A model generated the notes under the pieces. It was not told the origin of the DNA. It did not search any database and saw nothing but the letters and a program-made list of their open reading frames with translations. From the NCBI GenBank assembly GCA_963924565.1, contig OZ004610.1, positions 6,820,001-6,884,000 of the forward strand: a stretch of 64,000 nt of DNA. Reading direction: 5' to 3'. This document shows positions 1 through 64,000 of the stretch, one piece after another (the first letter of the stretch is position 1; each line of letters begins with the position of its first letter). A program made the position numbers and the translations under genes. The stretch comes from Ascidiella aspersa (lineage: Eukaryota).

Positions 1-167
1 GGTCCAAAAACTGTTCAGAACAATTTTTTTTATGCCTTTTTATGCTCTGTAGACAGTAAAAATTACATACAAGTCGTTCAAACCAAAGATTGTAAATTGA
101 AATTCTGTGTTTTAACTGAGAGACTAAACATGCCGTTGGACAAAGTAGCATTTTTGGTAAAAATCCG

Positions 168-273
168 AATTAGATTAGAACTAGAATTAGAGCAAACAAG
201 CAATTCGCAAATTAGATTAGAATTAGAATTAGCTGTATTTTGCTCTAATTCAAAGAATTAGAAAACTAGAATT
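168..273. repeat. (AATTAG)n-type hexamer cluster, probably subterminal repeats of a decayed DNA transposon
   Basis: Multiple GAATTAGA/GATTAGA units. Confidence 0.55.
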
Positions 274-810
274 ATTTAGTTGTCCGAGTCTGCTCGTGAG
301 GCTCTGTTTCGTGGAATTTTCGGAAAACAATAATTTTATTTCAAATAGGCAATGCAGGCGACAAGGGCAATTTGGATACAAACTATGCATCAAAATGATT
401 GTATAACCAGTAACGCTATGGTATTTACCCGAGTATTGCATATTTACTTATGATAATTTTATTTGACTTGCGAGAAGTGCATTGGATTGTTGGCTAATAA
501 TGAAACTGATCCACAATTTATTTTAATGTACCAAAAGACGAAAAAGTTCATCCATATTTTACGGAGAAAAATATTGTGAAAATTTGACTATATGTTGGAT
601 TTTCTAATAAAACTCAAGTTAAAGCACTCTCTCAATTTGCATGCCTTTTGACCGGATAAAGAACCGCATGCGTCTCGCAAACCGCGGTTTGACCACCCCG
701 TGACATAAGGCAAAAACAGTTAAGAGATGGAAATATCTCCAGGCTGTATATCTATAGGTGTCCAAGTCTGACCCAAACTTAAACTCCGACAAAGAAAGAA
801 TCGGGCTTAC

Positions 811-3565
811 CTGGCGAGAAGAGTGGCAAGGACAGGTTCTCCAGGTCTCCGGCGAAGCTGACCCGGTTCCTACCGCTTCCCGTTCGCCCACTTGACTTCC
901 TGGAAACGCTAAGAACGCCGCGAGGACTTGCAGCTTCGTCGCCGGCCAAGTCCTGCAAGTCAAGTCGGGGCACTTCGTCGGCCGGTGCCTTGCACTCTTT
1001 CTCGGTGATGCGAAAACGACGCAAAGTGGTCTCGACTTGGGCGCCGCGTTTGTTTGGGTCCCGGGCCGAGGCAAGTGGTGATTCATTTCGCCTTCGAGGA
1101 ACGACTGAAGTATCTTTGTCGATTTCGCTATTTGCAAGAAGCTGTTTATCCGGCTGTGGTTTTGGGCGAGCCTCCTTAGATGCGGCAGCAGAACTCTCCC
1201 TTACGCTCTGCAGCGTTTTTTTGGGGCGCTCGTCCGTCAAACGGTGATTCGAAATCGACACAACTTCAAAGCTTGGCCTTCTCTCGCTTCTGTACTTTTC
1301 CAGGCGAGTCGCGAACTGACGTTTCTTGGCCATTGAACGCTGTGGGTAGAAGCTGGCGTCGTCGCTACTATACGAGGTGGACGACTCCGATTCGCTCACC
1401 GTGTCTGTCAAGTTGGCCGAGACGGAGCGCTTCGACGAAGTGCTGGATCTGTAGTAGGGGTGAACCCTTTGTCTGGACTCGGCCTTGGCGGTCTCGCGGC
1501 TACGACTAGGCGATCCTAACATGATCTTTGTTTGACTACGATCTTCTTGCTTCTGCTGTTGTAAGGTTTCAGCTGGAGGCGAATAGAGATCTCGCGGCGA
1601 CAGCAGAGTCTGGAAAATGTCGAGCTGGCGCTTTCGCGTGGCACTTGTGCTGGACAGCAGCTGGTTTGTTTCCGCTACGCGCTGATCCACGTGCCTCGTG
1701 ATCTCGTCCTTGAGGCTGTTCAGCGCCACTTGTAGCTCCGAGTTCGTCCATTTGCTCTCCCCGGTCTTTCCAAGGTCGGGTGACTTTTCTTTTTCCTTTG
1801 TTATTTCTTCCGCAGCAGCAATTGACTCTCGGCTACGGTTCGAATTGGTGGCCTGGACGATGTTCTCGAATTCGGTCAGGCTTCGTTGCAGCTCCTTCAG
1901 GCTCGGGTACAACTCCGAAATCGCGTCATCGTCTGCGTGCTCGCCCTGGATCTTCGTGACGTCACGCAAGGCAACTTCTTTATCGCCCGGCGACAGGGAG
2001 TCGGTTGAAGTAGACGAACGCCCTACTTCTGCTGGCAGCTTCGGCTTGGCTGAGACAGTGGGAAAGACTCGCTGCATATGAGGACGAACAGAGGCTGGAG
2101 GAGCAAAATTGATGCCCAAGTCGCGAGCCACGATCATGATATCGGAAAGCTCCCTGTTCACGTCGTCCACGAGTTGCTTCACTCCTTCGGGTGTGTCTTG
2201 CTCCTCGTGGAAGCAAGCTTCCTCCGAAAATGAGCCGCTGATTTGCTCGATTGCTTGGTGACAAACGCTCTCCTTTGATTCCTTTGATTTTAAAGTTTCT
2301 GTCAACGGTTGCTTGTTTTCGTTGATGTTTTCGGCTGAAGCTTTCGGCTCGGTTTTGTTCATCGCATTTACAGAGTTGGTTTGTTTTAGGCAGGAGGCCG
2401 GAAGTTCCCAGATCACCCTGATCGAGTTGTTGGCCTGGTCGACTTCGTTCACGCAGCTCAAGCTACTACCACCGGCTAAATCCTGCATAAAGCTTTCACA
2501 CAAGGTCAACACATCCTGCAGGTTTCCATCGGACGTTGTAATCGTTTTTTCAACGCTCTTAAGTTGACCCTGTTCAGCAGATAACTCCTCCGGTGCTTTG
2601 TCTTTTTCAGGAGCGTTTTCCCTCTCTGAAAGATGTCCATCGTCGTTGGTATACTGTACAGGCGAATCGCTGCACTCGCCAACGAAGAGATGCGCAGTCG
2701 TGTCGGCGCCAATGTCCACCATGGGCCGCGTTCTAGCCGCGCCACGCGCCCAGAGCTTGCGTTCAATACGCTTCCCGATTGTGATGAGTTTTGCCGATGA
2801 TGTAGTGTCCGATGCGGTGGCATTAGAGCGGCTCTGACGCGCGCCGATGATGACGGATGTCGCGGAACGTGGAGGCCTGGATCCCCGCCTATTTCCAACC
2901 TTGCGTCCAATTACCATAGTCGGAGGTTTCGGTCCACTATTATGCTCTGATTCTTCATCTTGCGTCCTTCTGCTTCCGCACGATTCCCGTGAAGCATCTT
3001 TAGCCTCCTGCTGTTGTTCTCCAGGAGTCTTCCCGGATGGCATGATCGCGATCTCAAAGACTCCGGAGAGCGAGTCGCCGATCGAGGAGGATGAGGTGCG
3101 ATCCTCCAGCGATGAGGATCTATCCACGTAGAGGCTTCCTATAGATGAGGATCCCGCCGCGCTGTGAGCTTCATCGGCGCTCGCGTACGTGGTGGCGATG
3201 GCGCCGAGTCCGGAGCCGGCGGGGTGGGCAGGGGAATCCCCGTTGGCCTTGGGGGCGATATCAAAGATGACGTAATCGCTATCTTCGCTTGTCGACCGCG
3301 GCTCGGCTGTTGTTGTGGAGCGAGTAGGAGGACCTGCCAGCTCGTCGCTTTCGACGCCGCTCTCGCATGCCCAGCTGAAGAAAATGCCGCCCGGCTCGTC
3401 CGACAGTCCGTTGCCTGGCGACGGTGACGTCACGGCGTTGGTGACGTCGATTGTGCTTCGCCCAATGTTGCCGAACTTCTCGACGAGCGCGGTCGGGTGA
3501 GAGCCGAAGACCTTTTCTTCGTCGGACTTTGGAGCGGACTCGCTGCCACTGTTGCTGCAGGTTCC
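811..3565 (-). CDS. Giant uncharacterised protein, exon 8 (2755 nt; low-complexity with coiled-coil-like segments). The gene probably continues left of the window.
   Basis: The 884-aa ORF extends upstream in frame to acceptor cctccag (3566-3568). There is a strong donor CAG|GTAAGC after 811; if it is unused, the frame stops at 779-781. Confidence 0.85.
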
Positions 3566-3572
3566 CTGGAGG

Positions 3573-3844
3573 CAGGACCAGATTAAGGGTAAGCTACTGT
3601 AGGCCTAGGACTATTTACTAGAGAAGGCCTTAATTTTGCAAACCAAGCTACAACAATTAATAAGAATACACATAAAAGGGACTCGACTCAGGCCTTCGTT
3701 TTTGAGCTAAAACTGTACTCTACTGGTATTGGATCTGTATATCACTATCGGTATTATACAATTGTAAGCTAAACAAATTGAGGGCTGAATTTTTCCAGGG
3801 TCTAAGGCTAAAGCCTTAGTAGCCTAATGCTTAATCCGGCTCTG
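3573..3844. mobile_element. hAT-type MITE family A, inserted in the exon-8 splice acceptor
   Basis: TIRs CAGGACCAGATTAAG / CTTAATCCGGCTCTG; perfect 8-bp TSD CCTGGAGG (3565-3572, 3845-3852); second copy at 13622-13887. Confidence 0.9.
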
Positions 3845-4633
3845 CCTGGAGGAAACAGCAAGGTAAAAATTCCAGAAAAAATCACCGCGAGCTAACTTTT
3901 CTAATTATGTCTTGCTTGCATGAAAATCGCAAAGTAAATCAGCAGTTGGAGTAGAAACATCTAACCAAGCTATAGGTAACATTTTTGTACGTTTTCAATA
4001 ACTCTGAAAAATATTTTTAACACAAAAATATATTCAAAATGAACAAAGCGTTATTTGAAATGTATAAAAAATGTTAGTCACTTTTATATGGACTTTAAAA
4101 TTCCAATACACCTAATCACCCAACTTTTATGCTCCGAAATCAACAGATCGGTATGCCTTTTATGAAGGCATACCGTGAACTTTTATATCGGCCTAGTGAT
4201 TTGCCACACCGAATTGAACCGCCAAATCACAATTAATTACGGTTTACAAATTAAAAAATGGTTAAAAGCCTTGATTGTAGTCAGTTAAAAACAGATCTCA
4301 GTTTAGGCAATGGTGATATGGCCGCCCTATCACTTTGCCTGCGTAGATCAGTTGGTATAGGGCCAGGGTACCTGCATAGACTATTTGGGAGTTAAATCTA
4401 ACCATTGGATTTTTTCCCCATATTTACTTTGATTGCATAGAAATAGCCTACTCGATGTGGTCTTTTTAAAGTTAAAAAACCTTTGGGCAACGAAATTCTA
4501 AAAACGATAGCTAACGATTAAAATTAAAGAAAATATTCACAACATTTGACTGCAGGGATGATAACAACGTCATATACGGACGATAAATTTTATAAGTTTA
4601 AACAAATGGTGTCTTATAGGCATGGCAACTTAC

Positions 4634-4745
4634 GGTTTCAGTTTTAATTGGTCCGGCGGAAGGGCGGGGAAACGAAAAGCTGCCTTGAGATGAGACTTTA
4701 GGGAAGGCTTCAACATCTGATGATGAGGTGCCGTGAGTGCTGCTG
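4634..4745 (-). CDS. Giant uncharacterised protein, exon 7 (SSSTHGTSSSDVEAFPK...KTET)
   Basis: Acceptor gtgttctacag followed by tandem CAGCAG (NAGNAG), donor ACC|GTAAGT, 112 nt, phase 2 to 0. Confidence 0.75.
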
Positions 4746-5097
4746 CTGTAGAACACAATCAAGTTAGACAAAAAATAGGTAGCTATTTTGACCTGATGAA
4801 GCATGGTAGTGCGAAAGCTTGTCTAGATTTGAATACAATTTGTCATTAAACGGTGCCTCTTGATTTCTAGATTTTAAATTAGGCAAAAACGAAAACCAAT
4901 AAAGAAGTTACTAAGTAGCAACCATAAGGACGTACAGCACAGCCTTAAAATTACCCCGTTGCCTAATTGCCGACTTAAAAATCTTGTTGGGAAACAAGTG
5001 AAAATAAAGGTCACCCCTTTGTCCAATACCGCTTTAGATTTCAATAATTAACTTTAACAAAAATCTAAAAGATATTTATCAGGTATACTATCTAAAC

Positions 5098-5422
5098 CAG
5101 TGGCTCTCAACCTTTTTTCTTTCGTGGTCCATTTACGTTGCAAAATAATTCTGTGGCCCAATACATTTTTTTGAAAGAAAAAAAAACTGTAAAATAGGCT
5201 TAGAACAAAACACAGCAGAACATATTTCAAAACAGATTATTTATTCAACCGTACATTAGTAATATACTTGCGGCTAACAATAAATTCACATTCCTTTTTA
5301 ATTCCTCACCAAGCCATTATTCCTGTAAAATTTAATATAGTGACACAAATGAAACTAAATCTAGCTTTTTTAAATTGGTCTGTGGCCCACCTCAAATGTT
5401 CTTATGGCCAACTGAACCGATG
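5098..5422. mobile_element. hAT (Charlie/Buster-like) MITE family B
   Basis: CAGTGGCTCTCAACC left end; TSD ATCTAAAC/ATCTAAGC; inverted homolog at 39953-40314. Confidence 0.8.
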
Positions 5423-5880
5423 ATCTAAGCCTAAAGAAACAGGTTACTGCCTAAAGAAGGCAACGTTTTTTAGTTCTTACAAATTTGTTTTATAGGAGCC
5501 CTGTGGGGTTAATCTTTCAGTCGAAAATAATTAAATTGAACATGACGCCTTTGTTTTCGTTAAAGGTGTTCAGACTTTATCTCAGTTTCACAACTGTCGG
5601 GCCAACAGCAGGTTTCTTAAGTCTACTTGTCTAATGACGTCAATTTAAGACCTTGGTCCACGCGAACCAAAAAAAATTTAGGGGGTCGGCGTAAAAACAA
5701 AAGGTGAAGAACCCCTGTTGGATAGTAACGTTAAATTCTCGTTGAGCTACGTTCCGCCAGCAAGAAAAGACAAACAAGTTAAGCAATTGAGTTTCACATT
5801 ACAATTCCTACGCCGCCGTAATAGGCCTACTGTATCACGACTTTTAATTTCAAACTGTTAAATTTGTTGTTATTTTAAAT

Positions 5881-6194
5881 CAGTAGTTCCCAACCTTTTT
5901 GGGCTTGCGGCACCCTACAGAAATTATAAATAGTTCGCGGCACTCTTGCTCGTATTTTTGCTGAGTGGTTAACTAACGTTACAATAACGAGATTGAAACA
6001 GCACATTAACTGTGCAACAAGGTTGAAAAAAACTTTTTAATTTTTGGCACTTTTATCGTACTCAAATTTTTTTATCACGAAGCTCACCAAAAGAGCAAAA
6101 ATGGGAATCCTAAAGAGCTTGAAATATCTCTCAGCCCGTTGAGCGTTAAAAATGGCACCCTAGAGAGCCGCGGCTCCCCGGTTGAGAACCATTG
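5881..6194. mobile_element. hAT (Charlie-like) MITE
   Basis: CAGTAGTTCCCAACC ... GGTTGAGAACCATTG termini; TSD not preserved. Confidence 0.7.
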
Positions 6195-6272
6195 GTATAC
6201 TATAAAGTAATAAAGACCTGAAAGGCAATTTGGTGAATACTGTTTTAAATTAATAAAAATAAAAAGAACTAC

Positions 6273-9200
6273 CTTGCACTTCTCTCCTGGCGGGAGTAAG
6301 AGGAGCCGTCCTCGTCGCTCGAACTAGTGGTGGCTCCCTCGTCCGATGCGACATCCGAAGAACAAGAGGAGGAGGAAGTGGACCTCCACTGCTCCAAGCA
6401 GTCCTCATCGAACGTCACCGACCTCCGATCGACGTAAGCCGTGACGCGTCGCTTCCCCTGATTGAAAAGGCGCCTCACAAAGGCACGAAACGCCCGAGGG
6501 AGTTTGGTCTTCTTGGAACCTCCGGATCGCAAAACGCTAGGAGCCGAGATCGACTGGCTCACTCCGTAGTGCCTCCGCGGGCTCAGGGTGGTCCTAACTC
6601 CTCTCGCGGACTCGCCAGGAGTCGGACCCGATTCTTGGTTGTCTTCCGAAGAGGGTCCGGCACCTTCTTCGCTTTCGGAAGCTTCATTTCCATCCATTCG
6701 CGATTCGCTGGCACTGTTTCGCATTGATCTTTGCGAGCTTTCACCCTTTTTCAGTCCTCTGCCGTCCGGCTGCGAGTTCTGCGAAGTTGCACTCCCGGAT
6801 TCGGACGGCCTCTTCCCGCTATGCACAGACTGCTTTGACGACCTCCGCGACGACTTGGCCCCCGATTCCTTGCTTCCCGACGCGCTCAGCTCATTGGAAC
6901 TCCTTTGCGACCCAGAAGCGCCCGGCTTTTCATCAGCCAGGCTTTCGTCAACCATCTCGTCAACCTTGCTGGTCATTTCGTCCAACAGAAGCCGCACACT
7001 TTCATCTATAGCGGAATCAAACTCGTTCAGGCCTTTCTCCTGAATTCGAGATGTGAAAGAGGCACTGCCTCCAGGCTGCTGAAGGGTGGTGATATCTCTG
7101 ATGCTCGTGTTCAGCGTAGAGACCAGGAACTGTTTTTTCCTTGCGCCGTTAGCCACCTTTAAGTCTGACGTGCCTGCTCTGCTGTTGCTCGACCTCGCCA
7201 CGCCAGGCTCTACTTGCTTATCACCTTCGCTCTCTAATTGTGGCGAGTTGGCAGCGATGTATCCCTCGATGACCACGATACGGCGACCGCCAATGATGCA
7301 GCCCGTCGCGAACATTCCAGCGCCGTACTCTACAGCAGTGCGGCGAATTTCGACGTCCAGGTAGCGTTCTAGCTGCAACTCGGAAGCAATATCCAGCCAT
7401 GAGGACTCTATTGAATCGTTGACGAGGAACTTTGCGACGCCGTTGAAGAGCGCGCTCTTCCATAGCTCGTTGCTGGTGGCTCGCACCTTGCCTTCGACTT
7501 TTGAAGGGAAAAGCCGTTTGAACATTGTTCCGCCTTCGTACATGGCAAAGTCGACGAGGCGCCCGGCCATTGGTTCGATCGCCGCTTTTTCGTAAAGCGA
7601 CGGGAAGAAGGGCTTGAAGTTCTGGCGGAGTCGCGGGCACTTGCGGCAGCTCGACGCCCAGTCGTTCACCTCCTTTGCCGCGTTGCGCTCTTTTACAATG
7701 TCCTTGACGTCCCTGAGGGTCACCAGCCTCTCCCGCTGCTCACCTACGTCGTCCTCTTCCGTTTTCACGTCCACGTCCTCCATCTTCTTGTACTTGAGCG
7801 TCGGCTTGGTGGACGGCCCGCCCAACTTCGCTTCCATCTCATCTTGATCCTTATCCGCCTCCTCCCTGCTCCGGAAGCGGAGGCTGCGCATCAGGAGCCC
7901 GTCTCCGCGAAGATAGAGCATGGCGGCTTCGGTTCGAGTCCTGGACTTTCTATCGTCTTCTTTATTGTCGCCTCGCCTCCTGACTTCGTTGTCGTCGGAG
8001 TCGATAACGGATGGCATCTGCTCATCTAGACTCCTCTCCCTTTCATCCGGATCCCTCCTGCTCCACCACGTGCTTACCTGAGAGAGGTTAGTGGAGGAGT
8101 AGTCCATCGCTCCTAGTCGATGCAGGCCTGGAGGAAAGCGCGGCGCCTCTTCTCTTTGCTGTTCTCCGAAAGAGTCCAACCTCCGGCTGGATGCCGACGA
8201 GATCGAGTACATCATTTTTTCGCTGTCGTTGTCGTCCGTAGTGCTTGGGTTTTGTCCGTGTAATTTCACGGCTGACTGGACTGGCTTTTCAAGCAGCAGT
8301 TTGCTGACAGTTTTGCCCCCTTGCTTCGCTCGGTTCTCATTGGAATGCGAAATCGACAGATCAGGGTTGCTGATCGAGCCCGGAAACCCTGGAACCTCAC
8401 TTGTTTTTCGCTCTAGTTCTCCCGACAGCGACGACTTTGACCTTACCGTCTTTGTAGCGGGGTGAGACGATGATCTGATGCTACTTTTATTCGAGGTTTG
8501 AGCAGTTTGCCCACTCTTGGCTTGCGACTGGGACGATTTTGACTTTGAGGTTGCGGCTACGGACGAGGCTGAAGTCTTAGTTGACTTTAAGCTAGTTTTC
8601 TGGGAGCTGGCTGCGCTTCTCTTACTCTTACTTTCGGACTGTTTGTCAGTGTCGAGCGAACCGGAAGACTTCAACTTGGTTGTGATGCTTTTCACCGAGC
8701 CTTTTCCAGATGGCAATGAAGACTGGCGCGTCTCGCTTCTTTCGGATAAAACGCTGCTTTTCTGACTGCCACTGCCGGGCGCGGACAGCTGCGCGGAGCC
8801 GGGAGAGTCGTACAAGCGCGTATCTTCAACGCGATTCGAAGCATTGGTCCCTGACCACATTGATGCTTTGCTCGACTCAATATCTTCAACTCCCTCTGGT
8901 TGGTCTTCTGCTTCGGATTGGTTCAGCGACTCCGAGCCGCTATCTTGCTGTTCTTCGTTTTCGCTTTGGTCGGACGCAAGTTTCGAGTCGTACTCGTCCG
9001 GCGCGACCTCATCGTATTCGCCGCTGACGGTTGCGCTTTCCTCCTGCGCGGCGTCGTACGATTGCTCCGAACGCGGACCAGTTCTAATGGCCGGCACTGA
9101 AGGTGGTTTTCGGCTTGTTCGCCTTGCAGGAACAGAGCCTTGCCTTTTGGCCTTTGTCGGTTGCTTTGGCTCGGAGTCCCTGGTCCTTCCAATTCGTATC

Positions 9201-11090
9201 TTCGAACGCGAGTGTTCGCGGAGTGAGGGCACTTGGCTCTTGGCTGAAAGCGACTGGTCTTTGGCTGAAAATGACTGACTCATGCCTGAGAGCGAGCGTT
9301 TCTTGGCTGAAAACGACTGAGTCTTGGCTGGAGTTAGCTGTGCTGAATGCTCTTTTAACGATTTCCGGAGGTCGCGCTCGCTCAGAGCCGAGTAAATGCG
9401 GTGCTGATTGCAAGACACCTGCGACAGACTCCTGGCCATCTCGCGCATCTCATTTGTGCAAGTCGGTCGGTCGTAGATCGGCAGGGAGTGGGACATATCG
9501 GCCGAGAGCGCTGGACGCAGCGGCCCGGCGCTGTGCCGAAGTCGGAATCTGGCGGCAACGGCTTCGCGACTTTCCGACGCAGTGTCTTCGGACACTTTCG
9601 GAAGCGCGAACGTGACGTGGCGTGGCGACAAAGCCGTTGGTTCTGGGGTTGAAACGTTTGCCGCCTTAGCTTTGGAGCGACGACCGATGCAGACTAGCGA
9701 GCGACGATTTGAAGAAAGCTTATTGTGGTTGATCCAAAGCGCTCCTTGCTTGGCGGGCTTCTGTTTTTTCGCAGGCGTTGCCTTTTTTGTGCTTTTGCCA
9801 TCGCTTCTGCCGGCGCTGACAGTCGGAAAGCCGCTGTAGGAGGTTACCATAGACGTAGATTGCTCTTCTTCTGACACCTCCTCCTCTTCGCTCGCGTCAC
9901 TTGAGGAAATCGAGTCTTCCTCACTTGACATGTCCACGTTTATATCCGACTCATCGCTCAAGGAAGTCACATTGACATCAGAGTCTTCGCTTGACGAGTC
10001 CACTGTAACATCCGCGCCCTTACTTAAAGAGGAGTCGATTTTGGTATCCGAATATTTGCTTGACGATTCTGAACTATCCTCCGAGTCTTCTTCGCTCGAG
10101 GAATCTTCGTCATCGTCATCATAAAAAGCCAGATCCTCCATCTGAGCCACTTCGTCGTAAATGTGTTCTTCCTCTCTGTTTCGACCCTTTCCAATTTCGA
10201 CCCAGCCGCTCTCCGTTTGCGACAGAGAAAAGGAGCTGCTGTCGCTGTACTGCGACCAACTATCGCTTCCGGCGCAGTAATCATTGTCGAGTGCTACAAG
10301 AGACGATCGCAGGTCAGGACGCGATCCCATCTTGAGCTTGCGCATCCGTTCTTTGATGTGACGCGTCTCCCTTCTGGTTTTCCGCTCGTCGGCGAGGTCC
10401 TCCAGGGTGAAGTCCCCGCGCGCGTACTTGGCCATCGGACCTTTCAAACCAGCAGCCTCCCTTCGCGCAGCCTTCCAGTGGTCCAGCATCTCGTCGGTGT
10501 CCATCTGGATGCCGACTCGCATTCGTCTGTGCTTGTCGCTCATTTTGAGCTGCGCTCGGAACTCGTTTACCTTGGCGCCGGGAAGCCGCATCAAAAACCT
10601 CCCCTTGGCCGGCTCTTTCCCTAAGGCGCGGGGATCGGTGACTGGGCGCCTCCGTCCGATCACGAGGGCATCCGACGAGTTCCACTTACTCATATCGATG
10701 CCGCTGTCCTCTGAGGACGATTCAGAAGCGCGCTCAGCTCCGTAAGGCTCTGCGTTCTCCTCGTACGCGTTCGTCTTCTTAACGTCGAACATCTCCTTCA
10801 CTTGAACGCTCATCCTCCGGAATCGGTTCGCGAATCGCTCGCGGAACGTCTGCGGGTTGAACTCTTCATAAACGTGCTCTTTAGCCTGAATGACCTCGCC
10901 GTCCGCTCCTGGCATGCGAAGCTCCGAGTGGTGGATCATGTCAGACGGGATCGACATCGCGGAGTCGCCGGAGCCAATCCACCGAGACTTTCCTCCTTTA
11001 CCGTCCTCCGATTCCTGTCCATTATCATCTTCCTCCTCCACGCCATGCCACTCACCGTCGTCACGCAATTTGCCCAACACCACCGCTTTT
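6273..11090 (-). CDS. Giant uncharacterised protein, exon 6 (4818 nt; Ser/acidic/basic low-complexity, YDEV motifs, possible folded segment about 7250-7655)
   Basis: 1604-aa ORF; acceptor gttttcgcag at 11091-11093; donor AG|GTAGTT; phase 2 to 2. Confidence 0.88.
9232..9330 (-). repeat. Coding 21-bp degenerate repeat (QSFSAK-like heptapeptides)
   Basis: Recurrent (C/T)TTGGCTGAAA; translation KTQSFSAKKRSLSGMSQSFSAKDQSLSAK. Confidence 0.7.
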
Positions 11091-11863
11091 CTGCGAAAAC
11101 GGAGATAAAGTTTGGGGCTGATTGGCTAGTTTTTTCAACCTGGGCCCAGAATTAAAATGTTGCCAAGGGCCGGAAAAGATTGTCATCTTAGGAAAACAAG
11201 GTCATTTATTGTTCTACAATTTGCCTAACACCACCGCTTTCCTGCGTAAATGAAAATACGTTTAAGGGCTAATCGGCTGTAAAAAAATTTGTCTGAAAAA
11301 AAACAAGGTCATTAAATGGTATTTTTACCACTTCCTACATTTCACTTATTTCAGTTCAATATTTTTTTTTTCAATAAATTGTCGTTTGCTGCGATTCAAA
11401 TTCGGACAACTAAAGATCTTGATGCTGCTGTAAATTTAAATCTAAATCCGGATGCGGTTTCTCAATTACATAGAACTGGTTTGTTTGTTTGCGACTTTAT
11501 GCAACCATTAGCATTTTTTGCTTGATTGTTACCACCCGGAGTGTATTTAAAACTGATAGCCATATTTACCTTTATTTAGCGACTATATATAATTGTAATA
11601 TTTATCCCTGAAAACATTGTTAGAGATTTAATTCAAAAACGTGGCTTTAGAAAGATATTGCCTATTCGTTTGTTGTTAGTTAAAAATAAGAGTTTTTTAC
11701 TTATTTAGCCGGAGTGTGTGACTTAAATACCAGAAACAGACATACTACACTCCTTTTAGCGATTGCATGTAAATCTTTTTCGCACCAAAATGGTATTTTG
11801 AAGCAAGAAATGGAGCACTCCGCAAAATAGCATTTGGCAATATACAACATTAAAGGTAATTAC

Positions 11864-12303
11864 TTGTAGGTGCCGTCCGGGTTGTTGACTTTTCCGATCA
11901 GGACAATGTGGTCATTCACGTCCACGTCGCGCCCGACCGTGGTCCTGTACTTGGGCTTCTTGAAGCTCACACCGCTCTTCTTGCGTCCCTTGATCTTGCT
12001 CTTCCACGAGAAACTTCCTTTGCCGAGACTGTCCTCTTTTCCGCTTTCCCCGCCCTCCAAACCACTCGCTCTCCCTTCACCAAAGGCGCTGTTCTGAGAA
12101 ACCTGGTTATTGTTGTTCCATGCTTCTCCAGGACCTTGAAATGCTCCTGGACCTTGAAATCCTCCAGGAACCTGATTTCCCCCAGGACCTTGAAGTCCTC
12201 CATGACCTTGATTTCCTCCTGGACCTTGATTTCCTCCAGGACCTTGAAGTCTCTCTGCGCCTTCGTGCAGTTCGGAAGTGCCTTGTTTCCATATGGAGTT
12301 GTT
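11864..12303 (-). CDS. Giant uncharacterised protein, exon 5 (QGPGG hexapeptide repeats)
   Basis: Acceptor ccatcgcag, donor AA|GTAATT, 440 nt, phase 0 to 2. Translates without stops as NNSIWKQG...LQGPGGNQGPGG...NPDGTYK. Confidence 0.75.
12127..12249 (-). repeat. Coding 18-bp tandem repeat x7 (xQGPGG)
   Basis: Repeated TCCTCC(A/T)GGACCTTGA(A/T) units on the plus strand. Confidence 0.9.
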
Positions 12304-12917
12304 CTGCGATGGGTGGTATATATATCTATGCGTATAATAAACAGCTAACGCCTTACATAAAGGGTCGATATAGATCTATATAAACAATTTTACCGTTATG
12401 AAAAAGCTTTATTCAAGACGCAGTTTTTTTGGAAGAGGATAAGGGACAAGGGTGATATTTGTAGATATATAGCCTTAAGAACAAAAGAGCTGTAGCATCG
12501 TCTCGTCTTTTAATTTTTTAAATCTCAACAAACTGAAAAAAAATATTCAAACTGCGTAAAATCATCGCATTGAGTGCAGGGTTCACCAAATTACTCGAAA
12601 GACAGCTGGTTGTAAGTAGCGAACAGGCTTTTTATTAAAATAATAAACGTTTGGTGCATGAAAACTAAGGATAAGGAACACAGTTAAAGCGTCGATTTAG
12701 GAAAATTGATATTTTTGCGCTAGCGCGGTTTCTCAAAAAAGCAAAAATTTGACTTCTTTTATGTGAAAAAAATAAAATTTAAACTCTTTTCTGTAAAAAA
12801 AAATTGAATTTTTTTTCATGAGTTTTATGAGGTTATGGGATAAGATCTGATCCTAATCAGGGCTCGGTTTTACTAAACAAGCAAACAAGGCTGGTACAAA
12901 AAAATACAAAAACTAAC

Positions 12918-13045
12918 CTTGGTCAGGTTTTGCTCGCTTGATGCTCCCAGTGGTCCGACGCGCGACGGTCTCCTGCCAAACTCAGATTTTCTGCCAAAGT
13001 CTAACTTGTTATCCGAAGGTACCGCCCTGGTGTGCCACGATCGAA
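12918..13045 (-). CDS. Giant uncharacterised protein, exon 4 (VRSWHTRAV...NLTK)
   Basis: Acceptor cctcatttttcag, donor AAG|GTTAGT, 128 nt, phase 1 to 0. Confidence 0.75.
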
Positions 13046-13245
13046 CTGAAAAATGAGGCCAATTAAACACGTTCGCTTTTTCAAGACGCTATTAGACTGC
13101 AATGCATTCCCTATTGCTATAAAAGTGATGGACTCGAACAAAATAAAACTCGTTATTCATTGGCCACCCAAAACTTGTCCTGCAATCGATTACCTAAATG
13201 TTGCGAACGATTCGATAAATTCAGCATAAATCTGTTTTCCTTCTA

Positions 13246-13606
13246 CAGGGTTGCAAAGTCGGTTAAAAATACCCCGAGTCCGAGTCCGGCCAAATGTGCG
13301 ATTTTGTCGAGTCGCGAGTCTGGCTCCGACTCTGCCACCTGTATTCCGCCAATTTACGAAACCAAAATAAGGTAAATATTAAAAAAGAAGTTGATATTTT
13401 AATACATGGTTGGAAAATTTCACACAACATATGCTATTCCACCGGAACAATTCACAGTCTTTGTAATTAGTTTCGAAATTGGGGACTGCGCAATTGCACG
13501 TCAGACTCGGGACTCGGTTCTAGTCTTAGTCGAGTCCCGAGTCCGACTCCAGCAAAACAAACCGGCTCCGTCGAGTCTCAAGTCCAACTCCGACTACGCA
13601 GCCCTG
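13246..13606. mobile_element. hAT-type MITE with GAGTCC/GGACTC subterminal repeats
   Basis: TIRs CAGGGTTGCAAAGTCGG / CCGACTACGCAGCCCTG; degenerate TSD TCCTTCTA/TCCTACTG; related decayed copy at about 23751-24128. Confidence 0.75.
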
Positions 13607-13621
13607 TCCTACTGCCACTGC

Positions 13622-13887
13622 CAGGCCCGGATTAAGGGTACTGTAGGCCTAAGGCTGTTTACTAGAGAAGGGCCTAACTTTGAAAACCAAGGTTAAAAAA
13701 AAACGGACACACAAGGCACATATTGACTCGACTCAGTCATTCGTTTTTAAGCAAAAGTGTACTGTACTGTACTGGATCTGTATCACTATAAGCATTATAA
13801 AAATTTAACCTTAAAAAAAATTAAGAGCCGAATTTTTCCAGGGCCTAAGGCTATAGTCCTAGTAGCCTAATAGTTAATCCGGCACTG
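13622..13887. mobile_element. hAT-type MITE family A, copy 2
   Basis: TIRs CAGGCCCGGATTAAG / TTAATCCGGCACTG; internal sequence colinear with 3573-3844. Confidence 0.88.
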
Positions 13888-13930
13888 CCTGCTGCACTAA
13901 CCCACGTTAGCCATGTCCTACTGTACTGAC

Positions 13931-14139
13931 CCAAGTTCGGCTTGTCCTCCGGCCCGCCCAGCACCCCGGCGTGTTCGCTCTTCCTATTGTGCTTCAGGGT
14001 GGGCGCCAGGATGTGCTTGAGATTGCCGAACTTTTGTCTCTTTCTCAAGGTGGCCAGCGCCGACTCGGAGTGCCTCTGTGGAGTTCCCTTCTTGTTTGGT
14101 GGCAGATCGACCTCTTTCACTCCAATTGGGAGCTGGAGG
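13931..14139 (-). CDS. Giant uncharacterised protein, exon 3 (NLQLPIGVKEVDLPP...KPNL)
   Basis: Acceptor aaacag, donor G|GTCAGT, 209 nt, phase 2 to 1; GC-rich island in AT-rich flanks. Confidence 0.7.
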
Positions 14140-14852
14140 CTGTTTTTTTAAATTATGCGCGGTGCGTTAGAGCAAATGGTGTCTGATTCTATCGCAGACT
14201 TGTATTTCTATTTATTAAAATTTATGACTTTGGTTGAAGTTGTTTTGCAAAACATTTGACTCGAAACGAGACTTGGAAACTAGATTTATTTTAGCTTTTT
14301 AAAATTAAAATTGTGGCGAATCTGGTGGTGTTCGTTCATGTGTAGCGAAGCGTGAATTTGCATTTTTCGTATTGCGCTGCTGTACGTTTATAATCGTGTT
14401 GCGCTAACCCCCTAACTCCATCATATTATGTCGCAACAACTTAACAAAGCAACAGCCGCTTTAGGGTAGTGGTTTAGAAATAAAAATAATTCCTCGTTAT
14501 AGTGAGGACAGGCTTGTGAGGACAGGCTTGCACGCAACTATCTTGCGTGCTATAGTTCTGACTTCACATCTGCAATTTACCAGAAAATGCAAGTTTATCT
14601 AATAGACGATTTTCAATCTCCCAATCCTAAAGAGATCATTTTATCTATATCTATACGAGCTTTATATGAGTACGACGTAATTGCATTTGCCTGGTCGTTT
14701 ACAAATGCACCTCGTGAAATTCAAACGGTTAGCCAACTTAAGCAACGGATCTATACAACCCGAAACTTTTCCAAATTTTTAAAAGCAAGATGAGCGTCGT
14801 AATTTCCGACAATTGCCAACCAACCAGCGTGACAAAAACAGCACAGACTTAC

Positions 14853-15093
14853 TTGAATTGATTCTTGAAGTTCTCGGCGGCAAATTCTCCCAGTCCGGTC
14901 GTGGAGGTGGCGACTGCCGTGCTGCGCTGAAGCTTCTTGCAAGGCTGCTTCGTCGCCTTCTTGTGCTGGCAAACCTCGGGCAGGCTGGATCGGTTACTGT
15001 CTTGGCGGAACGCACCTTTCCTAACGATGCCCGAAACGGTCGGAACCGACTTCCAGTTGTTTTGCCGCGCGTTATCGAACAAGGTACGCTTAT
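14853..15093 (-). CDS. Giant uncharacterised protein, exon 2 (DKRTLFDNARQNNWK...NFKNQF)
   Basis: Acceptor ttcgtttttag, donor AA|GTAAGT, 241 nt, phase 1 to 2, open frame. Confidence 0.75.
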
Positions 15094-15886
15094 CTAAAAA
15101 CGAACCAGCGGAGAGCAATTATTTTTCAGACTGTTGTCAAACTTAAAATACAATCATTCGATGTGATACCCAGGGTGGTGATTTTTTTTCTAAAAATGGC
15201 ATCATTAATCTCTTGGTTAGCCAAGAGTGTTGTTGACCTGCCCCCACCCACTGCCCTCGTGACATATTTATTTTAAACAAGAAGCTGGCCTAAATGTTGA
15301 ACACCCATATCGAAGGGGCTACCACTAAAGAAAGGTTGAGAACCACCGGTATAAAGATTGAATGTTAAAGTCTACAATTATAAAACATTGCTGCGTTTTT
15401 CTTTTTAGCATAACGGCTGAATCCTTGGACATTACAAAGAAGATTTAGAAAATGGTAAACAATATTTAACAAAAAATTTTGCCAAACCATATATTAAAAT
15501 GGAATATTTTAACGGACTAAAGCAATGCGTTGTGATTTGTGACAGCCACTGGCGCATAATTTTAAATAATCCTTATCTATTGGTGACGTCATACCCTTAA
15601 AACAATTGTAGGGTAGAAACTGAACTAAACAATTCTCAATAATTTAGAATAAATATCAAAGTACATACAGAAGTAGGTGGTTTTTGTAATCGTTTGAGAT
15701 AAATCTTTTTATTCGTCTTCAACATATGTGATTAAAAATTAAGTCAAAACTTTCATAAAGTGCAACCTTTTTCCGTAAAGGCTTCGATAATTTTTTTTAC
15801 GTCTAACTAAAATCTTTATCTAACCCGCCAAAATGGCTATTTTTTGTTTTTTTTAGCCTAGAGTTACTCAATCGAAAGTAGCCCAC

Positions 15887-16712
15887 CTGAGTATAGTGTT
15901 GAACCAGCATTGATTTGACTCGTGTCGGCGCTAGAGACACCTTTTTTAGTTTTTATTTCCTTATCTGGATGCTTACTGGAGCTAGGGTTCGTACCTGATT
16001 TGCTGTCGGCAGTTTTCTTTCCACAAGACGCAGACTGAGCTGCATGGGTGTGGCTAGAAACATTTTTCCCAGCACTTTCGTCGATACTTGTAATTTCACA
16101 TTGTTGAACATTGCTTTTCTTTCGAGAAAGCCGAGAGTGCTGTTCAGCCGCTGCCCTAGATGCGTCCAAACCGGCACTTCTATGGCTGCCAAAGATTCCC
16201 GAAAGCTGCAGTAAACTTGCGTCCATGGCAGATTTGCTGAGCATTGCGGAAAGCTGAGACCGCGACTTTTCAACATGTTGGTCAGAGTTGGGGTCCGTGC
16301 CCAGTCTCCCTGGGCTACCTTTTTGTCCATGAAAACGAGAATGTGATGCGCCCGGGACCCTTGAAACTGATTTTGCGATACTGCTTAAGTCGCCGGTGTA
16401 TCCGCTGTGTTCTCCAGCTGTGGCAAGTGAAGACGCCTTTCCAGCACTGCTACCAGCAACTGATTTGGCCACCGAAGCTTTCGGCGCGAAATTAACTCGC
16501 GCTTGATAGCGTTCAGCAAAGTCGCGCGCCTTTCTGGCCTTGCGTTTTCTGCTGGCCGACCTGGGCGTCAAGTGAGCCAGTCCGGAATAAGATGACGACG
16601 ATGAAGAGTGGACGACATCGAGAAATGCTGACGAGCGCCTTCTGTGCGTTTTACGGCGGAACGGCAGGCTCTTCCCGCTTTTTCCCGCCGTCTTTTTACC
16701 GCCTTCTGGCAT
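15887..16712 (-). CDS. Giant uncharacterised low-complexity protein, coding exon 1 (MPEGGKKTAGK..., basic, Ser/Ala-rich, RVNF motif)
   Basis: ATG at 16712 opens a 282-aa ORF. Donor CAG|GTGGGC after 15887 (phase 1) is the one that fits the next exon; the alternative GA|GTAACT at 15868 gives an immediate stop. Confidence 0.7.
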
Positions 16713-18262
16713 TTTCCTACGCTACGGTTTCATAATATTCTTCTATCTAAGTAGTTTATAACTTTTTTTTACCTAAAATATAATTTTTTTTGTACAACAA
16801 CAATGGAAGTTTGTTACACAACAATGCGCTTACTTATGGTTTTGCTTCATTGATTTCCATGCGTGTCAATTACAAATCAGCTGATTTACTAACTTGACTT
16901 AACAGCTTAAAATGTTTGTTGTTATGTTTTATTTTTAGTACACATTGCTGTCTTGAGTTTGGACGCTGTGAAAGTTTTAGTATAAATTCAAAAATGGGCG
17001 CTGGTCTAGAATCCTACCACATTTATTTTAACAGTAAGGAAACAAGGTGTCAAAGTTGAAATTGCAAGGAAGCCATAAATATCTAGAAATAAATAAAATA
17101 ATTAGAGTTGGACCGCCCATACGGGCCATACCCAAATGCTAACTCCATCCCATACCCAAATATTGTTAGCAATACAAAATCCTTGGATGAAAATTAGTAG
17201 GATTCCAGACCAGCTCCCCAAAAAAGACTGGTCAGTCTAAATCAGAAATACATTCGACTTAACACTTATGAGTCATTTGTTAAAATACTTGTAACGTCCT
17301 AAAACTTGACTGAAATATTGCAATAATTTTTATGTTCCAAAACTGTTCACATATATTACAGTATATTTAGTTTTATTGGGTCCTTGGTCTTAAAACAATG
17401 GGATTTTAGATCATTTTGCTTCAAAGGTCTTATTGTGTGTTACCATTTGGAGCTATAGCTTAAAATAGGGCGCAGATTGGCCTGTTTTATAGGCGGTGCA
17501 CATCCATGATCATTTAAAACAGTTTATGTTCATATCTAAATTATTAAAAGCAAAACCTTAATTAAAAAAATATAGGAGGTTTTTAGGTTGTGTGGGTCGT
17601 GTCATGGTAGGATTCTATACCTCTTTTGTGGATAAAACCTTTATGTCGAATCTGAAAACTGTACGCCGAGATCACTGCTAAAACTGTTAAGAAATGTAGA
17701 TGGGCACTTGCACTCTACAAGTGCCTTGTTTTGTTTTTGTGGTCAGCAAACTGTGGGATGCGAGTTTCTTATTGAAATTTTTTTAGTGGGCCGCGAGTTA
17801 CTTTTTTGAAGGTATGTAAACACATAATTTTTTGCGCTTCACACGGATATTTTTCGTTTTATGATATGTTTTACATTATGCCATGGCAGTGTTTTGGGAA
17901 TCAAGGCGCATCTTAAAAACAAATACCCTGAATCCGCCACTGTTTTCGTAGTACTTTTATGTAGTGGGTCTCAATAGCTCTGAAAAGAGTGCTTTGGGCC
18001 ATGACAAAAAAAATTGCCGACTACTGATCTTATCAATGCAGGCTAAAAAAATCCAATCAACTTGTTTGTTTTTCTACAGCTTGACTTGTTATGCACTAAA
18101 AATTGTTTTAAATATTGCTGTAGTATTTTCTGTTGACACCTTTTACTAAATAACTCATTTTACGGTTTGCCCAAACTTTGCCTTTTACCAGACTTTATTT
18201 TGCTAGGTTTTGTTCAAAAAACAAGCTTGATAGTAAGATTGGCAACAAGCATAAATACCACA
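16713..18262. promoter_or_regulatory. Head-to-head intergenic region / probable bidirectional promoter (giant gene and COG5)
   Basis: Divergent start codons 1.55 kb apart; TSSs are not visible from sequence alone. Confidence 0.5.
16996..17218. mobile_element. MITE-like inverted-repeat element in the divergent promoter region
   Basis: About 22-bp inverted repeats GGGCGCTGGTCTAGAATCCTAC / GTAGGATTCCAGACCAGCTCCC. Confidence 0.6.
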
Positions 18263-18308
18263 ATGACAACCAATACTGATGATGTGTTAAGCACATTTGC
18301 GTCTAATG
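18263..18308 (+). CDS. COG5: COG5 coding exon 1 (MTTNTDDVLSTFASN)
   Basis: ATG at 18263, donor G|GTAAAT, phase 1 fits exon 2; upstream acceptor-like ttttgctag at 18205-18206. Confidence 0.65.
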
Positions 18309-18498
18309 GTAAATTTTTAATTAATCATCTCAATTTATCCTATCTAAAAATTTAACTATGTAGAGTTATAGTAGTAACCATAAGACCTCTTTAGATTTTT
18401 CTTAAGGTTCCAGATACCAGGCAATGCAATTTTGTACAAGTATATACTAACTCTTAACTTTAAGGTTGTTACTTATATTTATAAATAGATGTATATAG

Positions 18499-18859
18499 TA
18501 GAGATAGACCGATATAAAAGTTTACCGATAACATCAGCCGAAAATTATCTTCTACCGATATATCGGTATAGGTAATTGTAGACCGATTCTTTGGCCGATA
18601 TTTTAGTATGAAAATATGATATAATTTTTCCTGTACAACAAACAACTTACATATTTTTTAATCAAAAAAATTTGCGATTTGGCATCACGCCAAGGTAATA
18701 TGCAAAATAATAGTTTAAACTAAAACGTTATTTGGATTTTGTTTTCAATTAATTTAATTTTTTTTGAATATAGTGTATAAAAAAATCGGTCACGGTTTGG
18801 TTGAAAAAATTGTAAAAAATTTGGTATCGGTCCAAAAAAGCGATATCGGTTGATCTCTA
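18499..18859. mobile_element. hAT MITE in COG5 intron 1
   Basis: TIRs TAGAGATAGACCGATAT / ATATCGGTTGATCTCTA; perfect TSD GTATATAG; CCGATA subterminal repeats. Confidence 0.88.
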
Positions 18860-19112
18860 GTATATAGTATATATCTAACTTTGGTTTCTATCAAATACTA
18901 GGATTCCAGTTGCCATAATCTTTTATTTAGTTGTCAGTAAATAGCTTTTATACATACATGCAATATATTGGTTTGATACGCATCATAAAATCACAATTAG
19001 ATATTATCAATCAATCAAGATTCTGCATAAAGTGTTTCTTCTACATAATAGAAGCAAAAATCACATCCTTTTCAACTCTTAAATAAAACTAGTATATATC
19101 TAGCAGAAATTT

Positions 19113-19143
<31 letters not shown>

Positions 19144-19174
19144 TGAAACTATATGGCAACTTTTACTTTGTCAG

Positions 19175-19314
19175 AAACTCTGTCGGATTTTTTGGACGAC
19201 GACTTTGAAGTTCAAGATTATGCAACTAGTGTCATCCAGAATGCAGCAATCTCGCATAGACTTGCACAACTAGTGGATGGCATCAGTATGCTGGATAAAG
19301 AACTGCAATCACAG
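19175..19314 (+). CDS. COG5: COG5 exon 2 (ETLSDFLDDDFEVQDY...LDKELQSQ)
   Basis: Matches the COG5 N-terminal pattern (DFDV..Y...L..GIS.LD.EL..Q); AG/GT boundaries; 140 nt. Confidence 0.93.
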
Positions 19315-19785
19315 GTTTGTTGCAAATATTTATATTCATACAAGTGATTTAATCTATGTTTGTACTGTTTGTGAATCGGATATAAATTCTTTTGTGCTAA
19401 AAATTAATCGCTACTAAGTCTTCAAAATTCGTTAAAAATTATGTTATAAACTGACATGCTGCAGAGGAAATGTACTAATTTGTCAAAATTAGTTCTATAA
19501 AATATTACCCCTGTGCATGACTTCAGATGTATGCAAAGGGCTTCATATATAAGCGTAAATGCTGTTAACTTGTTAAAATTATTATTTAAATTTATATAAT
19601 TTTATTTTCCCTAAACAATTAAGTAAGATAGAAGCTTATTGTTGCAGATTACAAAGGTATGTCCATCTACTACATTTAAAATATTTTGCATTTTTGTTTC
19701 TTGCTTTTCTATTAAAACATTTTCATACAATTAGTTTGTCAAACAGATTTTATGTACAGCTTTCTTAACGATTGGACTGTTTTAG

Positions 19786-19898
19786 ATTGCTGAAAGGCAC
19801 GAGGATTTGCTTGCCCAAGCAACTGGAATTGAATCTCTGGAAGGAGTCTTAACCATGATGCAGTCAAGAATTAGCTCTCTTCAATCTGCTGTGGACAG
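19786..19898 (+). CDS. COG5: COG5 exon 3 ([38 protein letters not shown])
   Basis: Near-identical to vertebrate [26 protein letters not shown]; 113 nt; missing from the ORF track. Confidence 0.96.
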
Positions 19899-20567
19899 GT
19901 GTGTGACTCTATGTCAGTGATTTTTAACCTGCGGAACACTAGGGTTTAGTGAAAGATTGTCAGCTGTGCTGCCAAAAATTTATTAATTTTATAAATGTTC
20001 CATAATACACACCAGCGCTTGAGAATCACTGGTATACCACAATGAATTGAAGCAGATTTTATTTTATGAAAGTAGTTATCCACTATCACCAGTTTGCATT
20101 TTCCATTGTGATTTGCCTAATTTATTGCTATAATGTAAAAATTGGACCTTTTGCGTAATAATAGGATTGCAATACAGCCCGAATATTAATTTAGTGCTTA
20201 TCTAAACTGGCCCAGCTGTTGCACTACAAAACACAGAAATGAATAAATTATTGTGTTGTTTGTTGTAATGTATTATTATAAACTTTTGTTGGCGTTCTGT
20301 TTTTTTAACTTTAAAAGGTTGAAAAACCACTGCATAGCACTAAATTTAGCTTATTGTAAAACTTTTTAATGAATAGCAACTCGATGTTACAATAAAATTT
20401 TATTTTATTACAATAAAATTTTATTTTATAGATTGTACTATTGATAAATGTGTAACAATATTTTCTAATCCATAAATAGTAAATACAAATATATATATAA
20501 TTATAATATATATATAGCTAAGTATGCACTATTTATTATTATTTTAATTGAATTGTGTTTTCTTAAG

Positions 20568-20637
20568 AATTCGAAGCAAAGTCGGAGAACCGTATCAGAA
20601 AATCAAGGCAAGAACTATTCAGCTTGGTCGACTGCAG
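20568..20637 (+). CDS. COG5: COG5 exon 4 (IRSKVGEPYQKIKARTIQLGRLQ)
   Basis: Matches [23 protein letters not shown]; 70 nt, phase 2 to 0. Confidence 0.95.
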
Positions 20638-20890
20638 GTTGGTTTGACTAACTTGCGATTGTAGAAATATGCTTCATTCGACATTGTAAAATGTAAAGAA
20701 TTTCGAGATCATTCTTATAATACTTGAATCTGCAGTGTAGTTTTTGTACCTCTTCTATACTAGTGATTCTCAACCTTTGCTGTCTGCGAATCGCTTAGTG
20801 ACTTTTTACTGACACAACTCGTTAGGTCAAGTGTACCTAAAAATCATCACTCTGTAAACATAAAATTTAATAAAAATACGCGCTCGACAG

Positions 20891-21011
20891 GCGACATGCG
20901 ACCTTCTTCGTCGAATCATAAGAATCCAGCGTCTAACGAAGCGACTGCACAGTCAGCTGCAAGGTGGCGTGAGAGAGATCACCAAGGCTGCACAGAGCTT
21001 GAGCGAATTGG
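20891..21011 (+). CDS. COG5: COG5 exon 5 ([40 protein letters not shown])
   Basis: Matches [33 protein letters not shown]; 121 nt; donor G|GTGAGT. Confidence 0.96.
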
Positions 21012-24000
21012 GTGAGTTCACTTGCGATTGGCGCTTTTAAGATTTTTCTAAGGGCTAACGTGCGAATCAAACCGTTTGGTTTTGTACAACTGGCGTCCCC
21101 GTGAAAGCTTACTGAAGATAGACAGGCTGTCATGTAAGCATAGACGCCGACTTTTTGTTTTTCACTAAATGTCCGCTGAAAAGATGAGTTTCTATGTGGA
21201 GTAAGATATATTTAACTTTTAGTGTTCAATCAGTTCATATCTTAATACATACGAAAAACAGTGGGAGTCGTATTTTAGAGAAAGCGCCTTAATGGTCTAA
21301 AACTTTAATCACTCTAATCAGTTACGTTTTAACGAACAGCAGTCTTTATGATATATCTGTAAACGTTTGTATTAATAAATCGAAAGTAATACTTTCTTTG
21401 CAAGGCAGGTATTTTGCGGAATTGTGTCGTGGCAATGCTAAAAGTTGTTTGAAATGCGAAAAGTTGTTTGAATAACTTTCAGAGTTTCAAATCGCACGCA
21501 ACGAATATACACAGTATTTTGCAGGAAGATTTATCATTGTTGTTTGGGGGGCGGGGGCGGGGCTGATCATCCCAAGTTTTTACGGGGTTACTCGGACCAC
21601 GCTAAGCACCCCAAACTTGGCGTTTATGTATGTAAGTAAGGCTAAGCCTAAGAGATTCGAACTCAAAGACCTTCTCGATACAAGGGCCAGTGTTCTCTTT
21701 AAGGTGCGCAACTTTGCGCGGCACCATAAGACCATTTTTACCGTAAAATTTGCACACAATTGTAGATTTAGTTATTTATCTAGATTTCGATTAGGCCTTG
21801 ACAAAGTTTACAAACCTTGAACAAAAACACAAACATATAGGCTAGCGCTAGTGAAACCAATTTTGTGCTATACCCGTAGTTTGTTGAAATGTTATACATA
21901 TTATATAGACTTTTCTAATTCGCCCCTACAATATTACAAAATAAACAAAATAATTTGAAAATAGCGATTGAGAAGTTTCTGTAAAAAGTTTAGTATAGGA
22001 TAGGTGCACGGTGTTGATGTGAAATTTTTTGTGTGTATATTGTCCTGTCAGTTTTCAGATATATCAGGCAAACTCGTTTTTTTCGTAAAATATTTAGTAA
22101 TTACAGGCCGCTCAATGGCGCCACTTTTCCTTGTGGATTTTTGTACAGTTTCCGTTAGGTGGCGACGGTTAGTCAGTTGATTCCATTGGTAGCTCAATGT
22201 GCTTAAAACTTAAAAAATATGTGCTTAAAACTTAGGCTGAATCCCCACCGGTTAGACAAAAACGCTTTAGCAGTCTGATCGCGACTAATGAGATGGAACG
22301 CAATTTATTTTGTTGTCGCGTCCCCACCGACCAGACTTGACGCAAATCTTACGCACAGCAGACAGGCACGACTAAACGCGTTTTTAGCGAGATAGCGCGT
22401 GCACTACTTTTTTACCGTGTCTGAAGATGCTTTTTTTTTTTTTTTTTTTTTTTGTGATAGAAACCATTAGTTTTTTACAGGTTTTTGTAGGTTTTATATT
22501 ATGAATGTTATTTTAAAAGGTTAAGCACGTAATTTTTTTTAATTCCAATAAAAATATATTCCTGGAACGGTCGAAAAGCCTTTTAATTCGTATCTTTCTT
22601 TTCCATGTATGATTTTACCAGCTTGACTTGTTCAAAAAACAATTTTGAAGACACCCCTGCGTAATTTTAAAACTTATCTTCATGTTTTAATAAAGTGGAA
22701 AAAAGTACATAGAAAGAAAACTCTTTATACCTTTTTTCCCAAATAGGGTGTACCCACTACTTGTGTTGTCGATAAACTGCTGGTTAAGTTTCTAAATACA
22801 TATTTCTTCCCAAATTTACATGTTATTTGCCTTCGCCATGATCACAACTGAATTATATCGCCTAGCTTTGACCAGTTCAATTTTCGCGCGCTTTGTCGGT
22901 GGGGATTGGACAGAGTCGCTTTCAGGCACGACGCGACAAGTCAACAGTCAGACATGTTTCGTCGCATCATGTCTGAGGTCCGGTGGGGATCCAGCCTTAG
23001 TGGCCACGAAGTTAAAAATATTTAGTGTAACTCTTATGCGTAGGCTTAGTGCGGTTATGTTGTGCTGCATTAGGGACAATTCTATGGTATTTGTTTTGCT
23101 AGTGCTTTGGTTTAGTTGTAGTTTACTTATGTCGCTGTTGTAGATATTGTAATAATTACATTCTCTACCGAAAACCCTCGAAATGTCTTGCACTTCATTT
23201 TCATAATACTTTGGACTGAATTAGTTTCATTATTTTACTGACTAATTAGACCTTCACACGTTTTAAACATATTTGTATAACTATTTAAACTGACAAATAG
23301 GCGTTGACTTTGTTTTTTCACAGGGGTGCTCAAAATGTGCACTAAAAGTGACATCACAAAATGTCCTCTGAAAAGATAAGTTTATGTGCGTGTTGGTGAA
23401 AAAGTTAAAATGCATTTTAAGTTATGGGATATAATTGAATGACTGTGGTAATTTATGTCAAAAAAGGTCATTAAATTGTACACATCAACAGAAACAAATA
23501 TTTTGCATAAAGATTTATCATTGTTTTACGTGGTCTAAATACCCAAGTTTCCAATAGAAGTGCTTTGGCCATCCCACGCAGGGCTTCACACGTTTTCAAC
23601 ATAGCTTTATAACCTTTTATAACAAGGAACTTGTTGTCATTCCTTATTGATCACTAATGTCTGCCAACTGCATGGTTGCAGACATGCGGTTAGCAAATAC
23701 CTTTTTGCTACGCTTTAACGATATTCGGTGTTTTTTCGGTCAGTTGCGGGCAGGGGTCGGTTTAAACAACTCGAGTCCGACTCCAGTTAAATTTACCGAC
23801 TGCTTAAAGTCTCGAGTCCGTCTCCAAGTCGGTCCTCTGTTCTATTCCAAACATATTTGTCCGTAAAATAGAGTAAAATAGTGAATATACTGTATTTTAC
23901 TTATACAAATGTGATAATCACCTATATACTCAAAATACCCTGCTGTTCTCCCTTGATACGATTTACAGTTTGTAACCTTATCGGTTTCGAACTTGGTACT

Positions 24001-25195
24001 GCGTAAGCGCACGTCGGACTCGGGACTCCGGTAGTCTTATGTACTCCTATTGTCGAGTCCCGTATTCCGCTTTATTAAAAATGGCCGACCCGGTCTAATC
24101 CTGGGTCCGACTTTGGCTTCTCAGCCTTAGTCGTAAGATCCCATTTTGGTCGTTACAAAAAATTAAAGGAAAATAAACGTATGTACCGGGTATATTGTGA
24201 CCACATTATTCTTAACGAGATACATACGGCATACGTATATAACAACTGCAATCTAGCCCTTCTAAGGCCTTTTTTTTATCAATGATAACGGTTTTCGTTT
24301 CATCATTTGGTGATCTAATAAAGACTCCCATGTTGACATTACCATTTTATCAATCGGATCAGAATCATTTGTGCTATCGTTTAATTCCTGGGAAGTTGCG
24401 ACTGATAAGAGTTATTCAAGTCCTGTGACGAAAATCAAACTCCACCGCTGTATACGCTCTGATTTTTTTTATTTTACGCACACAGTGCTCATCGCGGAAC
24501 CAAACACAGGAAAGATAGTGAGAATATAACAAGAAGTAGAACAAGTAAACGCGTGCTTCGAATACGTGGCAGCAGCTCGTATAAAAAAAAAGCGAAAAAA
24601 AGGAGTGTAGTCGAGAAAAATATATGAAACAGAAAACGAAAAACCCGGCGTACGCTCGTTCCGATTTACTTCGCGACTTGCAGCTATTTTTTACCCTTTC
24701 AAATTTTGACCATTTTTTCGTGGTAGTTCGGGCTGAAAAACAACGGGCAATTGAAAGAGCAGAAGGTAACCTGGTCACCATTGTCTAGTACAAATGTGCA
24801 GAATCCATGGATAGAAATCTGTGCAAATGTCTCTTCACTTGGCCCTATTGAACTATTTAAATAAAATGTAGATAACCAAGCGAAATTTGGCGAGAAATTG
24901 TATCGGTCGCACATAAAGCAGCTACAAATGTGGCTTGGCTTTTTAAGCGGTCATGCGTATTCGACCAGAAAAAATGTGTAGCGTTGTCTCTTCTCCTTTC
25001 TCGAGGAGGCGGCCATCAAATTTGTCCAACAGAAAGGTGCGAAAAACTATAGGCGCCGTTGATTGACTTGTCGAGGCGTAAATAAACGCAAACCTACACG
25101 TTCTCGACCGTTTCGATAAAAGTGGAGCGGTCTTTCTCCTTTTGAGGCGGCCATTGAGTTTAGCCTACAAGAAGTCGCAAAAAAACTGGGCGCCG

Positions 25196-25201
25196 TTTAT
25201 T
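25196..25201 (-). promoter_or_regulatory. Candidate polyadenylation signal AATAAA of the GPR22-like gene
   Basis: AATAAA on the minus strand about 28 nt after the stop codon. Confidence 0.4.
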
Positions 25202-25228
25202 GACTTGCAGAAGCGTAAAAGCGCAAAA

Positions 25229-26276
25229 CTACACGTTCTCGACCGTTTCGATGAAAGTCGAGCGGCTGTAGGTTCCCTGCTCCTTCAGTTGCTGGTTTTG
25301 ATTGTTTCCCAGGAGCTTCTCACTGACGTCGCGCGCAGACGAGCTGCAGCTGTCCGTGCACGTGTTGACGCGACATACAGCGTCGCCGCGCCTGCACTTG
25401 GGCGCCTGAGGCGACGCGCGACGTCCGCGGCCCCAAGGCGAGCTCCAGACCGCCGAGATGCGAACGCGGGCTCGACGCTCGAGCCGCGGCCCCGATTTGG
25501 CGCAATACACAACTCGAATGTCCTTGCGGATCTTCTCGCGCGAGAAACTGTACAGCGCCGGGTTGATAGTGCACGAAGCGACGCCCAGAACGAGACTCCA
25601 AAGGAAGGCAGCGTTCCACGCCGCGCCGCCGCTTTCAACTGGCGTTTCAAGGCGCAAACCGCGCACTGATGTATCTTTAAAGCTGCATGTTGCCGCACAG
25701 AGGCGCCGCTCGTCCGGCCCGGCCAAGTACTTGGCGACTGGAAGTGCGTGAAACGGCGTCCAGCACGTTACAAAGGTGAGCAGAATGAGGACGACCATCT
25801 TGCGCAGGTGCCGCGTCCGACGGCGCTTCTCGCGTATCTTGGCCGCAACCATTCGCTTCAGCGCAAGCACAACGGTTATGGAGAGAGCCACGGACGCAAA
25901 GTCGGTCTTGGCTTCGGCGTGATGCTCTTCCGTTCCGCCGGAATCCGGCTCCTGTTTTCCCGCGGCGCAGATTAAACCGTTTGCCGCCTTGTCGTCGACC
26001 TTTACGCCGCTGAGCTTAGGCGAAGGCGAAGGCTCGGCCTGCTTGACTTGCACAATTTGCCGCGTTTTATTGTTGTTAGCGCGCTCGATCCGCGGCGAGC
26101 TTTCCGATATCGTGGTGATGACGGTCGCGTCCTTGTCTTCTCCTCCTGCTCTTGCTCCTACTCCATCTTCTCCTCTGCTCTTCATCCATCCTCCGCAGCA
26201 CTTGAGCACGAGGCTCTTCTTCTGCTGGTCGCGCGTCATCTTGAGCGAGTGCTGCTCCCGGATCTTTTTGGCCTGT
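25229..26276 (-). CDS. GPR22: GPR22-like GPCR exon 4 (long ICL3, TM6 CWTP, TM7 NPALY, C-tail); total about 628 aa
   Basis: SITVVLALKRMV resembles GPR22 SVSVIIALRRAV; TFVTCWTP; INPALYSFSREK resembles HPLLYAFTRQK. Acceptor tttctcgcag; stop TAG at 25229-25231. Confidence 0.9.
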
Positions 26277-29200
26277 CTGCGAGAAAGCGAAAAACGATTA
26301 GGAGTTGTTGCTAATTTGCTGTTTGTTAAATTTGCTCAAGGGAAATTGGCTGATTTGTTTTTTAAAATAGAGTCCATTGACCCCTTGGGGTACGTGAACT
26401 AGTGTTAAGGGTCCATGAGGGTTTAATTAAAATATTAGTGAATTATTGATAAAGTTTAAATTAAAATGACTTGATTGAAAAAAGTTTTATCACTGAAAAT
26501 ATTTGAACTCTGCATCTTTTTCGGAACGAAAACAGCAGATTTCCCATGTCTACTTGTTTTAATAAAGTAAGTTAATGACGTCAGCTCTAAAAAATGTCAT
26601 GGCGACCCTGGTCGACGAAAAGGAAAAAAATTGTTTAGGGCCCCGCGTCAAAAAAAAGTTCAAGAGCTTAGGATTTGCGCTGATCTGATATTTAGGTTTC
26701 AAATTTGACAAGAACGGCTATTAACAAAGGTTTGTGTTAAATTACCGTTTTTTTTTAATCTGATGTTCCTGCCCCAGTGCTGATCAGTGCGCATTAAACC
26801 GGGCGCGCGAGAAAGCGAATTGATCGCAGCCTTTCGCCGCAAACGCGTCGCAAAATTTAGTTGGCCGATTTTCGTTCAACGCCAAACCGACGTTAGTGAA
26901 ACCGCGCGAATTCGCTCAATTCTTGGCGAGCTGTTCCCGTCAACCAACCACTGTCTTTTTTGGCGGTTTGTGTCGCCCCCTCAAACCGTCATCGATTTTC
27001 TGACCGGGCTTGGATTTTTTTTCGATCATTGGCGGTGTAAAAGCAAGGACGACCCCATTGAGACCTCGCAGGTCAAGTTAGCAAGTTACATGTCGGTCTG
27101 GGTAACCTCTCGTGTATACTTGAACTTTAACACAGACCTGGGTAAAATACGACCCTCGGGCCCTGTCCAGGCCACCAAACAGTTTAATCCGGCTTTTTTT
27201 TTCTAGTCAATAAAACCCTGGACTGACATAAGCTATTTCAACTCACAATATTTCTTTTGCTTTCTTGAAAAAGATCTGCACTTCATATTATGTTTATTTT
27301 GAATCCTATTTAGACAAGGCCCTCTAAGACATTTTCTTGTTCTCATGCCGACCTTTGTCAAATATTCAAAAATAATTGCTCCTGTCAAAAACATTTGCCC
27401 ATCCATGCACTACAGGGTGAAAATGGGGTAGGGGTTGCGGCCGTAAGGGGCTTAGGGCAAAAACAATTCCCGTGTCAGACATTTCGCTGGCCCGTCTGCA
27501 TGTTTACCTGCCTTAAAAACAAGGCCGCCTCCCAAGGGATATTTGCATGACCCGGTCCTGTCAATCGCGTTTCTTTTTGTGTGGCCAAGGCGGCCAAGCA
27601 AATGCCGTGACGGTATTTCACCCTTAAATTTGTCTGGTTGGAAAACAACCCTCGTGTGTAGGACAGACACGTTCATTTGTTAGCGATAAGTTTAAAAATT
27701 TGATTAAAACTGTGTTACACGTTTTTTTTAAATGATGGTTCGCCTCAGGCCGCTTTATTATCGTTTCTTCGTGAAAGTACGAATTAATGCTTTGACGTTT
27801 TGTCTGAATTTCAGCAGCTATAAAAATCTCGTAGGCTAGCTATAGATGGCATAAATTTTAGAATTTCTGAAGTACTGGAAGATTATTCGGGAAGGAAAGG
27901 GCAGACCAAAAACTCGTGGTATAGATTTTAAATATTGTACCCACTTTTCTTTCGATCAAAAAAAAAAAAAAATAAATCACAATGACAGCGAAGACAGTAG
28001 AAACCATGTTATTTCCATCATGTAACAGCCGGATATATCATCCTTTTATTTTGTTTAGGTAGGACATAGCAGCAAACACAATAACAAATTCTTATCACGA
28101 AATGTAGCCTTTAAATGTCGCCCGACGCGTTAAGAGTGCCACTAAAGGCGACGACGCTTTACGCGGTAAAAAAGCGACCTTTTAAACTTTGAAGCGCCGA
28201 GTGCGGTTGCCGTAAAAACACTTATACAGATTCGGTAATAAAGACTGAGCTAATAATAATAATATCTCTTTTAATCGCGCACGGAAATAAGTTGCTTGTA
28301 CGTTATGCGGTAAAATCACAAGCATCTAACAATAGATTCGTGCGTCGGTTCGCCTTAAACTCCCAATTTAACCCGATGCAAGCTTGCGTTTTACGCGAGC
28401 AGGAATCCTATCGCGCGCCAGAATAATCTTTCAATGGCTGCGGTGTTGCGACCGCGTTGTTTCGTAAGGCATTCTCGCACGCCGAAATGAATAATTGACG
28501 ACGCCTTCGCCGCTCGGTACCTCGTGATTGACGCTGCATTGCCAAGTGCCAAGGGCGTATACGGCCTGCACACTTGGGCTTGTTATTCGCCCAGTCAATC
28601 TTCATCCTGCAATCTGCATGTCCGTGGTTCCACCCCGACATTTTGCACTTTGGAAGTTTTTTTTAATTATACCGGAGTTGTTTTTTTTGAACTATAATTT
28701 TTAATTTTTTTATGCTTTGATTTTGAAACGATTTACAAGCCTATAGGCAATGGTTGTCTAATATTTATTTCACGTACAAAAACACTAGGTTTCTTAGACA
28801 CATGTTTTTTTAACTTTTTGGTTTCACTTATGAAAAAACACAAGTTTTTTGCTCTTTTAAAAATATAATGAAAGCCCGCATATTTTTATTAAAGCAGGAG
28901 ATTTTATGCCTAAAAGTGAAAGGTTTTCAATGTTGTACCTTTCTTACGCTGCACAGTTTTATAGATTACTTTTCTTATAACGCAAATACTACGCTTTCTA
29001 GACGGAATTCGAAAAGGAGTGAAATCAACTTTGTAGAAACATACGTCAAACAACTTTTTTTTATGTCAGTTTTCGTCTTGTGCAATACAGCTTGTGATGC
29101 GAAATTAACGTAAATATTCATTTGTGCCTCTTTAAAATAGTGTAAGAAAAATCAAATATTAAACCAGTTGACTCGAAAATGTAACTCAAAAGGCGTTTGA

Positions 29201-29994
29201 TAAATCGCCTGGGCAATTACTGTACAGTTCTCGTCACCAATAGATAATAATACTTTGTTAAATTTGGGTCCTGTAAAGTTTTAGAAAAAAATCCTAAATA
29301 CTGGTATTCAATTTTCAGTAACACTAACGGTAATAAGTGGTTTTATTCGTTCTTATCGCCGCCCTATCATCTTGGTTCCGTGCGTTACCTGAACACCATT
29401 GTATAGCCAAGGAGCGTATATCTGATGGTAATTCGATATTTCACGATGCATGCCGGCAAAACGGTGTGCCGAAGCCAAGCTCAGAAAATAAATGTGCTTT
29501 TACTGGCAAACTTTTCTCTATACGCAATAACTAATAAGGCAGTGGTTCTGAAACGCGGACCTCTAAAAAATCAATTTAATTTTTTTACTAGGGTTGTCAT
29601 GATTTTTTTAGAGATCATGACTAAAAAAAGTGTATTTAAGATATCTGTTGTTTTCGGCCCCGCAAATGTGTAATAATCTTAAGTACATTTGAAAAGAAGG
29701 CCACTCCCCCCAAAAAAAATATTTTTGTGTGCGAAATATGCTGTAAGATTTTGTTTAGGCCTTCGTGGGCCCCCGTAAAAATTGGCAACGTAGCCCAAGT
29801 AGCCCACAGACGCCAGTTTAAGAACCCCTTTAAGGACATCTTGTTTAAGCCGGCTCCAAATTTTTAGGAACTCATTAGTGAAAAATCTCGTACTTCTGTC
29901 GTTTGTGTTATTCAGCATGCAGCCAAAGGTAGCAAATAGGGGAATTAAACCATTTTTTTAAAGATTAACACACAAACTACTTGATTTAACTTAC

Positions 29995-30077
29995 TTGTTG
30001 CTTCCCCGCTGCACGGACTGCAAGATCCTAAGGTACACCGAGATTATGATGATGTTGCCGATCACAAAAGTGCTGAC
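29995..30077 (-). CDS. GPR22: GPR22-like GPCR exon 3 (TM5: VSTFVIGNIIIISVYLRILQSVQRGSN)
   Basis: Acceptor ttttttcacag, donor AA|GTAAGT, 83 nt; Y..IL end-of-TM5 pattern; not in the ORF track. Confidence 0.88.
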
Positions 30078-30633
30078 CTGTGAAAAAAGTTTTAGTTTAA
30101 CTGAAAAAAAAACTTTACGTGATTTAGACGCAAACCTTACAGAACTGCGAAACCTCCGGCGAAATTATGATGTGATTTGGAAAGTTTCGAGATAACCCAG
30201 TGCCGTAAGGCTTTTTGCCTGCATTTTGCAGGTTTGTGAAGATTTGCAAAATTGTTTCAAAAAACATAATTTTCCAATAAAGGTTTGGTTGCGTTTGTTA
30301 TAGTTGACTATTTGGTAGTCTTGTAGAAAAATCCCTTTTATTGGCGTTGTCGTAAAAGTTTGACTGTCAAATATATTATATCAAAGGAGTTTGGATATAG
30401 CATTAGTTGGTTGAAGAAAAAACACTTTTTTGTTCAGCTATGACATTAGTTTGATTATGTCGCAACATTCACTCCTTGTTTTCTCGTACTTTATCAACAC
30501 CAACCGTTCACTGGGTTATTAGAACCACTGAAAAATCGCCGTTACACGATTGGCCGAAACCACGTGACGAGGGGCTTTCAAGCGTGACGCCGCCCTTTTC
30601 AAACCAAAACAAAAACAAAAAGTCGTGTCGAAC

Positions 30634-31134
30634 CTGGAAAGCGATCTGCAGCGACAAGTCGAACTTGTTGAGCGAGCACAGGTCCTTGGCGCACCTCGCC
30701 GCGCACGTGACGTTGTCCAAACCAATGACGTCACCAGAATTGATGACGTCACCCAGCCTGGATCGACTCTTGTCAGCCAGCGCCGCCACAGGCACCACCT
30801 GCCATTCCTCGCTTGCCGCTGTATCGTAGTTGAACATAAGCAAGAGAGGAGCTACTGTGGCTAGTACAGAGACACTCCACACTATGGCGATGGCGTAGGC
30901 GGTTCTGCCCTTGACGAAAAATCGCTTCAGGGCTCGCAGGCTCACGTCGGCCCGGTCCAGGGCCAGCAGCGCCGTCCCGGCCACGCTTGCAATGGCGCAG
31001 AAAATGAGCAGGCCACGATTTAGGAAGCAAAGGTTGTTGGCCTGTTGCGCCGATCCGAAGCTGAGCAGTTGCGTGACCAGGGTAATGGGCAAGGCTACGC
31101 CGCACAGGATAATATCGATCACAGCCAGGTTAAC
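30634..31134 (-). CDS. GPR22: GPR22-like GPCR exon 2 (TM2-TM4, ECL2)
   Basis: VNLAVIDIILC..LP, LDRADVSL (GPR22 has LDRYDISV), TM4 Trp; 501 nt, phase 0 to 0, AG/GT boundaries. Confidence 0.9.
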
Positions 31135-34100
31135 CTGCGTTTGAAGATAGACGAGTTGTTAGGGTTTGCGCGCAATGTTTTGGTGCTATTATGTGATATT
31201 TTGGGGCGGTATGATCCTGGCTCAATGACCTGTCATTAATAAGCTTGCGAATAGTTATGTCCTTCGGTGCCATTTTTGAGTTCTCAAATGATAAGTATAG
31301 AGGTGTACAATGTTTTTTAAATATTTTTTTGGCCCCGTTACTATACTCTTTTATAGTGTGCAGAAATTTGTTGACAAAACAATGGCTTCGTCAAAGCAGT
31401 TTATATCTTATTTAAAAATAAAATCCACTCACAAAGAACATAGTTAAGGCAAGTACAATGTCAAGGCACCATTTGCTCAGCGACCATTCCTTACACAATT
31501 AAATTAGTCATAAAACACTTACACTGCAATGCTGAAGTTTAAAGAAATGTCCTTTTTTTCGGGGATTTTCTGAGAGCTGCTATATGTTTTAAAATATTTA
31601 CAAGACATTCCCCAGTGTTCTGCGTATTCCAGTCGATACTAGCGTCTCCGGTATTAGCAAGGTCGTGATTACAAAGAAATTAAAGCTTTTACTAGATGTC
31701 TTTCCTAGGCCATATGCTTGATGATTGCGTTTAAAATCCATACTGACAAAATGCTGATCAAGGTCGACCCAGAGGTTTATAAAAATAATCAAAAAGGCAT
31801 CATCCTTTACACTATCAGGGTATGGAATGATGGATTATTATATCGATTGTTTGCGTTTGGAGGTATATGCAAAAGAGGGCAGTAGTTTTCGACTACAGAG
31901 CCACATCAGAGATTGCTGCGTCGGGAGTTTAACAGCTTTACCAATGCGCACGCAGGCTCAGGATTTTCCCAGGATCTCCCAAACGAATCACTCTGTGGCC
32001 TAGTTTATTTCAGTAGAACGTTTGGCCAGCACCCTCCACGTTCAACAATCACGAGCAGAAAATATAACTATGTAGTCGATGTAATGATACTCATGTTACT
32101 TTAAGTTGCGCTGTGGTTTTTGCGTTTCTTGTTAGTTGCTCCCAGTCAGGTTCATGTTTGCATGGTACAATATTTGCCTTTTTGCGTTATCGGCGTTATT
32201 TGAAGAAGTAATGTGCAACTCAGCTGTGCTTTTTATTAGTTTATTTTTTTGTTTTATTTTATTTATTGCGCGACCCCCTGTAAGTTCACGTTCTTGAAAA
32301 CTCTGCACTTTTGGGCTGTTGGGCCTTTCGAAGTTCTCAAGGAGCTAAACATAAATAATCAAAATAATCATTTACTTAATCAAAGACAGTTCCATGACTC
32401 ACATCAAAATAATGACAAGCTGCCTTATTTTTAGATCGCGGCACACGCGATGCTGCTAGAGTTGTTTTGACACGAACTTGAGAGTGGAAGATTAATTAAG
32501 CGACGAACGCAGTTTATCGATTTTCGTCCAAGGCCGTTCTCCACTTCAACTTACTATACTATTCGCGAAAACCTTGCAAAACGTCGATAAATCCTTGTTG
32601 AAGTCAATCGCCGTAAAAATGATCTTATCGGCCTACTGGATTCTGAAATCTGCCCGACTGTATTCCCGAATTTGTGGTAGGCCTATAAAGCACACCCATC
32701 AATATTCGTAACTTGCCGGCGTTATCTCTGGGGCTGTACTATGTCACAAATCTATTATCGCCTGGAAGAAATCAATCACGCCCAAATGGCCACTGCGCGG
32801 CGCTATATCTCACAAATTGTTCGTGTAGTTTTTTTCAGGAATCCAAAATCGAGGCGCATCGAGGCAGCTGCCAGATTCATTTGTATATGCATCGAAAAGA
32901 AAATTTGCGAATCAATTCTTTTTGTATCAGCGGCAATAATCGAAAAGGTCCGTTTTGTTTTCGTAATGTTTGCACTGATTCCTATTCGTCACGTTTGAGT
33001 AAGATGGCGTAATAAATTGCCCCATTTTCCTTGGGCAAAGCGGTCTAATGATAAATTATATCGCAAAAGCGTAATTAAAAAATGTAGCTGGTGTATTCTA
33101 TTGTTCCCGAAATCTGCAATCAGTCTTGGAAATCTTGAAACCAAATTTCGCCGAGCGTTCTACGCATATTCAACTCCATATGAGGCTGTTCTCCTTATTG
33201 GTTTTATATCGTGCTCATAAAACAAGAACAAATACAGTTTATTCTTGGTTATAGTTGCCTGTTTCCCATAATTGTCACAATTATTATGCCGTATAATCAG
33301 GTGAGATTATTAGATACTCACGGATGGACATTTGTATAATATTAGCTCTATAACGTTGGTCATGTGGACGCGAAACTATCCTTAAATGTAAAATTACGGT
33401 TAAATACAGAGTTCGTCTAACGTGTACAATAATTTCTATTGACGAAATCGTCTTTGCAACCCCTACACCTAAAATTCAGCGCGTGTTTTGCCACCCTTAT
33501 AAGCCTGTACCTGTTCTCGATCGCTATTTCCGTGTCGTATGCAACTATACGCGCTCCAAGCCCTGTTATCCTATACCAAAGGCAGAATGGTATTTTGGTA
33601 TGACCGCAATGCAACAACCGTATTTGTTTTTCGCCCCTTTTTACGAGCAGAGCAGAAGTTCTGTGTTCCGTCAAGGCGATTTCGCAACCGGCTTTTCCGC
33701 TTAAAAAAAACCCATCGCACATAGTCCCGGGAAAAAGTTTTTCAAACCAGTATGACGTAAGGCGAATATTGGAAGCGATGCGCGCTTTCCACTTTAACGA
33801 GTTTTTTTCTTCGTTGGCCAATCGCTGCGCAAATATTGACCTTGCCACAGGCCGAGACAGCTGACGTCCATAAGAGTGAGTGGGCGATTGGCTGGGCCGG
33901 CACCCTATTTTACCGCCTTTCTTTCAAGGAAATATAGTGGGACGGCCTGTTGTGGGACGGCCTGTTTTAACGCTGAAAGTGGCCAAAGTTTTTAGATTTT
34001 GTTTCGCAACTATTTGTTGGCGCCGTCCGATCAATATCGAACAAAGGCCAAAACAGCGCCGGTCGCCGCAGTTTCTTTGTCGAGGAATGTTACAGACGCA

Positions 34101-36107
34101 ATTCTACGTCGCACCTAATTCGCGAAAATCGAATTGGATGACCGAGTTATTAAAATTGTTTTTCTTCGTTGACGCAGTTTTGGTTTACGTGCGCCACGCC
34201 GGTACCGTAGTATTTGCCAGTCTTTGTCAGCCTAAGGATTACCATATAAAAATCACTATGGAACGATTCTTGTATAATTTTTAATACTGGCCTTGAGCAA
34301 TAATTTTGCAAACTTATAAGCTCACATTCGAAATTTTTAGCATGGTTAAAAGAAATGTTATAGTATCTCGTAATAAAAAAGCAGGTCCACATAAAATATT
34401 ACATTTAAGAACTGTTGCATTGCATTAAAATAACCAAGCAATGGCTGATTACCTGCAACCCTTTTACATGTAGTCTATACGTACCTTATTTAAAAGTTTG
34501 ACAATACCGTAAACAAAAATAGTTAACAAGATTTACGTTTGAGCTATATTAACCCCAAACAACTTGGAATGACATGATCAGCCTTGACCACTGTAATGAC
34601 AGACTGACCTGCACCACATTATGTATGTGATTTTTAAAATTAGAAGCACATCCGTTCAAAACGTTCCAAACGTGTTTAGCTTTCTGTATGTGTTCAAAAG
34701 TCATCGAAAAAACGATCAGCGTCAATTTGTAAAGTTTCTCTTGACACTGCACCGGATAAAAGCACCGGGAAATTTCCAATTTACGCCGTGTTTCGCGTTA
34801 ACTCGATAGCGCTGAATATCGACCAATTGCCCACTCTCCTATAGTAATTGTGAGACTGTGAACAATTTCGTGGGGATCGCTATCAATAAAAAAACACTCC
34901 GATTCCGGCCAAATTGAATTCATCGTTTGACGCGGCGACGGCATTATTGTCTTTACGTCATCAAACCGCAATTATTGGCGTCACAAAGACACCAAACGAA
35001 TGGCCTGTCGGCTGAATGAAACCTCGGAATTCCCAAGGCGCTCGCTCAACTTTAGCCTATATAAACTTCGGCTTATTTCTGTTCATCATTGCTGGTTTGC
35101 CAAGAGGCGAGGGGCGCCGTCTCATCGACCCGATTGCAAATTACGTCCAGGCTCAATCCCGCCGCAATAAATATTAATCGTGCTAACGAACGAAACTCCC
35201 CCGATCTCGTTAACGCCTTTTGCATTGTAGAAATTGGAATCGAGTGCGGGTCGCCGGAGTTCGTGAAACCAACAACAAAAACAATTCGGTCAAATGAGAT
35301 TCCGCAAATCAAATGTATTTTGTTATCAGTTGGAATTTTCTACGTTTGGTCAGGGAGATACCAGCATCGATCGACCGATTTGTATGCGACAGTTGAAAAC
35401 AAATGGTGACAGTCTAGTTGGTCAAATTATGTCTGGCCGGTGTTTGACGCTGCGCGTATTTTTTCCCGAACTTTCGTGGACAATTTTTTTCAGCATCGAT
35501 CGAGCTATTTCATAAGTGACATTTAAAACCAAATGGTGGTCTATGGGTAAAATAAATGTCTAGCCGTGTTAGACGGTGCGCGTATTTTCCGGAAATTTCG
35601 CGGACAATTTTTTTGTGTGTAACGTAAATGCTTCTGATGTAGCTTGACAAATAAACAGGATACGATGAATCTGCATCCAGCGACAACCATCAACGGCAGT
35701 CGTTTCTACCAATATCTCTACGTTGAGTTTTTGAACATTTTAGTCTAAAATGTACGTCCTTTTTTTTCGGTATAATTATAATTATTCATATATCTCATTA
35801 GATTTCGAAAAATTTTGTTCATTTTTTTGTTTAACTCTGACGAGCTTAATTGTATCCCGCTTTGTTCTGGTACTTTTGTCTTGGTTTCAAACAACTGCCT
35901 CCTTATGCGGGGTATGCCAGAGTTGTCCCAAAGCAAACGAACGTAATCAAACTTAAACTGGAAGTCAAACACATACCCGGCGAAGATAGTTCGCAATTTT
36001 TTATCGCCTTATCAATATGGCGCGCTGTATATACACTCCAGTACTCCCAAGCTGGATAGTTTTTAATTGTGCTCTGTGGCAGTAATGCGAACTACTTACG
36101 TCTAATA

Positions 36108-36446
36108 CAGGGGTTCTTAAACTTTTTTTACCGCGGAGCCCCAATTTTTTTTTTTGCTTTGCATGGACCCCGGAAGCAGGAATACTCCAAAATGACGTCA
36201 TAAATTGACGTCACAATACAAATTGACTTCATAACTCTGTTATTTCGGTGCGAAAAATGTGAAATTTAAATGGAGTCTAACTATACATTCAGTGCAAAAC
36301 CGTTTAGTTTTAATTAAAGTGTTTTCTTTGAAAAATTAATTACTTCTTAAGTATACACTAGTTCTTTAATTAGATCTTCATGGACCCCCTAAAACTAGTT
36401 CACAGACCCCCCAAGGGGTCCATGGACCCCAGTTTAAGAACCCCTG
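36108..36446. mobile_element. hAT (Charlie/Buster-like) MITE
   Basis: TIRs CAGGGGTTCTTAAAC / GTTTAAGAACCCCTG; TSD GTCTAATA/GTCTAATC. Confidence 0.88.
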
Positions 36447-37574
36447 GTCTAATCGAAGCCAAAATAGCTTGGCGCTGTTTAATTGCAAAACCAAGGCGTT
36501 GCGTTCTTTGGCTAATCGAGCGGACTTTCCTTTTGCGGCGAGTTGAAACGCGAATTGTGCGTTCTCATTAAAGACGGGTTGGGGCCGGGTTAAAAATAAT
36601 ATCAAAGTGCGTTCATTTTTCGTAGTACATTAACTCAATTTATTTTGTCCTGGCAGAAGGCAGAATTGTTTTTAAATGACGATTAAAATTACTGCGAAAA
36701 TTCGCCTTTTCAAATATGCACCAGTGTGACGTTTAGCAGTTTTGTTAATCTGCCAAACGGTAGAAAACAGGTTAGAACATTTTCAACATTGGTCGTCATG
36801 TCGTGCTTTGTTAAACCGCGGTTTAACCTGATCTTTCAGCTCGCTAATAATATCACACAGCGGCCGACCTTGTCCCGCGGTTCAGCGCAAAACACGAATC
36901 AACGGTCCGCGCAGTAATGGAAAAAATCGTATACGAGCGTTTCGATGAGTTAGCGCATTTGACGAACCGCTGCGCAAAGTCGGTTCGCATTTCGCGAAAC
37001 AAGCGAGCGACGGCTGCTGGCATTCAGGCCAGAAATGCGATCCCCTTGGCTTTGTGCTCATGTTCCTATCAGACGACTTCGAGCTAAGTCGAGACGACAG
37101 CAGAGCGTGCGCTGGCCCATCGATTGAGCGTGACATCGCCAAAACGCAACGTAAACATGCAAGCAGTTGCGCCGATGACGGGGGCCGCTGTCGGAACGAT
37201 TTGCACCCGAAAATTGTTTTTCGGTGCTTTTGTTGCTTGTCGCTCGCGTTAGTCGCTTTGTTTTCCGTGTGTATAGCTTTTTGTGACTCGCTCGCTAAAT
37301 GCGCGGGAAACAGATAGACGGTTTTTATGGACGCGTAGGTGCGCCAACATTTTTGGTGAAACTTCTCCGCCAGCAGCCTTTTGTTTTGTAAAACTTTTAT
37401 TTACCACTGCCGCCCTGCAAAGCAACGAATTGGTTACTTTTTCGGGCGCAAAGTCGATTAGCTTTTAATAATGAACCAGAGAAACCACGATTTAATTTGT
37501 TTTTTATTCCCCCTTGCCTATAACCTTATTTCGCCATTTAGCTCACACTAGAATACTAAATCAATTAATAGATT

Positions 37575-37625
37575 GACCGTGCAGTGGTTCAGAGGTCGTG
37601 AGTTCAAATCTCACCGCGGGCAAGT
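37575..37625 (+). repeat. tRNA-derived SINE-head-like remnant
   Basis: A-box-like GCAGTGGT and B-box-like GAGTTCAAATCTC spaced too closely for a full cloverleaf; a similar remnant lies at about 4340-4410. Confidence 0.4.
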
Positions 37626-37656
37626 TCGACAAATCTATGCGCTCAGTGCGACTTAC

Positions 37657-37911
37657 CGTGAACACGTTGCCGACGTTCTCAAGCAGGCTGCGCTTGCGAA
37701 AGTAAACCAGCACCACGATGACGTTGCACAGCAAGCCCGCGAGCGCCTCCAGTGCCAGGAACACGATAGGAACGAGCTCAGCTGGCGTCAGTCGATCGTC
37801 CTTGTTAAAATCCAGGTCTCCCTCGCTTATGTTAAGGCCGCTGCTTTGGGCGATTCCTTCGATTCTGCTGCTTGCAGTGCAGTTCACGCATCTCGCGTAG
37901 GCCGTGGGCAT
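37657..37911 (-). CDS. GPR22: GPR22-like class A GPCR, coding exon 1 (N-terminus, TM1, ICL1)
   Basis: First in-frame ATG at 37911; N-glycosylation sequons NCT and NIS. FLALEALAGLLCNVIVVLVYFRKRSLLENVGNVFT resembles GPR22 FLMLEIVLGLGSNLTVLVLYCMKSNLINSVSNIIT. Donor ACG|GTAAGT. Confidence 0.85.
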
Positions 37912-38629
37912 ATCCTTTTTGCCGCTCGCCGGTGCTTGTGCCCTTTCCTCTTGCGTAGACGCGCTCTGCACGTCACTCTTGCTCTTTGAGCTTTCTACTT
38001 TTTACAGTCGCTTTTAGATTTCTGTTTGCTATCTTTGTCGCCTGCAAAACATTGGCAAAAACGCATAGGTTTGATTTTCGTTGCGCTAAAGTAGAGCTCT
38101 CATTTGCAAAACAGTGTGAGGCTGCATTACCCTTTGCATTCTCTGCGAATTTGGTTGTGGACACATAGCTTGTAGACTGGCGTTATGTCTGTATTTTAAA
38201 TTTTCAAAAAGCTATCCATATCCACATGAAATCAACAATCCTTTCTGTGTATTTTATTTTTCCTGTTCGTCAATCTTTCTATTCTCCTTAAACAACAGTA
38301 AAACGCGCGGGAAATGACATTAGAGGGGTGCGAAGCAGTAAAGGTACACCGCCGTTTTGATGGTCGAAGTCACACGTCATAAGTTGTTTTACACGCCAGT
38401 TTAGGAACGGGATTTTTAAGGTGCGTTTTTATTGCGTTCGGTGCAAACACCAACACATGCCAAAATATTATGACGTAATAAGCGCCGTGTCGTGCCTATG
38501 CTGGCATTGCATAGTCTTGTTTTTTATATATCTTGAACAAATTATCCAAGTATGTAACGGCCATATTCGACAGCAGAAAAGTCTAGCGCAGCTAGTAATT
38601 TAGGTCAAACACTATTTATAGATGTTAAA

Positions 38630-38632
<3 letters not shown>

Positions 38633-38663
<31 letters not shown>
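38633..38663. repeat. (TA)n microsatellite; another at about 19112-19135
   Basis: Read directly from the sequence. Confidence 0.9.
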
Positions 38664-38665
<2 letters not shown>

Positions 38666-39440
38666 CTCCGGCAAAGGCATCGTTAGTATCTCTTATTCAA
38701 ATAGAATTACTAGCTTTGCTCGACTATTCTGCTGTTATCATCAGAATTTGAGGTCGACATTTATCTTACGAGGCTCAAGGTGATTTGCAATATCACATAT
38801 TCAGTGCAACACGGCCCTTTTCAAATCACAAAATACGGCTTCAATTTTACCAAGCAATCTTCGCCACCGCGTGCGTAATCTCAGCGTTATTCTACTCTTT
38901 TTTACTCAAGGGCTGCCATGCTGTACCTATACACAAAGCTCTTGATTACCCAATTTATTTAGTGCTTTTGTGAAATACTGCTTGTACAGTTAAGGCCAAC
39001 CGGTTTTCGAATTTCAAAACTGAGTTTTTTTTTATTTGTCAAGGTTAAAAATGGCTATACCTAAACGATAGGGTAAGTAAAGCAAGCAATTTTGGAATAT
39101 GTGAAAGGGATAGTATAAAAATGCTTAAACCTGGCCATTGATTAGGAACTTATGGTCCTGACCTTCAAACACCCTATTTTTGAATAACCGTCCTTAACCC
39201 TTTATTCTGTCGTGTTAATGTCTATCCGTGGCACCTGAAGACCTCAATTCAGACGAAACTACATTGTTAGGTCATAATAGTGAGGTTTATCCGACGCAGG
39301 CTCACCGTCAGCGTTTTTTTAACGAGCGCTCAAAATCATCTGTGCCGGGCGGCGGTCAACACTCATAATATTGCGCCAGAAATAGCCGCGTCCGCTTAAA
39401 TATAACGCATGTATAAGTTCCTTGGATTGATGGGTTAGAA

Positions 39441-39915
39441 CAGTGGTTCTTAACCTTTTTAGCTTACGGACCGGCAAAATTTCAAAACAAGTTTTGCGGA
39501 CCGGTGGACCTTCAAAAATCAAAATCAACCCAAAATGTAATTACGACAAAAGTACATACAACTTAAAAGCAAAGAATGGAAACGTCAATTTAATAAGCAA
39601 TTTGCTTCTGTCTTTTTGATATCATACGTGTTTTACGTGGTTCATTGAAGTTTTTCACCTACAACTGGTTTTAAAGCTTAAGACTTTGAGTTGTAGTCTA
39701 CTACAACACTTGCACCATTGTGATGAACAATAAAGTCCAAAGTAGACCATTAACGCTATGTTGCGTCACAGTGCAGCAACTTACGGAACTGGCGAAGTCC
39801 TACATTTGATGGACAAGCTTTTAACATCTGGCATTTTGCAGCTAAGATGTAAAATTGTAATATATTTGGCGGACCGGCAGAAAAGTTGATGCGGACCGGC
39901 GGTTAAGAACCACTG
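39441..39915. mobile_element. hAT (Charlie/Buster-like) MITE
   Basis: TIRs CAGTGGTTCTTAACC / GGTTAAGAACCACTG; TSD GGTTAGAA/GGTTCGAA; CGGACCGG subterminal repeats. Confidence 0.9.
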
Positions 39916-39952
39916 GGTTCGAATCCTGGCTCGGACATATTAACGTCTAGTG

Positions 39953-40314
39953 CAGCGGTTCTCAACCAGTGGGCCATAAGAACATTTGAGGTGGGCCACA
40001 GACCAATTAAAAAAAGGTAGATTTATTAAAGAATTTAGTTTCATTTGTGTCACTATACCTAACTTTACAAGAATAATGGCTTTGGGAGGAATTGAGAAGG
40101 AATGTAAATGAACGTAAATTTATTGTTTAGAAGCAAGTACCTCGCTAATGCTAAATAATCTGTATTAATATATGCTCCGCTATTTTTTGTTCTAAACATT
40201 TTTTATAGTTGTTCTTTCATAAAAATTTATTGGGCCACAGAATTTTTGTGCAACGAAAATGGGAAGGAAAAAAAAGAAAAAAAAAACGAAAGGAAAAAAG
40301 GTTGAGAACCACTG
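39953..40314. mobile_element. hAT MITE family B, copy 2
   Basis: TIRs CAGCGGTTCTCAACC / GGTTGAGAACCACTG; perfect TSD GTCTAGTG. Confidence 0.92.
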
Positions 40315-42978
40315 GTCTAGTGTATGTAAATTCCCTTGCCGCCTATAGCATTGTTCGCAATTTTTGTTAGCTGTCAATCGGACAAAGGTCAACTCGTCGG
40401 CAAAAAAACTTCTCCCTATTTTCGAAATAACAAGCCTTCACACTTTTCGCAGTCGCACGCCCTTCAACGTGTTTAGCGCAGTAAATATTGCTTTCGAAGA
40501 TAAATTTCGCTCAGCACATCTTGTGGCATTTGTTCGCAATTTCGGTCCACTGTACCTTCTAGGAGGCCTTGAATTTTGCCACTCACAAAGGCCGTTTTAA
40601 AGTCTAAAACGTCCAAAGGTCTAAACCAATCGTTACCGTCCATTCATGCCTGGCGGCCCCCTTCCGCTAAACCATTTAGGTCCCCCTTTTCAGAAAAAAA
40701 ACGCGTTTTCTTAGTAAATTTGTCAGAAATAAATAGAAAGGTCTCCAACCTTTTTACGCTTAGCAATTGTGGCTCGAAACCACAGTTAGCACGGTTAAAC
40801 ATAAAAATGTATACTGGCCAACGCTTTGGCGAAGGAACAACATTTTTCGCTCTGCCGGCTGCCGATCTCTTAACGGGAAATCACCACGAAAAACTTTTAG
40901 TTCTAAGAGCGCCAGCCCGCCCGCCTTCCCTTATAGGACCCATTACAACTGCCTACACGCATTATCGATTTTCGATTGTTGGCGCCTACCCCGCACCCCC
41001 TCCCCCCTAAATCTTGCAACGGCTAGAAAGCGACATTTCTTGACGTTAAGTAGCCGCCCGCATAACCTGAGCGGTCGTAACTGGAACGACCTTCCCTCCA
41101 CTCTTGGCTCGCCTTCGCTCTAGTTTCGATCGATCTGCTTTTAAGACGAACCGACGCCGCCTCAAGAAAAGTCGCACTTATTGCTCGTTATCGATCGAGC
41201 ATCCCTGTGTCCGGACTTGCTCCTGTGCCGAAAGCATGCAAATAGTGCTGCAACCGTTTTCTCTAAAATTATCGTATGTCGATATTCGTTGCGACTATAT
41301 GAACAACGTCTTACATTTCGCCCTCTTCGTTACAGCTGGAAGAATATGATCTCTCTAGAGGGGATACGCATTTTTTTGTTTTGCGCTCATTACACAAATT
41401 CAAGGAACTTATTACCCAAATTTTCATGTTACTTAAAACAATACGCCTTATCCTGTTTTACTATTATTTTCAGCTTAAAACTATACTTTTACACGGTTAC
41501 TAGTTCGTTTGTTGTAATACGCTACTTCTTGTACTCTATATTGTTAACTATACTTACGGTACTTATTGACTGCCGCGCAAATTTCGGCCAGAGTGCCTTA
41601 CTCACAGAGTCACAGTTAATTTGAGCTCGCATCAAAAAAATGCAACATTGCGATTTCCAAATTCTACCTTCTACCGCGTATGTAACCTGCCTAACCTCCA
41701 GCGCCAGTCACCTTGCGATTTAATGGATTTTAGCTGTAAAAGCACTTGGCGTATCGAGTCCAGTGTACAAGTGGACATTCGCCCAAATCCCCAATACGGT
41801 ATACACCGTCTTGTGCCGCTTGTAAAATTCCTCGTGTCTTACCTGCGAGGTCGTTCGGTCCACTCGGAATAGCCCAGTACATATTCGAGTCTTTTCCGTC
41901 GTGTTTGCCTGTCTCAGAATCGTGCCCGCTTCGTTTTTTACGCCGCTGTTTGTCCTCCGCAAATACCACGCGCGTGTATAGTGCGCTGTTTTTTCCGCGT
42001 TGCTTTTTACCTATATGGTGGCCAATTTTTTTTACGCACATTTTTTTTTGCGGCGTTCGCATCGCTTTTTTAGGCCAGATTTTTCGGGACGAAATTTTAG
42101 CGGAAAAAAAGATCGGACCCCGCGAGGTGTAACAAGGATACTGAATACAGGATTCGTGCAGAATTGCGTCCTATATGATTTATCGGTTTAAATTCCCCGT
42201 TTCCTATTATATAAACAAAAAAACTCAAATGGTTTGAAAACCCGAGTAAAACCAAAAATGTCCGCCAAAAAAACAAAATCCTGGTTTTACCCGGGTGTTC
42301 AAACTAATAATTATTAACCCTGACGAGGTCAGCTGGTATCTGCTGCCGAAACGTCGGTTTATACTTCGTTTACACCAGAAGAGCGATTCCTATCTATTGA
42401 TATGTTGCCTGGTGGAGCTAACTCGATTTTTGAGTTTTGTTATTTATATACGCGTCAGCGGAACAGTGACCGACAAGCAAAACACTGCTGCCAATAGCTT
42501 TGGATTCCCTGAAGATACGCCATATGATATTTTAAACAAATAAACGTATGTCGTTTCCCGAGTTTGGCGCCGTTGTTTAAACGGACAAAAATGCTCGCTC
42601 GAACAATAAATATCTGATCTGGTGAACTGAGCGTGTTGAAACGTTGCTCTTTCGGGGTAAACAAGTCACTCCTTTGAAGCTTTTCAACGTGTTTGGCTTG
42701 CCTTTTGAAAGGCAAATATCGCCAACGGAAACGCGAGTATCCCATCTTGGCACGACTGCAGAAAAAAGCAATTCCCCAAATATGGAATGTCAAGCATTTA
42801 GAAAGAAATATGCACTTTCGCAAGTACGATTCGCGTTTTCTGGTTTTTGCAAGGATTCGTTTGGCAAAACTCGTTTTAACAGCAGCTTTTTTAGTTTGAA
42901 ATGCTAAACGATAAACTGTCCTGCCCTGCGCGAAACAACAAGCTGTTTTCCAAATGTGTTAGCAAATAGCTAAGTTTA

Positions 42979-43292
42979 AGTGTTTCTCAACCTTTTGACG
43001 CCGCGACCCAAATACTATACGCGCAAAAATGGCGGCCCAACTCTCTTCACTCAACTTTCTGCAAGCGAAAATAAGAAATTAGAACAGAAATAAGTTCGAA
43101 TCCGATTAATACGAGCCATATGTTCATAATGCATGTTTTCTGAAAGTATTGCCGCAAATTCTGAAGTATTGCCGCAATCTTCTCAGAACCAACCCAGTAA
43201 GTCAAACCTTGTGAACTACTTCAGTATCGGCGAGCCAAACAATTTAAAAAGCGAGCCAACTTTATTTCGCGACCCACGGGTTGGGAGACACT
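42979..43292. mobile_element. Decayed hAT MITE
   Basis: AGTGTTTCTCAACCTTTT...CGCGACCCA left end and CGCGACCCACGGGTTGGGAGACACT right end. Confidence 0.6.
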
Positions 43293-43740
43293 ACATGCTA
43301 AATGCCAACCAGCATCAGCAATATGCAGGACTCTAATCAGCATTGCTACACCGTTTTGCTTTGCCCAGTGGCCAGCAGCAGCACGTTGGGGTCGCAAAGG
43401 AAATTGATTTCACGTGGAACACTTATCGAGTTCCTTTTTATCGATCGGCCTCAAAACGACGATCAAAAGGGACAGAGCGCGCCGTTACTCCCAGTAGTAC
43501 CATGTGTACGTGCACTGCTGCTTTACTCAGTTAATCCACGATCTAGCACCTGTTTCACTTTACCTTCGTCACTTTTTTGTTGTTTAATCGTATTTTTAGG
43601 CAAAACATTGAGAAACGAGCCTTATTAGGGTTTCGTTGATAACATTTTTAAATTAGGAGCGTTTGTTAAATTTCTGATTGTCAAAAAAGCGCAATTCTAA
43701 AGAAATCAGCTCTGTCTGGTCATCCGGAAAATGTGAAGTG

Positions 43741-43771
<31 letters not shown>

Positions 43772-46700
43772 GGCCGATATGAAATTTTCTCCCATACCAA
43801 CCGACCGCGGCCAATTCCGGCACTCGAAAAGCCAAAGTGACCTATACCTTCGTATCTCAAGGATATTTCAAGGCTCATTTTGTATCTGGTTTCAGCGAAA
43901 GGCAGAAATAAAAATCGTCGCGCACGGATATTTTTCTGAAATTATAGAAGTGCGGTTGGATCTGGCCCCATAAAGCGAAAACACAAAGATTAATTTCGCT
44001 GCAGCACGAGTTTTTTATACGCAGTCACCTCAATAAGGGTTAACTTAACAAGTCACCGCATCTATTTCGTTTTTGAAATGTTTACCAACAAAGGGCTTTA
44101 TTTTAAAGTATAGGGGCATTCAATCTTTCTACAGTCAACTACTTGCGAGTTATACCAAAACCGACCCATCATTATTAAGATGAAAAAGCGTGTTGGTATA
44201 TTAGATAATATGCAGCCGCTTACATATAACAAAAAAGGCAAGGCAAACGACATTACCCGTAGTTCAACGACTTTATATTGATTTCCAAATGACACTGTTT
44301 GAACCACAGGCAAGATACACTGTTCTGAACCATGTTTCTGCCTATTTTTATTCGCTGATGTACAAAACGGATGAGGCGAAAGGGTATCGACTGCCAAGTA
44401 ACCTTATACCTTACGTACTGACTAAAAGGTTACCGCTTACCAAGAAACAAGCCCGTTTTGTCGCCGCGTCAGACTTTCATTTTCGCTATGGTACTGATAT
44501 CCAGGTGCCACTGCTGACGAACTGTATTTTAATGTAGACAAACTTTTCGAAAACCGTGCTTTTAAGGCCAAAGTAAGCCTGCTTCTAAACACTGCAAATA
44601 CGACTATCAAACAAGATTTTTGCTAAAAGAATTCCAACTACTTTTGATTTCCCTCCTTAGTTTTTCCCCGACAGCGAAAAGTGTTTGTTTAACCCTTAGT
44701 TAGGCGCACATTTTGATTATTGGTTTTCCCCTTTTTGTTACCTCTAAGGTGTTCTGTCTAGCATAGAAATCTCTGCACTGACCCACGGCATAGCGCCATG
44801 AGTAGTTTCAGGGCAGTCTGCAAACACACTCTCCACTAATGAAGCCTTAATCCCGGCTTTAATCCTCGCGCTGCACGCGAATCAATACGGGACCAGAGTT
44901 AGAATCCGCTGGCAAGGTGCTATTGTACCGTCGTCCTCATGCAAGCACCGTATGCCAAAGGTTTCTGCGATGCGTTAGCTTTGATTCGACGCGCCGCGTT
45001 TTTCTAGCCGCCGAAACGCCGGGAAAAAAGAAATCTCGAGGTCAGGCTGTTGGAAGTGATATGTCCCCCTCTCTTTCTCTCTCTTGTTAGGCAAACATTT
45101 CGAGCCGTTTTTCCATACTTTTGTGTATGTACATGGCCTGCTCCTGTTTAGGGTGTGAAAAAGGGGCGATGCTTTTTAATTGGTCATAACGATTTGCCAG
45201 GATTCTTTCATCATCGTATTTTTCTGCGGGTTCGTCATGATTGGGATTTAGTCGCATTTTTCGAGCGGGTTTACTTTGATGAAATATACTGTTGTAAAAA
45301 TAAGCCTAAATTTGGTACTATGACTGAATGACTAGCTTCTGAGTGTATAACCGTGTGAACAAATAACGTTTATTAGAAAAAAATCTTGAACTGTTTTTCG
45401 ACGGTGGCAAAATATTTAGTAATAATTTACCACAAGCAGATTTTCCAAACTTTTTGCTAAACTTGGACGCAATGGGTTTTCGTTCATCGAAGATGTTCAT
45501 TTCGCATATAAATACAACTGTTCCCAACTAGCAAAAGCATCAGATCCACATTTTCGAAGACTTTTTTGCTTGCTCGCTGTATTGGTACACGAAATTACGA
45601 CGTGCTATGTAATCTGACACCCTGTACACATGACAAAACAGTACCTACATGTACCATTCATGCTTTCACCGCATCAAACCACTGTCTGAACGTCGCAGCG
45701 TGAACTCGCAAATAAAACACACTTGGAATTACCTGCCTGGGAAATATACTTGGACTTGCAACGGCGGTTGGGAGGGAAACGACAGCTCGCTTAAAACGCT
45801 GAACCGCCAACGAACCGCGCTATCTTGTCAAACGAGAAGGGAAAAGTGGCGCATTAAAAAGTCATGAAATCCATTTTCGACGCCAGCCGATCGGTCGTCT
45901 CGTTTAGGCCGGCTTGCACACGAGCGCTTCCAATTGGTTTCTCTTTCTCTGACACTTTCGACTTGCTTGCAGCTTTGTTTAAGCTTTGCCCATGGCTCAT
46001 TTGGAATTGAGTCTGGCTTTCTATTTCCAGCACATCCCTTTGTGCACCCAAGTTCCAGGGTTTACTTATGCCAGTCTTTCTTTTTTGTTCCCAATATTAA
46101 GTATATCGGCGTAGCTTTGGCCAACCAAATTAGACAAAACATACCGCACTGGCATACATATGTTGGAATTAAATTAGTATGAGCATTTTTTTCGCATTGC
46201 TTCCGTTTTTGGAAGAATCTTGCCCAAATCCAATCTCCTTCTAACTAACTACACATACATCTAATCCAGTCGGCGACCCAACCAAATCAAACGTCGAGTT
46301 TTAGGTCGCGACATAGGTTGAGAAACACAGACCTGTTTCTTTTATTTTTTAAAAAAAGCACAGGAAAAACAAATTATAATAGAAAAACTCTCATGCAGCT
46401 AACGATCTTTTACTTTTGTATATCGCCGTATTTCCACTTTTGAAAGCCGAATTTCGCTCGCAAGTTCGCACAGAAGACAACATCGCGAAAAAGCGTAAAC
46501 TAACAACTGACTTATGGAAACGGCGTGTGTAAAAACAGGTCTAACTCCGCCAAGCAGTGCCGAAAACTCACAAAGAATTTTCGAGAATTGCAAAAACGCG
46601 ATAGAGTACAGGAGATGTACAACTTTCGTTCCTAGAGGTGCCAAAACCACAGCAGCATTATCAAAAAAGCCGGCCTTTTGAAGTAGGCCTCACCCACGTA

Positions 46701-48524
46701 TTTGCATCGCCAGCCAACCAAGTGAACCGCAAGTCACGAAATCGACTTTGACGCTCGCTCATCGGCGCTGGTTCGATGTCCTTAGCGACTCGGATTAAGC
46801 TTTAACCTACGCAATGCGCGGTTACCTGAGCCAAGAGTGACGCAATACGCTGACCGCTGTGATATAAACCTTTTTTTATGCTGAAATAACTGCTTAAAAG
46901 TAACTGGGTCGCGGGGACCACTGATCAGCCTATACGGCGCATTGCACGATTTCACAGGGTTGCCGCAATGTTTGAATCTTTAAAGGTTTTTAAATAGATT
47001 TACGTATTGAAAGGTCTTTAAAAAAAACACAAGTTTTTCCATAAGTTTTGAATGGTCTTTGAATTTATTCAATACCCAGCTTAAGTTATACATTTAAAAA
47101 GTGCCGCTGACAAAACAATTAAAAAGTGTTTTTGGTTGTGTTGACCATGGCATTTATTCTGTTTTGTTTTCGAATTATAGGTAAAAAACATCGAGAGATC
47201 CCATTTTAGCAAAATAAAAAATAAATACTCATCCCCTATCCTTCCATATCGATTGTTTTACCCTTGCCAAATGTCATTCAACCCTGGGTGAGCAATTTAC
47301 CACAGTAAGCAACCCTGCTTTAAAGAACCAGAAGCAGAGCATAAGTGTGTGAGTTGCGCAAATTAGAAGTTAAACAAAGTGCATATAATGGAGACAAAAG
47401 GGTATAATCAGTCGAAGTTGGGGTAAAATTTGATGTCAACAAACATGTCGAGCGCGTTTTCAGTGCAAAGTGTGAGCAAAAAGGCAGTCGTCGTTTCGTA
47501 TAGCTGCCGACCCAGCGTTCGGCTTTTCTGTCTCGACGCGTGTTTGTTGTTTTTCCGATTCCTTCGCGGTTTTGTTCTTCCGCGAAAATTCCTTGCTCGG
47601 ATTGTGAAACGCGCAACGTCGGCGGCGATTATTATACAAGAACGCCGAGGAGAAAAGAATATTTGGGAGACCCAGTTAAAAAAGTTAAAGAAGTGTTGCC
47701 AGCTTCATCGGTCATATTATAAATCGATAAAGTTTTTTTTTTTTTTTTTTTTTATGTTAAACGACTTTTTGCGGCATTTATCATCTGACCTTTTCGGGGT
47801 TAATAATACGAACGAGAATAAGTTGACCAACTTTTGTAGCCTGGAGATTATTAAATAGTTATGTTTCTTACACTTTTTTGTTTCGTAGCACAGTTTCACT
47901 TTACTTTCGAATGCCATTCACATATAACTTAGACCAGCCAAAATGTGTACAAAATAGTGACTGGCTAATTGTTAACGCGAATCAATTGTGAAAACCATAA
48001 AAAGTTTCACGGTACTCTTGAGACAAACTCTCGGGGTACACAATTTGAAAACCACTGCCATACAGGTAATTGATAGAGCAAGTCGGTTAATTTTTATAAA
48101 TCGCTGTTTTGGTAAGAGAATGCCCTTTGTTAAAAATGTGAAAAAAAAACTCAACAACACATAACTCTTTCAACATTGTCACTGCGTGAAAACTCCTTGT
48201 AACCTCAGTGTTATCTTTTTGCAACTTTTTTTTGGGGGGCGGACATTGTTTGCGTCTATCTGTTTCAGGCAGAAGTGACAGGTTTACTGTTATTGGATGT
48301 TTTCTTGTACAGGAAAGTTGCCCGAAATAGATGGCGAAAGCTTTGTAACCTTTCAACATTTACCAGGCCTGCTTGCGCCTGGCTCTTCTCATACTTCTTA
48401 TCCCGGAGAAATGTATAAGCCCGATGAAAAGACTGTTCAAATTAAAATATTTGATTCCTACCATTTTACTTTGTCGAGAGGTATCCGAACAAAAAGTTTG
48501 TCAATGTTGTAAACAATTCATTTT

Positions 48525-48946
48525 GACTTAAGTCCCAGTCAAGTCATTCGTTAATTAACATAAGTCAAACTCAAATCTAAATAGCGTCCCAGTCCCAAGT
48601 CGTCGGTTCCCAAGGCAAGTCACAGTCAATACATTATTAGAGCAAGTCAACTTCAAGTCAAGTCCTTGTTATAAAAATAAAACTTCAAACTATTGAAACT
48701 GGTGAACTCGTTCGTTTATTATGAGCAATGAATCAAATAAAAAAATAAGCAAGCAAATTATTTTATGTGCAAGATTTAAGGTAAATAACCAAATTTTATA
48801 AATAGTTGCTTAATTATGAGACTACATTTTAACCCAAGTCTTTTGTCCAAATGAAAGTCAAGTAATTTTAGCCAAAATACTTTAGTCAAGTCAAGTCATT
48901 TGAAAATAATGACCTAAGTGCACTTAAGTCAAGTCATTCCAACACT
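48525..48946. mobile_element. hAT-like element remnant with (AAGTC)n subterminal repeats; related copy at 56800-56944
   Basis: Dense AAGTC/GACTT pentamers and a shared right end ...CAACACTG in both copies. Confidence 0.6.
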
Positions 48947-49418
48947 GCGGTTTGTGCCTTGCTTTATGCGTTTGTGGTTCTGTGTTTGTGATTCCCACTT
49001 GAACATAAGGGTTTGAATTTGGGTAGTTACTACAGATATTCAATGATTTATATTTTAACCCGGGTAAAACGCTAATATTTTGGCTGTTGGGCAGAACGAA
49101 CGTTATTATGGCAAATAGACCAAATTGAATAAACAAATACGATCAAAAATATTTCTTATGCCAGAAAAAAATGCGTTGGATGCAAACCCTGGATTAAACG
49201 CTCCAATTAACTAGATTTTAAGCGGTATTCGATATCACCCTACGGTATGCGATGGGTACCTATCTATACACTACCACTTGGCATCGGGTATCGTTTGCTA
49301 ATCGATATTATCGGACATCGTTAGTAATCACACTAGGACCCGCAACAGTCAATAACGAATCAAAGAATAAAGTTGTTTTCAGCACCTAGGGGAATGTTTT
49401 TAAGAAGTTTATAGATCG

Positions 49419-49489
49419 AAATAAAGTCTAAATTTACAATAAAGTCAAAATTTACAATAAAGTCAAAATTTAGAATAAAGTCAAAATTT
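49419..49489. repeat. 18-bp minisatellite x4 (AATAAAGTCAAAATTTAC)
   Basis: Read directly from the sequence. Confidence 0.85.
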
Positions 49490-49870
49490 GTCGAATTATG
49501 GATTTTGACAAAGTTTTTGTGTTTCTTGAGAGTAATTTTTGTAATAATCGTCGTCGAAGCATTGTAAATCAGGAACTGCGACACAATTAAACCATATTAA
49601 CCCATAAAACCAGGAAATATGTCACAATGCCCACTTGGATCAGCACTAAATTTTATGGCAAATTGTTCATTGTTAAGCCATTGTTACGCATTTAAATAAT
49701 TATTATAAAACATTCCTTTTCATAAACGTGGTGCTGTCGAAAATCAACAGTTTGGATTTTAGGAATAGCCTACAGGCATTCTGTAATACAAAAATGCCTA
49801 AGCAAGCTAAATCTAACGCTAGAAAACACGACGCCCTTTTTATAATTCATAAACAACCTTGACTTTTCAA

Positions 49871-49947
49871 CAAAATATTACGTTTGGGTCTGAAATCGAC
49901 AAAATATTATGTTTGGGTCTGAAATCGACAAAATATTATGTTTGGGT
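49871..49947. repeat. 29-bp tandem repeat, about 2.6 copies (CAAAATATTATGTTTGGGTCTGAAATCGA)
   Basis: Read directly from the sequence. Confidence 0.85.
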
Positions 49948-51696
49948 AACTGGCATCAATTCAAGAAAGAACTGTGACCTCTACCAATAAGCAATTTCGT
50001 TAGGTCAAAATATAGTCAAAATAATGTTTTTTTTAGGTCAAAATAAAAAGCGCCCTACTGATCACTCACCCACATCCATCATTTAATAAATCCATAGAAG
50101 CATATCTCGTTCACTCCGCTTTTCTTACAAGCCTACCACACCCACAAAGGCGTTTGCTCTAAGGCAGTGTTTCTCTTCCCGTAGACCGACAACTCAAATT
50201 ATGTATCCGTTGTTTGCGTCGCCAACTGCAGTAGTTCACCTGGTTATAGATTTATTGAAATTGATTCTGAGCAAGATTTCTCCGTACTGAAGAAAATTAC
50301 ACTGGCAATGCGCGGCTCACGTTGCTTTAATTTGCATTTTTATCTATGCCAAATGTTTTACGTTTTTTTGCTCCCTAAATATTTGGTCAAGAGCATTGTT
50401 TCGCCATAGGCTCGCTGTTATACCTAAAAAAAATAGGTTGTGGCGACACTGCTTTACGGCTTTCATTTCCAGTGAAATTTGCAATCGTAGATGTTGTACT
50501 TCATTGCGGGAGAAAAGTGCACCTACTTGTTTTGGTGCATGTCGTAAAACTGCCGCCTGTCTAGTTTTAGCCCGCGCAATAGTTTCGCTTTTGTGTGTGC
50601 GAACCTAGTACGTGACCTAATCTTTAAACTCCTGTTTGTTCTGCGAAATTTTCAGCTGCTATCGCGCAAGTCGGCCTTCCCAAAGCGAATAATATAGGCA
50701 CGGTGACCTCGCAATTAAGTATACCTATTAGTTTTAGTAATTTTTACTGTTCGATTTCAAGCTAAATCTAACTGAAATTTGGTGTAAATTCTCTAAGTTA
50801 GTAATGCTCTAACTTTTTTAGTTTTTTTGACCGGTTATGCCTTGACAAAACATATAGCTGTAGTTTCCAATTGTAATATTTAGCAAAATCAACCCAAACA
50901 CCGTTTTGTATTTTTTTTTTCGGTAGGTTAATGAACACGAAATGCGTGCCAGCCTTTATAGATTGTATCAAGATTATATACAGAAATGTGTGTACGAAAC
51001 AACAACAAAACTCCCATTGACTTTGAATTGTTATATTTTTACATTTCTTCTTTGCCTTGCTGAGTCGTTAGGTTTAAAGCATTCGTTTGGTAAGTATTCC
51101 GAAACCCTCTCTTCGCTTTTACAGGATTTTTTGCAAAATTAGTATTTGAAACATGAGGGGGGGGGGGACTTGCCTTCAAAGGCTCGGTGGTAAATTGAAA
51201 ACAAGGTATTAAATACATTTCAAGGATTGAAGTGATTCGTCATTGCCCCTTGTAAGTTAGCAAACACGAATAAGGTGTATCGCCAATCCATTTTGACGAG
51301 ATTCTTTTTAAATATTGTACGACGCATTGAAAAGTTAAACGAGTTTGCGTTCTTAGACTGCATATTGAAAAAAATTGCACTACGGTACATAGAAAAATAA
51401 AAATTGACAAGGGTCATCCGAAAAAAGTCAATTAAAACCTAAACCTGAGAGCCGCATAAAACTGTTTGAAGAGCTCACCAGTTTTCCCGCGGTTTGGCTA
51501 CCCCTGCTATAGACTTTTTTTCTTATCTAATACTTATTATTACGAAAATGCAGGCAAGCCTGAAAATGGTTTGATAGGCCTTTGTTTCGAGGGCCAAATC
51601 AAAGTTCGATTTTTGAAAAAAAAAAAATTAAGAAACAAATGGCGGGCCATCCCCTTCCAAAGCTATCCCACTCGAAAATTGTCTTGCTGTTTACAG

Positions 51697-51827
51697 ACTA
51701 CTTGTCCCAGGGAGTGGATCTGAGCGGGGTCGAAGTGATAGAGAACGACCGCTTGTTTATCCAACGTGCCAAGGACGATGTCAAGTCGCAAGCCTCCAGG
51801 CTCCTCGAGCAGGGCATCGCCTCGCTG
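51697..51827 (+). CDS. COG5: COG5 exon 6 ([22 protein letters not shown]...LLEQGIASL)
   Basis: Matches [22 protein letters not shown]...RLLEQG; 131 nt; phase 1 joins exon 5 across a 30.7-kb intron. Confidence 0.96.
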
Positions 51828-54175
51828 GTTCGTTTATTTCTCTTTTCTGTTGTATACTTTCAATGAAACGCGATTGCATATTGTACACCTCCTGAACTGG
51901 AAAGGTTGACATTTAGGGCTTAGTATTGTGTTGGGTTTAATACTATTCTATGGATTTAATTAACAAAAAGTTTCTGTCATCGCCTCGCTGGTTTGTTTAT
52001 TCATTTTTTTGCTGTATATTTTTATGAAAACGTGACTGCATAGTCCCCGTCCCCTGGGCTGGAAAGGTTAACATTAAGGGCTTAAGATTGTTTGGGGTAT
52101 ATAACACTATGGAATACTATGGTCAAGGGTTCATTTACGTAAAAGTTTAAACTTGGTCGTCGCAATTTAAATCTTTGTATACATGGAACTGGAAATAAAT
52201 GTTTCCTTTTGGGGCCTTGTACTGAATTATAAGAAAATTGAAAAATGGGAGCTTGTGTACGAATTTTCTTTTTTCACAAATATTAGGTTGTTCGGGAAGT
52301 TTAACAACAAACATTTTTTATGGTAACGCTTTCTAATTTAAACCCTGCTAGTATACATTTAGGTACATGCTATACAGCGATACAATTTTTTTGTGGTTAC
52401 ATCTTCATACATTTTAAGTAATCGATTTTCGAATAGGTTGGAGGTCCAGGTATTTTAAATTATTACATAACGCCGACGTATACTTGACTTTTATGTATAT
52501 GACCATTCCGGTTTAAATAACCAACCAGTGCATTTTATAGAAGGGAAATTTGGCCTAAACATCCTACTCTGAAGGCAAAGTATTTTCTTCTTACCCAAAC
52601 TTCTTCATATTACAATGCGGGCAGACCTGGTATTTCCTACAGATACCGGCAATTTTCAGATAGCACAAAAACTATGATTGTTACATGAAAACACTCCTAC
52701 GTATACCTTACCGACATCCAATTATTCGTGACATCACATCTTGGCTTTCCTTGTTTCGATTTACCGCTGTTTGTTTTCATATCCCGCAATGTTCGGCCTT
52801 TCGCGCCCATTATTATAGGATAAGCCCTGTATACGTGACTTAGTTACGTTACGCAGCGATTCGCCACCCTTTGCTGAGTACTCGCAATTTTGCCTTAAAA
52901 CGATTTCTAAAAAATTGGCGTTTTTCGAGGAGACCATGTTGACGTGCCCACTGCCCACGAATGAAAAAGGTGAATAATCTGCTTCCAAAAGAGCCTATTA
53001 CGTAGAAACCTTATGTTGCCAGATGGTTAAACGTTTAGTATCAGATGGTTAAATTTCATGGATTTTCAACATCTCTTAATTTCGCACCAGGGTGATACCC
53101 TATGTTTTGGCCTAATATACTTAAGTGTATTCAGATTATGGTCAAATTTAGACTTTTAAAACCCTTCGCGCGAAGCCTGAACAACGTGACATGTACAACA
53201 AACATATATTTTGTTAAACTGCTTCACGTTTTTCAACCATACGAGATTGTTCCAATACATTAACACAGTGTTTTTCGACCTATGGTATCGACGCTGAAAT
53301 TGTTTGGGTCGTCGAGTCGTTTTAGAATATGGTTAAATTTTTTTAGTTATTTCGCCCTGCAGCGTATTTCTTTAATTATGATCGCAAAATACGATATTTA
53401 TTGATACACCATAAACGGAAATGTTTGTCAGATGCAACTGAGCTACATCTTAATTAAGTTAACGTTGCAAGACAATTTCATTAAGCTAACCAAGTATTTT
53501 GATCAATTTTTGTTTTACGTTCCCTTTATAAGAATTCGAATAAAGTAAATATGAATAAACTATATTCCCGGCCCGCCATTTCTTAATTATCCATCCCTTT
53601 ATAATATGGTTAAATGTTTAGGTCCAGAGCAAGGTCTCCCCAAGATTAAAAAAAATGCGGAATCAATACGAAGATATGGCTGATATAAATTTAATTCGAA
53701 CAGAATTATGCTTCTTTCTTATTTCTGTTTTATTCACTTAAAGCTTAAAAAGTTCATTGAAGGGAATTTCGGTCACCAAGGCTTCGCAGGTACACTTATG
53801 CCTGTAATATTTGGGTCGCCGCGAAAAGAGCTATCTTAAGAAACACTGTCTTGATACGACAGACAAGGCCTGACACGTGATCTGTTTCTTATATTCAGAT
53901 TTCTTATATTTACGCATCGATTAAAACACAATAGGATTTTTGGGTTTCATGATGACATGCGAAACAGCGAGAGGGGGAAAGGGCAATTTTTCGATTGCGA
54001 CATATGTTGTTATTTTTTTACTCAGGATACACGATTATTCGTTTTTCAATCCGAATTCTATATATGCTTCATGATATTAGCCTAGAGCGTTGCCATCCAT
54101 CTACCTGACACGGTACGCGTTGCTTATTTAATCTCAGTTCAAATAAATGTGTTTGCGAAGCGGAACACTCTAAAA

Positions 54176-55346
54176 CAGTGATTCCCAAACTGTGTGCCTC
54201 GAGAGATTGTCAAGTGTGCCGCGAAACTTTTTGTAATTTCGGAAACGAGAGTATTTGTATAACCAATAGGCATACATGCAAGCATTTTAGACTTAAATAC
54301 GCACTAATAGGGATATTCAAAGTAGAATATCGAATCCTTGGATTCGAATCCCTATTCTGCCGTTTATTTCGGGTAATTGGAACCGATATAATTTAATGTT
54401 TTACCGCCGATTGTTGCGCCTAATTGCACAAACGCGTGTGGTAAGTTGGCCTGTCGCTGCGGCAACCAATTTCCAGAGCTTGCTTTAAATGTAACCCGGT
54501 AGTAGTGTCAGCGTTTTTTCGGGCGACTAATTACCGCGTCTGGCGATAACGTTCGTCTAATAATTAAGTGTCAATCAAGCGTTATTGGGCGAGCGACTAA
54601 CGTGTAGTGCCAGGTGCGGAGTTCGCAATTTTCCTAAATGCGTTACGTTGCAAAAGTAACTTTTACATTGTTATGCGCAGTGTAATTGTCAAGAATTCGT
54701 TAAGTCAATAGTAACTTTGTATTCTTTGCAGTACATTATTTGACTGCATAACAGATCACGTTAGTAAACAAATAAGCCCTAAGACTCGACAATGCTTGAA
54801 AAAACAGGACCGAATTGCTTAAGACTTCTGTGTGCAGTGTTGCATTGTACTCACTATTGGCAAAAATATAAGTTTTGGCAACAACCTGGACAGTTGACAT
54901 ATTACAGTTTACACAACTGCTTTAAATGACAGTTGTTAAGAATGTTAAACATATGGGAGATTTTTTTTATTATCATGTACACATGTTAGAAAATTGTTTT
55001 GGCGGTTTATTGCTGTGATTGTGGGCCCTGTAGGGTAGATTAACATTAATCCGTTTCCCAAACAAAATCGAGGTTAAATAATTTAATATAAATATACTAG
55101 GATTCGCTATTCTGGATTCGTTATTCTAGATTCGAAACCTATTATTCTAGAATACCTTGGGATTCTACTTTGAACATCCCTACGCACTAAACATTTCAAA
55201 TCAATAATTTTGAGACATTTACATATCGTTTGTCGTGTGTTAAGAGTCATTGTAAGATTACTCTATGGTTGTTCTGTTAAAAGTGCGCCGCGAAATAGTT
55301 AGATATTTTTATTGTGCCGCGAGCCAAAAAAGTTTGGGAACCACTG
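54176..55346. mobile_element. hAT MITE (outer element of a nested pair)
   Basis: TIRs CAGTGATTCCCAAAC / GTTTGGGAACCACTG; perfect TSD CTCTAAAA. Confidence 0.9.
54308..55182. mobile_element. Non-autonomous hAT element nested in the preceding MITE
   Basis: TIRs TAGGGATATTCAAAGTAGAAT / ATTCTACTTTGAACATCCCTA; perfect TSD CGCACTAA; GATTCG subterminal repeats. Confidence 0.9.
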
Positions 55347-55630
55347 CTCTAAAATAAACTTAAAAAAGTCCGCCTTGTTGTGTGATCCAGCGTGGAGTTT
55401 CTTACTTTTTAAGTGTATTATTTTAAGAATCATGACATAAAAATCATAGATAATTATTAAACTTCCTAACGTAAGCAAATTCCAGCCACTATTCTATTGA
55501 TGTCAATAGATAGTGGATATGACTGTTATGCTTTAAATATCGGTTATCTTTGTCGGATTAAAATTATAAGTATCGAACATCTCTTTAATCAAATATTCCT
55601 ATTTCAAAACGCTCATCTCGTTGCATTCAG

Positions 55631-55802
55631 AACCAGACCCACACCGCCACCGCACTCCAGGTCTTCTTCAACCTCGGAAACCTCCGCACGCCGGTCGATG
55701 ACGTAGTTGTGACGTCACTGAGTGCGGTGAAGCGGAACGTGAAGCAGGCGCTGGACGCGAAGGGCATCTCACAGAACTCGGCGGCCACACAACTGGATAA
55801 GG
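55631..55802 (+). CDS. COG5: COG5 exon 7 (NQTHTATALQVFFNLGNL...QLDK)
   Basis: Matches the N.TQVGTALQVFYNLG motif; 172 nt; donor G|GTGAGT. Confidence 0.94.
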
Positions 55803-58800
55803 GTGAGTGTGGGAACAACTTGTTTCGTACTGCGGACCGGTTAAACGTTCGTTTCAGTTCCACTAAACGCCGCCAATGTTGCTCCCTTAACTTTTGTGGG
55901 GGGCAGACGTTTACGGTATGACCTAAATACAGATAGATCGATCGTTTGCTACAACTGGACACCTTATGTGTGTGTGTTATGGGGAACCACGTGTATGCTC
56001 CCTGTTGCTTAAATTGCAACGACGACCGCCCAAAAAACTTCTAGGTCGTCCGAACAGAAACGAACGCGTACGCTAGGTTTTGTTTATCGCCGAAAAAATG
56101 TAAAGCATTTTGTCTGTCCGTATGCTCAGTTGGCAATGCACCAACTGTTGGATGCGAAATAAGTTTACCGTTAGTTTTACTTCCACCGAACGGCCCTAAT
56201 GTTGCCTCTTGCCTTGGGTGGAGGGCAGATGGCTTTCCTGTGTGATTCTATCGTGATTTTTGCGAAACCTTAATTGACCGAATGGGGAACGATAAATCAT
56301 TTTTGCGTGATTTTATTTGTTCTTTATCTTTTTTTGTTAAAAACACGTTTTTTTTGGTAAAAAAACGACTCGATTTTATTGGTGGGCAGATTGAGGGGCA
56401 CATTAACAAAGCCTATTGAAGTTACCATATGTCACGGCTGAAAATCACTGATGTGTTTAGCTGCTGATATAAGTGATATAAACACAAAACGGTTTGCGAT
56501 TCAGTTGGACAATATTGAGAAAAATCCTAAAATATTTTTTTCGCATTGGTATATATGAAAATTTTGCCAACTCTAATCAAATTTAGATAATAACTACTTT
56601 CTTGGTAAAGGAATAAAGCAAAGTAAGTATGAAAAAATGTATCATGCGCTAAAATGACAACGTCGTCTACAGTGGTTACTTTTTGTTCTGCTTCGCCAGC
56701 TAAAATACGCTTGTTTTACGTGCATATATAAAGATAAATAAACCATTTTGTAAATGGTAAATGAAAACACTTAATTTTAACCCAGGTCGTTTGGCATAAT
56801 GACTTAAGTCAAAGTCAAGTTATTTGTTCAGAAGACTTGGGACAAGTCAAGTTAATTTGGTTAAATGACTTGAGTCAAGTCATTAGAACACAGTAACTCA
56901 AGTTAACTTAAGCAAAATCATTGACTTAAGTCAATACAACACTGTTGGTTACGAATCCCGAAATATTCCTTTCAATTTCTTATCAAAATTACGTTTGCCT
57001 CACGCGCAAATTTTTTCTCTGGGGATGAGTTGAGTTTGAATATAGAAACGGAATCGCCTTGAATTCAATTTACTTGCAGCTTGGAGAAAATAATGTTACG
57101 ATACAACGTAGGAAGATGCGCTATTGCCATTTCCCCATATGTCTCCTTTGAGAAAGGATCCCAAATCGTTTTGAGAATGGCCTTTTGATCGCATTTATTT
57201 CTAAACGTTACAGTCGCACGTTTTTTTATTAGAAGAATGGGTTCCCTTTTATTAAGATTGTTGCTTTTTATGTAGTTTTTCATAAACACTTTTTTGAATC
57301 TGTATACATTAAGATCAATTTGTTTGAAAACATCCCTAATAATGTTGAAAACCACTAATTTTCTTCCAATTTCTTAGTATATTTTTTTAGTTTTCAAATA
57401 TTTGAAACTTCAAAGGTACACATTGATTTTTGCCACTTGGAAAATATTTTATTGTGCTTTTATATGCAAAACTCTGCCAAAAATAAAGGTAACAGTCTGG
57501 TTGGAACGTTTTATGTTAACCTATTTACTTATTGTTAGGCAGTGTAGCAGATTGTTAGGCAGTGTAATTCTACAGTTAACCACCACCATTTCCGAAAATT
57601 TGAGGTTCAGAAAAAGATTCTTAAAATACCACAAAGCAAAATAAAATGTTTTCTGAGGTTAATGAAACGTTCTAAACTGTTAGTAAGTTATAACCTAACG
57701 AATACAGGCTTTTTCAAAAAAATAATATTTGTTTTCGTATAGGAAGCCCACTTCGTCGATCTTTTTTCCTTACTTTACCGTCTTTTAATGATTTTTACCT
57801 TTCAATTGGGATCAATTGGACGTAGAAAGACACAGGGGAGAAATTGTTTTCGCGCCCAAGTGAACTCCATTATAAGCCGCAGCGCCAGTCGATACAGAAC
57901 TACTTACTGCTAAAATCCTCAGCGGTTTCCCTATTTGATCCGGGACGGATTTCGAATGCCTGATCAGTGTGCGAACAATTTAATTCCTCTTGCGATCGAC
58001 GTTTACGTTATGACCCAAATTCAGATACATTGATCGATTGGTGCATCTCGACATCTTATGTGTGTGTTATGGAAAACACGTGTATGCTCTCCGTCGCGTG
58101 AATTGCACCGGCGACCGCATGAAAATCTTTTTGCCGTTCGAACAGAAACGAACGAATATCGTCAGTTTTATTTGTCGCTTAAAAATGGAAAGCAGTTTGT
58201 CTGTCCGTATACGCTCGATTGGCAATGCACCGACTGGTGGTTGCGAACTTGACTGTTTGCTGAGGCGCATGTGACTCCGCTGGCTTTTTGTGTTATTTGA
58301 TATGGGGCTATTATATTCATCTAAAAAACATTTAGCTTAAAATTAAAGCAAAAACGAATACAAACGAAACTTAAAGGTGATTTACGCTGCTATTGCAAGA
58401 TATCGTAATTCTCCACCAAGTGTTTTTTTTAATATAACAGTACTACAGAGGAATCAGGTATAAGCTCCCATCAAATAATATCAGATCGTATGTTTTGCAA
58501 ATAATCATTGCTCATAAACTAAGTATCGCGTCCATTTCAAGTCGCATATACATTTGGCACGTCAGCTTATGTAAAGTCTCTTGTAAGTTTCCGTCCGGTG
58601 CCTACTCAAAAATCCCTCTGCGCCAAGCGTCTTGTAGTGACGTCACTCTGGCGCAACGCCAGCAAATAGATTGGACTTCGCCACAAAAGCAAGACCTCAC
58701 CTTTTCATTGATCCGAGCGACTTGGTTTTTCCACCGACACAACCTTGGACTCGACGCTAATGGCAACTCCATTAATTATGCAATCTCTCTGTGCTAAAAT

Positions 58801-61800
58801 ATCGCTACGCGCGCTTTCCAATTCCTATTTATATATAGATGTTAAGCAAACTTGTCTTTAGTTTGTTTTTCTGTTGCAAGAGAGGTATATCACTTTCGGG
58901 GAAGCTTTTCAAATGGCGTTTAAACTTGTTTAAAAAAATGAAGAGGGACTTTCTGCTCGTACTCGGATCGCGTTGGTATCCAGATTGACTCGTTTTTCTA
59001 CTCGGTTTATCGTAGGTAAGCAGCCCGCTTACTTTTTAAAGAAATAGCTGATTTTCTCACAAAAATCTATTTTCAGCAAACTTTTTTCATACAAGTTTCT
59101 CACATAATTTCGGTAACTTTGTATGGCTACTTTACACCATTACACGGCCGAGGAAAACTACATGTTAGTACTCGTGACTAGCTCAACCACTTTCATGGCC
59201 TTCGTTTAATTTATTCTTTTATTTTTTTTTTCTTTTCGGGATAATACAAAACCATAAAGGTTTTTAAATAATTTTTATTAAACCTACTTTGTAATAGGGT
59301 TAACGCATTTAACATGACAGAAATCAGGAACGTCTAATATTACCGGATCGGTATTGTTTTAAGAATGATTACATAATAAAGATTGTGGGTATGACAAACT
59401 TAATATGTAAAATATGAAGATATCTCCTCGCGCTTACGCGTAAGTGACGACAATGACTTCAAATGGTAGCAATATATTTTATCCGGCATAACCAGTCTCT
59501 TTGGCGAAATATATTTCTCGATTAATGACTAGAACTTATAAATGACTGATTTTGACTCAGACAAGAAAGCCTAAAGTATATAGATCGTGGATGATAAGCT
59601 TTCTAACTTAAAGCAAATTTTGGCCACAATTCTGTTGACGTCATAAGATATCGGATCAGACTGGTATGATAAATATCGGTTATCGGCTCAGAATGAAATG
59701 CCAAGTACCTAACATACCTACTCCCAGGGCCCTATTTTTATTGACGCGCAATATCGTTTAACAACGACATCTAACTGGAGAGTGAGTCAATTAGTTTTAA
59801 TTAAACATTTTTGCAAGACAATGTTGAGAGTTTCAATAATAATTGGAAATAAAAGAGCGTAGATACACGATATGGACCATATCGTTTTATCGGACCACAG
59901 TTTCATTAGCCCTAAACGAGACTCGAAAGCAAATCTAATAGTTTTGATTAAACATTTTTGCAAGAACCTTGGCGCATTTAACTTGGCATCAATTGAGAAA
60001 CGTCTGTTGTTTAACATTTAACTCTTTAATTGCGCGCTTTGAGGCAATCGGTACATTACAAAGTCGATTTTCCACCGACCCAACTCCATCAACGCTGGAG
60101 CGAAAATCGCCTCAGCTCAATGCAGTCGCCGTTTTCGTCGCAAATCGGCAATGACGTCACAGTCGCTCTCGCGACGAGCAACAATGCCGTTGACCGCGAT
60201 GGTCGATTCGGCCTAGGCGTCTGCATTACTTATTCATGACTCGACAATCTGATATCGTGTATCAGGCCGCAGCGTGGAACGGAAGACAAAGCGAAATCGA
60301 AGCCTATGTTGTTTTTGCAGAGTCGAATTGATGCTCGTTTTCCAATCGATAACGCCGATAATTTGCGTTGCATTTAGAGCGGAGGGGTGTACAACATGTT
60401 TTTGTGATGGCGGGTCTAATTCGTACCATAAAAGTTTGACATTCCTTATACAAAACTATTAACTGACGATTTCTTATAAATCAATCGCAACAGACATCCT
60501 ATTTGTGTGGTATTATCCCCTCTATATTGGCAGCACGCAACAAACTTGTGAACTTACCGTAAAGCAGGTGTTCACCAAGGGTACCGTAGGAGGTTGACTA
60601 GCGGGTCGCCGTCTATTTGTTAAACTGGCAAATTGATACAATGTTAACCTATAATACAATTGTTAAAAATGTGAACATTTTTCTGAATTGCATATGATGG
60701 TAATCTGATTTCACCAAAATTGTAGGGGGGGCATAGGTTGTCGAAAACTGAACAGGCTGTCTCGACGACAAAAAGGGTGGATGAATTTACAAAAGCATCA
60801 ATATGCAGCAATGCAATCAGTAAATACCGTGTCTATCTAAAGCAGGGTGTGCGTTTTATCTAAAGAAGGAAGTTTCGTGTGCTTGCCTGTTTGCCTGTTT
60901 CGAATACCAGTAAACTACTTTCCAGAATTATGGAAACCAAAAGAAAACTTGAGAAATCCAGTGATTATCTATTTTTAATGTTTTTCCCACTCCTGTCCTC
61001 AGTTTTTCGCGCGGCCTTCGTGAAATGACGTCACTTGGCGTCCTGGGCTTAACCCATTCGAAGCGTTTGATGTTTATCAACGTTTCTAGTACAACCTTTT
61101 CCCGACAATTGCACTTAGCAGCCTATACGTATATTTCACCCACAATAAATTCTCACTAATGGAATTGCAGGCAGTAACTTGCGCTACTGTAAAGACTGCC
61201 CCCATTCTGCCGTTTTAATGCTGCCAAATCAAGGTGGAGGTTAAGTTATGTTGCATACTTGTTGACCCTCGAGGTAAAATACACAGTGCGTTTCATTCAG
61301 GATCAAACCCAAAAAACAGTAATATATTACCATTAAAAAAGGGCGTTTTCGGAATTTGTTTTTTTTCTAACCTACAAACCATGTCAAATTACCGACTTAT
61401 AGATTTGCATCTGAATCTATTTTATAATATACATTAACTGCCATTTCTCTTTTCGAAATGAATTATTTTTTTATATTTTATTATATATATTATATATTAT
61501 TAACGAATTGCTGTCAGACTGAATAATTTTTGTTAGTTATATGTTAGCTTTTCAGGATTTTGTTCTGCGTTCGAACAACTTCGATTTTATTTCCATGGGA
61601 AAAAAATATTTCCAGGGATTTCTCTTGGGTTTGGGATTTTTTTTTTAATTAAACCAATTTTTTGTGTTTTCGAACAGCGCGTTAATTTTTTCACTTTTAC
61701 AAGATGTAACGTCAATTTAATTTATTAATAAAAGAGCTACAAAAAAAAGCGTTTTCAACTATACGATCGCCGAAAACTGTTGTATATAGTGTTCCAAAGT

Positions 61801-62169
61801 ATCTTCATTTTTTAACAAGCTCTTGATTCGAGTAATCGTACAAAATGTGCCTATATACGGGCGTCAACTAAGCAACGATATCATAAATAACATTGTATAA
61901 ATTTTGATAAATATTTCTTGCTTTATTATAATGAAGTCAAATAAGGTGAACACAAAATTTAAAATCCAGTCCGCAAACTTGAATCCTTGAAGTTAGCCGG
62001 CCTAGTGTGTTCCGGCTTTCATGAAAAAATTTTGGTGCTTGACTTTCTCGGATTGATTTTTTATGTGTCCCGTTGATCGTTGGTAAAGATTTTATCTACG
62101 ATCGCCTTGACCCAGACCATGCCCTATATTTTGTCCGGCATACTAACCCCGAATTTTCATTTCGTACAG

Positions 62170-62285
62170 CGGGTCCCGGTAAAGCGGCTGGGCTTTCTGC
62201 GACCGGAAACAGCGCCGTGTACAGGGCCAACCTCTGGAACAACATGGAGGCTCTGGTCGACCAAATCGCCGGCGTATGCCTTCAG
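62170..62285 (+). CDS. COG5: COG5 exon 8 (AGPGKAAGLSATGNSAVYRANLWNNMEALVDQIAGVCLQ); gene continues beyond the window
   Basis: Matches GPGR...GN.AA.RA..W.NME.L.D.I..VC.Q; 116 nt; donor CAG|GTAAGT. Confidence 0.94.
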
Positions 62286-62822
62286 GTAAGTCGCGCCCTT
62301 CTGTTTGCTTTTGAGATTTGAAAATCGAAAATCGAGTCGGTCGACCTTTTTTTCCCCTTTTTTTTGCCTCTGGCATTAGACATATTGTAAAGCTTGGAAA
62401 ACGTCGAAGGATCAGGTTTTCCTGATGATTTTTTTTTTAATTTTTTCGGACTTTTTTATTTTTGTTTGAATTGTAACGAAAACCCTTGTATATTGTGTTT
62501 CAAAGTATCTTCAATTTTTTAACACACTCTCGATTCGAGTAATCGTACAAAATGTGCCTAAATACGGGCGTCTAAGATTTGAAAATCCGTTTTCGAAATC
62601 TTCGCTACAGCAACGCATTCGACAGATGTTGTAAATGACAACTGACAATCACAGTTTAAGTTTTTTGTTTTCTTTTCGACGCTGTAGGATTTTTTACTGA
62701 CATGGAAGCAACATTTCTTGTTCGCCTTTCGTAAATTCTTTGACATGAATATTTTCGATTCACCTGAATATTTTATTTCACCAAAAGCAGTTGTGGGACT
62801 TGTCCGAGAATAAAGTCCTAAT

Positions 62823-63201
62823 TAGGGAATGTCAGATACTCCACATTTTATTTCGATACAAAAGTATCGGGACACGACCCGATACCGAACCACGTCATAA
62901 CTATGCTGAAACGAGTAAAACAGATAAAGTAAAATTCAAAGTTTTTTTTTTATGTTGTTAGTGCAAAGTTTGCTTTGGCGTTGAGAAGTTATGTTGGCTG
63001 CAGGTTTAACCTTCTATTTTTTTTGTTAATTTTTTACCTTTTAAGGTAGAAATCTCTGTTTTGCATCGCAAATCAGGGCTGGAATTCCTGAATTAATTTA
63101 ATATCGGTTCGGCACCGGTACTACAGAAGTATCGGACAAGTACCGACACCATCACCTGGCATCGGGAATCGTCTTTGATCTGATATTATAGGACATTCCT
63201 A
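62823..63201. mobile_element. hAT-like MITE
   Basis: TAGGGAATGTC / GACATTCCTA termini; degenerate TSD GTCCTAAT/ACCCTAAT; related fragment at about 49225-49325. Confidence 0.6.
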
Positions 63202-64000
63202 ACCCTAATGTCGTTACTGCGCAAAGCTACTTTAACAAAAAAATAAACTTTCCAATTGAAACTACGCTACTTGGTGTAATTACCACAGCACGTAGTCGTT
63301 GAAAAATAAAAGCCAAAGCCAAAGTAAACTACGTCTAAACCCTCAAACTATTATGCTTGAGCTTCGAAGAAGTTCCTCTTTAAACTCAGACGCAAAATTG
63401 CCCGAACAATGACATTTTTCATTGTATTCTCTTCGGAACATCGTTTGTCGTGGAAATTTGACCACGAACAAAACAGAAATGACTTCTTGGCTAGTCTCCC
63501 CGCGATAAGAATCGAAAATCGCCAAAGAAATGGCGCATTTCAATCCAGCGAAATTTGCAACGTGACTGGCAAAAATTTTTCGAGGCGATTTGCCAGCGGG
63601 AATTTGTGTAGTGACGTACGGTTGACGTTTAATTTGGCTCGTTATGTAGGTCGAACATGATCGACAAGATCTGTCGTTACTGTCCTGGGTTAAGTCATTT
63701 GAAAACCGTTTTGTCCGGTGTCAGAAAATTTTTACGCTCGTTACCGCCGCCATGTTTTAAGTTGTTCTTCTACGAACTCTACGCTTTACACACAGATTAC
63801 AGGTCGCCCGCAATTTGCCAAAAATATTGATGATCCAGGGATTACCAAACTATAGCCCGTTAGTCTAATTCTTTCGGCACGCGGCATATTCCCACAAATG
63901 ATACCGAACTACGATTATTAATACTTTATTAACCGAAATCTGTGTCAGGTAGTACACTGTAAACCAAAGTGAAATACACTTTTTTAACTAAACAACAATA

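Follow-up and report, generated by a model that had tools for sequence, protein, structure and literature searches.

A giant, mostly disordered tunicate protein, probably tail-anchored, encoded head-to-head with COG5 in the sea squirt Ascidiella aspersa

We describe a gene in a window of 64,000 nucleotides of the Ascidiella aspersa genome (contig OZ004610.1, positions 6,820,001 to 6,884,000, numbered here from the first letter of that stretch), in which eight open reading frames of the minus strand are very probably the exons of one real sea-squirt gene coding for a mostly disordered protein. Judged by sequence similarity, this gene is the orthologue of two genes for giant ascidian proteins, LOC100180955 of Ciona intestinalis and LOC120327567 of Styela clava. 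The reading that we favor, and hold to be moderately probable, is that the product is a tunicate-specific, mostly disordered cytoplasmic scaffold, orthologous to these giants and tail-anchored at its C-terminus.

A sequence-only reading of the window had proposed that the eight frames form a single giant gene, and this is upheld by the phase chain, the coding character and the orthology. All eight exon lengths were recovered, canonical AG/GT flanks are found at all eight exons, and the phase chain 1-2-1-0-2-2-0 was reproduced with a chained frame free of stops in every exon; the frames of 282, 1604 and 884 residues and the coiled-coil-like peptide it quoted are all present. Exon 1 (15887..16712, 826 nt; all exons lie on the minus strand) has an in-frame stop just 5' of its ATG (16712) and encodes a basic, Ser-rich N-terminus in which no signal peptide is seen. 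About 45 nt 5' of the ATG, a TATAAA (16755..16760, minus strand) may act as a core promoter element. It is followed by exon 2 (14853..15093, 241 nt), exon 3 (13931..14139, 209 nt), which holds a block conserved in Styela, exon 4 (12918..13045, 128 nt), exon 5 (11864..12303, 440 nt), with the conserved end TTVGRDVDVNDHIVLIGKVNNPDGTY, and the very long exon 6 (6273..11090, 4818 nt, 1605 full codons). The small, Ser-rich exon 7 (4634..4745, 112 nt) is required to place exon 6 and exon 8 (811..3565, 2755 nt) in one reading frame. Together, the eight predicted exons amount to 9529 nt, that is 3176 codons and one base, and the five codons split across exon joins encode D, N, V, K and S. As had been claimed, the gene stands head-to-head with COG5, the first coding exon of which (19153..19344, plus strand) lies 2440 bp from the ATG of the giant gene. 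This exon matches COG5_N (E 2.8e-5); its 24.8 bits do not reach the cut-off of 31.2 bits because a single exon was scanned. A COG5_C match at 55628-55834 on the plus strand scores 37.8 bits, above the cut-off.

The exon chain goes beyond chance, because of both its GC contrast and its codon scores against intron windows. The exons have a GC content of 0.51-0.585, the seven introns one of 0.32-0.43 (for exon 7, 0.514 against 0.356). A codon table trained on exons 6 and 8 only was used to score the six small exons, and in all six the predicted frame was the best of the three sense frames, while in exons 4 and 5 antisense frames score above it. The scores were +21.3 for exon 1, +8.8 for exon 2, +4.7 for exon 4 and +11.6 for exon 7. 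Equal-length intron windows reached the exon score in none of 851 cases for exon 1, in none of 2000 for each of exons 2, 3, 5 and 7, and in 6 of 2000 for exon 4.

RNA cover was examined from exon 1 through the first 101 nt of exon 6, and expression of exons 1 to 5 is strand-specific: reads fall on one strand only and are close to zero in non-repeat intron bins. Depth per 200-nt bin is 6.5-13.6 in exon 1 and zero upstream of 16790 (bin 16790-16989); it is 3.2 and 4.0 in the two bins of exon 2, with 0-0.75 in the non-repeat intron bins on either side, 3.9 in exon 3, 0.26 and 1.43 in exon 4, and 0-1.05 in exon 5. Per base, cover goes from about 10.8 on exon 1 to about 0.7 on exon 5 and is zero over the opening 101 nt of exon 6, so that a shorter 5' transcript may dominate in that RNA sample. 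The RNA-seq check that had been suggested for the introns is answered in part, by the one-stranded cover; no splice-junction read is found among the joints listed (15 of 38), all of which are repeat joints from DNA contigs. Exons 1 to 3 show 13 differences between RNA and assembly, 6 synonymous and 7 non-synonymous, a distribution that is only weakly non-random (P ~0.08-0.10).

The relatives of the protein were found with the 330-residue conserved region of exon 6 as query. Among 1.84 billion library proteins, 10 matched at E<=0.001, 7 of them at E<=1e-10, and relatives were seen in tunicates only, in agreement with the proposal of a lineage-specific protein. The two named matches are both ascidian giants annotated as "uncharacterized": XP_026693921.1 of Ciona (3075 aa) and XP_077970308.1 / XP_039249822.2 of Styela (3888/3889 aa). 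The gene is thus no orphan, nor is it everywhere unrecognised, since RefSeq models already exist in both species. The conserved region of the window protein is 38% identical to that of Ciona and 34% to that of Styela, and collinear blocks match exon 3, exon 5, the N-terminal part of exon 6, the start and middle of exon 8, and exon 9 (described below), while the sequence outside these islands cannot be aligned. In particular, the exon 3 block is conserved in Styela (residues 431-476) and, in a relative's contig, is preceded by an acceptor with identical phase, and the end block of exon 5 aligns with Styela 607-635 and with a metagenome relative. The position and phase of the intron between exons 5 and 6 are kept in a third tunicate contig, L006, together with the peptide PDG(T/S)Y-K-K-(A/T)V(V/I)LG across the junction. 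Exon 6 has collinear matches to the relatives P0001, P0002 and P0003 (the last being Styela), the first codons of exon 8 match Ciona 1468-1565 and Styela 2542-2573, and its residues 261-399 match Ciona 1791-1923. No significant homology to the relatives, Styela included, was found for exon 1, nor for exons 2, 4 and 7. The Ciona model begins at the position corresponding to residue 533 of exon 6 and ends differently from the window gene, and neither the Ciona nor the Styela protein has a Pfam domain.

Exon 8 is not the last exon, because it ends at a CAG|GTAAGC donor. The intron that follows occupies 1..810 (minus strand) and continues out of the window into the adjoining contig stretch 6810001-6820000, here termed L002 (window coordinate = L002 coordinate minus 10000). 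From this donor, at least three further exons can be reached, for about 3,930 in-frame residues overall. Exon 9 (L002 9428-9235, minus strand, 194 nt) carries the block IVVSPRS...SVQLSVPVLREYYEDI, with identities of 57-63% to Ciona 2451-2492 and of 43% to Styela 3513-3548; its splice sites are present, its phase fits and its junction codon is GGG. Exon 10 (L002 6586-4750, minus strand, 1837 nt) is disordered and contains PEPEPE and a 30-nt repeat of the FSQRGGQE type (L002 5355-5515, minus strand), with a codon score of +92.3 and a GC content of 0.59; it matches Ciona 2555-2567 collinearly but weakly (E 0.85). The last exon (L002 2149-1885, minus strand) ends in ...ALVRVIAVATILYLVFHEDIFRLDGRPPM and a stop, with an AATAAA poly(A) signal 4 nt 3' of it, and aligns to Styela 3859-3887 (E 6e-4), the stop being equally far away in both. 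Its presumed link to exon 10 needs at least one intermediate exon, and a search for one between the two found none. The gene would thus start at 16712 on the minus strand and span about 24.8 kb, running beyond the window's first base, with at least 11 exons and a product of roughly 3,930-4,100 residues.

This product probably has a membrane anchor at its C-terminus, as far as hydropathy and conservation can tell. The 17-residue hydropathy of the last exon, 2.10, is the maximum of the whole protein (1.95 in the Styela counterpart), and the hydrophobic segment is followed by a tail of 13 residues, as in Styela, ending in DGRPPM in Ascidiella and DGDFPT in Styela. The hydrophobic core after the Arg counts 12 residues only, and the segment is seen in these two species only, the different end of the Ciona RefSeq model reaching 1.01. 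A word search with the last exon gave no match. The earlier statement that there is no signal peptide or transmembrane helix holds for the part of the protein inside the window, where hydropathy finds no segment of transmembrane grade, but the predicted anchor beyond it has to be added.

The rest of the protein was rightly described as mostly disordered: 2775 of 3418 windows of 51 residues (about 81%) lie on the disordered side of the charge-hydropathy rule, Ser makes up 14.5%, and low-complexity tandem repeats are found in exons 5, 6 and 10 (GPGGNQ, SFSAK and FSQRGGQE), including an 18-nt repeat of the GPGGNQ type at 12126-12251 (minus strand) in exon 5. The sole long stretch predicted to be ordered is the conserved region (7190..8182, minus strand; exon 6 residues 970-1300, ordered window centers 1159-1293). 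It comprises block A, with DYSSTNxSxVxxWW and YLRGDGLL, and block B, with FxPFFPxLYE, helix-like segments and the end GRRxxI; alignment A1 of this region has 17 invariant columns, and in it the window protein lacks a Cys-rich insert between the two blocks. The region is single-copy in the A. aspersa genome and has no Pfam or PDB match. That no known domain is recognised thus stands for Pfam, but these roughly 330 residues are probably folded and helical, and probably the only folded module.

Exon 6 also carries candidate phosphotyrosine docking sites. EEHIYDEVA (10145..10171, minus strand; residues 307-315) is identical to the motif around Y474 of EPEC Tir, and the site is conserved in Styela, P0004 and P0002, HIYDEVA being kept in three species with the near-variant HDYDEVA in a fourth. 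PMC4238058 gives 40 nM for the binding of the Tir peptide EEHIpYDEVAADP to the SH2 domain of Nck, and the Tir motif is also listed in PMC2999339. Further YDx[VP] sites, IYDRP (Y539), EYDEVAP (Y692) and LYDSP (Y760), lie within 8801..9475 (minus strand), and Y692 aligns with Ciona GYDTVAG. There are 4 YD.[VP] motifs in the window protein against 0.5 expected (z 5.1), 6 against 0.6 in Styela and 2 against 0.5 in Ciona, and 8 IG[RK] motifs in the window protein against 1.0 expected; both kinds of motif are borne by the Ciona and Styela proteins too. In the A. aspersa genome, SH2 matches number at least 35, with clear Crk- and Grb2-like genes among those whose translations were read, and no Nck orthologue among the six loci read.

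Other readings of this gene have to be weighed against the tail-anchored scaffold. Its product could be a soluble scaffold or condensate protein, functioning through its Ser-rich, acidic and basic blocks and its RGG- and GQ-type repeats, with a transcript that ends after exon 10 or near the window start, where the frame of exon 8 continues for 10 codons to a stop at 779-781, followed 250-440 nt further on by ATTAAA and AATAAA signals; in that case, the last exon with its hydrophobic segment would be part of a different isoform or gene. The extent of disorder, the Ser content and the repeats suit such a protein, as does the missing exon before the last one, but the donor at 811 is strong and in phase with exon 9, both RefSeq orthologues extend through the exon 9 block, and Styela has the same hydrophobic C-terminal end, so we consider this unlikely. 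Thus, the scaffold part of the earlier proposal of a "scaffold or condensate protein" is kept, while a free soluble condensate has become less likely, given the continuation past 811 and the probable anchor. A split into at least two genes, a small 5' one (exon 1 to exon 4 or 5) and a large 3' one from exon 6 or before, joined in our model only by a chance match of frames, would account for the RNA cover, about 15 times higher on exon 1 than on exon 5 and absent at the start of exon 6, and for the lack of junction reads among the joints listed; an older Styela RefSeq release also had two models, of 953 and 2916 aa. However, that split fell inside the equivalent of exon 6 and not between exons 5 and 6, and the current model is merged (3888/3889 aa). 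The conserved junction in L006, the exon 3 and exon 5 blocks collinear within the single Styela model, and the reading of every exon bin from the same strand make such a split very unlikely.

Two more specific functions can be considered. If the product were a KASH-like protein in the outer nuclear membrane, its short C-terminal tail ending in PPM (FPT in Styela) would bind a SUN protein, and its giant cytoplasmic arm would tie the nucleus to actin via adaptor docking. The predicted transmembrane segment leads directly into the 13-residue tail, but this is far below the roughly 30 residues of animal KASH domains, and neither the last exon nor Styela P0003 has any Pfam match, the KASH family (PF10541) included. 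In PMC4050730, a putative KASH domain is a transmembrane domain, then 9-40 residues, then a C-terminal four-residue pattern, [PATHQL]PP[QTVFILM] in animals; the product fits two of these three rules but not the four-residue pattern, from which RPPM departs at position 1 and Styela DFPT at positions 1 and 2. This makes the KASH-like function distinctly unlikely. We give hardly any credence to an A-kinase anchoring protein, in which the conserved block-B helix LxPLAERIVxFAVxEG would dock the PKA regulatory-subunit dimer. This helix resembles AKAP peptides, with paired hydrophobics at i, i+1, i+4, i+5, i+8 and i+9 in most rows of alignment A1, but its motif is degenerate and no Pfam match to any AKAP family was found (AKAP_110 matched nothing anywhere and is thus uninformative here). 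Bounded by Pro and Gly, it also has only some 12-13 residues, against the amphipathic helix of 14-18 residues by which AKAPs are defined in PMC12083921.

The favored tail-anchored scaffold has partial likenesses among known systems. The nephrin tail and EPEC Tir also carry acidic YDxV/YDxP sites in a disordered, membrane-tethered chain, Tir having one site letter for letter, and the p130Cas substrate domain is a further example of multivalent phosphotyrosine docking. The window protein has no sequence relation to these beyond the motifs, is 10-30 times longer than docking proteins of this type, and has a predicted C-terminal tail anchor in place of a type I or hairpin topology; its phosphorylation and SH2 binding are putative. 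KASH proteins (nesprins, KASH5, plant WIP/SINE) have a similar giant arm, C-terminal transmembrane domain and short tail, and the tail ends are alike in being Pro-Pro-X or x-Pro-Thr, but the window protein showed neither spectrin repeats nor CH domains, and its tail has 13 residues. Giantin is a large tail-anchored scaffold with a coiled-coil rod; likewise, a single C-terminal transmembrane domain would here tether more than 3000 residues on the cytoplasmic side, but in place of a rod there is a mostly disordered chain of Ser-rich and charged blocks, and no homology to giantin was found.

In this tail-anchored scaffold, the single C-terminal hydrophobic segment with its 13-residue tail would anchor the protein in a membrane of ER type or in the outer nuclear membrane, and the largely disordered remainder would face the cytoplasm as a multivalent scaffold, offering docking sites of three kinds. 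The acidic YDxV/YDxP tyrosines, once phosphorylated, would bring in Nck/Crk-type SH2 adaptors, the repeated hydrophobic-x-I-G-[RK]-x-R-P motif would bind a second partner, and the third kind would be provided by the conserved stretch of some 330 residues, probably helical and the only folded module of this tunicate protein.

The minus strand of the window carries three long open reading frames, of 282 aa (15864-16712), 1604 aa (6269-11083) and 884 aa (779-3433), and the sequence-only reading had proposed that eight minus-strand exons join these and several smaller frames into one gene for a giant, mostly disordered protein. We searched this strand for open stretches of the proposed lengths bounded by AG and GT, checking them one exon at a time, and a single consistent chain was recovered as proposed, with carried bases of 1-2-1-0-2-2-0 and no in-frame stop. 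It consists of e1 (16712-15887), e2 (15093-14853), e3 (14139-13931), e4 (13045-12918), e5 (12303-11864), e6 (11090-6273), e7 (4745-4634) and e8 (3565-811), all on the minus strand and together 9529 nt long, and the codons split at their junctions are read as D, N, V, K and S. The 3' end of e8 is CAG/GTAAGC. Reading through this donor meets a stop 10 codons on, at 779-781, and a read-through isoform that ends there, without the predicted membrane anchor discussed below, is possible.

The base composition and the codon usage agree with this chain. The GC content is 0.51-0.585 in the exons versus 0.32-0.43 in the introns. A codon table was trained on e6 and e8 only, and the six small exons were then scored against intron windows of equal length. 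The predicted frame scores positive and above the other two sense frames in 6/6, and the exon score is reached by 0/851 intron windows for e1, by 0/2000 for each of e2, e3, e5 and e7, and by 6/2000 for e4. Next to this gene, on the plus strand, lies COG5; its start at 19153 is 2440 bp away from the ATG of the giant gene, and it extends past the end of the window. Two minus-strand pieces of rhodopsin-family GPCR (7tm_1) were also found, at 25232-26239 and 30511-31122 (E 4.5e-8 and 7.2e-5); they are nested in COG5, since they lie antisense between its first exon (19153) and its COG5_C exon (55628).

Transcription was followed with an RNA-seq run of 2026 labelled with the same species (X4, of which about 6% was read), which was placed on 10990-16989, that is on introns 1-5, together with DNA runs and with the likeness set to 90. 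Outside the repeats, the reads share a single orientation that places their first mate on the plus strand, which corresponds to minus-strand RNA in most stranded libraries. This one-stranded cover lies on the bins of e1 to e5, so a single strand is transcribed across these exons. In bins of 200 nt, the depth is 13.6, 8.95, 6.53, 11.4 and 6.92 on e1, against 0.75 and 0 in the two non-repeat bins of intron 1; it is 3.2 and 4.0 on e2 against 0 and 0.5 in intron 2, then 3.9 on e3, 0.26 and 1.43 on e4, 0 in intron 4, and 0.49, 1.05 and 0 on e5, and it is 0 over intron 5 and the 5'-most 101 nt of e6. The cover drops about 15-fold from e1 to e5. It is also 0 in the bin above 16790, and transcription probably starts between 16713 and 16789, an interval that holds a TATAAA about 45 nt upstream of the ATG. 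No RNA junction read occurs among the joints listed (15 of 38), which are all repeat joints of DNA contigs.

Among the listed differences between RNA and assembly, 13 fall in e1-e3, a count that excludes the repeats at 13251-13859 and 15662-15663 and the intron-1 positions 15774, 15786 and 15816. Six are synonymous and seven non-synonymous, and seven lie at third codon positions (P ~0.10), a pattern that fits weakly constrained coding sequence and proves little. Run X3, from a second organism (organism B), gave contigs of at most 186 nt that are near-identical on this stretch and carry no comparative signal. High-copy repeats occupy 13190-13989, 14278-14307 and 15645-15678 in introns 1-3; DNA contigs cover them at a depth in the thousands versus ~56-82 elsewhere, and both strands are represented among their RNA reads, with loose ends at the repeat borders.

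The relatives of the protein were sought with individual exons or exon regions as queries rather than with the joined protein. A phmmer search of 1.84 billion representative proteins with e6 residues 1050-1420 returned 10 proteins at E<=0.001 (7 at E<=1e-10), which are 1321-3888 aa long. Two of them are named clusters, LOC100180955 of Ciona intestinalis (P0001, XP_026693921.1; 3075 aa) and LOC120327567 of Styela clava (P0003; 3888/3889 aa), both entered as 'uncharacterized protein', and the remaining 8/10 are ORFs without a name, located on contigs from ENA, JGI or Logan. The two named relatives place the window's genome among the ascidians. The shared part is a region of ~330 residues made of two blocks, A and B, which matches Ciona at E 1.1e-28 and Styela at E 7.3e-18 (phmmer, whole library). 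The alignment of this region (A1) holds 11 sequences and 17 invariant columns, and its profile matches exon 6 alone in the 308.6-Mb genome, that is, a single copy. In 9/10 relatives, blocks A and B are separated by a Cys-rich insert (HCxQ...C.DP.C...C...W.C; columns ~160-260), which is absent from the window's protein and from the unnamed relative P0005. A word-index protein search gave no match for e6 residues 1000-1400, only the self match for the C-terminal 439 residues of Styela, and no candidates for the last exon, in each case within its length filter.

Collinearity was examined by BLAST of each exon separately against the Styela and Ciona proteins. In Styela, residues 431-476 correspond to e3, 607-635 to the end of e5, 754-1021 to the N-terminal part of e6, 1655-2001 to the e6 domain and 2542-2573 to the first codons of e8; in Ciona, residues 458-844 correspond to the e6 domain, 1468-1565 to the start of e8 and 1791-1923 to its middle. 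The conserved peptide starts at the very first codon of e8 (3565). In another tunicate, the metagenome contig L006, which encodes the relative P0002, has the e3, e5, e6 and e8 blocks with their order unchanged, and its e5/e6 boundary can be read directly: ...PDGSY, two carried bases and GTAAGT, then ...CAG, one base and KTVILG. The window reads ...PDGTY and AA/GTAATT, then ...CAG/A and KAVVLG. Judged from these two sequences, the intron position, its phase and the junction peptide are conserved, and of the indirect evidence for a junction this is the strongest. For e1, e2, e4 and e7, the per-exon BLAST against the relatives found no significant homology, the best relevant match of e1 to the Styela N-terminus being at E 11.

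The gene continues into the 10 kb that precede the window (L002, G000:C4:6810001-6820000). Exon 9 was found there on the minus strand at 9428-9235 (194 nt), with the acceptor TCTCCTAG at 9428 and the donor GTGAGT after 9235; it absorbs the one base carried from e8, giving the junction codon GGG, and ends in phase 0. Within it, the block 9357-9244 is 57-63% identical to Ciona residues 2451-2492 and 43% identical to Styela residues 3513-3548. Exon 10 occupies 6586-4750 on the same strand (1837 nt), with the acceptor ...TTTCTCCACAG at 6586 and the donor CAG/GTGAGT after 4750, in a 625-codon open frame; its codon score is +92 and its GC content 0.59. The last exon is marked by 1977-1900 (minus strand), which matches the very end of the Styela protein (residues 3859-3887); here as in Styela, the stop comes four residues past a common Asp-Gly, and in L002 an AATAAA follows it at 4 nt. 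The phases require at least one further exon between exon 10 and the last one, and the enumeration of AG..GT frames for a single linking exon gave no candidate above +5.3 bits. The in-frame residues summed over the eleven exons are 3934, near the 3888 of Styela. The blocks of e3, e5, e6, e8 and e9 and the C-terminus keep their order along one gene in the relatives. The ORFs very probably belong to one gene and not to separate ones, and the corrected model has at least 11 exons over 24.8 kb.

By homology, this giant gene belongs to a tunicate family that is already modelled in RefSeq without a name. We call the family not described because its RefSeq entries are named 'uncharacterized' and a literature search on the Ciona locus name LOC100180955 found no paper. 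In the Ciona model, the alignment begins only at the position equivalent to e6 residue 533, and the C-terminus is a different, weakly hydrophobic one, so this model may be incomplete at both ends.

The protein is mostly predicted to be disordered. By the charge-hydropathy rule, 2775/3418 protein windows (81%) fall on the disordered side, Ser makes up 14.5% of the residues, the N-terminus is basic and hydrophilic, and the sole long ordered stretch is e6 1159-1293, within the conserved region. Three in-frame tandem repeats on the minus strand contribute low-complexity peptides: a 21-nt unit of SFSAK type in e6 (9240-9330), an 18-nt unit of GPGGNQ type in e5 (12126-12251), and a 30-nt unit (10 residues) of FSQRGGQE type in exon 10 (L002 5355-5515). 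Pfam gave no match at E<=1 for the three big ORFs and none for five relatives. The only match for Styela P0003 together with the downstream exons was DUF4845 (E 0.76), and with the cut-off at E<=10 the A1 sequences (11) matched three families, one member each; all of these were taken as noise. Searches of the PDB by sequence and by profile returned chance-level matches only (E 0.59-1.8), and the ESM Atlas held no usable match for the relative P0002.

Two short motifs are enriched along this chain when judged against shuffled sequences. YD.[VP] is observed 4 times versus 0.5 expected here, 6 versus 0.6 in Styela and 2 versus 0.5 in Ciona, and it is absent from the ORF examined in 3/10 relatives (P0006, P0008 and P0009). 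IG[RK] is observed 8 times versus 1.0 here, 7 versus 1.6 in Styela and 3 versus 0.8 in Ciona, and its context in most relatives is hydrophobic-x-I-G-R-x-R-P. The YDxV/YDxP sites are candidate phosphotyrosine docking sites for adaptors of the Nck/Crk type. The window species, Styela (as KEHIYDEVAGD) and the unnamed relative P0004 (as SHIYDEVASD) all share HIYDEVA. In the window species it reads EEHIYDEVA, identical to the Tir Y474 peptide of EPEC, which is reported to bind the Nck SH2 domain at 40 nM versus 370 nM for nephrin motifs (PMC4238058); PMC2999339 also gives the motif. On the side of the adaptors, SH2 was matched at least 35 times in the genome. Six of these loci were translated, and they look like Grb2, Crk, Csk, a Shc-like gene, a tyrosine kinase and a SLP-76-like gene. 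L007 (G000:C4:6520337-6520567) translates as a Grb2-like SH3-SH2, next to which another exon encodes an SH3, and L008 (G000:C7:5781686-5781907) as a Crk-like SH2-SH3; they are presumably Grb2 and Crk. Nck was not identified among these six translated loci of the at least 35 matches.

The C-terminus suggests how such a chain might be held in place. Its segment ALVRVIAVATILYLVFH has the maximum 17-residue hydropathy of the protein (2.10, the next segment reaching 1.42), and the C-terminal segment of Styela is likewise the maximum of that protein (1.95). We predict a tail anchor here, yet the segment has an Arg inside, its uninterrupted core is of 12 residues and at least one further exon is needed to join its exon to exon 10. 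Between this segment and the stop lie 13 residues, HEDIFRLDGRPPM here and as many in Styela, which recalls the KASH domain. The operational definition of Zhou et al. 2014 asks for a TMD directly followed by a 9-40-residue tail at the protein end, and the animal pattern for the last four residues is [PATHQL]PP[QTVFILM] (PMC4050730). A tail of 13 residues does end the protein directly after the predicted TMD, and the length falls within the range quoted; the end RPPM departs from the quoted pattern at position 1 (R), and DFPT of Styela at positions 1 and 2. We do not file the protein as KASH since both ends miss this four-residue pattern, and Pfam gave no match for the last exon at E<=10. We regard as unlikely a tunicate giant nuclear-envelope or ER tether, a disordered protein of ~4,000 residues tail-anchored by a minimal KASH-like end (a TMD and 13 residues ending in PPM, or FPT in Styela), with Tir/nephrin-type sites that would assemble Nck/Crk-driven actin networks at the surface of the organelle; such a tether would be a LINC-type or organelle-actin linker built of short motifs and not of spectrin repeats. 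Another function could be read from one conserved helix of the protein, which may resemble that of AKAPs. Here the helix would dock the R-subunit dimer of PKA, and it does have hydrophobic pairs, but only ~12-13 residues stand between its Pro and its Gly. The AKAP hallmark is an amphipathic helix of 14-18 residues docking this dimer (PMC12083921). As the helix is too short for it, we keep the AKAP only as a rival and a very improbable one; Pfam found no AKAP family match, AKAP_110 matched nowhere at all and is therefore uninformative, and a literature search for AKAP with Ciona or ascidian returned nothing relevant.

The best-supported reading is that of a tail-anchored protein whose huge disordered arm would face the cytoplasm and act as a multivalent docking platform. 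Its phosphotyrosine sites would recruit adaptors of the Nck/Crk type, IG[RK] as a second repeated motif would bind a further partner, and the conserved region would be the one folded module. The analysis demonstrates the gene structure, the orthology and the statistics of the motifs; we infer membrane insertion, phosphorylation and all partners. The working mode proposed is similar to that of the docking arrays of nephrin, Tir and Cas type and of large tail-anchored scaffolds, with no sequence relation to either. Should this reading fail, what stays is a correctly spotted long gene with relatives already in RefSeq without a name. If it is true, sea squirts carry a lineage-restricted, membrane-anchored mega-scaffold, in which strong conservation would be limited to one module without a name and a few short docking motifs. 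Chordates would then offer a natural case in which a Nck site of high affinity sits on a disordered tether of great length, this site being letter for letter the one by which the bacterial effector Tir captures the host adaptor Nck. As Ciona is experimentally tractable, the way in which membrane motif arrays organise actin or condensates could be studied there.

Follow-up and report, generated by a model that had tools for sequence, protein, structure and literature searches.

Gene model and transcription

The window, the whole 64,000-nt stretch of Ascidiella aspersa DNA that was analysed (GCA_963924565.1, contig OZ004610.1, 6,820,001-6,884,000), carries on its minus strand a single-copy, transcribed gene that we model with 12 exons and a product of 3,991 aa (Table 1). 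One frame of 1,618 codons (6269-11125) contains all five tyrosine motifs reported in the first-pass annotation, whose spans for two of them are slightly corrected: EEEHIYDEVAQ occupies 10142-10174 (given as 10145-10174) and GEYDEVAP 8999-9022 (given as 9002-9022). RNA from the same species (run X4) covers 8600-11150 with 131 reads, nearly all on one strand and with depth in 25 of 30 bins, and the donor joint of exon 6 (6273/4745) is spliced in 12 reads. Upstream, the joints 15887/15093 and 12919/12303 are seen in 10 and 2 reads, respectively, while the remaining joints before exon 6 are predicted from the open frame and homology. Exons 9-12 are predicted from GT-AG sites, the fully open 3,991-aa frame and a collinear match to Styela P0004. 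Between 8600 and 11150 there are 11 non-synonymous and 6 synonymous within-species variants, none of them inside the five motifs. A run labelled as another organism (X3) was 99% alike at low depth and yielded no ortholog.

Table 1. Features of the gene, in window positions unless a contig is named
Feature	Position	Strand	Description
Exons 1-5	16712-15887, 15093-14853, 14139-13931, 13045-12918, 12303-11864	-	Model, ATG at 16712
Exon 6	6273..11090	-	4,818 nt, model aa 615-2220; open frame that holds the five motifs together with the conserved core
EHVYEEF	10859..10879	-	Tyr689; not conserved (Tyr in 0/8 homologs, rank 250/686)
EEEHIYDEVAQ	10142..10174	-	Tyr926; conserved Nck-type SH2 ligand (predicted)
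IYDRP	9464..9478	-	Tyr1154; YDxP not conserved (Tyr in 5/9 homologs, Pro+3 in 0/9)
GEYDEVAPD	8996..9022	-	Tyr1307; second Nck-type site (predicted), loosely placed
LYDSP	8801..8815	-	Tyr1375; possible third site, column-aligned in 0/9 homologs
Family-defining core	7229..8266	-	DYSSTN, YLRGDGLL and FxPFFPxL[YF]E blocks; invariant columns; predicted long helices
Exons 7-8	4745-4634, 3565-811	-	Joint 4633/3563 in 6 RNA reads
Exons 9-12 (predicted)	G000:C4 6819428-6819235, 6816586-6814750, 6813557-6813407, 6812149-6811885	-	Past the window start

Homologs and family

A homolog search returned nine homologs with E-values of 1e-24 to 1e-5; a tenth match, P0011, was left out as an unrelated repeat protein. 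Among the nine are Ciona intestinalis LOC100180955 and Styela clava LOC120327567, which, judged by collinear blocks and the single copy in Ascidiella, are orthologs of the gene. Both are annotated as “uncharacterized”, and the Ciona model (P0002) begins downstream of Y926. No Pfam family was matched by any exon of the gene or by four of the homologs. An AF2 model of the core from 10 sequences had low confidence (pLDDT 46.5, pTM 0.20), searches of the ESM Atlas with the core and the tail gave low or implausible matches only, and a word-indexed search for long homologs yielded none among 621 candidates. In a metagenome scan two loci were found among 556 stretches, both of them the P0003 gene and both stopping short of the tail. 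This giant low-complexity protein likely represents a family restricted to tunicates, the closest invertebrate relatives of vertebrates. It also contains other repeated short motifs.

Conservation and enrichment of the tyrosine motifs

HIYDEV, centred on Y926, ranks first in conservation among 686 six-residue windows of a region with a mean identity of 16%. Its tyrosine is present in 7 of the 8 homologs that cover the column, 5 of which read YDE[VI], and the motif is represented in each of the three groups into which the core tree divides. Two homologs (P0007 and P0008) carry YHEV, one lacks the site, and phenylalanine never replaces the tyrosine among the aligned sequences. Y1307 is placed more loosely (rank 337/686, Tyr in the same column in 4/9 homologs); in Ciona, GYDTVAGD follows the same IRTGP anchor. 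For LYDSP, visual inspection finds a collinear Y-D site in three homologs, HIYDKT in Ciona, NIYDDP in Styela and HYDQP in P0006, and Tyr1154 of IYDRP belongs to a longer block that runs on as E-M-x-x-M. The expectation that the motifs persist as islands in orthologs is thus borne out at Y926 and loosely at Y1307, and fails for EHVYEEF and for the proline of IYDRP.

YDEV occurs twice in 693 aa against 0.005-0.014 expected, and 0-1 of 5,000 shuffles per mode reach two, for a pattern picked after seeing the sequence. When the Nck-like pattern is relaxed, local shuffling no longer gives a significant excess (P 0.07-0.09). Pooled over the nine homologs, YD[ED][VI] occurs 10 times against 0.6 expected and the broader class Y[DE][DE][VIP] 16 times against 1.8, counts that none of 600 shuffles reaches in either case. 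The context of this class surrounds 19 of 593 tyrosines versus 13 of 4,232 instances of seven control residues, and F[DE][DE][VIP] is rare (2/686). Homologs hold between 0 and 6 sites of the class: P0007 and P0010 have none, P0003 has five in 174 aa and Styela three in 128 aa. The extra Styela sites read YEEI in P0004; in an older record from Styela, one of them is YDEI. The region had been described as otherwise poor in tyrosine; with 16 Tyr in 693 aa (2.3%) against 67 in the 3,991 aa of the whole model (1.7%) it is not, and 11 of the 16 lie outside the motifs named.

Y926 as a candidate Nck docking site

The consensus reported for the Nck SH2 domain in PMC2661883 is pYDxV[AYST]x[DEC]. Y1307 fits it in full, as does a single site in each of Ciona, Styela and P0006; Y926 agrees with it except at position +6. 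The Tir peptide EEHIpYDEVAADP is reported to bind the Nck SH2 domain at 40-70 nM (PMC4238058, PMC10755736), and its first nine residues are EEHIYDEVA, rightly named in the first-pass annotation as the Y474 site of EPEC Tir. The features of this high-affinity ligand (H-2, hydrophobic -1, D+1, E+2, V+3, A+4) are reproduced in three species. The genome also encodes the expected partners: a Nck gene (C4:609-610 kb, best match NCK2), a Src-family gene (C4:13.94 Mb, best matches Fyn/Yes/Src) and a WASP-type gene (C4:7.77 Mb, best matches N-WASP/WASP). Another candidate for Nck, L026, was rejected, its best matches being Grb2. The motif and its conservation support Y926 as a putative Nck-type phosphotyrosine docking site.

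Of the multivalent Nck-SH2 array originally proposed, the putative Nck-type site at Y926 and the enrichment of its class are supported, whereas the five-site arrangement is not, as two of the five motifs are not conserved. The two YDEV sites of Ascidiella are 381 aa apart, and three or more closely spaced Nck sites are absent here (926, 1307 and possibly 1375), in contrast to P0003, where the sequence contains them. The main plausible routes to phase separation would be the clustered sites of certain homologs (P0003, Styela) or clustering on a membrane. The Cas/Crk reading of the YDxP strings fails, because YxxP is not enriched (2 vs. 0.5-0.7 expected here; 29 vs. 24 in the homologs) and the proline of IYDRP is not conserved; YDxP is modestly enriched in the homologs (6 vs. 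1.6).

Could the phosphorylated sites have main readers other than Nck? Src-family kinases, SLP-76-type adaptors, RasGAP, PLCγ or Crk could occupy them, and the outcome would then be signalling instead of Nck-driven actin assembly. We consider this unlikely. In its favour, 45 SH2 matches occur across the genome, YHEV stands at the site in P0007 and P0008, and YEEI, the form of the extra sites in Styela P0004, is the sequence preferred by the Src SH2 domain. Moreover, PMC2908683 reports that several SH2 proteins other than Nck also recognize motifs of the pYDDV type, a pYDDV peptide of ADAP having pulled down seven SH2 proteins. The retention of the Nck pattern from H-2 to A+4 in three species argues for Nck, as does the YDEI of the older record at one of the extra Styela sites.

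A predicted C-terminal anchor with a KASH-like tail

The last exon encodes a predicted transmembrane helix (aa 3960-3978, KD 1.97) followed by a 13-residue tail that ends in DGRPPM. One C-terminal hydrophobic helix is likewise found in all four Styela records with a full C-terminus, also with a 13-residue tail; the anchor rests on these two species, because Ciona P0002 ends without helix or tail. N-terminal hydropathy detects no signal peptide (best value 0.63). With this and the one C-terminal helix, hydropathy predicts that the motif region is cytosolic, and the full-length protein is probably not soluble, contrary to the soluble scaffold first envisaged.

A soluble, phase-separating Nck/Crk scaffold could still arise as a short isoform, because exons 6 and 8 have in-frame stops beyond their donors: a transcript left unspliced at the end of exon 6 would run into a stop after three bases and yield a product of ~2,220 aa without the anchor. 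The Ciona model without a helix and the clustered sites of P0003 point the same way. The 12 reads spliced from exon 6 to exon 7, the helix in four Styela records, the presence here of just two strong sites so far apart and the lack of YxxP enrichment make such a scaffold improbable.

The tail was compared with the features of KASH peptides. The DORY rules a and b call for a single transmembrane helix and a C-terminal tail of 9-40 residues (PMC4050730), in line with the helix and tail of Ascidiella and Styela and not with the Ciona model. Four of the last six residues match the end of nesprin from the same genome, as is also true of the Styela tail, and none of 4,738 other ORF ends reaches four matches. 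Relative to the animal KASH terminus ([PATHQL]PP[QTVFILM] or PPPX), RPPM misses at one position and Styela DFPT at two, the latter fitting only the looser plant form XXPT. An aromatic residue at -7 and a hydrophobic one at -9 have been given as a KASH criterion (PMC6527376); position -7 is R here and V in Styela, and both species have I/V at -9 and F at -8. The same paper reports that initial binding does not depend on position -7. In KASH6, one of the Tyr positions is occupied by His. Pfam KASH (PF10541) does not match the tail at E up to 10, the only PF10541 match above cut-off in the genome being another gene on C6, and a PDB sequence search with the tail returned nothing at E up to 10.

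SUN genes are present: a first query found no homolog at E 1e-10, and a search with a second exon found six. A model of the tail with a SUN trimer, using SUN from Phallusia, scored 0.60 (rated weak) against 0.00 for the best control, with at least 75% of contacts agreeing between runs and a partner pLDDT of 53. Among solved complexes, 51 of 78 come up to the 0.60 mark, as do 2 of 108 mismatches; without a good prior, a pass at this level is more likely to be wrong than correct. SUN-KASH complexes have already been solved, and the model may therefore be reproducing known structures. We put the chance that SUN is bound by the tail, acting as a short and divergent KASH peptide, at about even.

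The predicted topology also bears on whether HIYDEV might act unphosphorylated, by being sulfated, by binding a non-SH2 domain or by serving as a YxxΦ signal in sorting, with the identity to Tir incidental. An acidic flank around tyrosine would suit sulfation, and YxxV would suit sorting by adaptors; the protein has other repeated short motifs as well. We find this improbable to much the same degree as a soluble scaffold: lacking a signal peptide and with its one predicted helix at the C-terminus, the protein would keep the motif on the cytosolic side, out of reach of Golgi sulfotransferases; 3,000 residues separate the motif from the membrane; and phenylalanine is never found at the Y926 column and seldom in the class context.

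Chance occurrence in an acidic low-complexity protein, suggested by the post hoc pattern, the non-significant looser pattern and the two unconserved sites, is very improbable given the independent excess in nine homologs and the top rank of Y926; it is largely refuted for Y926 and still the likely account of EHVYEEF and IYDRP. Horizontal transfer from Tir was rejected, the nine-residue match lying inside an exon shared with Styela.

Proposed mechanism

We favour, at a probability of roughly 0.55, a giant protein with a predicted tail anchor, in which cytosolic phosphorylation of the HIYDEV tyrosine likely creates a docking site for the SH2 domain of Nck. The tail-anchored topology would leave the entire motif region in the cytosol, where a Src- or Abl-type kinase could phosphorylate Y926 and probably Y1307. 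Nck would then bind, its SH3 domains bringing N-WASP and Arp2/3 to a membrane that may be the ER or the outer nuclear membrane. Valence could be tuned through local duplication of sites, giving the range seen among homologs. The conserved Nck-type motif, together with the predicted anchor and its KASH-like tail, thus makes it likely that the protein recruits actin-building machinery to a membrane inside the cell, which may be the nuclear envelope. More tentatively, and with the balance against it, the protein could be a second, tunicate-specific KASH-type protein of ~4,000 residues, whose kinase-switched Nck sites of evolvable valence nucleate N-WASP/Arp2/3 actin or Nck condensates on the nuclear envelope rather than grip existing filaments or motors.

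We found no publication naming LOC100180955 or LOC120327567, none joining KASH, outer nuclear membrane, Nck, Arp2 and tyrosine phosphorylation, and, judged by titles and abstract openings, no such protein among the ascidian KASH/LINC papers listed. The Nck SH2 ligand and the tail anchor are known parts; their combination in an undescribed giant family was not found in print. If the tail is a KASH peptide, the protein would belong to the LINC complex and be under the control of tyrosine phosphorylation. Homologs with 0-6 sites form a natural valence series for Nck clustering.

Comparison with known systems

Proteins of the p130Cas type carry YDxP arrays. The Ascidiella protein resembles them in two YDxP strings and in the modest YDxP excess of its homologs, but differs in having no tandem array, no YxxP enrichment and no conserved proline in IYDRP. 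With UNC-83, KASH5, JAW1/LRMP and the nesprins it shares a large, predicted cytoplasmic part and one C-terminal helix, and its predicted luminal tail of 13 residues is acidic and has the xPP-hydrophobic end of KASH proteins, with D-G at -5/-4 as in the nesprin of its own genome. Unlike them, it lacks both an aromatic residue at -7 and a Pfam KASH match, and its position -3 is R; its Styela counterpart ends in DFPT, no spectrin or CH domain is found by Pfam, and the protein carries predicted SH2 ligands.

The nephrin tail (HLYDEV, PLYDEV, GIYDQV) is a membrane-anchored disordered chain with YDEV-class sites, as the Ascidiella protein is predicted to be; P0003 and Styela also have clustered arrays, and the nephrin construct described in PMC4238058 has three sites within ~42 aa. 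In contrast to nephrin, the Ascidiella protein has two strong sites 381 aa apart, a predicted C-terminal anchor, and hence the opposite topology, no ectodomain and no Pfam domain, and its membrane is probably internal. With the Y474 site of EPEC Tir (PDB 2CI9, as cited in PMC10755736) it shares nine identical residues, EEHIYDEVA, in a membrane-tethered and cytosol-facing setting that is predicted for Ascidiella. No wider likeness to Tir is implied; the Ascidiella site is host-encoded within a conserved ascidian exon. Convergent evolution towards one SH2 optimum is the best reading of the shared nonamer, and nine residues common to a host protein and Tir indicate how narrow the optimum of the Nck SH2 domain is.

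Gene structure and homologs

The five tyrosine motifs lie in a minus-strand open frame of 1,618 codons, exon 6 of a giant-protein gene that is single-copy in the genome (309 Mb, 75 contigs); the window spans G000:C4:6820001-6884000. The eight in-window exons supply 3,176 open codons; with four further predicted exons, which lie past the window start, the open frame reaches its full 3,991 residues, and its introns are of the GT-AG type. In ~6% of one same-species RNA run, the exons are covered on one strand and four of the seven in-window splice joints are seen (10, 2, 12 and 6 reads). Exons 9-12 are predicted from their open reading frame and from blocks shared in order with the Styela clava protein (3,888 residues), which is collinear with our model from the N-terminus to the last residue. 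Serine makes up 17% of the exon 6 product. A Pfam search of the giant protein returned no domain, and its conserved core is predicted, at low confidence, to form long helices only.

A HMMER search of 1.84 billion representative sequences gave 10 matches, of which nine with a common core were kept and one was dropped. The two named homologs are from tunicates (Ciona intestinalis and Styela), none of the 10 matches being a named homolog from outside this group, and the remaining seven were taken as tunicate from collinearity and the tree. The latter supports two groups (Styela with P0005 and P0006; P0007-P0010) and places the query, Ciona and P0003 without resolution. The search narrows the likely range of the family to tunicates and does not prove it.

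Features of the giant-protein gene and of other loci
Feature	Location	Strand	Remarks
[VILMF]x[IVL]G[RK]	window 10646-10666, 9677-9694; six others in model		8 vs 1.1 expected; 1-6 per homolog in 9 homologs vs 0.2-1.0 expected; with IRTGP, most conserved islands after HIYDEV
IRTGP	window 9074-9088		
SPRHVTF, RRSVTF, RNRVSF	model aa 1105, 2171, 3159		RVxF-like; may be PP1 docking sites
Duplicated exon 6 acceptor sequence	window 11066-11290		copy ~150 bases upstream, in intron 5
EP-rich tract, exon 5	window 12100-12260		absent from Styela, Ciona
Low-complexity Gly/Gln/Phe-rich repeats, exon 10	L002 (same genome) 6086-4250		absent from Styela, Ciona
Rhodopsin-family GPCR gene, multi-exon	window 25229-38001	minus	upstream of giant gene; two exons match Pfam 7tm_1
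Thr-rich single-pass membrane protein	L004 (same genome) 6724-3819	minus	downstream of giant gene; mucin-like by eye
KASH gene	L008 1003-1677 (G000:C6:28.67 Mb)		ends WTDGPPPT

Conservation of the tyrosine motifs

All five motifs that the first-pass annotation had proposed as an Nck/Crk docking array are present, with coordinates 3 bases off for two; the region is not poor in tyrosine as claimed (2.3% vs. 1.7% in the rest of the protein). YDEV occurs twice in 693 residues, where shuffling gives 0.005-0.014. In the same region local shuffling gave P 0.07-0.09 for a looser Nck-like pattern, which is not significant, and there was no enrichment of YxxP.

Conservation, a check suggested by the first-pass annotation, was scored in eight homologs, leaving out the Ciona model, which starts downstream. 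Mean identity across the motif region is 16%, and HIYDEV at Y926 ranks first of 686 windows; its column reads NIYDEIP, HIYDEVA, PSYDEII, HIYDEVA, HYYHEVS, HYYHEVD and HVYDEIS in the homologs and is missing from P0010. GEYDEVA and LYDSP have collinear counterparts in several homologs, and these do not align. Pooled over nine homologs, YD[ED][VI] was observed 10 times (0.6 expected), YDxP six times (1.6) and YxxP 29 times (24), counts that are not nine independent events because the homologs share kinship; the acidic context of the motif class is Tyr-specific in this pool. Sites cluster in P0003 (five in 174 residues) and Styela (three in 128), and P0007 and P0010 have no site of this class. The Nck-type core of the array is supported by the rank of HIYDEV and the enrichment of YD[ED][VI]. 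Its size was overstated, as the EHVYEEF tyrosine is not conserved and IYDRP keeps its tyrosine in 5/9 homologs and its proline in 0/9; the Crk/YDxP reading fails on this proline and on YxxP, which is enriched neither here nor in the homologs.

Predicted membrane anchor and comparison with KASH proteins

The first-pass annotation took the protein to be soluble, which is probably wrong: residues 3960-3978 are predicted as its sole strong hydrophobic helix, followed by HEDIFRLDGRPPM and the stop, and the same C-terminal helix precedes HEEVFVVDGDFPT in Styela. Because this helix is alone and no signal peptide was found at the N-terminus, a tail anchor with cytosolic motifs is predicted. In tail anchors, net acidic tails indicate the ER or nuclear envelope rather than mitochondria; the net charges of -1 and -4 of these C-terminal tails, both acidic, point to the ER or nuclear envelope here. 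The Ciona model has a different C-terminal end, which reflects an erroneous gene model or a genuine loss.

One gene in the genome, presumably its single nesprin, matches Pfam KASH over the cut-off. The giant-protein and Styela tails each agree with its end at four of the last six positions, a level reached by 0 of 4,738 ORF ends in the genome DNA examined. Under the DORY rules for KASH proteins (PMC4050730), the tail passes on position and length and narrowly fails on the terminal pattern. According to PMC6527376, KASH tails carry an aromatic at -7 that is dispensable for initial binding, and short tails work; this aromatic is missing from the giant-protein tail. A 3:3 model of the tail with Phallusia SUN scored 0.60 (best control 0.00), with contact agreement of at least 75% and a partner pLDDT of 53. 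This mark, reached by 51/78 solved complexes and 2/108 mismatches, was rated weak, and is weaker still because SUN-KASH structures are already solved. The odds that the giant protein functions like a KASH protein are a little below even; we do not assign it to the class.

Proposed function and relation to known Nck ligands

We propose, as the most likely reading and with a probability of about 0.55, that the giant protein is a tail-anchored scaffold in which Y926, and probably Y1307, would become phosphorylated and recruit Nck, and thereby N-WASP/Arp2/3, to an internal membrane. The more specific reading of a KASH-type protein that would set off actin assembly directly on the nuclear envelope is rather unlikely. 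The genome encodes Nck, Src-family SH2, WASP-type WH1 and a SUN gene, one exon of which is 91% identical to Phallusia mammillata; together with the Ciona and Styela homologs, this likeness identifies the organism as an ascidian.

Literature searches on the orthologs, on ascidian KASH/LINC proteins and on KASH with Nck gave no description of this family or of its pairing with a KASH-like anchor. The Nck-type motif class is already known, and according to PMC2908683 YDDV-class phosphotyrosine motifs are not exclusive to Nck. Y1307 fully matches the review consensus pYDxV[AYST]x[DEC] (PMC2661883), and Ciona, Styela and P0006 do so at one site apiece. The first-pass annotation was right on the likeness of Y926 to Tir: PMC10755736 and PMC4238058 print EEHIpYDEVAADP, which is reported to bind Nck SH2 at 70 and 40 nM, alongside the nephrin sites HLYDEV, PLYDEV and GIYDQV.

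What the first reader, a model, noticed from the sequence alone, without database searches (positions are those of the whole stretch)
21012..51696. GPR22-like GPCR nested antisense in the orthologous COG5 intron: an ancient conserved gene-in-gene unit
Seen in sequence: COG5 exon 5 (121 nt, ...AAQSLSEL) joins exon 6 (131 nt, DYLSQG...) across a 30,685-nt intron. That intron holds a complete minus-strand 7TM receptor with GPR22-like motifs (LE...GL..N..V.V.Y; DR.D.S; S..V..AL.R.V; LY.F.R.K). Established: human GPR22 lies antisense inside a large COG5 intron. From memory it is intron 6, between 121-nt and 131-nt exons, which would be this same junction. Inference: the nesting predates the split between this invertebrate and vertebrates and has survived, which suggests a locked regulatory unit.
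Basis: partly seen in the sequence, partly recalled or inferred. Interest (0 to 1): 0.9.

Follow-up and report, generated by a model that had tools for sequence, protein, structure and literature searches.

The report
Tunicate GPR22 gene nested in COG5
A sea-squirt-type genome carries its version of the orphan receptor GPR22 backwards inside the very same intron of the Golgi gene COG5 that holds GPR22 in humans, so this gene-within-a-gene arrangement is over half a billion years old, though nothing yet shows that the two genes are regulated together.

Summary
COG5 (+ strand) has a 121-nt exon (20891-21011) and a 131-nt exon (51697-51827) separated by a 30,685-nt phase-1 intron. Inside it, on the minus strand, lies one complete class A receptor gene of four coding exons, 628 aa. 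It is the only recognisable gene in the intron.

The receptor belongs to a small family of "uncharacterized" ascidian proteins (Ciona, Styela, Clavelina). In a maximum-likelihood tree this family is sister to fish and lamprey GPR22, with support 100/99, against 44 other class A receptors.

A second tunicate-like organism (metagenome contigs) has its receptor next to the same 121-nt COG5 exon, in the same relative orientation.

Published human variant nomenclature places GPR22 c.304 at COG5 c.631+55212 on the opposite strand. Anchored on COG5 p.S186_K187, c.631 is the exact counterpart of the tunicate exon end, in the same phase.

So the nesting dates at least to the tunicate-vertebrate ancestor. 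The "locked regulatory unit" idea has no support: no conserved non-coding DNA was found, and one RNA run showed no receptor reads. Passive entrapment inside an essential host gene is the more economical explanation. This is a new member of a known kind, the conserved nested gene pair.

The parts
19153..19314 (+). COG5 coding exon 1 (ATG at 19153)
   Evidence: Pfam COG5_N hit at window 19183-19320; frame and splice model
19786..19898 (+). COG5 coding exon 2
   Evidence: Pfam COG5_N hit at window 19786-19899; splice model
20568..20637 (+). COG5 coding exon 3 (70 nt)
   Evidence: Open frame and the only GT/AG combination that keeps the conserved COG5 reading
20891..21011 (+).
   Evidence: Sequence read directly. 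92% amino-acid and 74.6% nucleotide identity to a 121-nt exon with the same splice sites in L015
21012..51696 (+). Host intron of COG5, 30,685 nt, phase 1, by far the largest COG5 intron in the window
   Evidence: No Rfam family, no long repeats and no other Pfam-recognisable ORF
25229..26276 (-). Receptor exon 4 (1048 nt including the stop): long intracellular loop 3, pre-TM6 helix, TM6 (CWTP), TM7 (NPALY), helix 8 and C-terminal tail
   Evidence: Pfam 7tm_1, 33.3 bits, E 4.5e-8; acceptor read; homologues
29995..30077 (-). Receptor exon 3 (83 nt): most of TM5
   Evidence: Splice sites and phase. Matches TM5 of the Styela and Clavelina proteins. The same peptide is continuous with exon 2 in L015
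30634..31134 (-). Receptor exon 2 (501 nt): TM2-TM4, the DRA motif, extracellular loop 2 and the start of TM5
   Evidence: Pfam 7tm_1 E 7.2e-5; splice sites; collinear with Ciona residues 83-256
37657..37911 (-). Receptor exon 1 (255 nt): start codon, N-terminus and TM1
   Evidence: collinear with Ciona residues 6-82
51697..51827 (+).
   Evidence: Pfam COG5_C positions 1-35
55628..55834 (+). Next COG5 exon (approximate bounds, from the Pfam COG5_C match)
   Evidence: 37.8 bits
62190..62291 (+). Further COG5 exon (approximate bounds)
   Evidence: weak COG5_C match, collinear in the profile

Best explanation
The window comes from a tunicate-type genome. This is inferred from the receptor's nearest relatives, all of which are ascidian proteins. 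It carries the single-copy orthologue of the vertebrate orphan receptor GPR22: a 628-aa class A GPCR with four coding exons. The gene is nested antisense in the phase-1 intron of COG5 between the 121-nt and 131-nt exons.

Human GPR22 lies, also antisense, in the COG5 intron at the homologous nucleotide, after c.631. The gene-in-gene arrangement was therefore present in the common ancestor of tunicates and vertebrates and has been inherited since.

The most likely reason it has lasted is structural and is inferred, not shown. A gene sitting inside an intron of an essential, single-copy housekeeping gene can only be separated from it by a break that would destroy the host, or by precise relocation. 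The pair is therefore carried along passively while each gene is kept by its own purifying selection.

By homology, the receptor is expected to work as a rhodopsin-type G-protein-coupled receptor with a very long third intracellular loop. Its ligand and coupling are unknown.
For: Anatomy and phases.

Single copy in the 308.6-Mb genome.

Family:
- A profile of exon 4 searched against 1.84 billion representatives gave 13 proteins at E <= 2.4e-28. It then dropped to E ~1e-8, where the first full-length hits are fish proteins that NCBI names GPR22. Lamprey and characid 'GPR22-like' proteins follow.
- Careful ML tree: window E2 and E4 with Ciona, Styela and Clavelina, 99/95; GPR22 clade, 100/98; the two together, 100/99, against 44 other class A receptors (the quick trees agree).
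- All four exons are collinear with the tunicate proteins (three of four in Ciona, no E3 hit) and with cyprinid GPR22.
- Shared pre-TM6 helix, intracellular loop 2 and helix 8 motifs are absent from SSTR and opioid receptors.
- In the ESM Atlas, the only real structural match of the Ciona member is the GPR22 cluster.

Second species: in L015 the receptor is on the + strand and the 121-nt COG5 exon is 6.5 kb past its 3' end on the - strand, with identical splice sites.

Vertebrates:
- Dog GPR22 lies in a COG5 intron.
- A human variant is described as COG5 NM_006348.3:c.631+55212G>A and as GPR22 c.304C>T.
- Human p.S186_K187 corresponds to c.556-561. The distance from that K codon to the exon end is 70 nt in human, and 70 nt from the homologous TK in the window.
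Against: - The similarity between tunicate and vertebrate proteins is low: 20-28% identity, with E ~1e-8 on the TM6-7 profile, a range shared with unrelated GPCR fragments. Both clades sit on long branches.
- The outgroups were drawn from the profile's own hits, not from a complete class A set.
- Vertebrate GPR22 has HPxxY and DRY. The window has NPALY and DRA.
- In L015 only one flank of the nesting is seen. The 131-nt exon lies beyond the fetched 20 kb.
- Equating human S186-K187 with the window's T131-K132 rests on conservation of the exon and on my recollection of the human sequence. Published residues M32, C64 and V111 agree with that recollection.
- Passive entrapment is an argument, not a measurement.
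- No transcript evidence was obtained for the receptor.
Confidence: 0.75

Rival explanations
1. Regulatory lock. The pair is kept together because the COG5 intron carries the receptor's cis-regulatory landscape, with COG5 as a bystander gene in a regulatory block, or because antisense transcription couples the expression of the two genes.
For: - The arrangement has been retained in tunicates, whose gene order is otherwise heavily rearranged (established knowledge).
- The host intron is 30.7 kb, against 0.25-6.4 kb for its neighbours. It has 13.8 kb of unassigned DNA upstream of the receptor's ATG.
- Conserved microsynteny through cis-regulatory constraint is documented for other pairs (PMC3514665).
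Against: - blastn between the window's intron and 20 kb of the second species' locus found only the COG5 exon and no non-coding block.
- The receptor gave 1 read in the sampled 6% of an RNA run of the same species, which shows no coupling with a housekeeping host.
- GPR22 is not a developmental transcription factor, the usual target type in such blocks.
Confidence: 0.15
2. The tunicate family is not the GPR22 orthologue. It is a fast-evolving class A receptor drawn to GPR22 by long-branch attraction or convergent loop motifs, and its presence in COG5 is a separate event.
For: - Identity to GPR22 is low, and profile E-values overlap those of unrelated GPCR fragments.
- Branches are long and amino-acid composition is deviant.
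- The TM7 and DRY motifs differ.
Against: - Support is 100/99 under a site-heterogeneous model.
- All exons are collinear with GPR22.
- The shared pre-TM6 helix sits in the same register to CWxP.
- Independent genomic evidence: same host gene, same intron position, same orientation. COG5 covers only about 1e-4 of either genome, so a chance coincidence is very unlikely.
Confidence: 0.06
3. Convergent nesting. True GPR22 orthologues entered the COG5 intron independently in tunicates and in vertebrates, for example by retroposition in vertebrates, where the coding sequence is intronless (from memory).
For: The vertebrate GPR22 coding region is recalled as a single exon, while the tunicate genes have three or four coding exons. 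That difference would fit a retrogene origin.
Against: It needs two independent landings in the same intron and the same orientation of one gene out of many thousands. Intron loss in place, or intron gain in tunicates, explains the structural difference. One such change is visible between the two tunicate loci, where the E2/E3 intron is present in the window and absent in L015.
Confidence: 0.03

Closest known systems
Vertebrate GPR22 (orphan class A receptor; human NM_005295, zebrafish gpr22)
   Same: - Sister clade in the tree.
- Collinear over all seven helices.
- Shared intracellular loop 2 motif LDR.D[IV]S[LV], a basic amphipathic helix before TM6 (A[LI][KR]R...), CW.P in TM6, and helix 8 Y.F[ST]R[EQ]K.
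- Long third intracellular loop.
- Located antisense in the same COG5 intron.
   Different: - 628 aa against about 400-700 aa in the vertebrate proteins seen here.
- DRA rather than DRY, and canonical NPALY rather than HPLLY.
- Four coding exons, whereas the vertebrate coding sequence is recalled as intronless (memory, not tested).
- Only 20-28% identity.
- Ligand, G-protein coupling and any role in cilia (zebrafish, PMC4204907) are untested.
Ascidian 'uncharacterized' proteins: Ciona intestinalis LOC100184969 (XP_002127820), Styela clava LOC120328692, Clavelina lepadiformis LOC143448943
   Same: - Same family: exon-4 profile E 1e-46 to 1e-50.
- 35-48% identity.
- Same architecture, including a conserved C-terminal SA[VI]WS..WG motif.
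   Different: They come from other species, none of them named as GPR22 by its source.
Other anciently conserved nested gene pairs: TIMP inside synapsin (flies to mammals, from memory) and LRRTM inside alpha-catenin (PMC3933685, listed)
   Same: A small gene sits antisense in a large intron of a conserved host gene and has been kept over hundreds of millions of years.
   Different: The host and guest genes are different. No paper in the searched library links COG5 and GPR22 by microsynteny or nesting beyond mammals.

Membership tests
Class A (rhodopsin-type) GPCR, Pfam PF00001 | Match to the 7tm_1 profile and seven hydrophobic helices with CWxP and NPxxY | tested here: met
   Exon 4 scores 33.3 bits, above the 30.5 cut-off. 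Exon 2 scores 22.8 bits, E 7.2e-5, below the cut-off on its own. The seven helices, CWTP and NPALY were read.
GPR22 orthologue group | Falls with named GPR22 sequences, to the exclusion of other class A receptors, in a phylogeny | tested here: met
   The joint clade has support 100/99 and branch length 1.74, in a tree of 54 rows and 355 columns under LG+C20. Names come from NCBI records. Limit: the outgroups are the 44 nearest profile hits, not a full repertoire.
GPR22 orthologue group | Best hits outside its own lineage are GPR22 | tested here: inconclusive
   The first full-length non-tunicate hits are GPR22 (E ~1e-8). However, short fragments of other GPCRs score alike. The word-based searches found tunicate proteins only. 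No search from GPR22 back to tunicates was run.
GPR22 orthologue group | Signature segments: intracellular loop 2 LDR.D[IV]S, basic helix before TM6, helix 8 Y.F[ST]R[EQ]K | tested here: met
   Anchored comparison. SSTR2, opioid-like and GnRHR-like hits lack the pre-TM6 segment.
GPR22 orthologue group | Vertebrate-type HPxxY in TM7 and DRY in TM3 | tested here: not met
   The window has NPALY and DRA; Ciona has DRG. These read as lineage-specific states rather than family-defining ones. They are nevertheless real differences.
GPR22 orthologue group | Genomic position: antisense inside the COG5 intron that follows human c.631 | tested here: met
   The human position comes from HGVS in PMC6690583. 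The numbering anchor is p.S186_K187. The window's exon ends at c.466, with the same 70-nt distance and the same phase 1.
GPR22 orthologue group | Gi/o coupling and a role in cilia, as reported for vertebrates | not testable with these tools
   This needs cell assays or knock-down in an ascidian.
COG5 (conserved oligomeric Golgi complex subunit 5) | COG5_N and COG5_C profile matches, collinear along one strand | tested here: met
   COG5_C matches exon by exon, best 37.8 bits. COG5_N has two collinear weak hits. There is only one such locus in the genome.
Conserved nested gene pair | Same guest gene in the homologous intron of the same host gene in distant lineages | tested here: met
   Seen in the window, in a second tunicate-like locus (one flank only), in human and in dog (intron number not given).
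Genomic regulatory block / co-regulated unit | Conserved non-coding elements or coupled expression | tested here: not met
   No non-coding blastn match between the window's intron and L015, and no receptor reads in one RNA run. Both tests are weak: the species are distant, and only one sample was read, at 6%.

The most novel reading that the evidence does not exclude
The COG5 intron and the GPR22 gene form a functional unit that selection has kept intact since before tunicates and vertebrates split. Either the intron is the receptor's conserved regulatory landscape, or antisense transcription through the receptor tunes it against the ubiquitously transcribed host. The arrangement may be older still, if GPR22-like genes in non-chordates, such as the mollusc clusters flagged, sit in COG5 too.
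Probability: 0.12. Interest if true: 0.65.

Novelty: new member of a known kind. Interest (0 to 1): 0.45.

Why it matters
It gives a name and an evolutionary anchor to a set of ascidian proteins that their sources list as uncharacterized. It also extends the orphan receptor GPR22 beyond vertebrates into Ciona, an animal that is easy to manipulate. That could help find the receptor's ligand and test its proposed role in cilia.

It adds a clean, nucleotide-exact example of a nested gene pair that survived in tunicates, whose genomes are known for scrambled gene order. That makes it a useful test case for separating passive entrapment from regulatory constraint.

It does not by itself reveal a new mechanism.

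Tried and rejected
- Word-indexed protein searches, with exon 4 and with the Ciona protein, returned only tunicate gene models and no names beyond 'uncharacterized'.
The annotated Ciona, Styela, Clavelina, fish and lamprey loci could therefore not be inspected.
- The PDB holds no GPR22 and no COG5 chain matching these exons. Its nearest GPCRs are opioid, somatostatin, 5-HT5A and alpha-1 receptors at weak E-values.
- P0108, the long-branch sister of the GPR22+tunicate clade, has none of the GPR22 motifs and was set aside.
- A possible TM5 exon at 27861-28037 was rejected in favour of 29995-30077, which has proper splice sites, the right phase and homology.
- Within the intron there was no other Pfam-recognisable ORF, no Rfam family and no long repeat.
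- RNA evidence: one read on 5,981 bases, from 6% of one run. That gives no verdict on expression or splicing.
- Literature: no paper links COG5 and GPR22 by microsynteny or nesting. The supplement of Irimia et al. 2012 is not held, and its main text does not mention the pair.
- The joined 628-aa receptor was never sent to a search. Each exon was searched by reference and kept as its own row in trees. One search joined candidate COG5 exons only inside a script, to check the reading frame.
- The earlier scan notes on this window concern the upstream gene and did not bear on this finding.
Full report
**What is in the sequence**

It runs 20891-21011 (121 nt), ends ...AAQSLSEL plus one extra base, and is followed by GTGAGT. 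The next exon follows an AG at 51695-51696, runs 51697-51827 (131 nt), begins (D)YLSQG, and is followed by GT. The intron between them, 21012-51696, is 30,685 nt and phase 1.

The downstream exon matches Pfam COG5_C from profile position 1. Six-frame searches of the whole 308.6-Mb assembly found a single collinear series of COG5_N and COG5_C exon matches around it.

A frame and splice-site model gives these coding exons: 19153-19314, 19786-19898, 20568-20637 and 20891-21011. The 121-nt exon is therefore the fourth coding exon and ends at c.466 of this species' coding sequence.

The host intron is far larger than its neighbours, which are about 0.25 to 6.4 kb.

**The nested gene**

On the minus strand there are four coding exons with canonical splice sites and compatible phases.

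| Exon | Window coordinates | Length | Content |
|---|---|---|---|
| E1 | 37911->37657 | 255 nt | ATG, N-terminus, TM1 |
| E2 | 31134->30634 | 501 nt | TM2-TM4, extracellular loop 2, first turn of TM5 |
| E3 | 30077->29995 | 83 nt | rest of TM5 |
| E4 | 26276->25229 | 1048 nt, with the stop | about 150-residue third intracellular loop, TM6 with CWTP, TM7 with NPALY, helix 8, tail |

Pfam 7tm_1 matches E2 and E4.

The small exon E3 is supported in two ways. It matches TM5 of the Styela and Clavelina proteins. In a second species the same peptide is continuous with exon 2, with no intron there.

The window has no N. The intron holds no other Pfam-recognisable ORF, no Rfam family and no long repeat. 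The receptor is single-copy in the genome.

**What the receptor is**

A word-indexed search with E4 found only four unnamed partial gene models. I aligned them with E4 and ran the profile against 1.84 billion cluster representatives.

- Thirteen proteins scored E <= 2.4e-28.
- Scores then dropped to about 1e-8.
- The full-length members of the top group are Ciona intestinalis XP_002127820, Styela clava XP_039251157 and Clavelina lepadiformis XP_076805025. All are labelled 'uncharacterized'.
- The first full-length proteins after the gap are fish proteins that NCBI names G-protein coupled receptor 22. Lamprey and characid 'GPR22-like' proteins follow.
- Short fragments of other GPCRs score in the same range. 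The profile ranking alone is therefore not decisive.

The tree is more decisive. With 54 rows and 355 columns under a site-heterogeneous model, it gave:

- the two window exons, kept as separate rows, plus the three ascidian proteins: one clade, 99/95;
- the five GPR22 sequences, including lamprey: one clade, 100/98;
- the two clades together: 100/99, on a branch of 1.74 changes per site, against 44 somatostatin-, opioid-, GnRH-receptor-like and other class A proteins (quick versions).

Further agreement:

- All four window exons align collinearly with the cyprinid GPR22.
- The clades share the loop-2 motif LDR.D[IV]S[LV], a basic amphipathic helix just before TM6 in nearly the same register to CW.P, and the helix-8 motif Y.F[ST]R[EQ]K. 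The other receptors lack the pre-TM6 segment.
- In the ESM Atlas, the only real structural match of the Ciona protein is the GPR22 cluster, which also ranks third by sequence features.

Differences: DRA or DRG instead of DRY, NPxxY instead of the vertebrate HPxxY, and three or four coding exons.

The topology, tunicates sister to vertebrates including lamprey, is what orthology predicts.

**Is the nesting shared?**

*Within tunicates.* A scan of JGI metagenome contigs with the family alignment returned four loci of one organism. In L015:

- the receptor lies on the + strand: E1 at 5457-5606, E2 fused with E3 at 7638-8222, and the last exon at 9641-10663;
- 6.5 kb beyond its 3' end, on the minus strand, lies a 121-nt exon (17286->17166);
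- that exon has the same acceptor and donor positions as the window's COG5 exon and is 92% identical in protein and 74.6% in DNA.

This is the same relative position and orientation as in the window. The 131-nt exon is not within the 5.4 kb available upstream of the receptor, so only one flank is seen.

*In vertebrates.* A dog study states that GPR22 lies within an intron of COG5 (PMC9635648).

For human, a variant table in PMC6690583 describes chr7:107112470 C>T (hg19) both as GPR22 NM_005295.2:c.304C>T and as COG5 NM_006348.3:c.631+55212G>A. Three things follow:

- GPR22 sits in the intron that follows COG5 c.631.
- The intron is phase 1, since 631 = 3 x 210 + 1.
- The two genes are on opposite strands, because the base changes are complementary.

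To relate c.631 to the window I used the published COG5-CDG allele c.556_560delAGTAAinsCT, p.S186_K187delinsL (PMC3697985).

- In the conserved 121-nt exon, the homologous dipeptide is T131-K132 in the window and S-K in L015. Its K codon ends 70 nt before the exon end.
- In human, K187 ends at c.561, and 561 + 70 = 631.
- The offset of 55 codons is constant along the N-terminal exons.

Equating the two dipeptides rests on the exon's conservation and on my memory of the human sequence. Published residues M32, C64 and V111 agree with that memory.

I take this as showing that the human host intron is the positional and phase homologue of the window's intron. The human exon lengths, and the label 'intron 6', could not be checked.

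**How it most likely works**

*Shown:* one receptor gene lies in the homologous intron of the same host, in the same orientation, in two tunicate-type genomes and in human.

*Inferred:* the arrangement existed in the tunicate-vertebrate ancestor. COG5 spans roughly 1e-4 of either genome, so two independent landings in the same intron and orientation are very unlikely.

*Why it persisted is not shown.* The economical reading is entrapment. Any inversion or translocation that separated the guest would cut an essential single-copy host gene, so the pair travels together while each gene is maintained for its own function.

- blastn between the window's intron and the second locus found only the COG5 exon.
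- An RNA run of the same species gave one read over 5,981 bases covering three receptor exons, with about 6% of the run sampled.

Both tests are weak. They do not exclude a regulatory link.

The difference in intron content between tunicates (three or four coding exons) and vertebrates is best explained by intron loss or gain in place. One such change separates the two tunicate loci.

**Novelty and limits**

Anciently conserved nested pairs are a known phenomenon. Searches of the paper library found nothing that links COG5 and GPR22 by nesting or microsynteny beyond mammals. The ascidian proteins carry no GPR22 name in their sources. This is therefore a new member of a known kind.

Limits:

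- Outgroup sampling in the tree is limited to the profile's own hits.
- There is no transcript support for the window's gene model.
- Only one flank is seen in the second species.
- The joined spliced receptor was not used in any search. Every exon was searched by reference, on its own.

Noticed in passing
window 29995-30634 compared with L015:7617-8222: The intron between receptor exons 2 and 3 (inside TM5) is present in the window's species. It is absent in the metagenome organism, where TM5 is read through in one exon. This is a lineage-specific intron gain or loss.
   Followed up: partly
window 25229-25500 (-), receptor C-terminal tail: A short tail motif, SA[VI]WS..WG[RK], is shared by the window, Ciona and Clavelina proteins, far downstream of helix 8. 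It is not seen in the fish GPR22 sequences. Its function is unknown.
   Followed up: no
window 25228-25919: Contigs of a DNA run of the same species (X1) differ from the window at six single bases inside receptor exon 4 and carry one extra base just outside the stop codon. This is probably allelic variation. The coding effect was not worked out.
   Followed up: no
window 37912-51696: About 13.8 kb between the receptor's start codon and the next COG5 exon holds no recognisable gene, RNA family or long repeat. It could hold the receptor's promoter, 5' UTR exons or enhancers.
   Followed up: partly
window 25142-25751, both strands: Several long ORFs overlap receptor exon 4 in other frames and on the opposite strand. 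They are a by-product of the exon's high G+C content (about 0.49, against 0.35-0.43 around it), not separate genes.
   Followed up: no
G000:C4:18687128-18687370 (L006): The best COG5_N profile hit in the genome (E 0.015, below the cut-off) lies 11.8 Mb away from the COG5 locus, on the minus strand. It is probably a chance coiled-coil match.
   Followed up: no
L015:17287-20420: In the second organism, the COG5 exons upstream of the 121-nt exon are not within 3.1 kb. In the window they lie only 0.25-1.1 kb apart. The 5' introns of COG5 therefore differ greatly in size between the two species.
   Followed up: no
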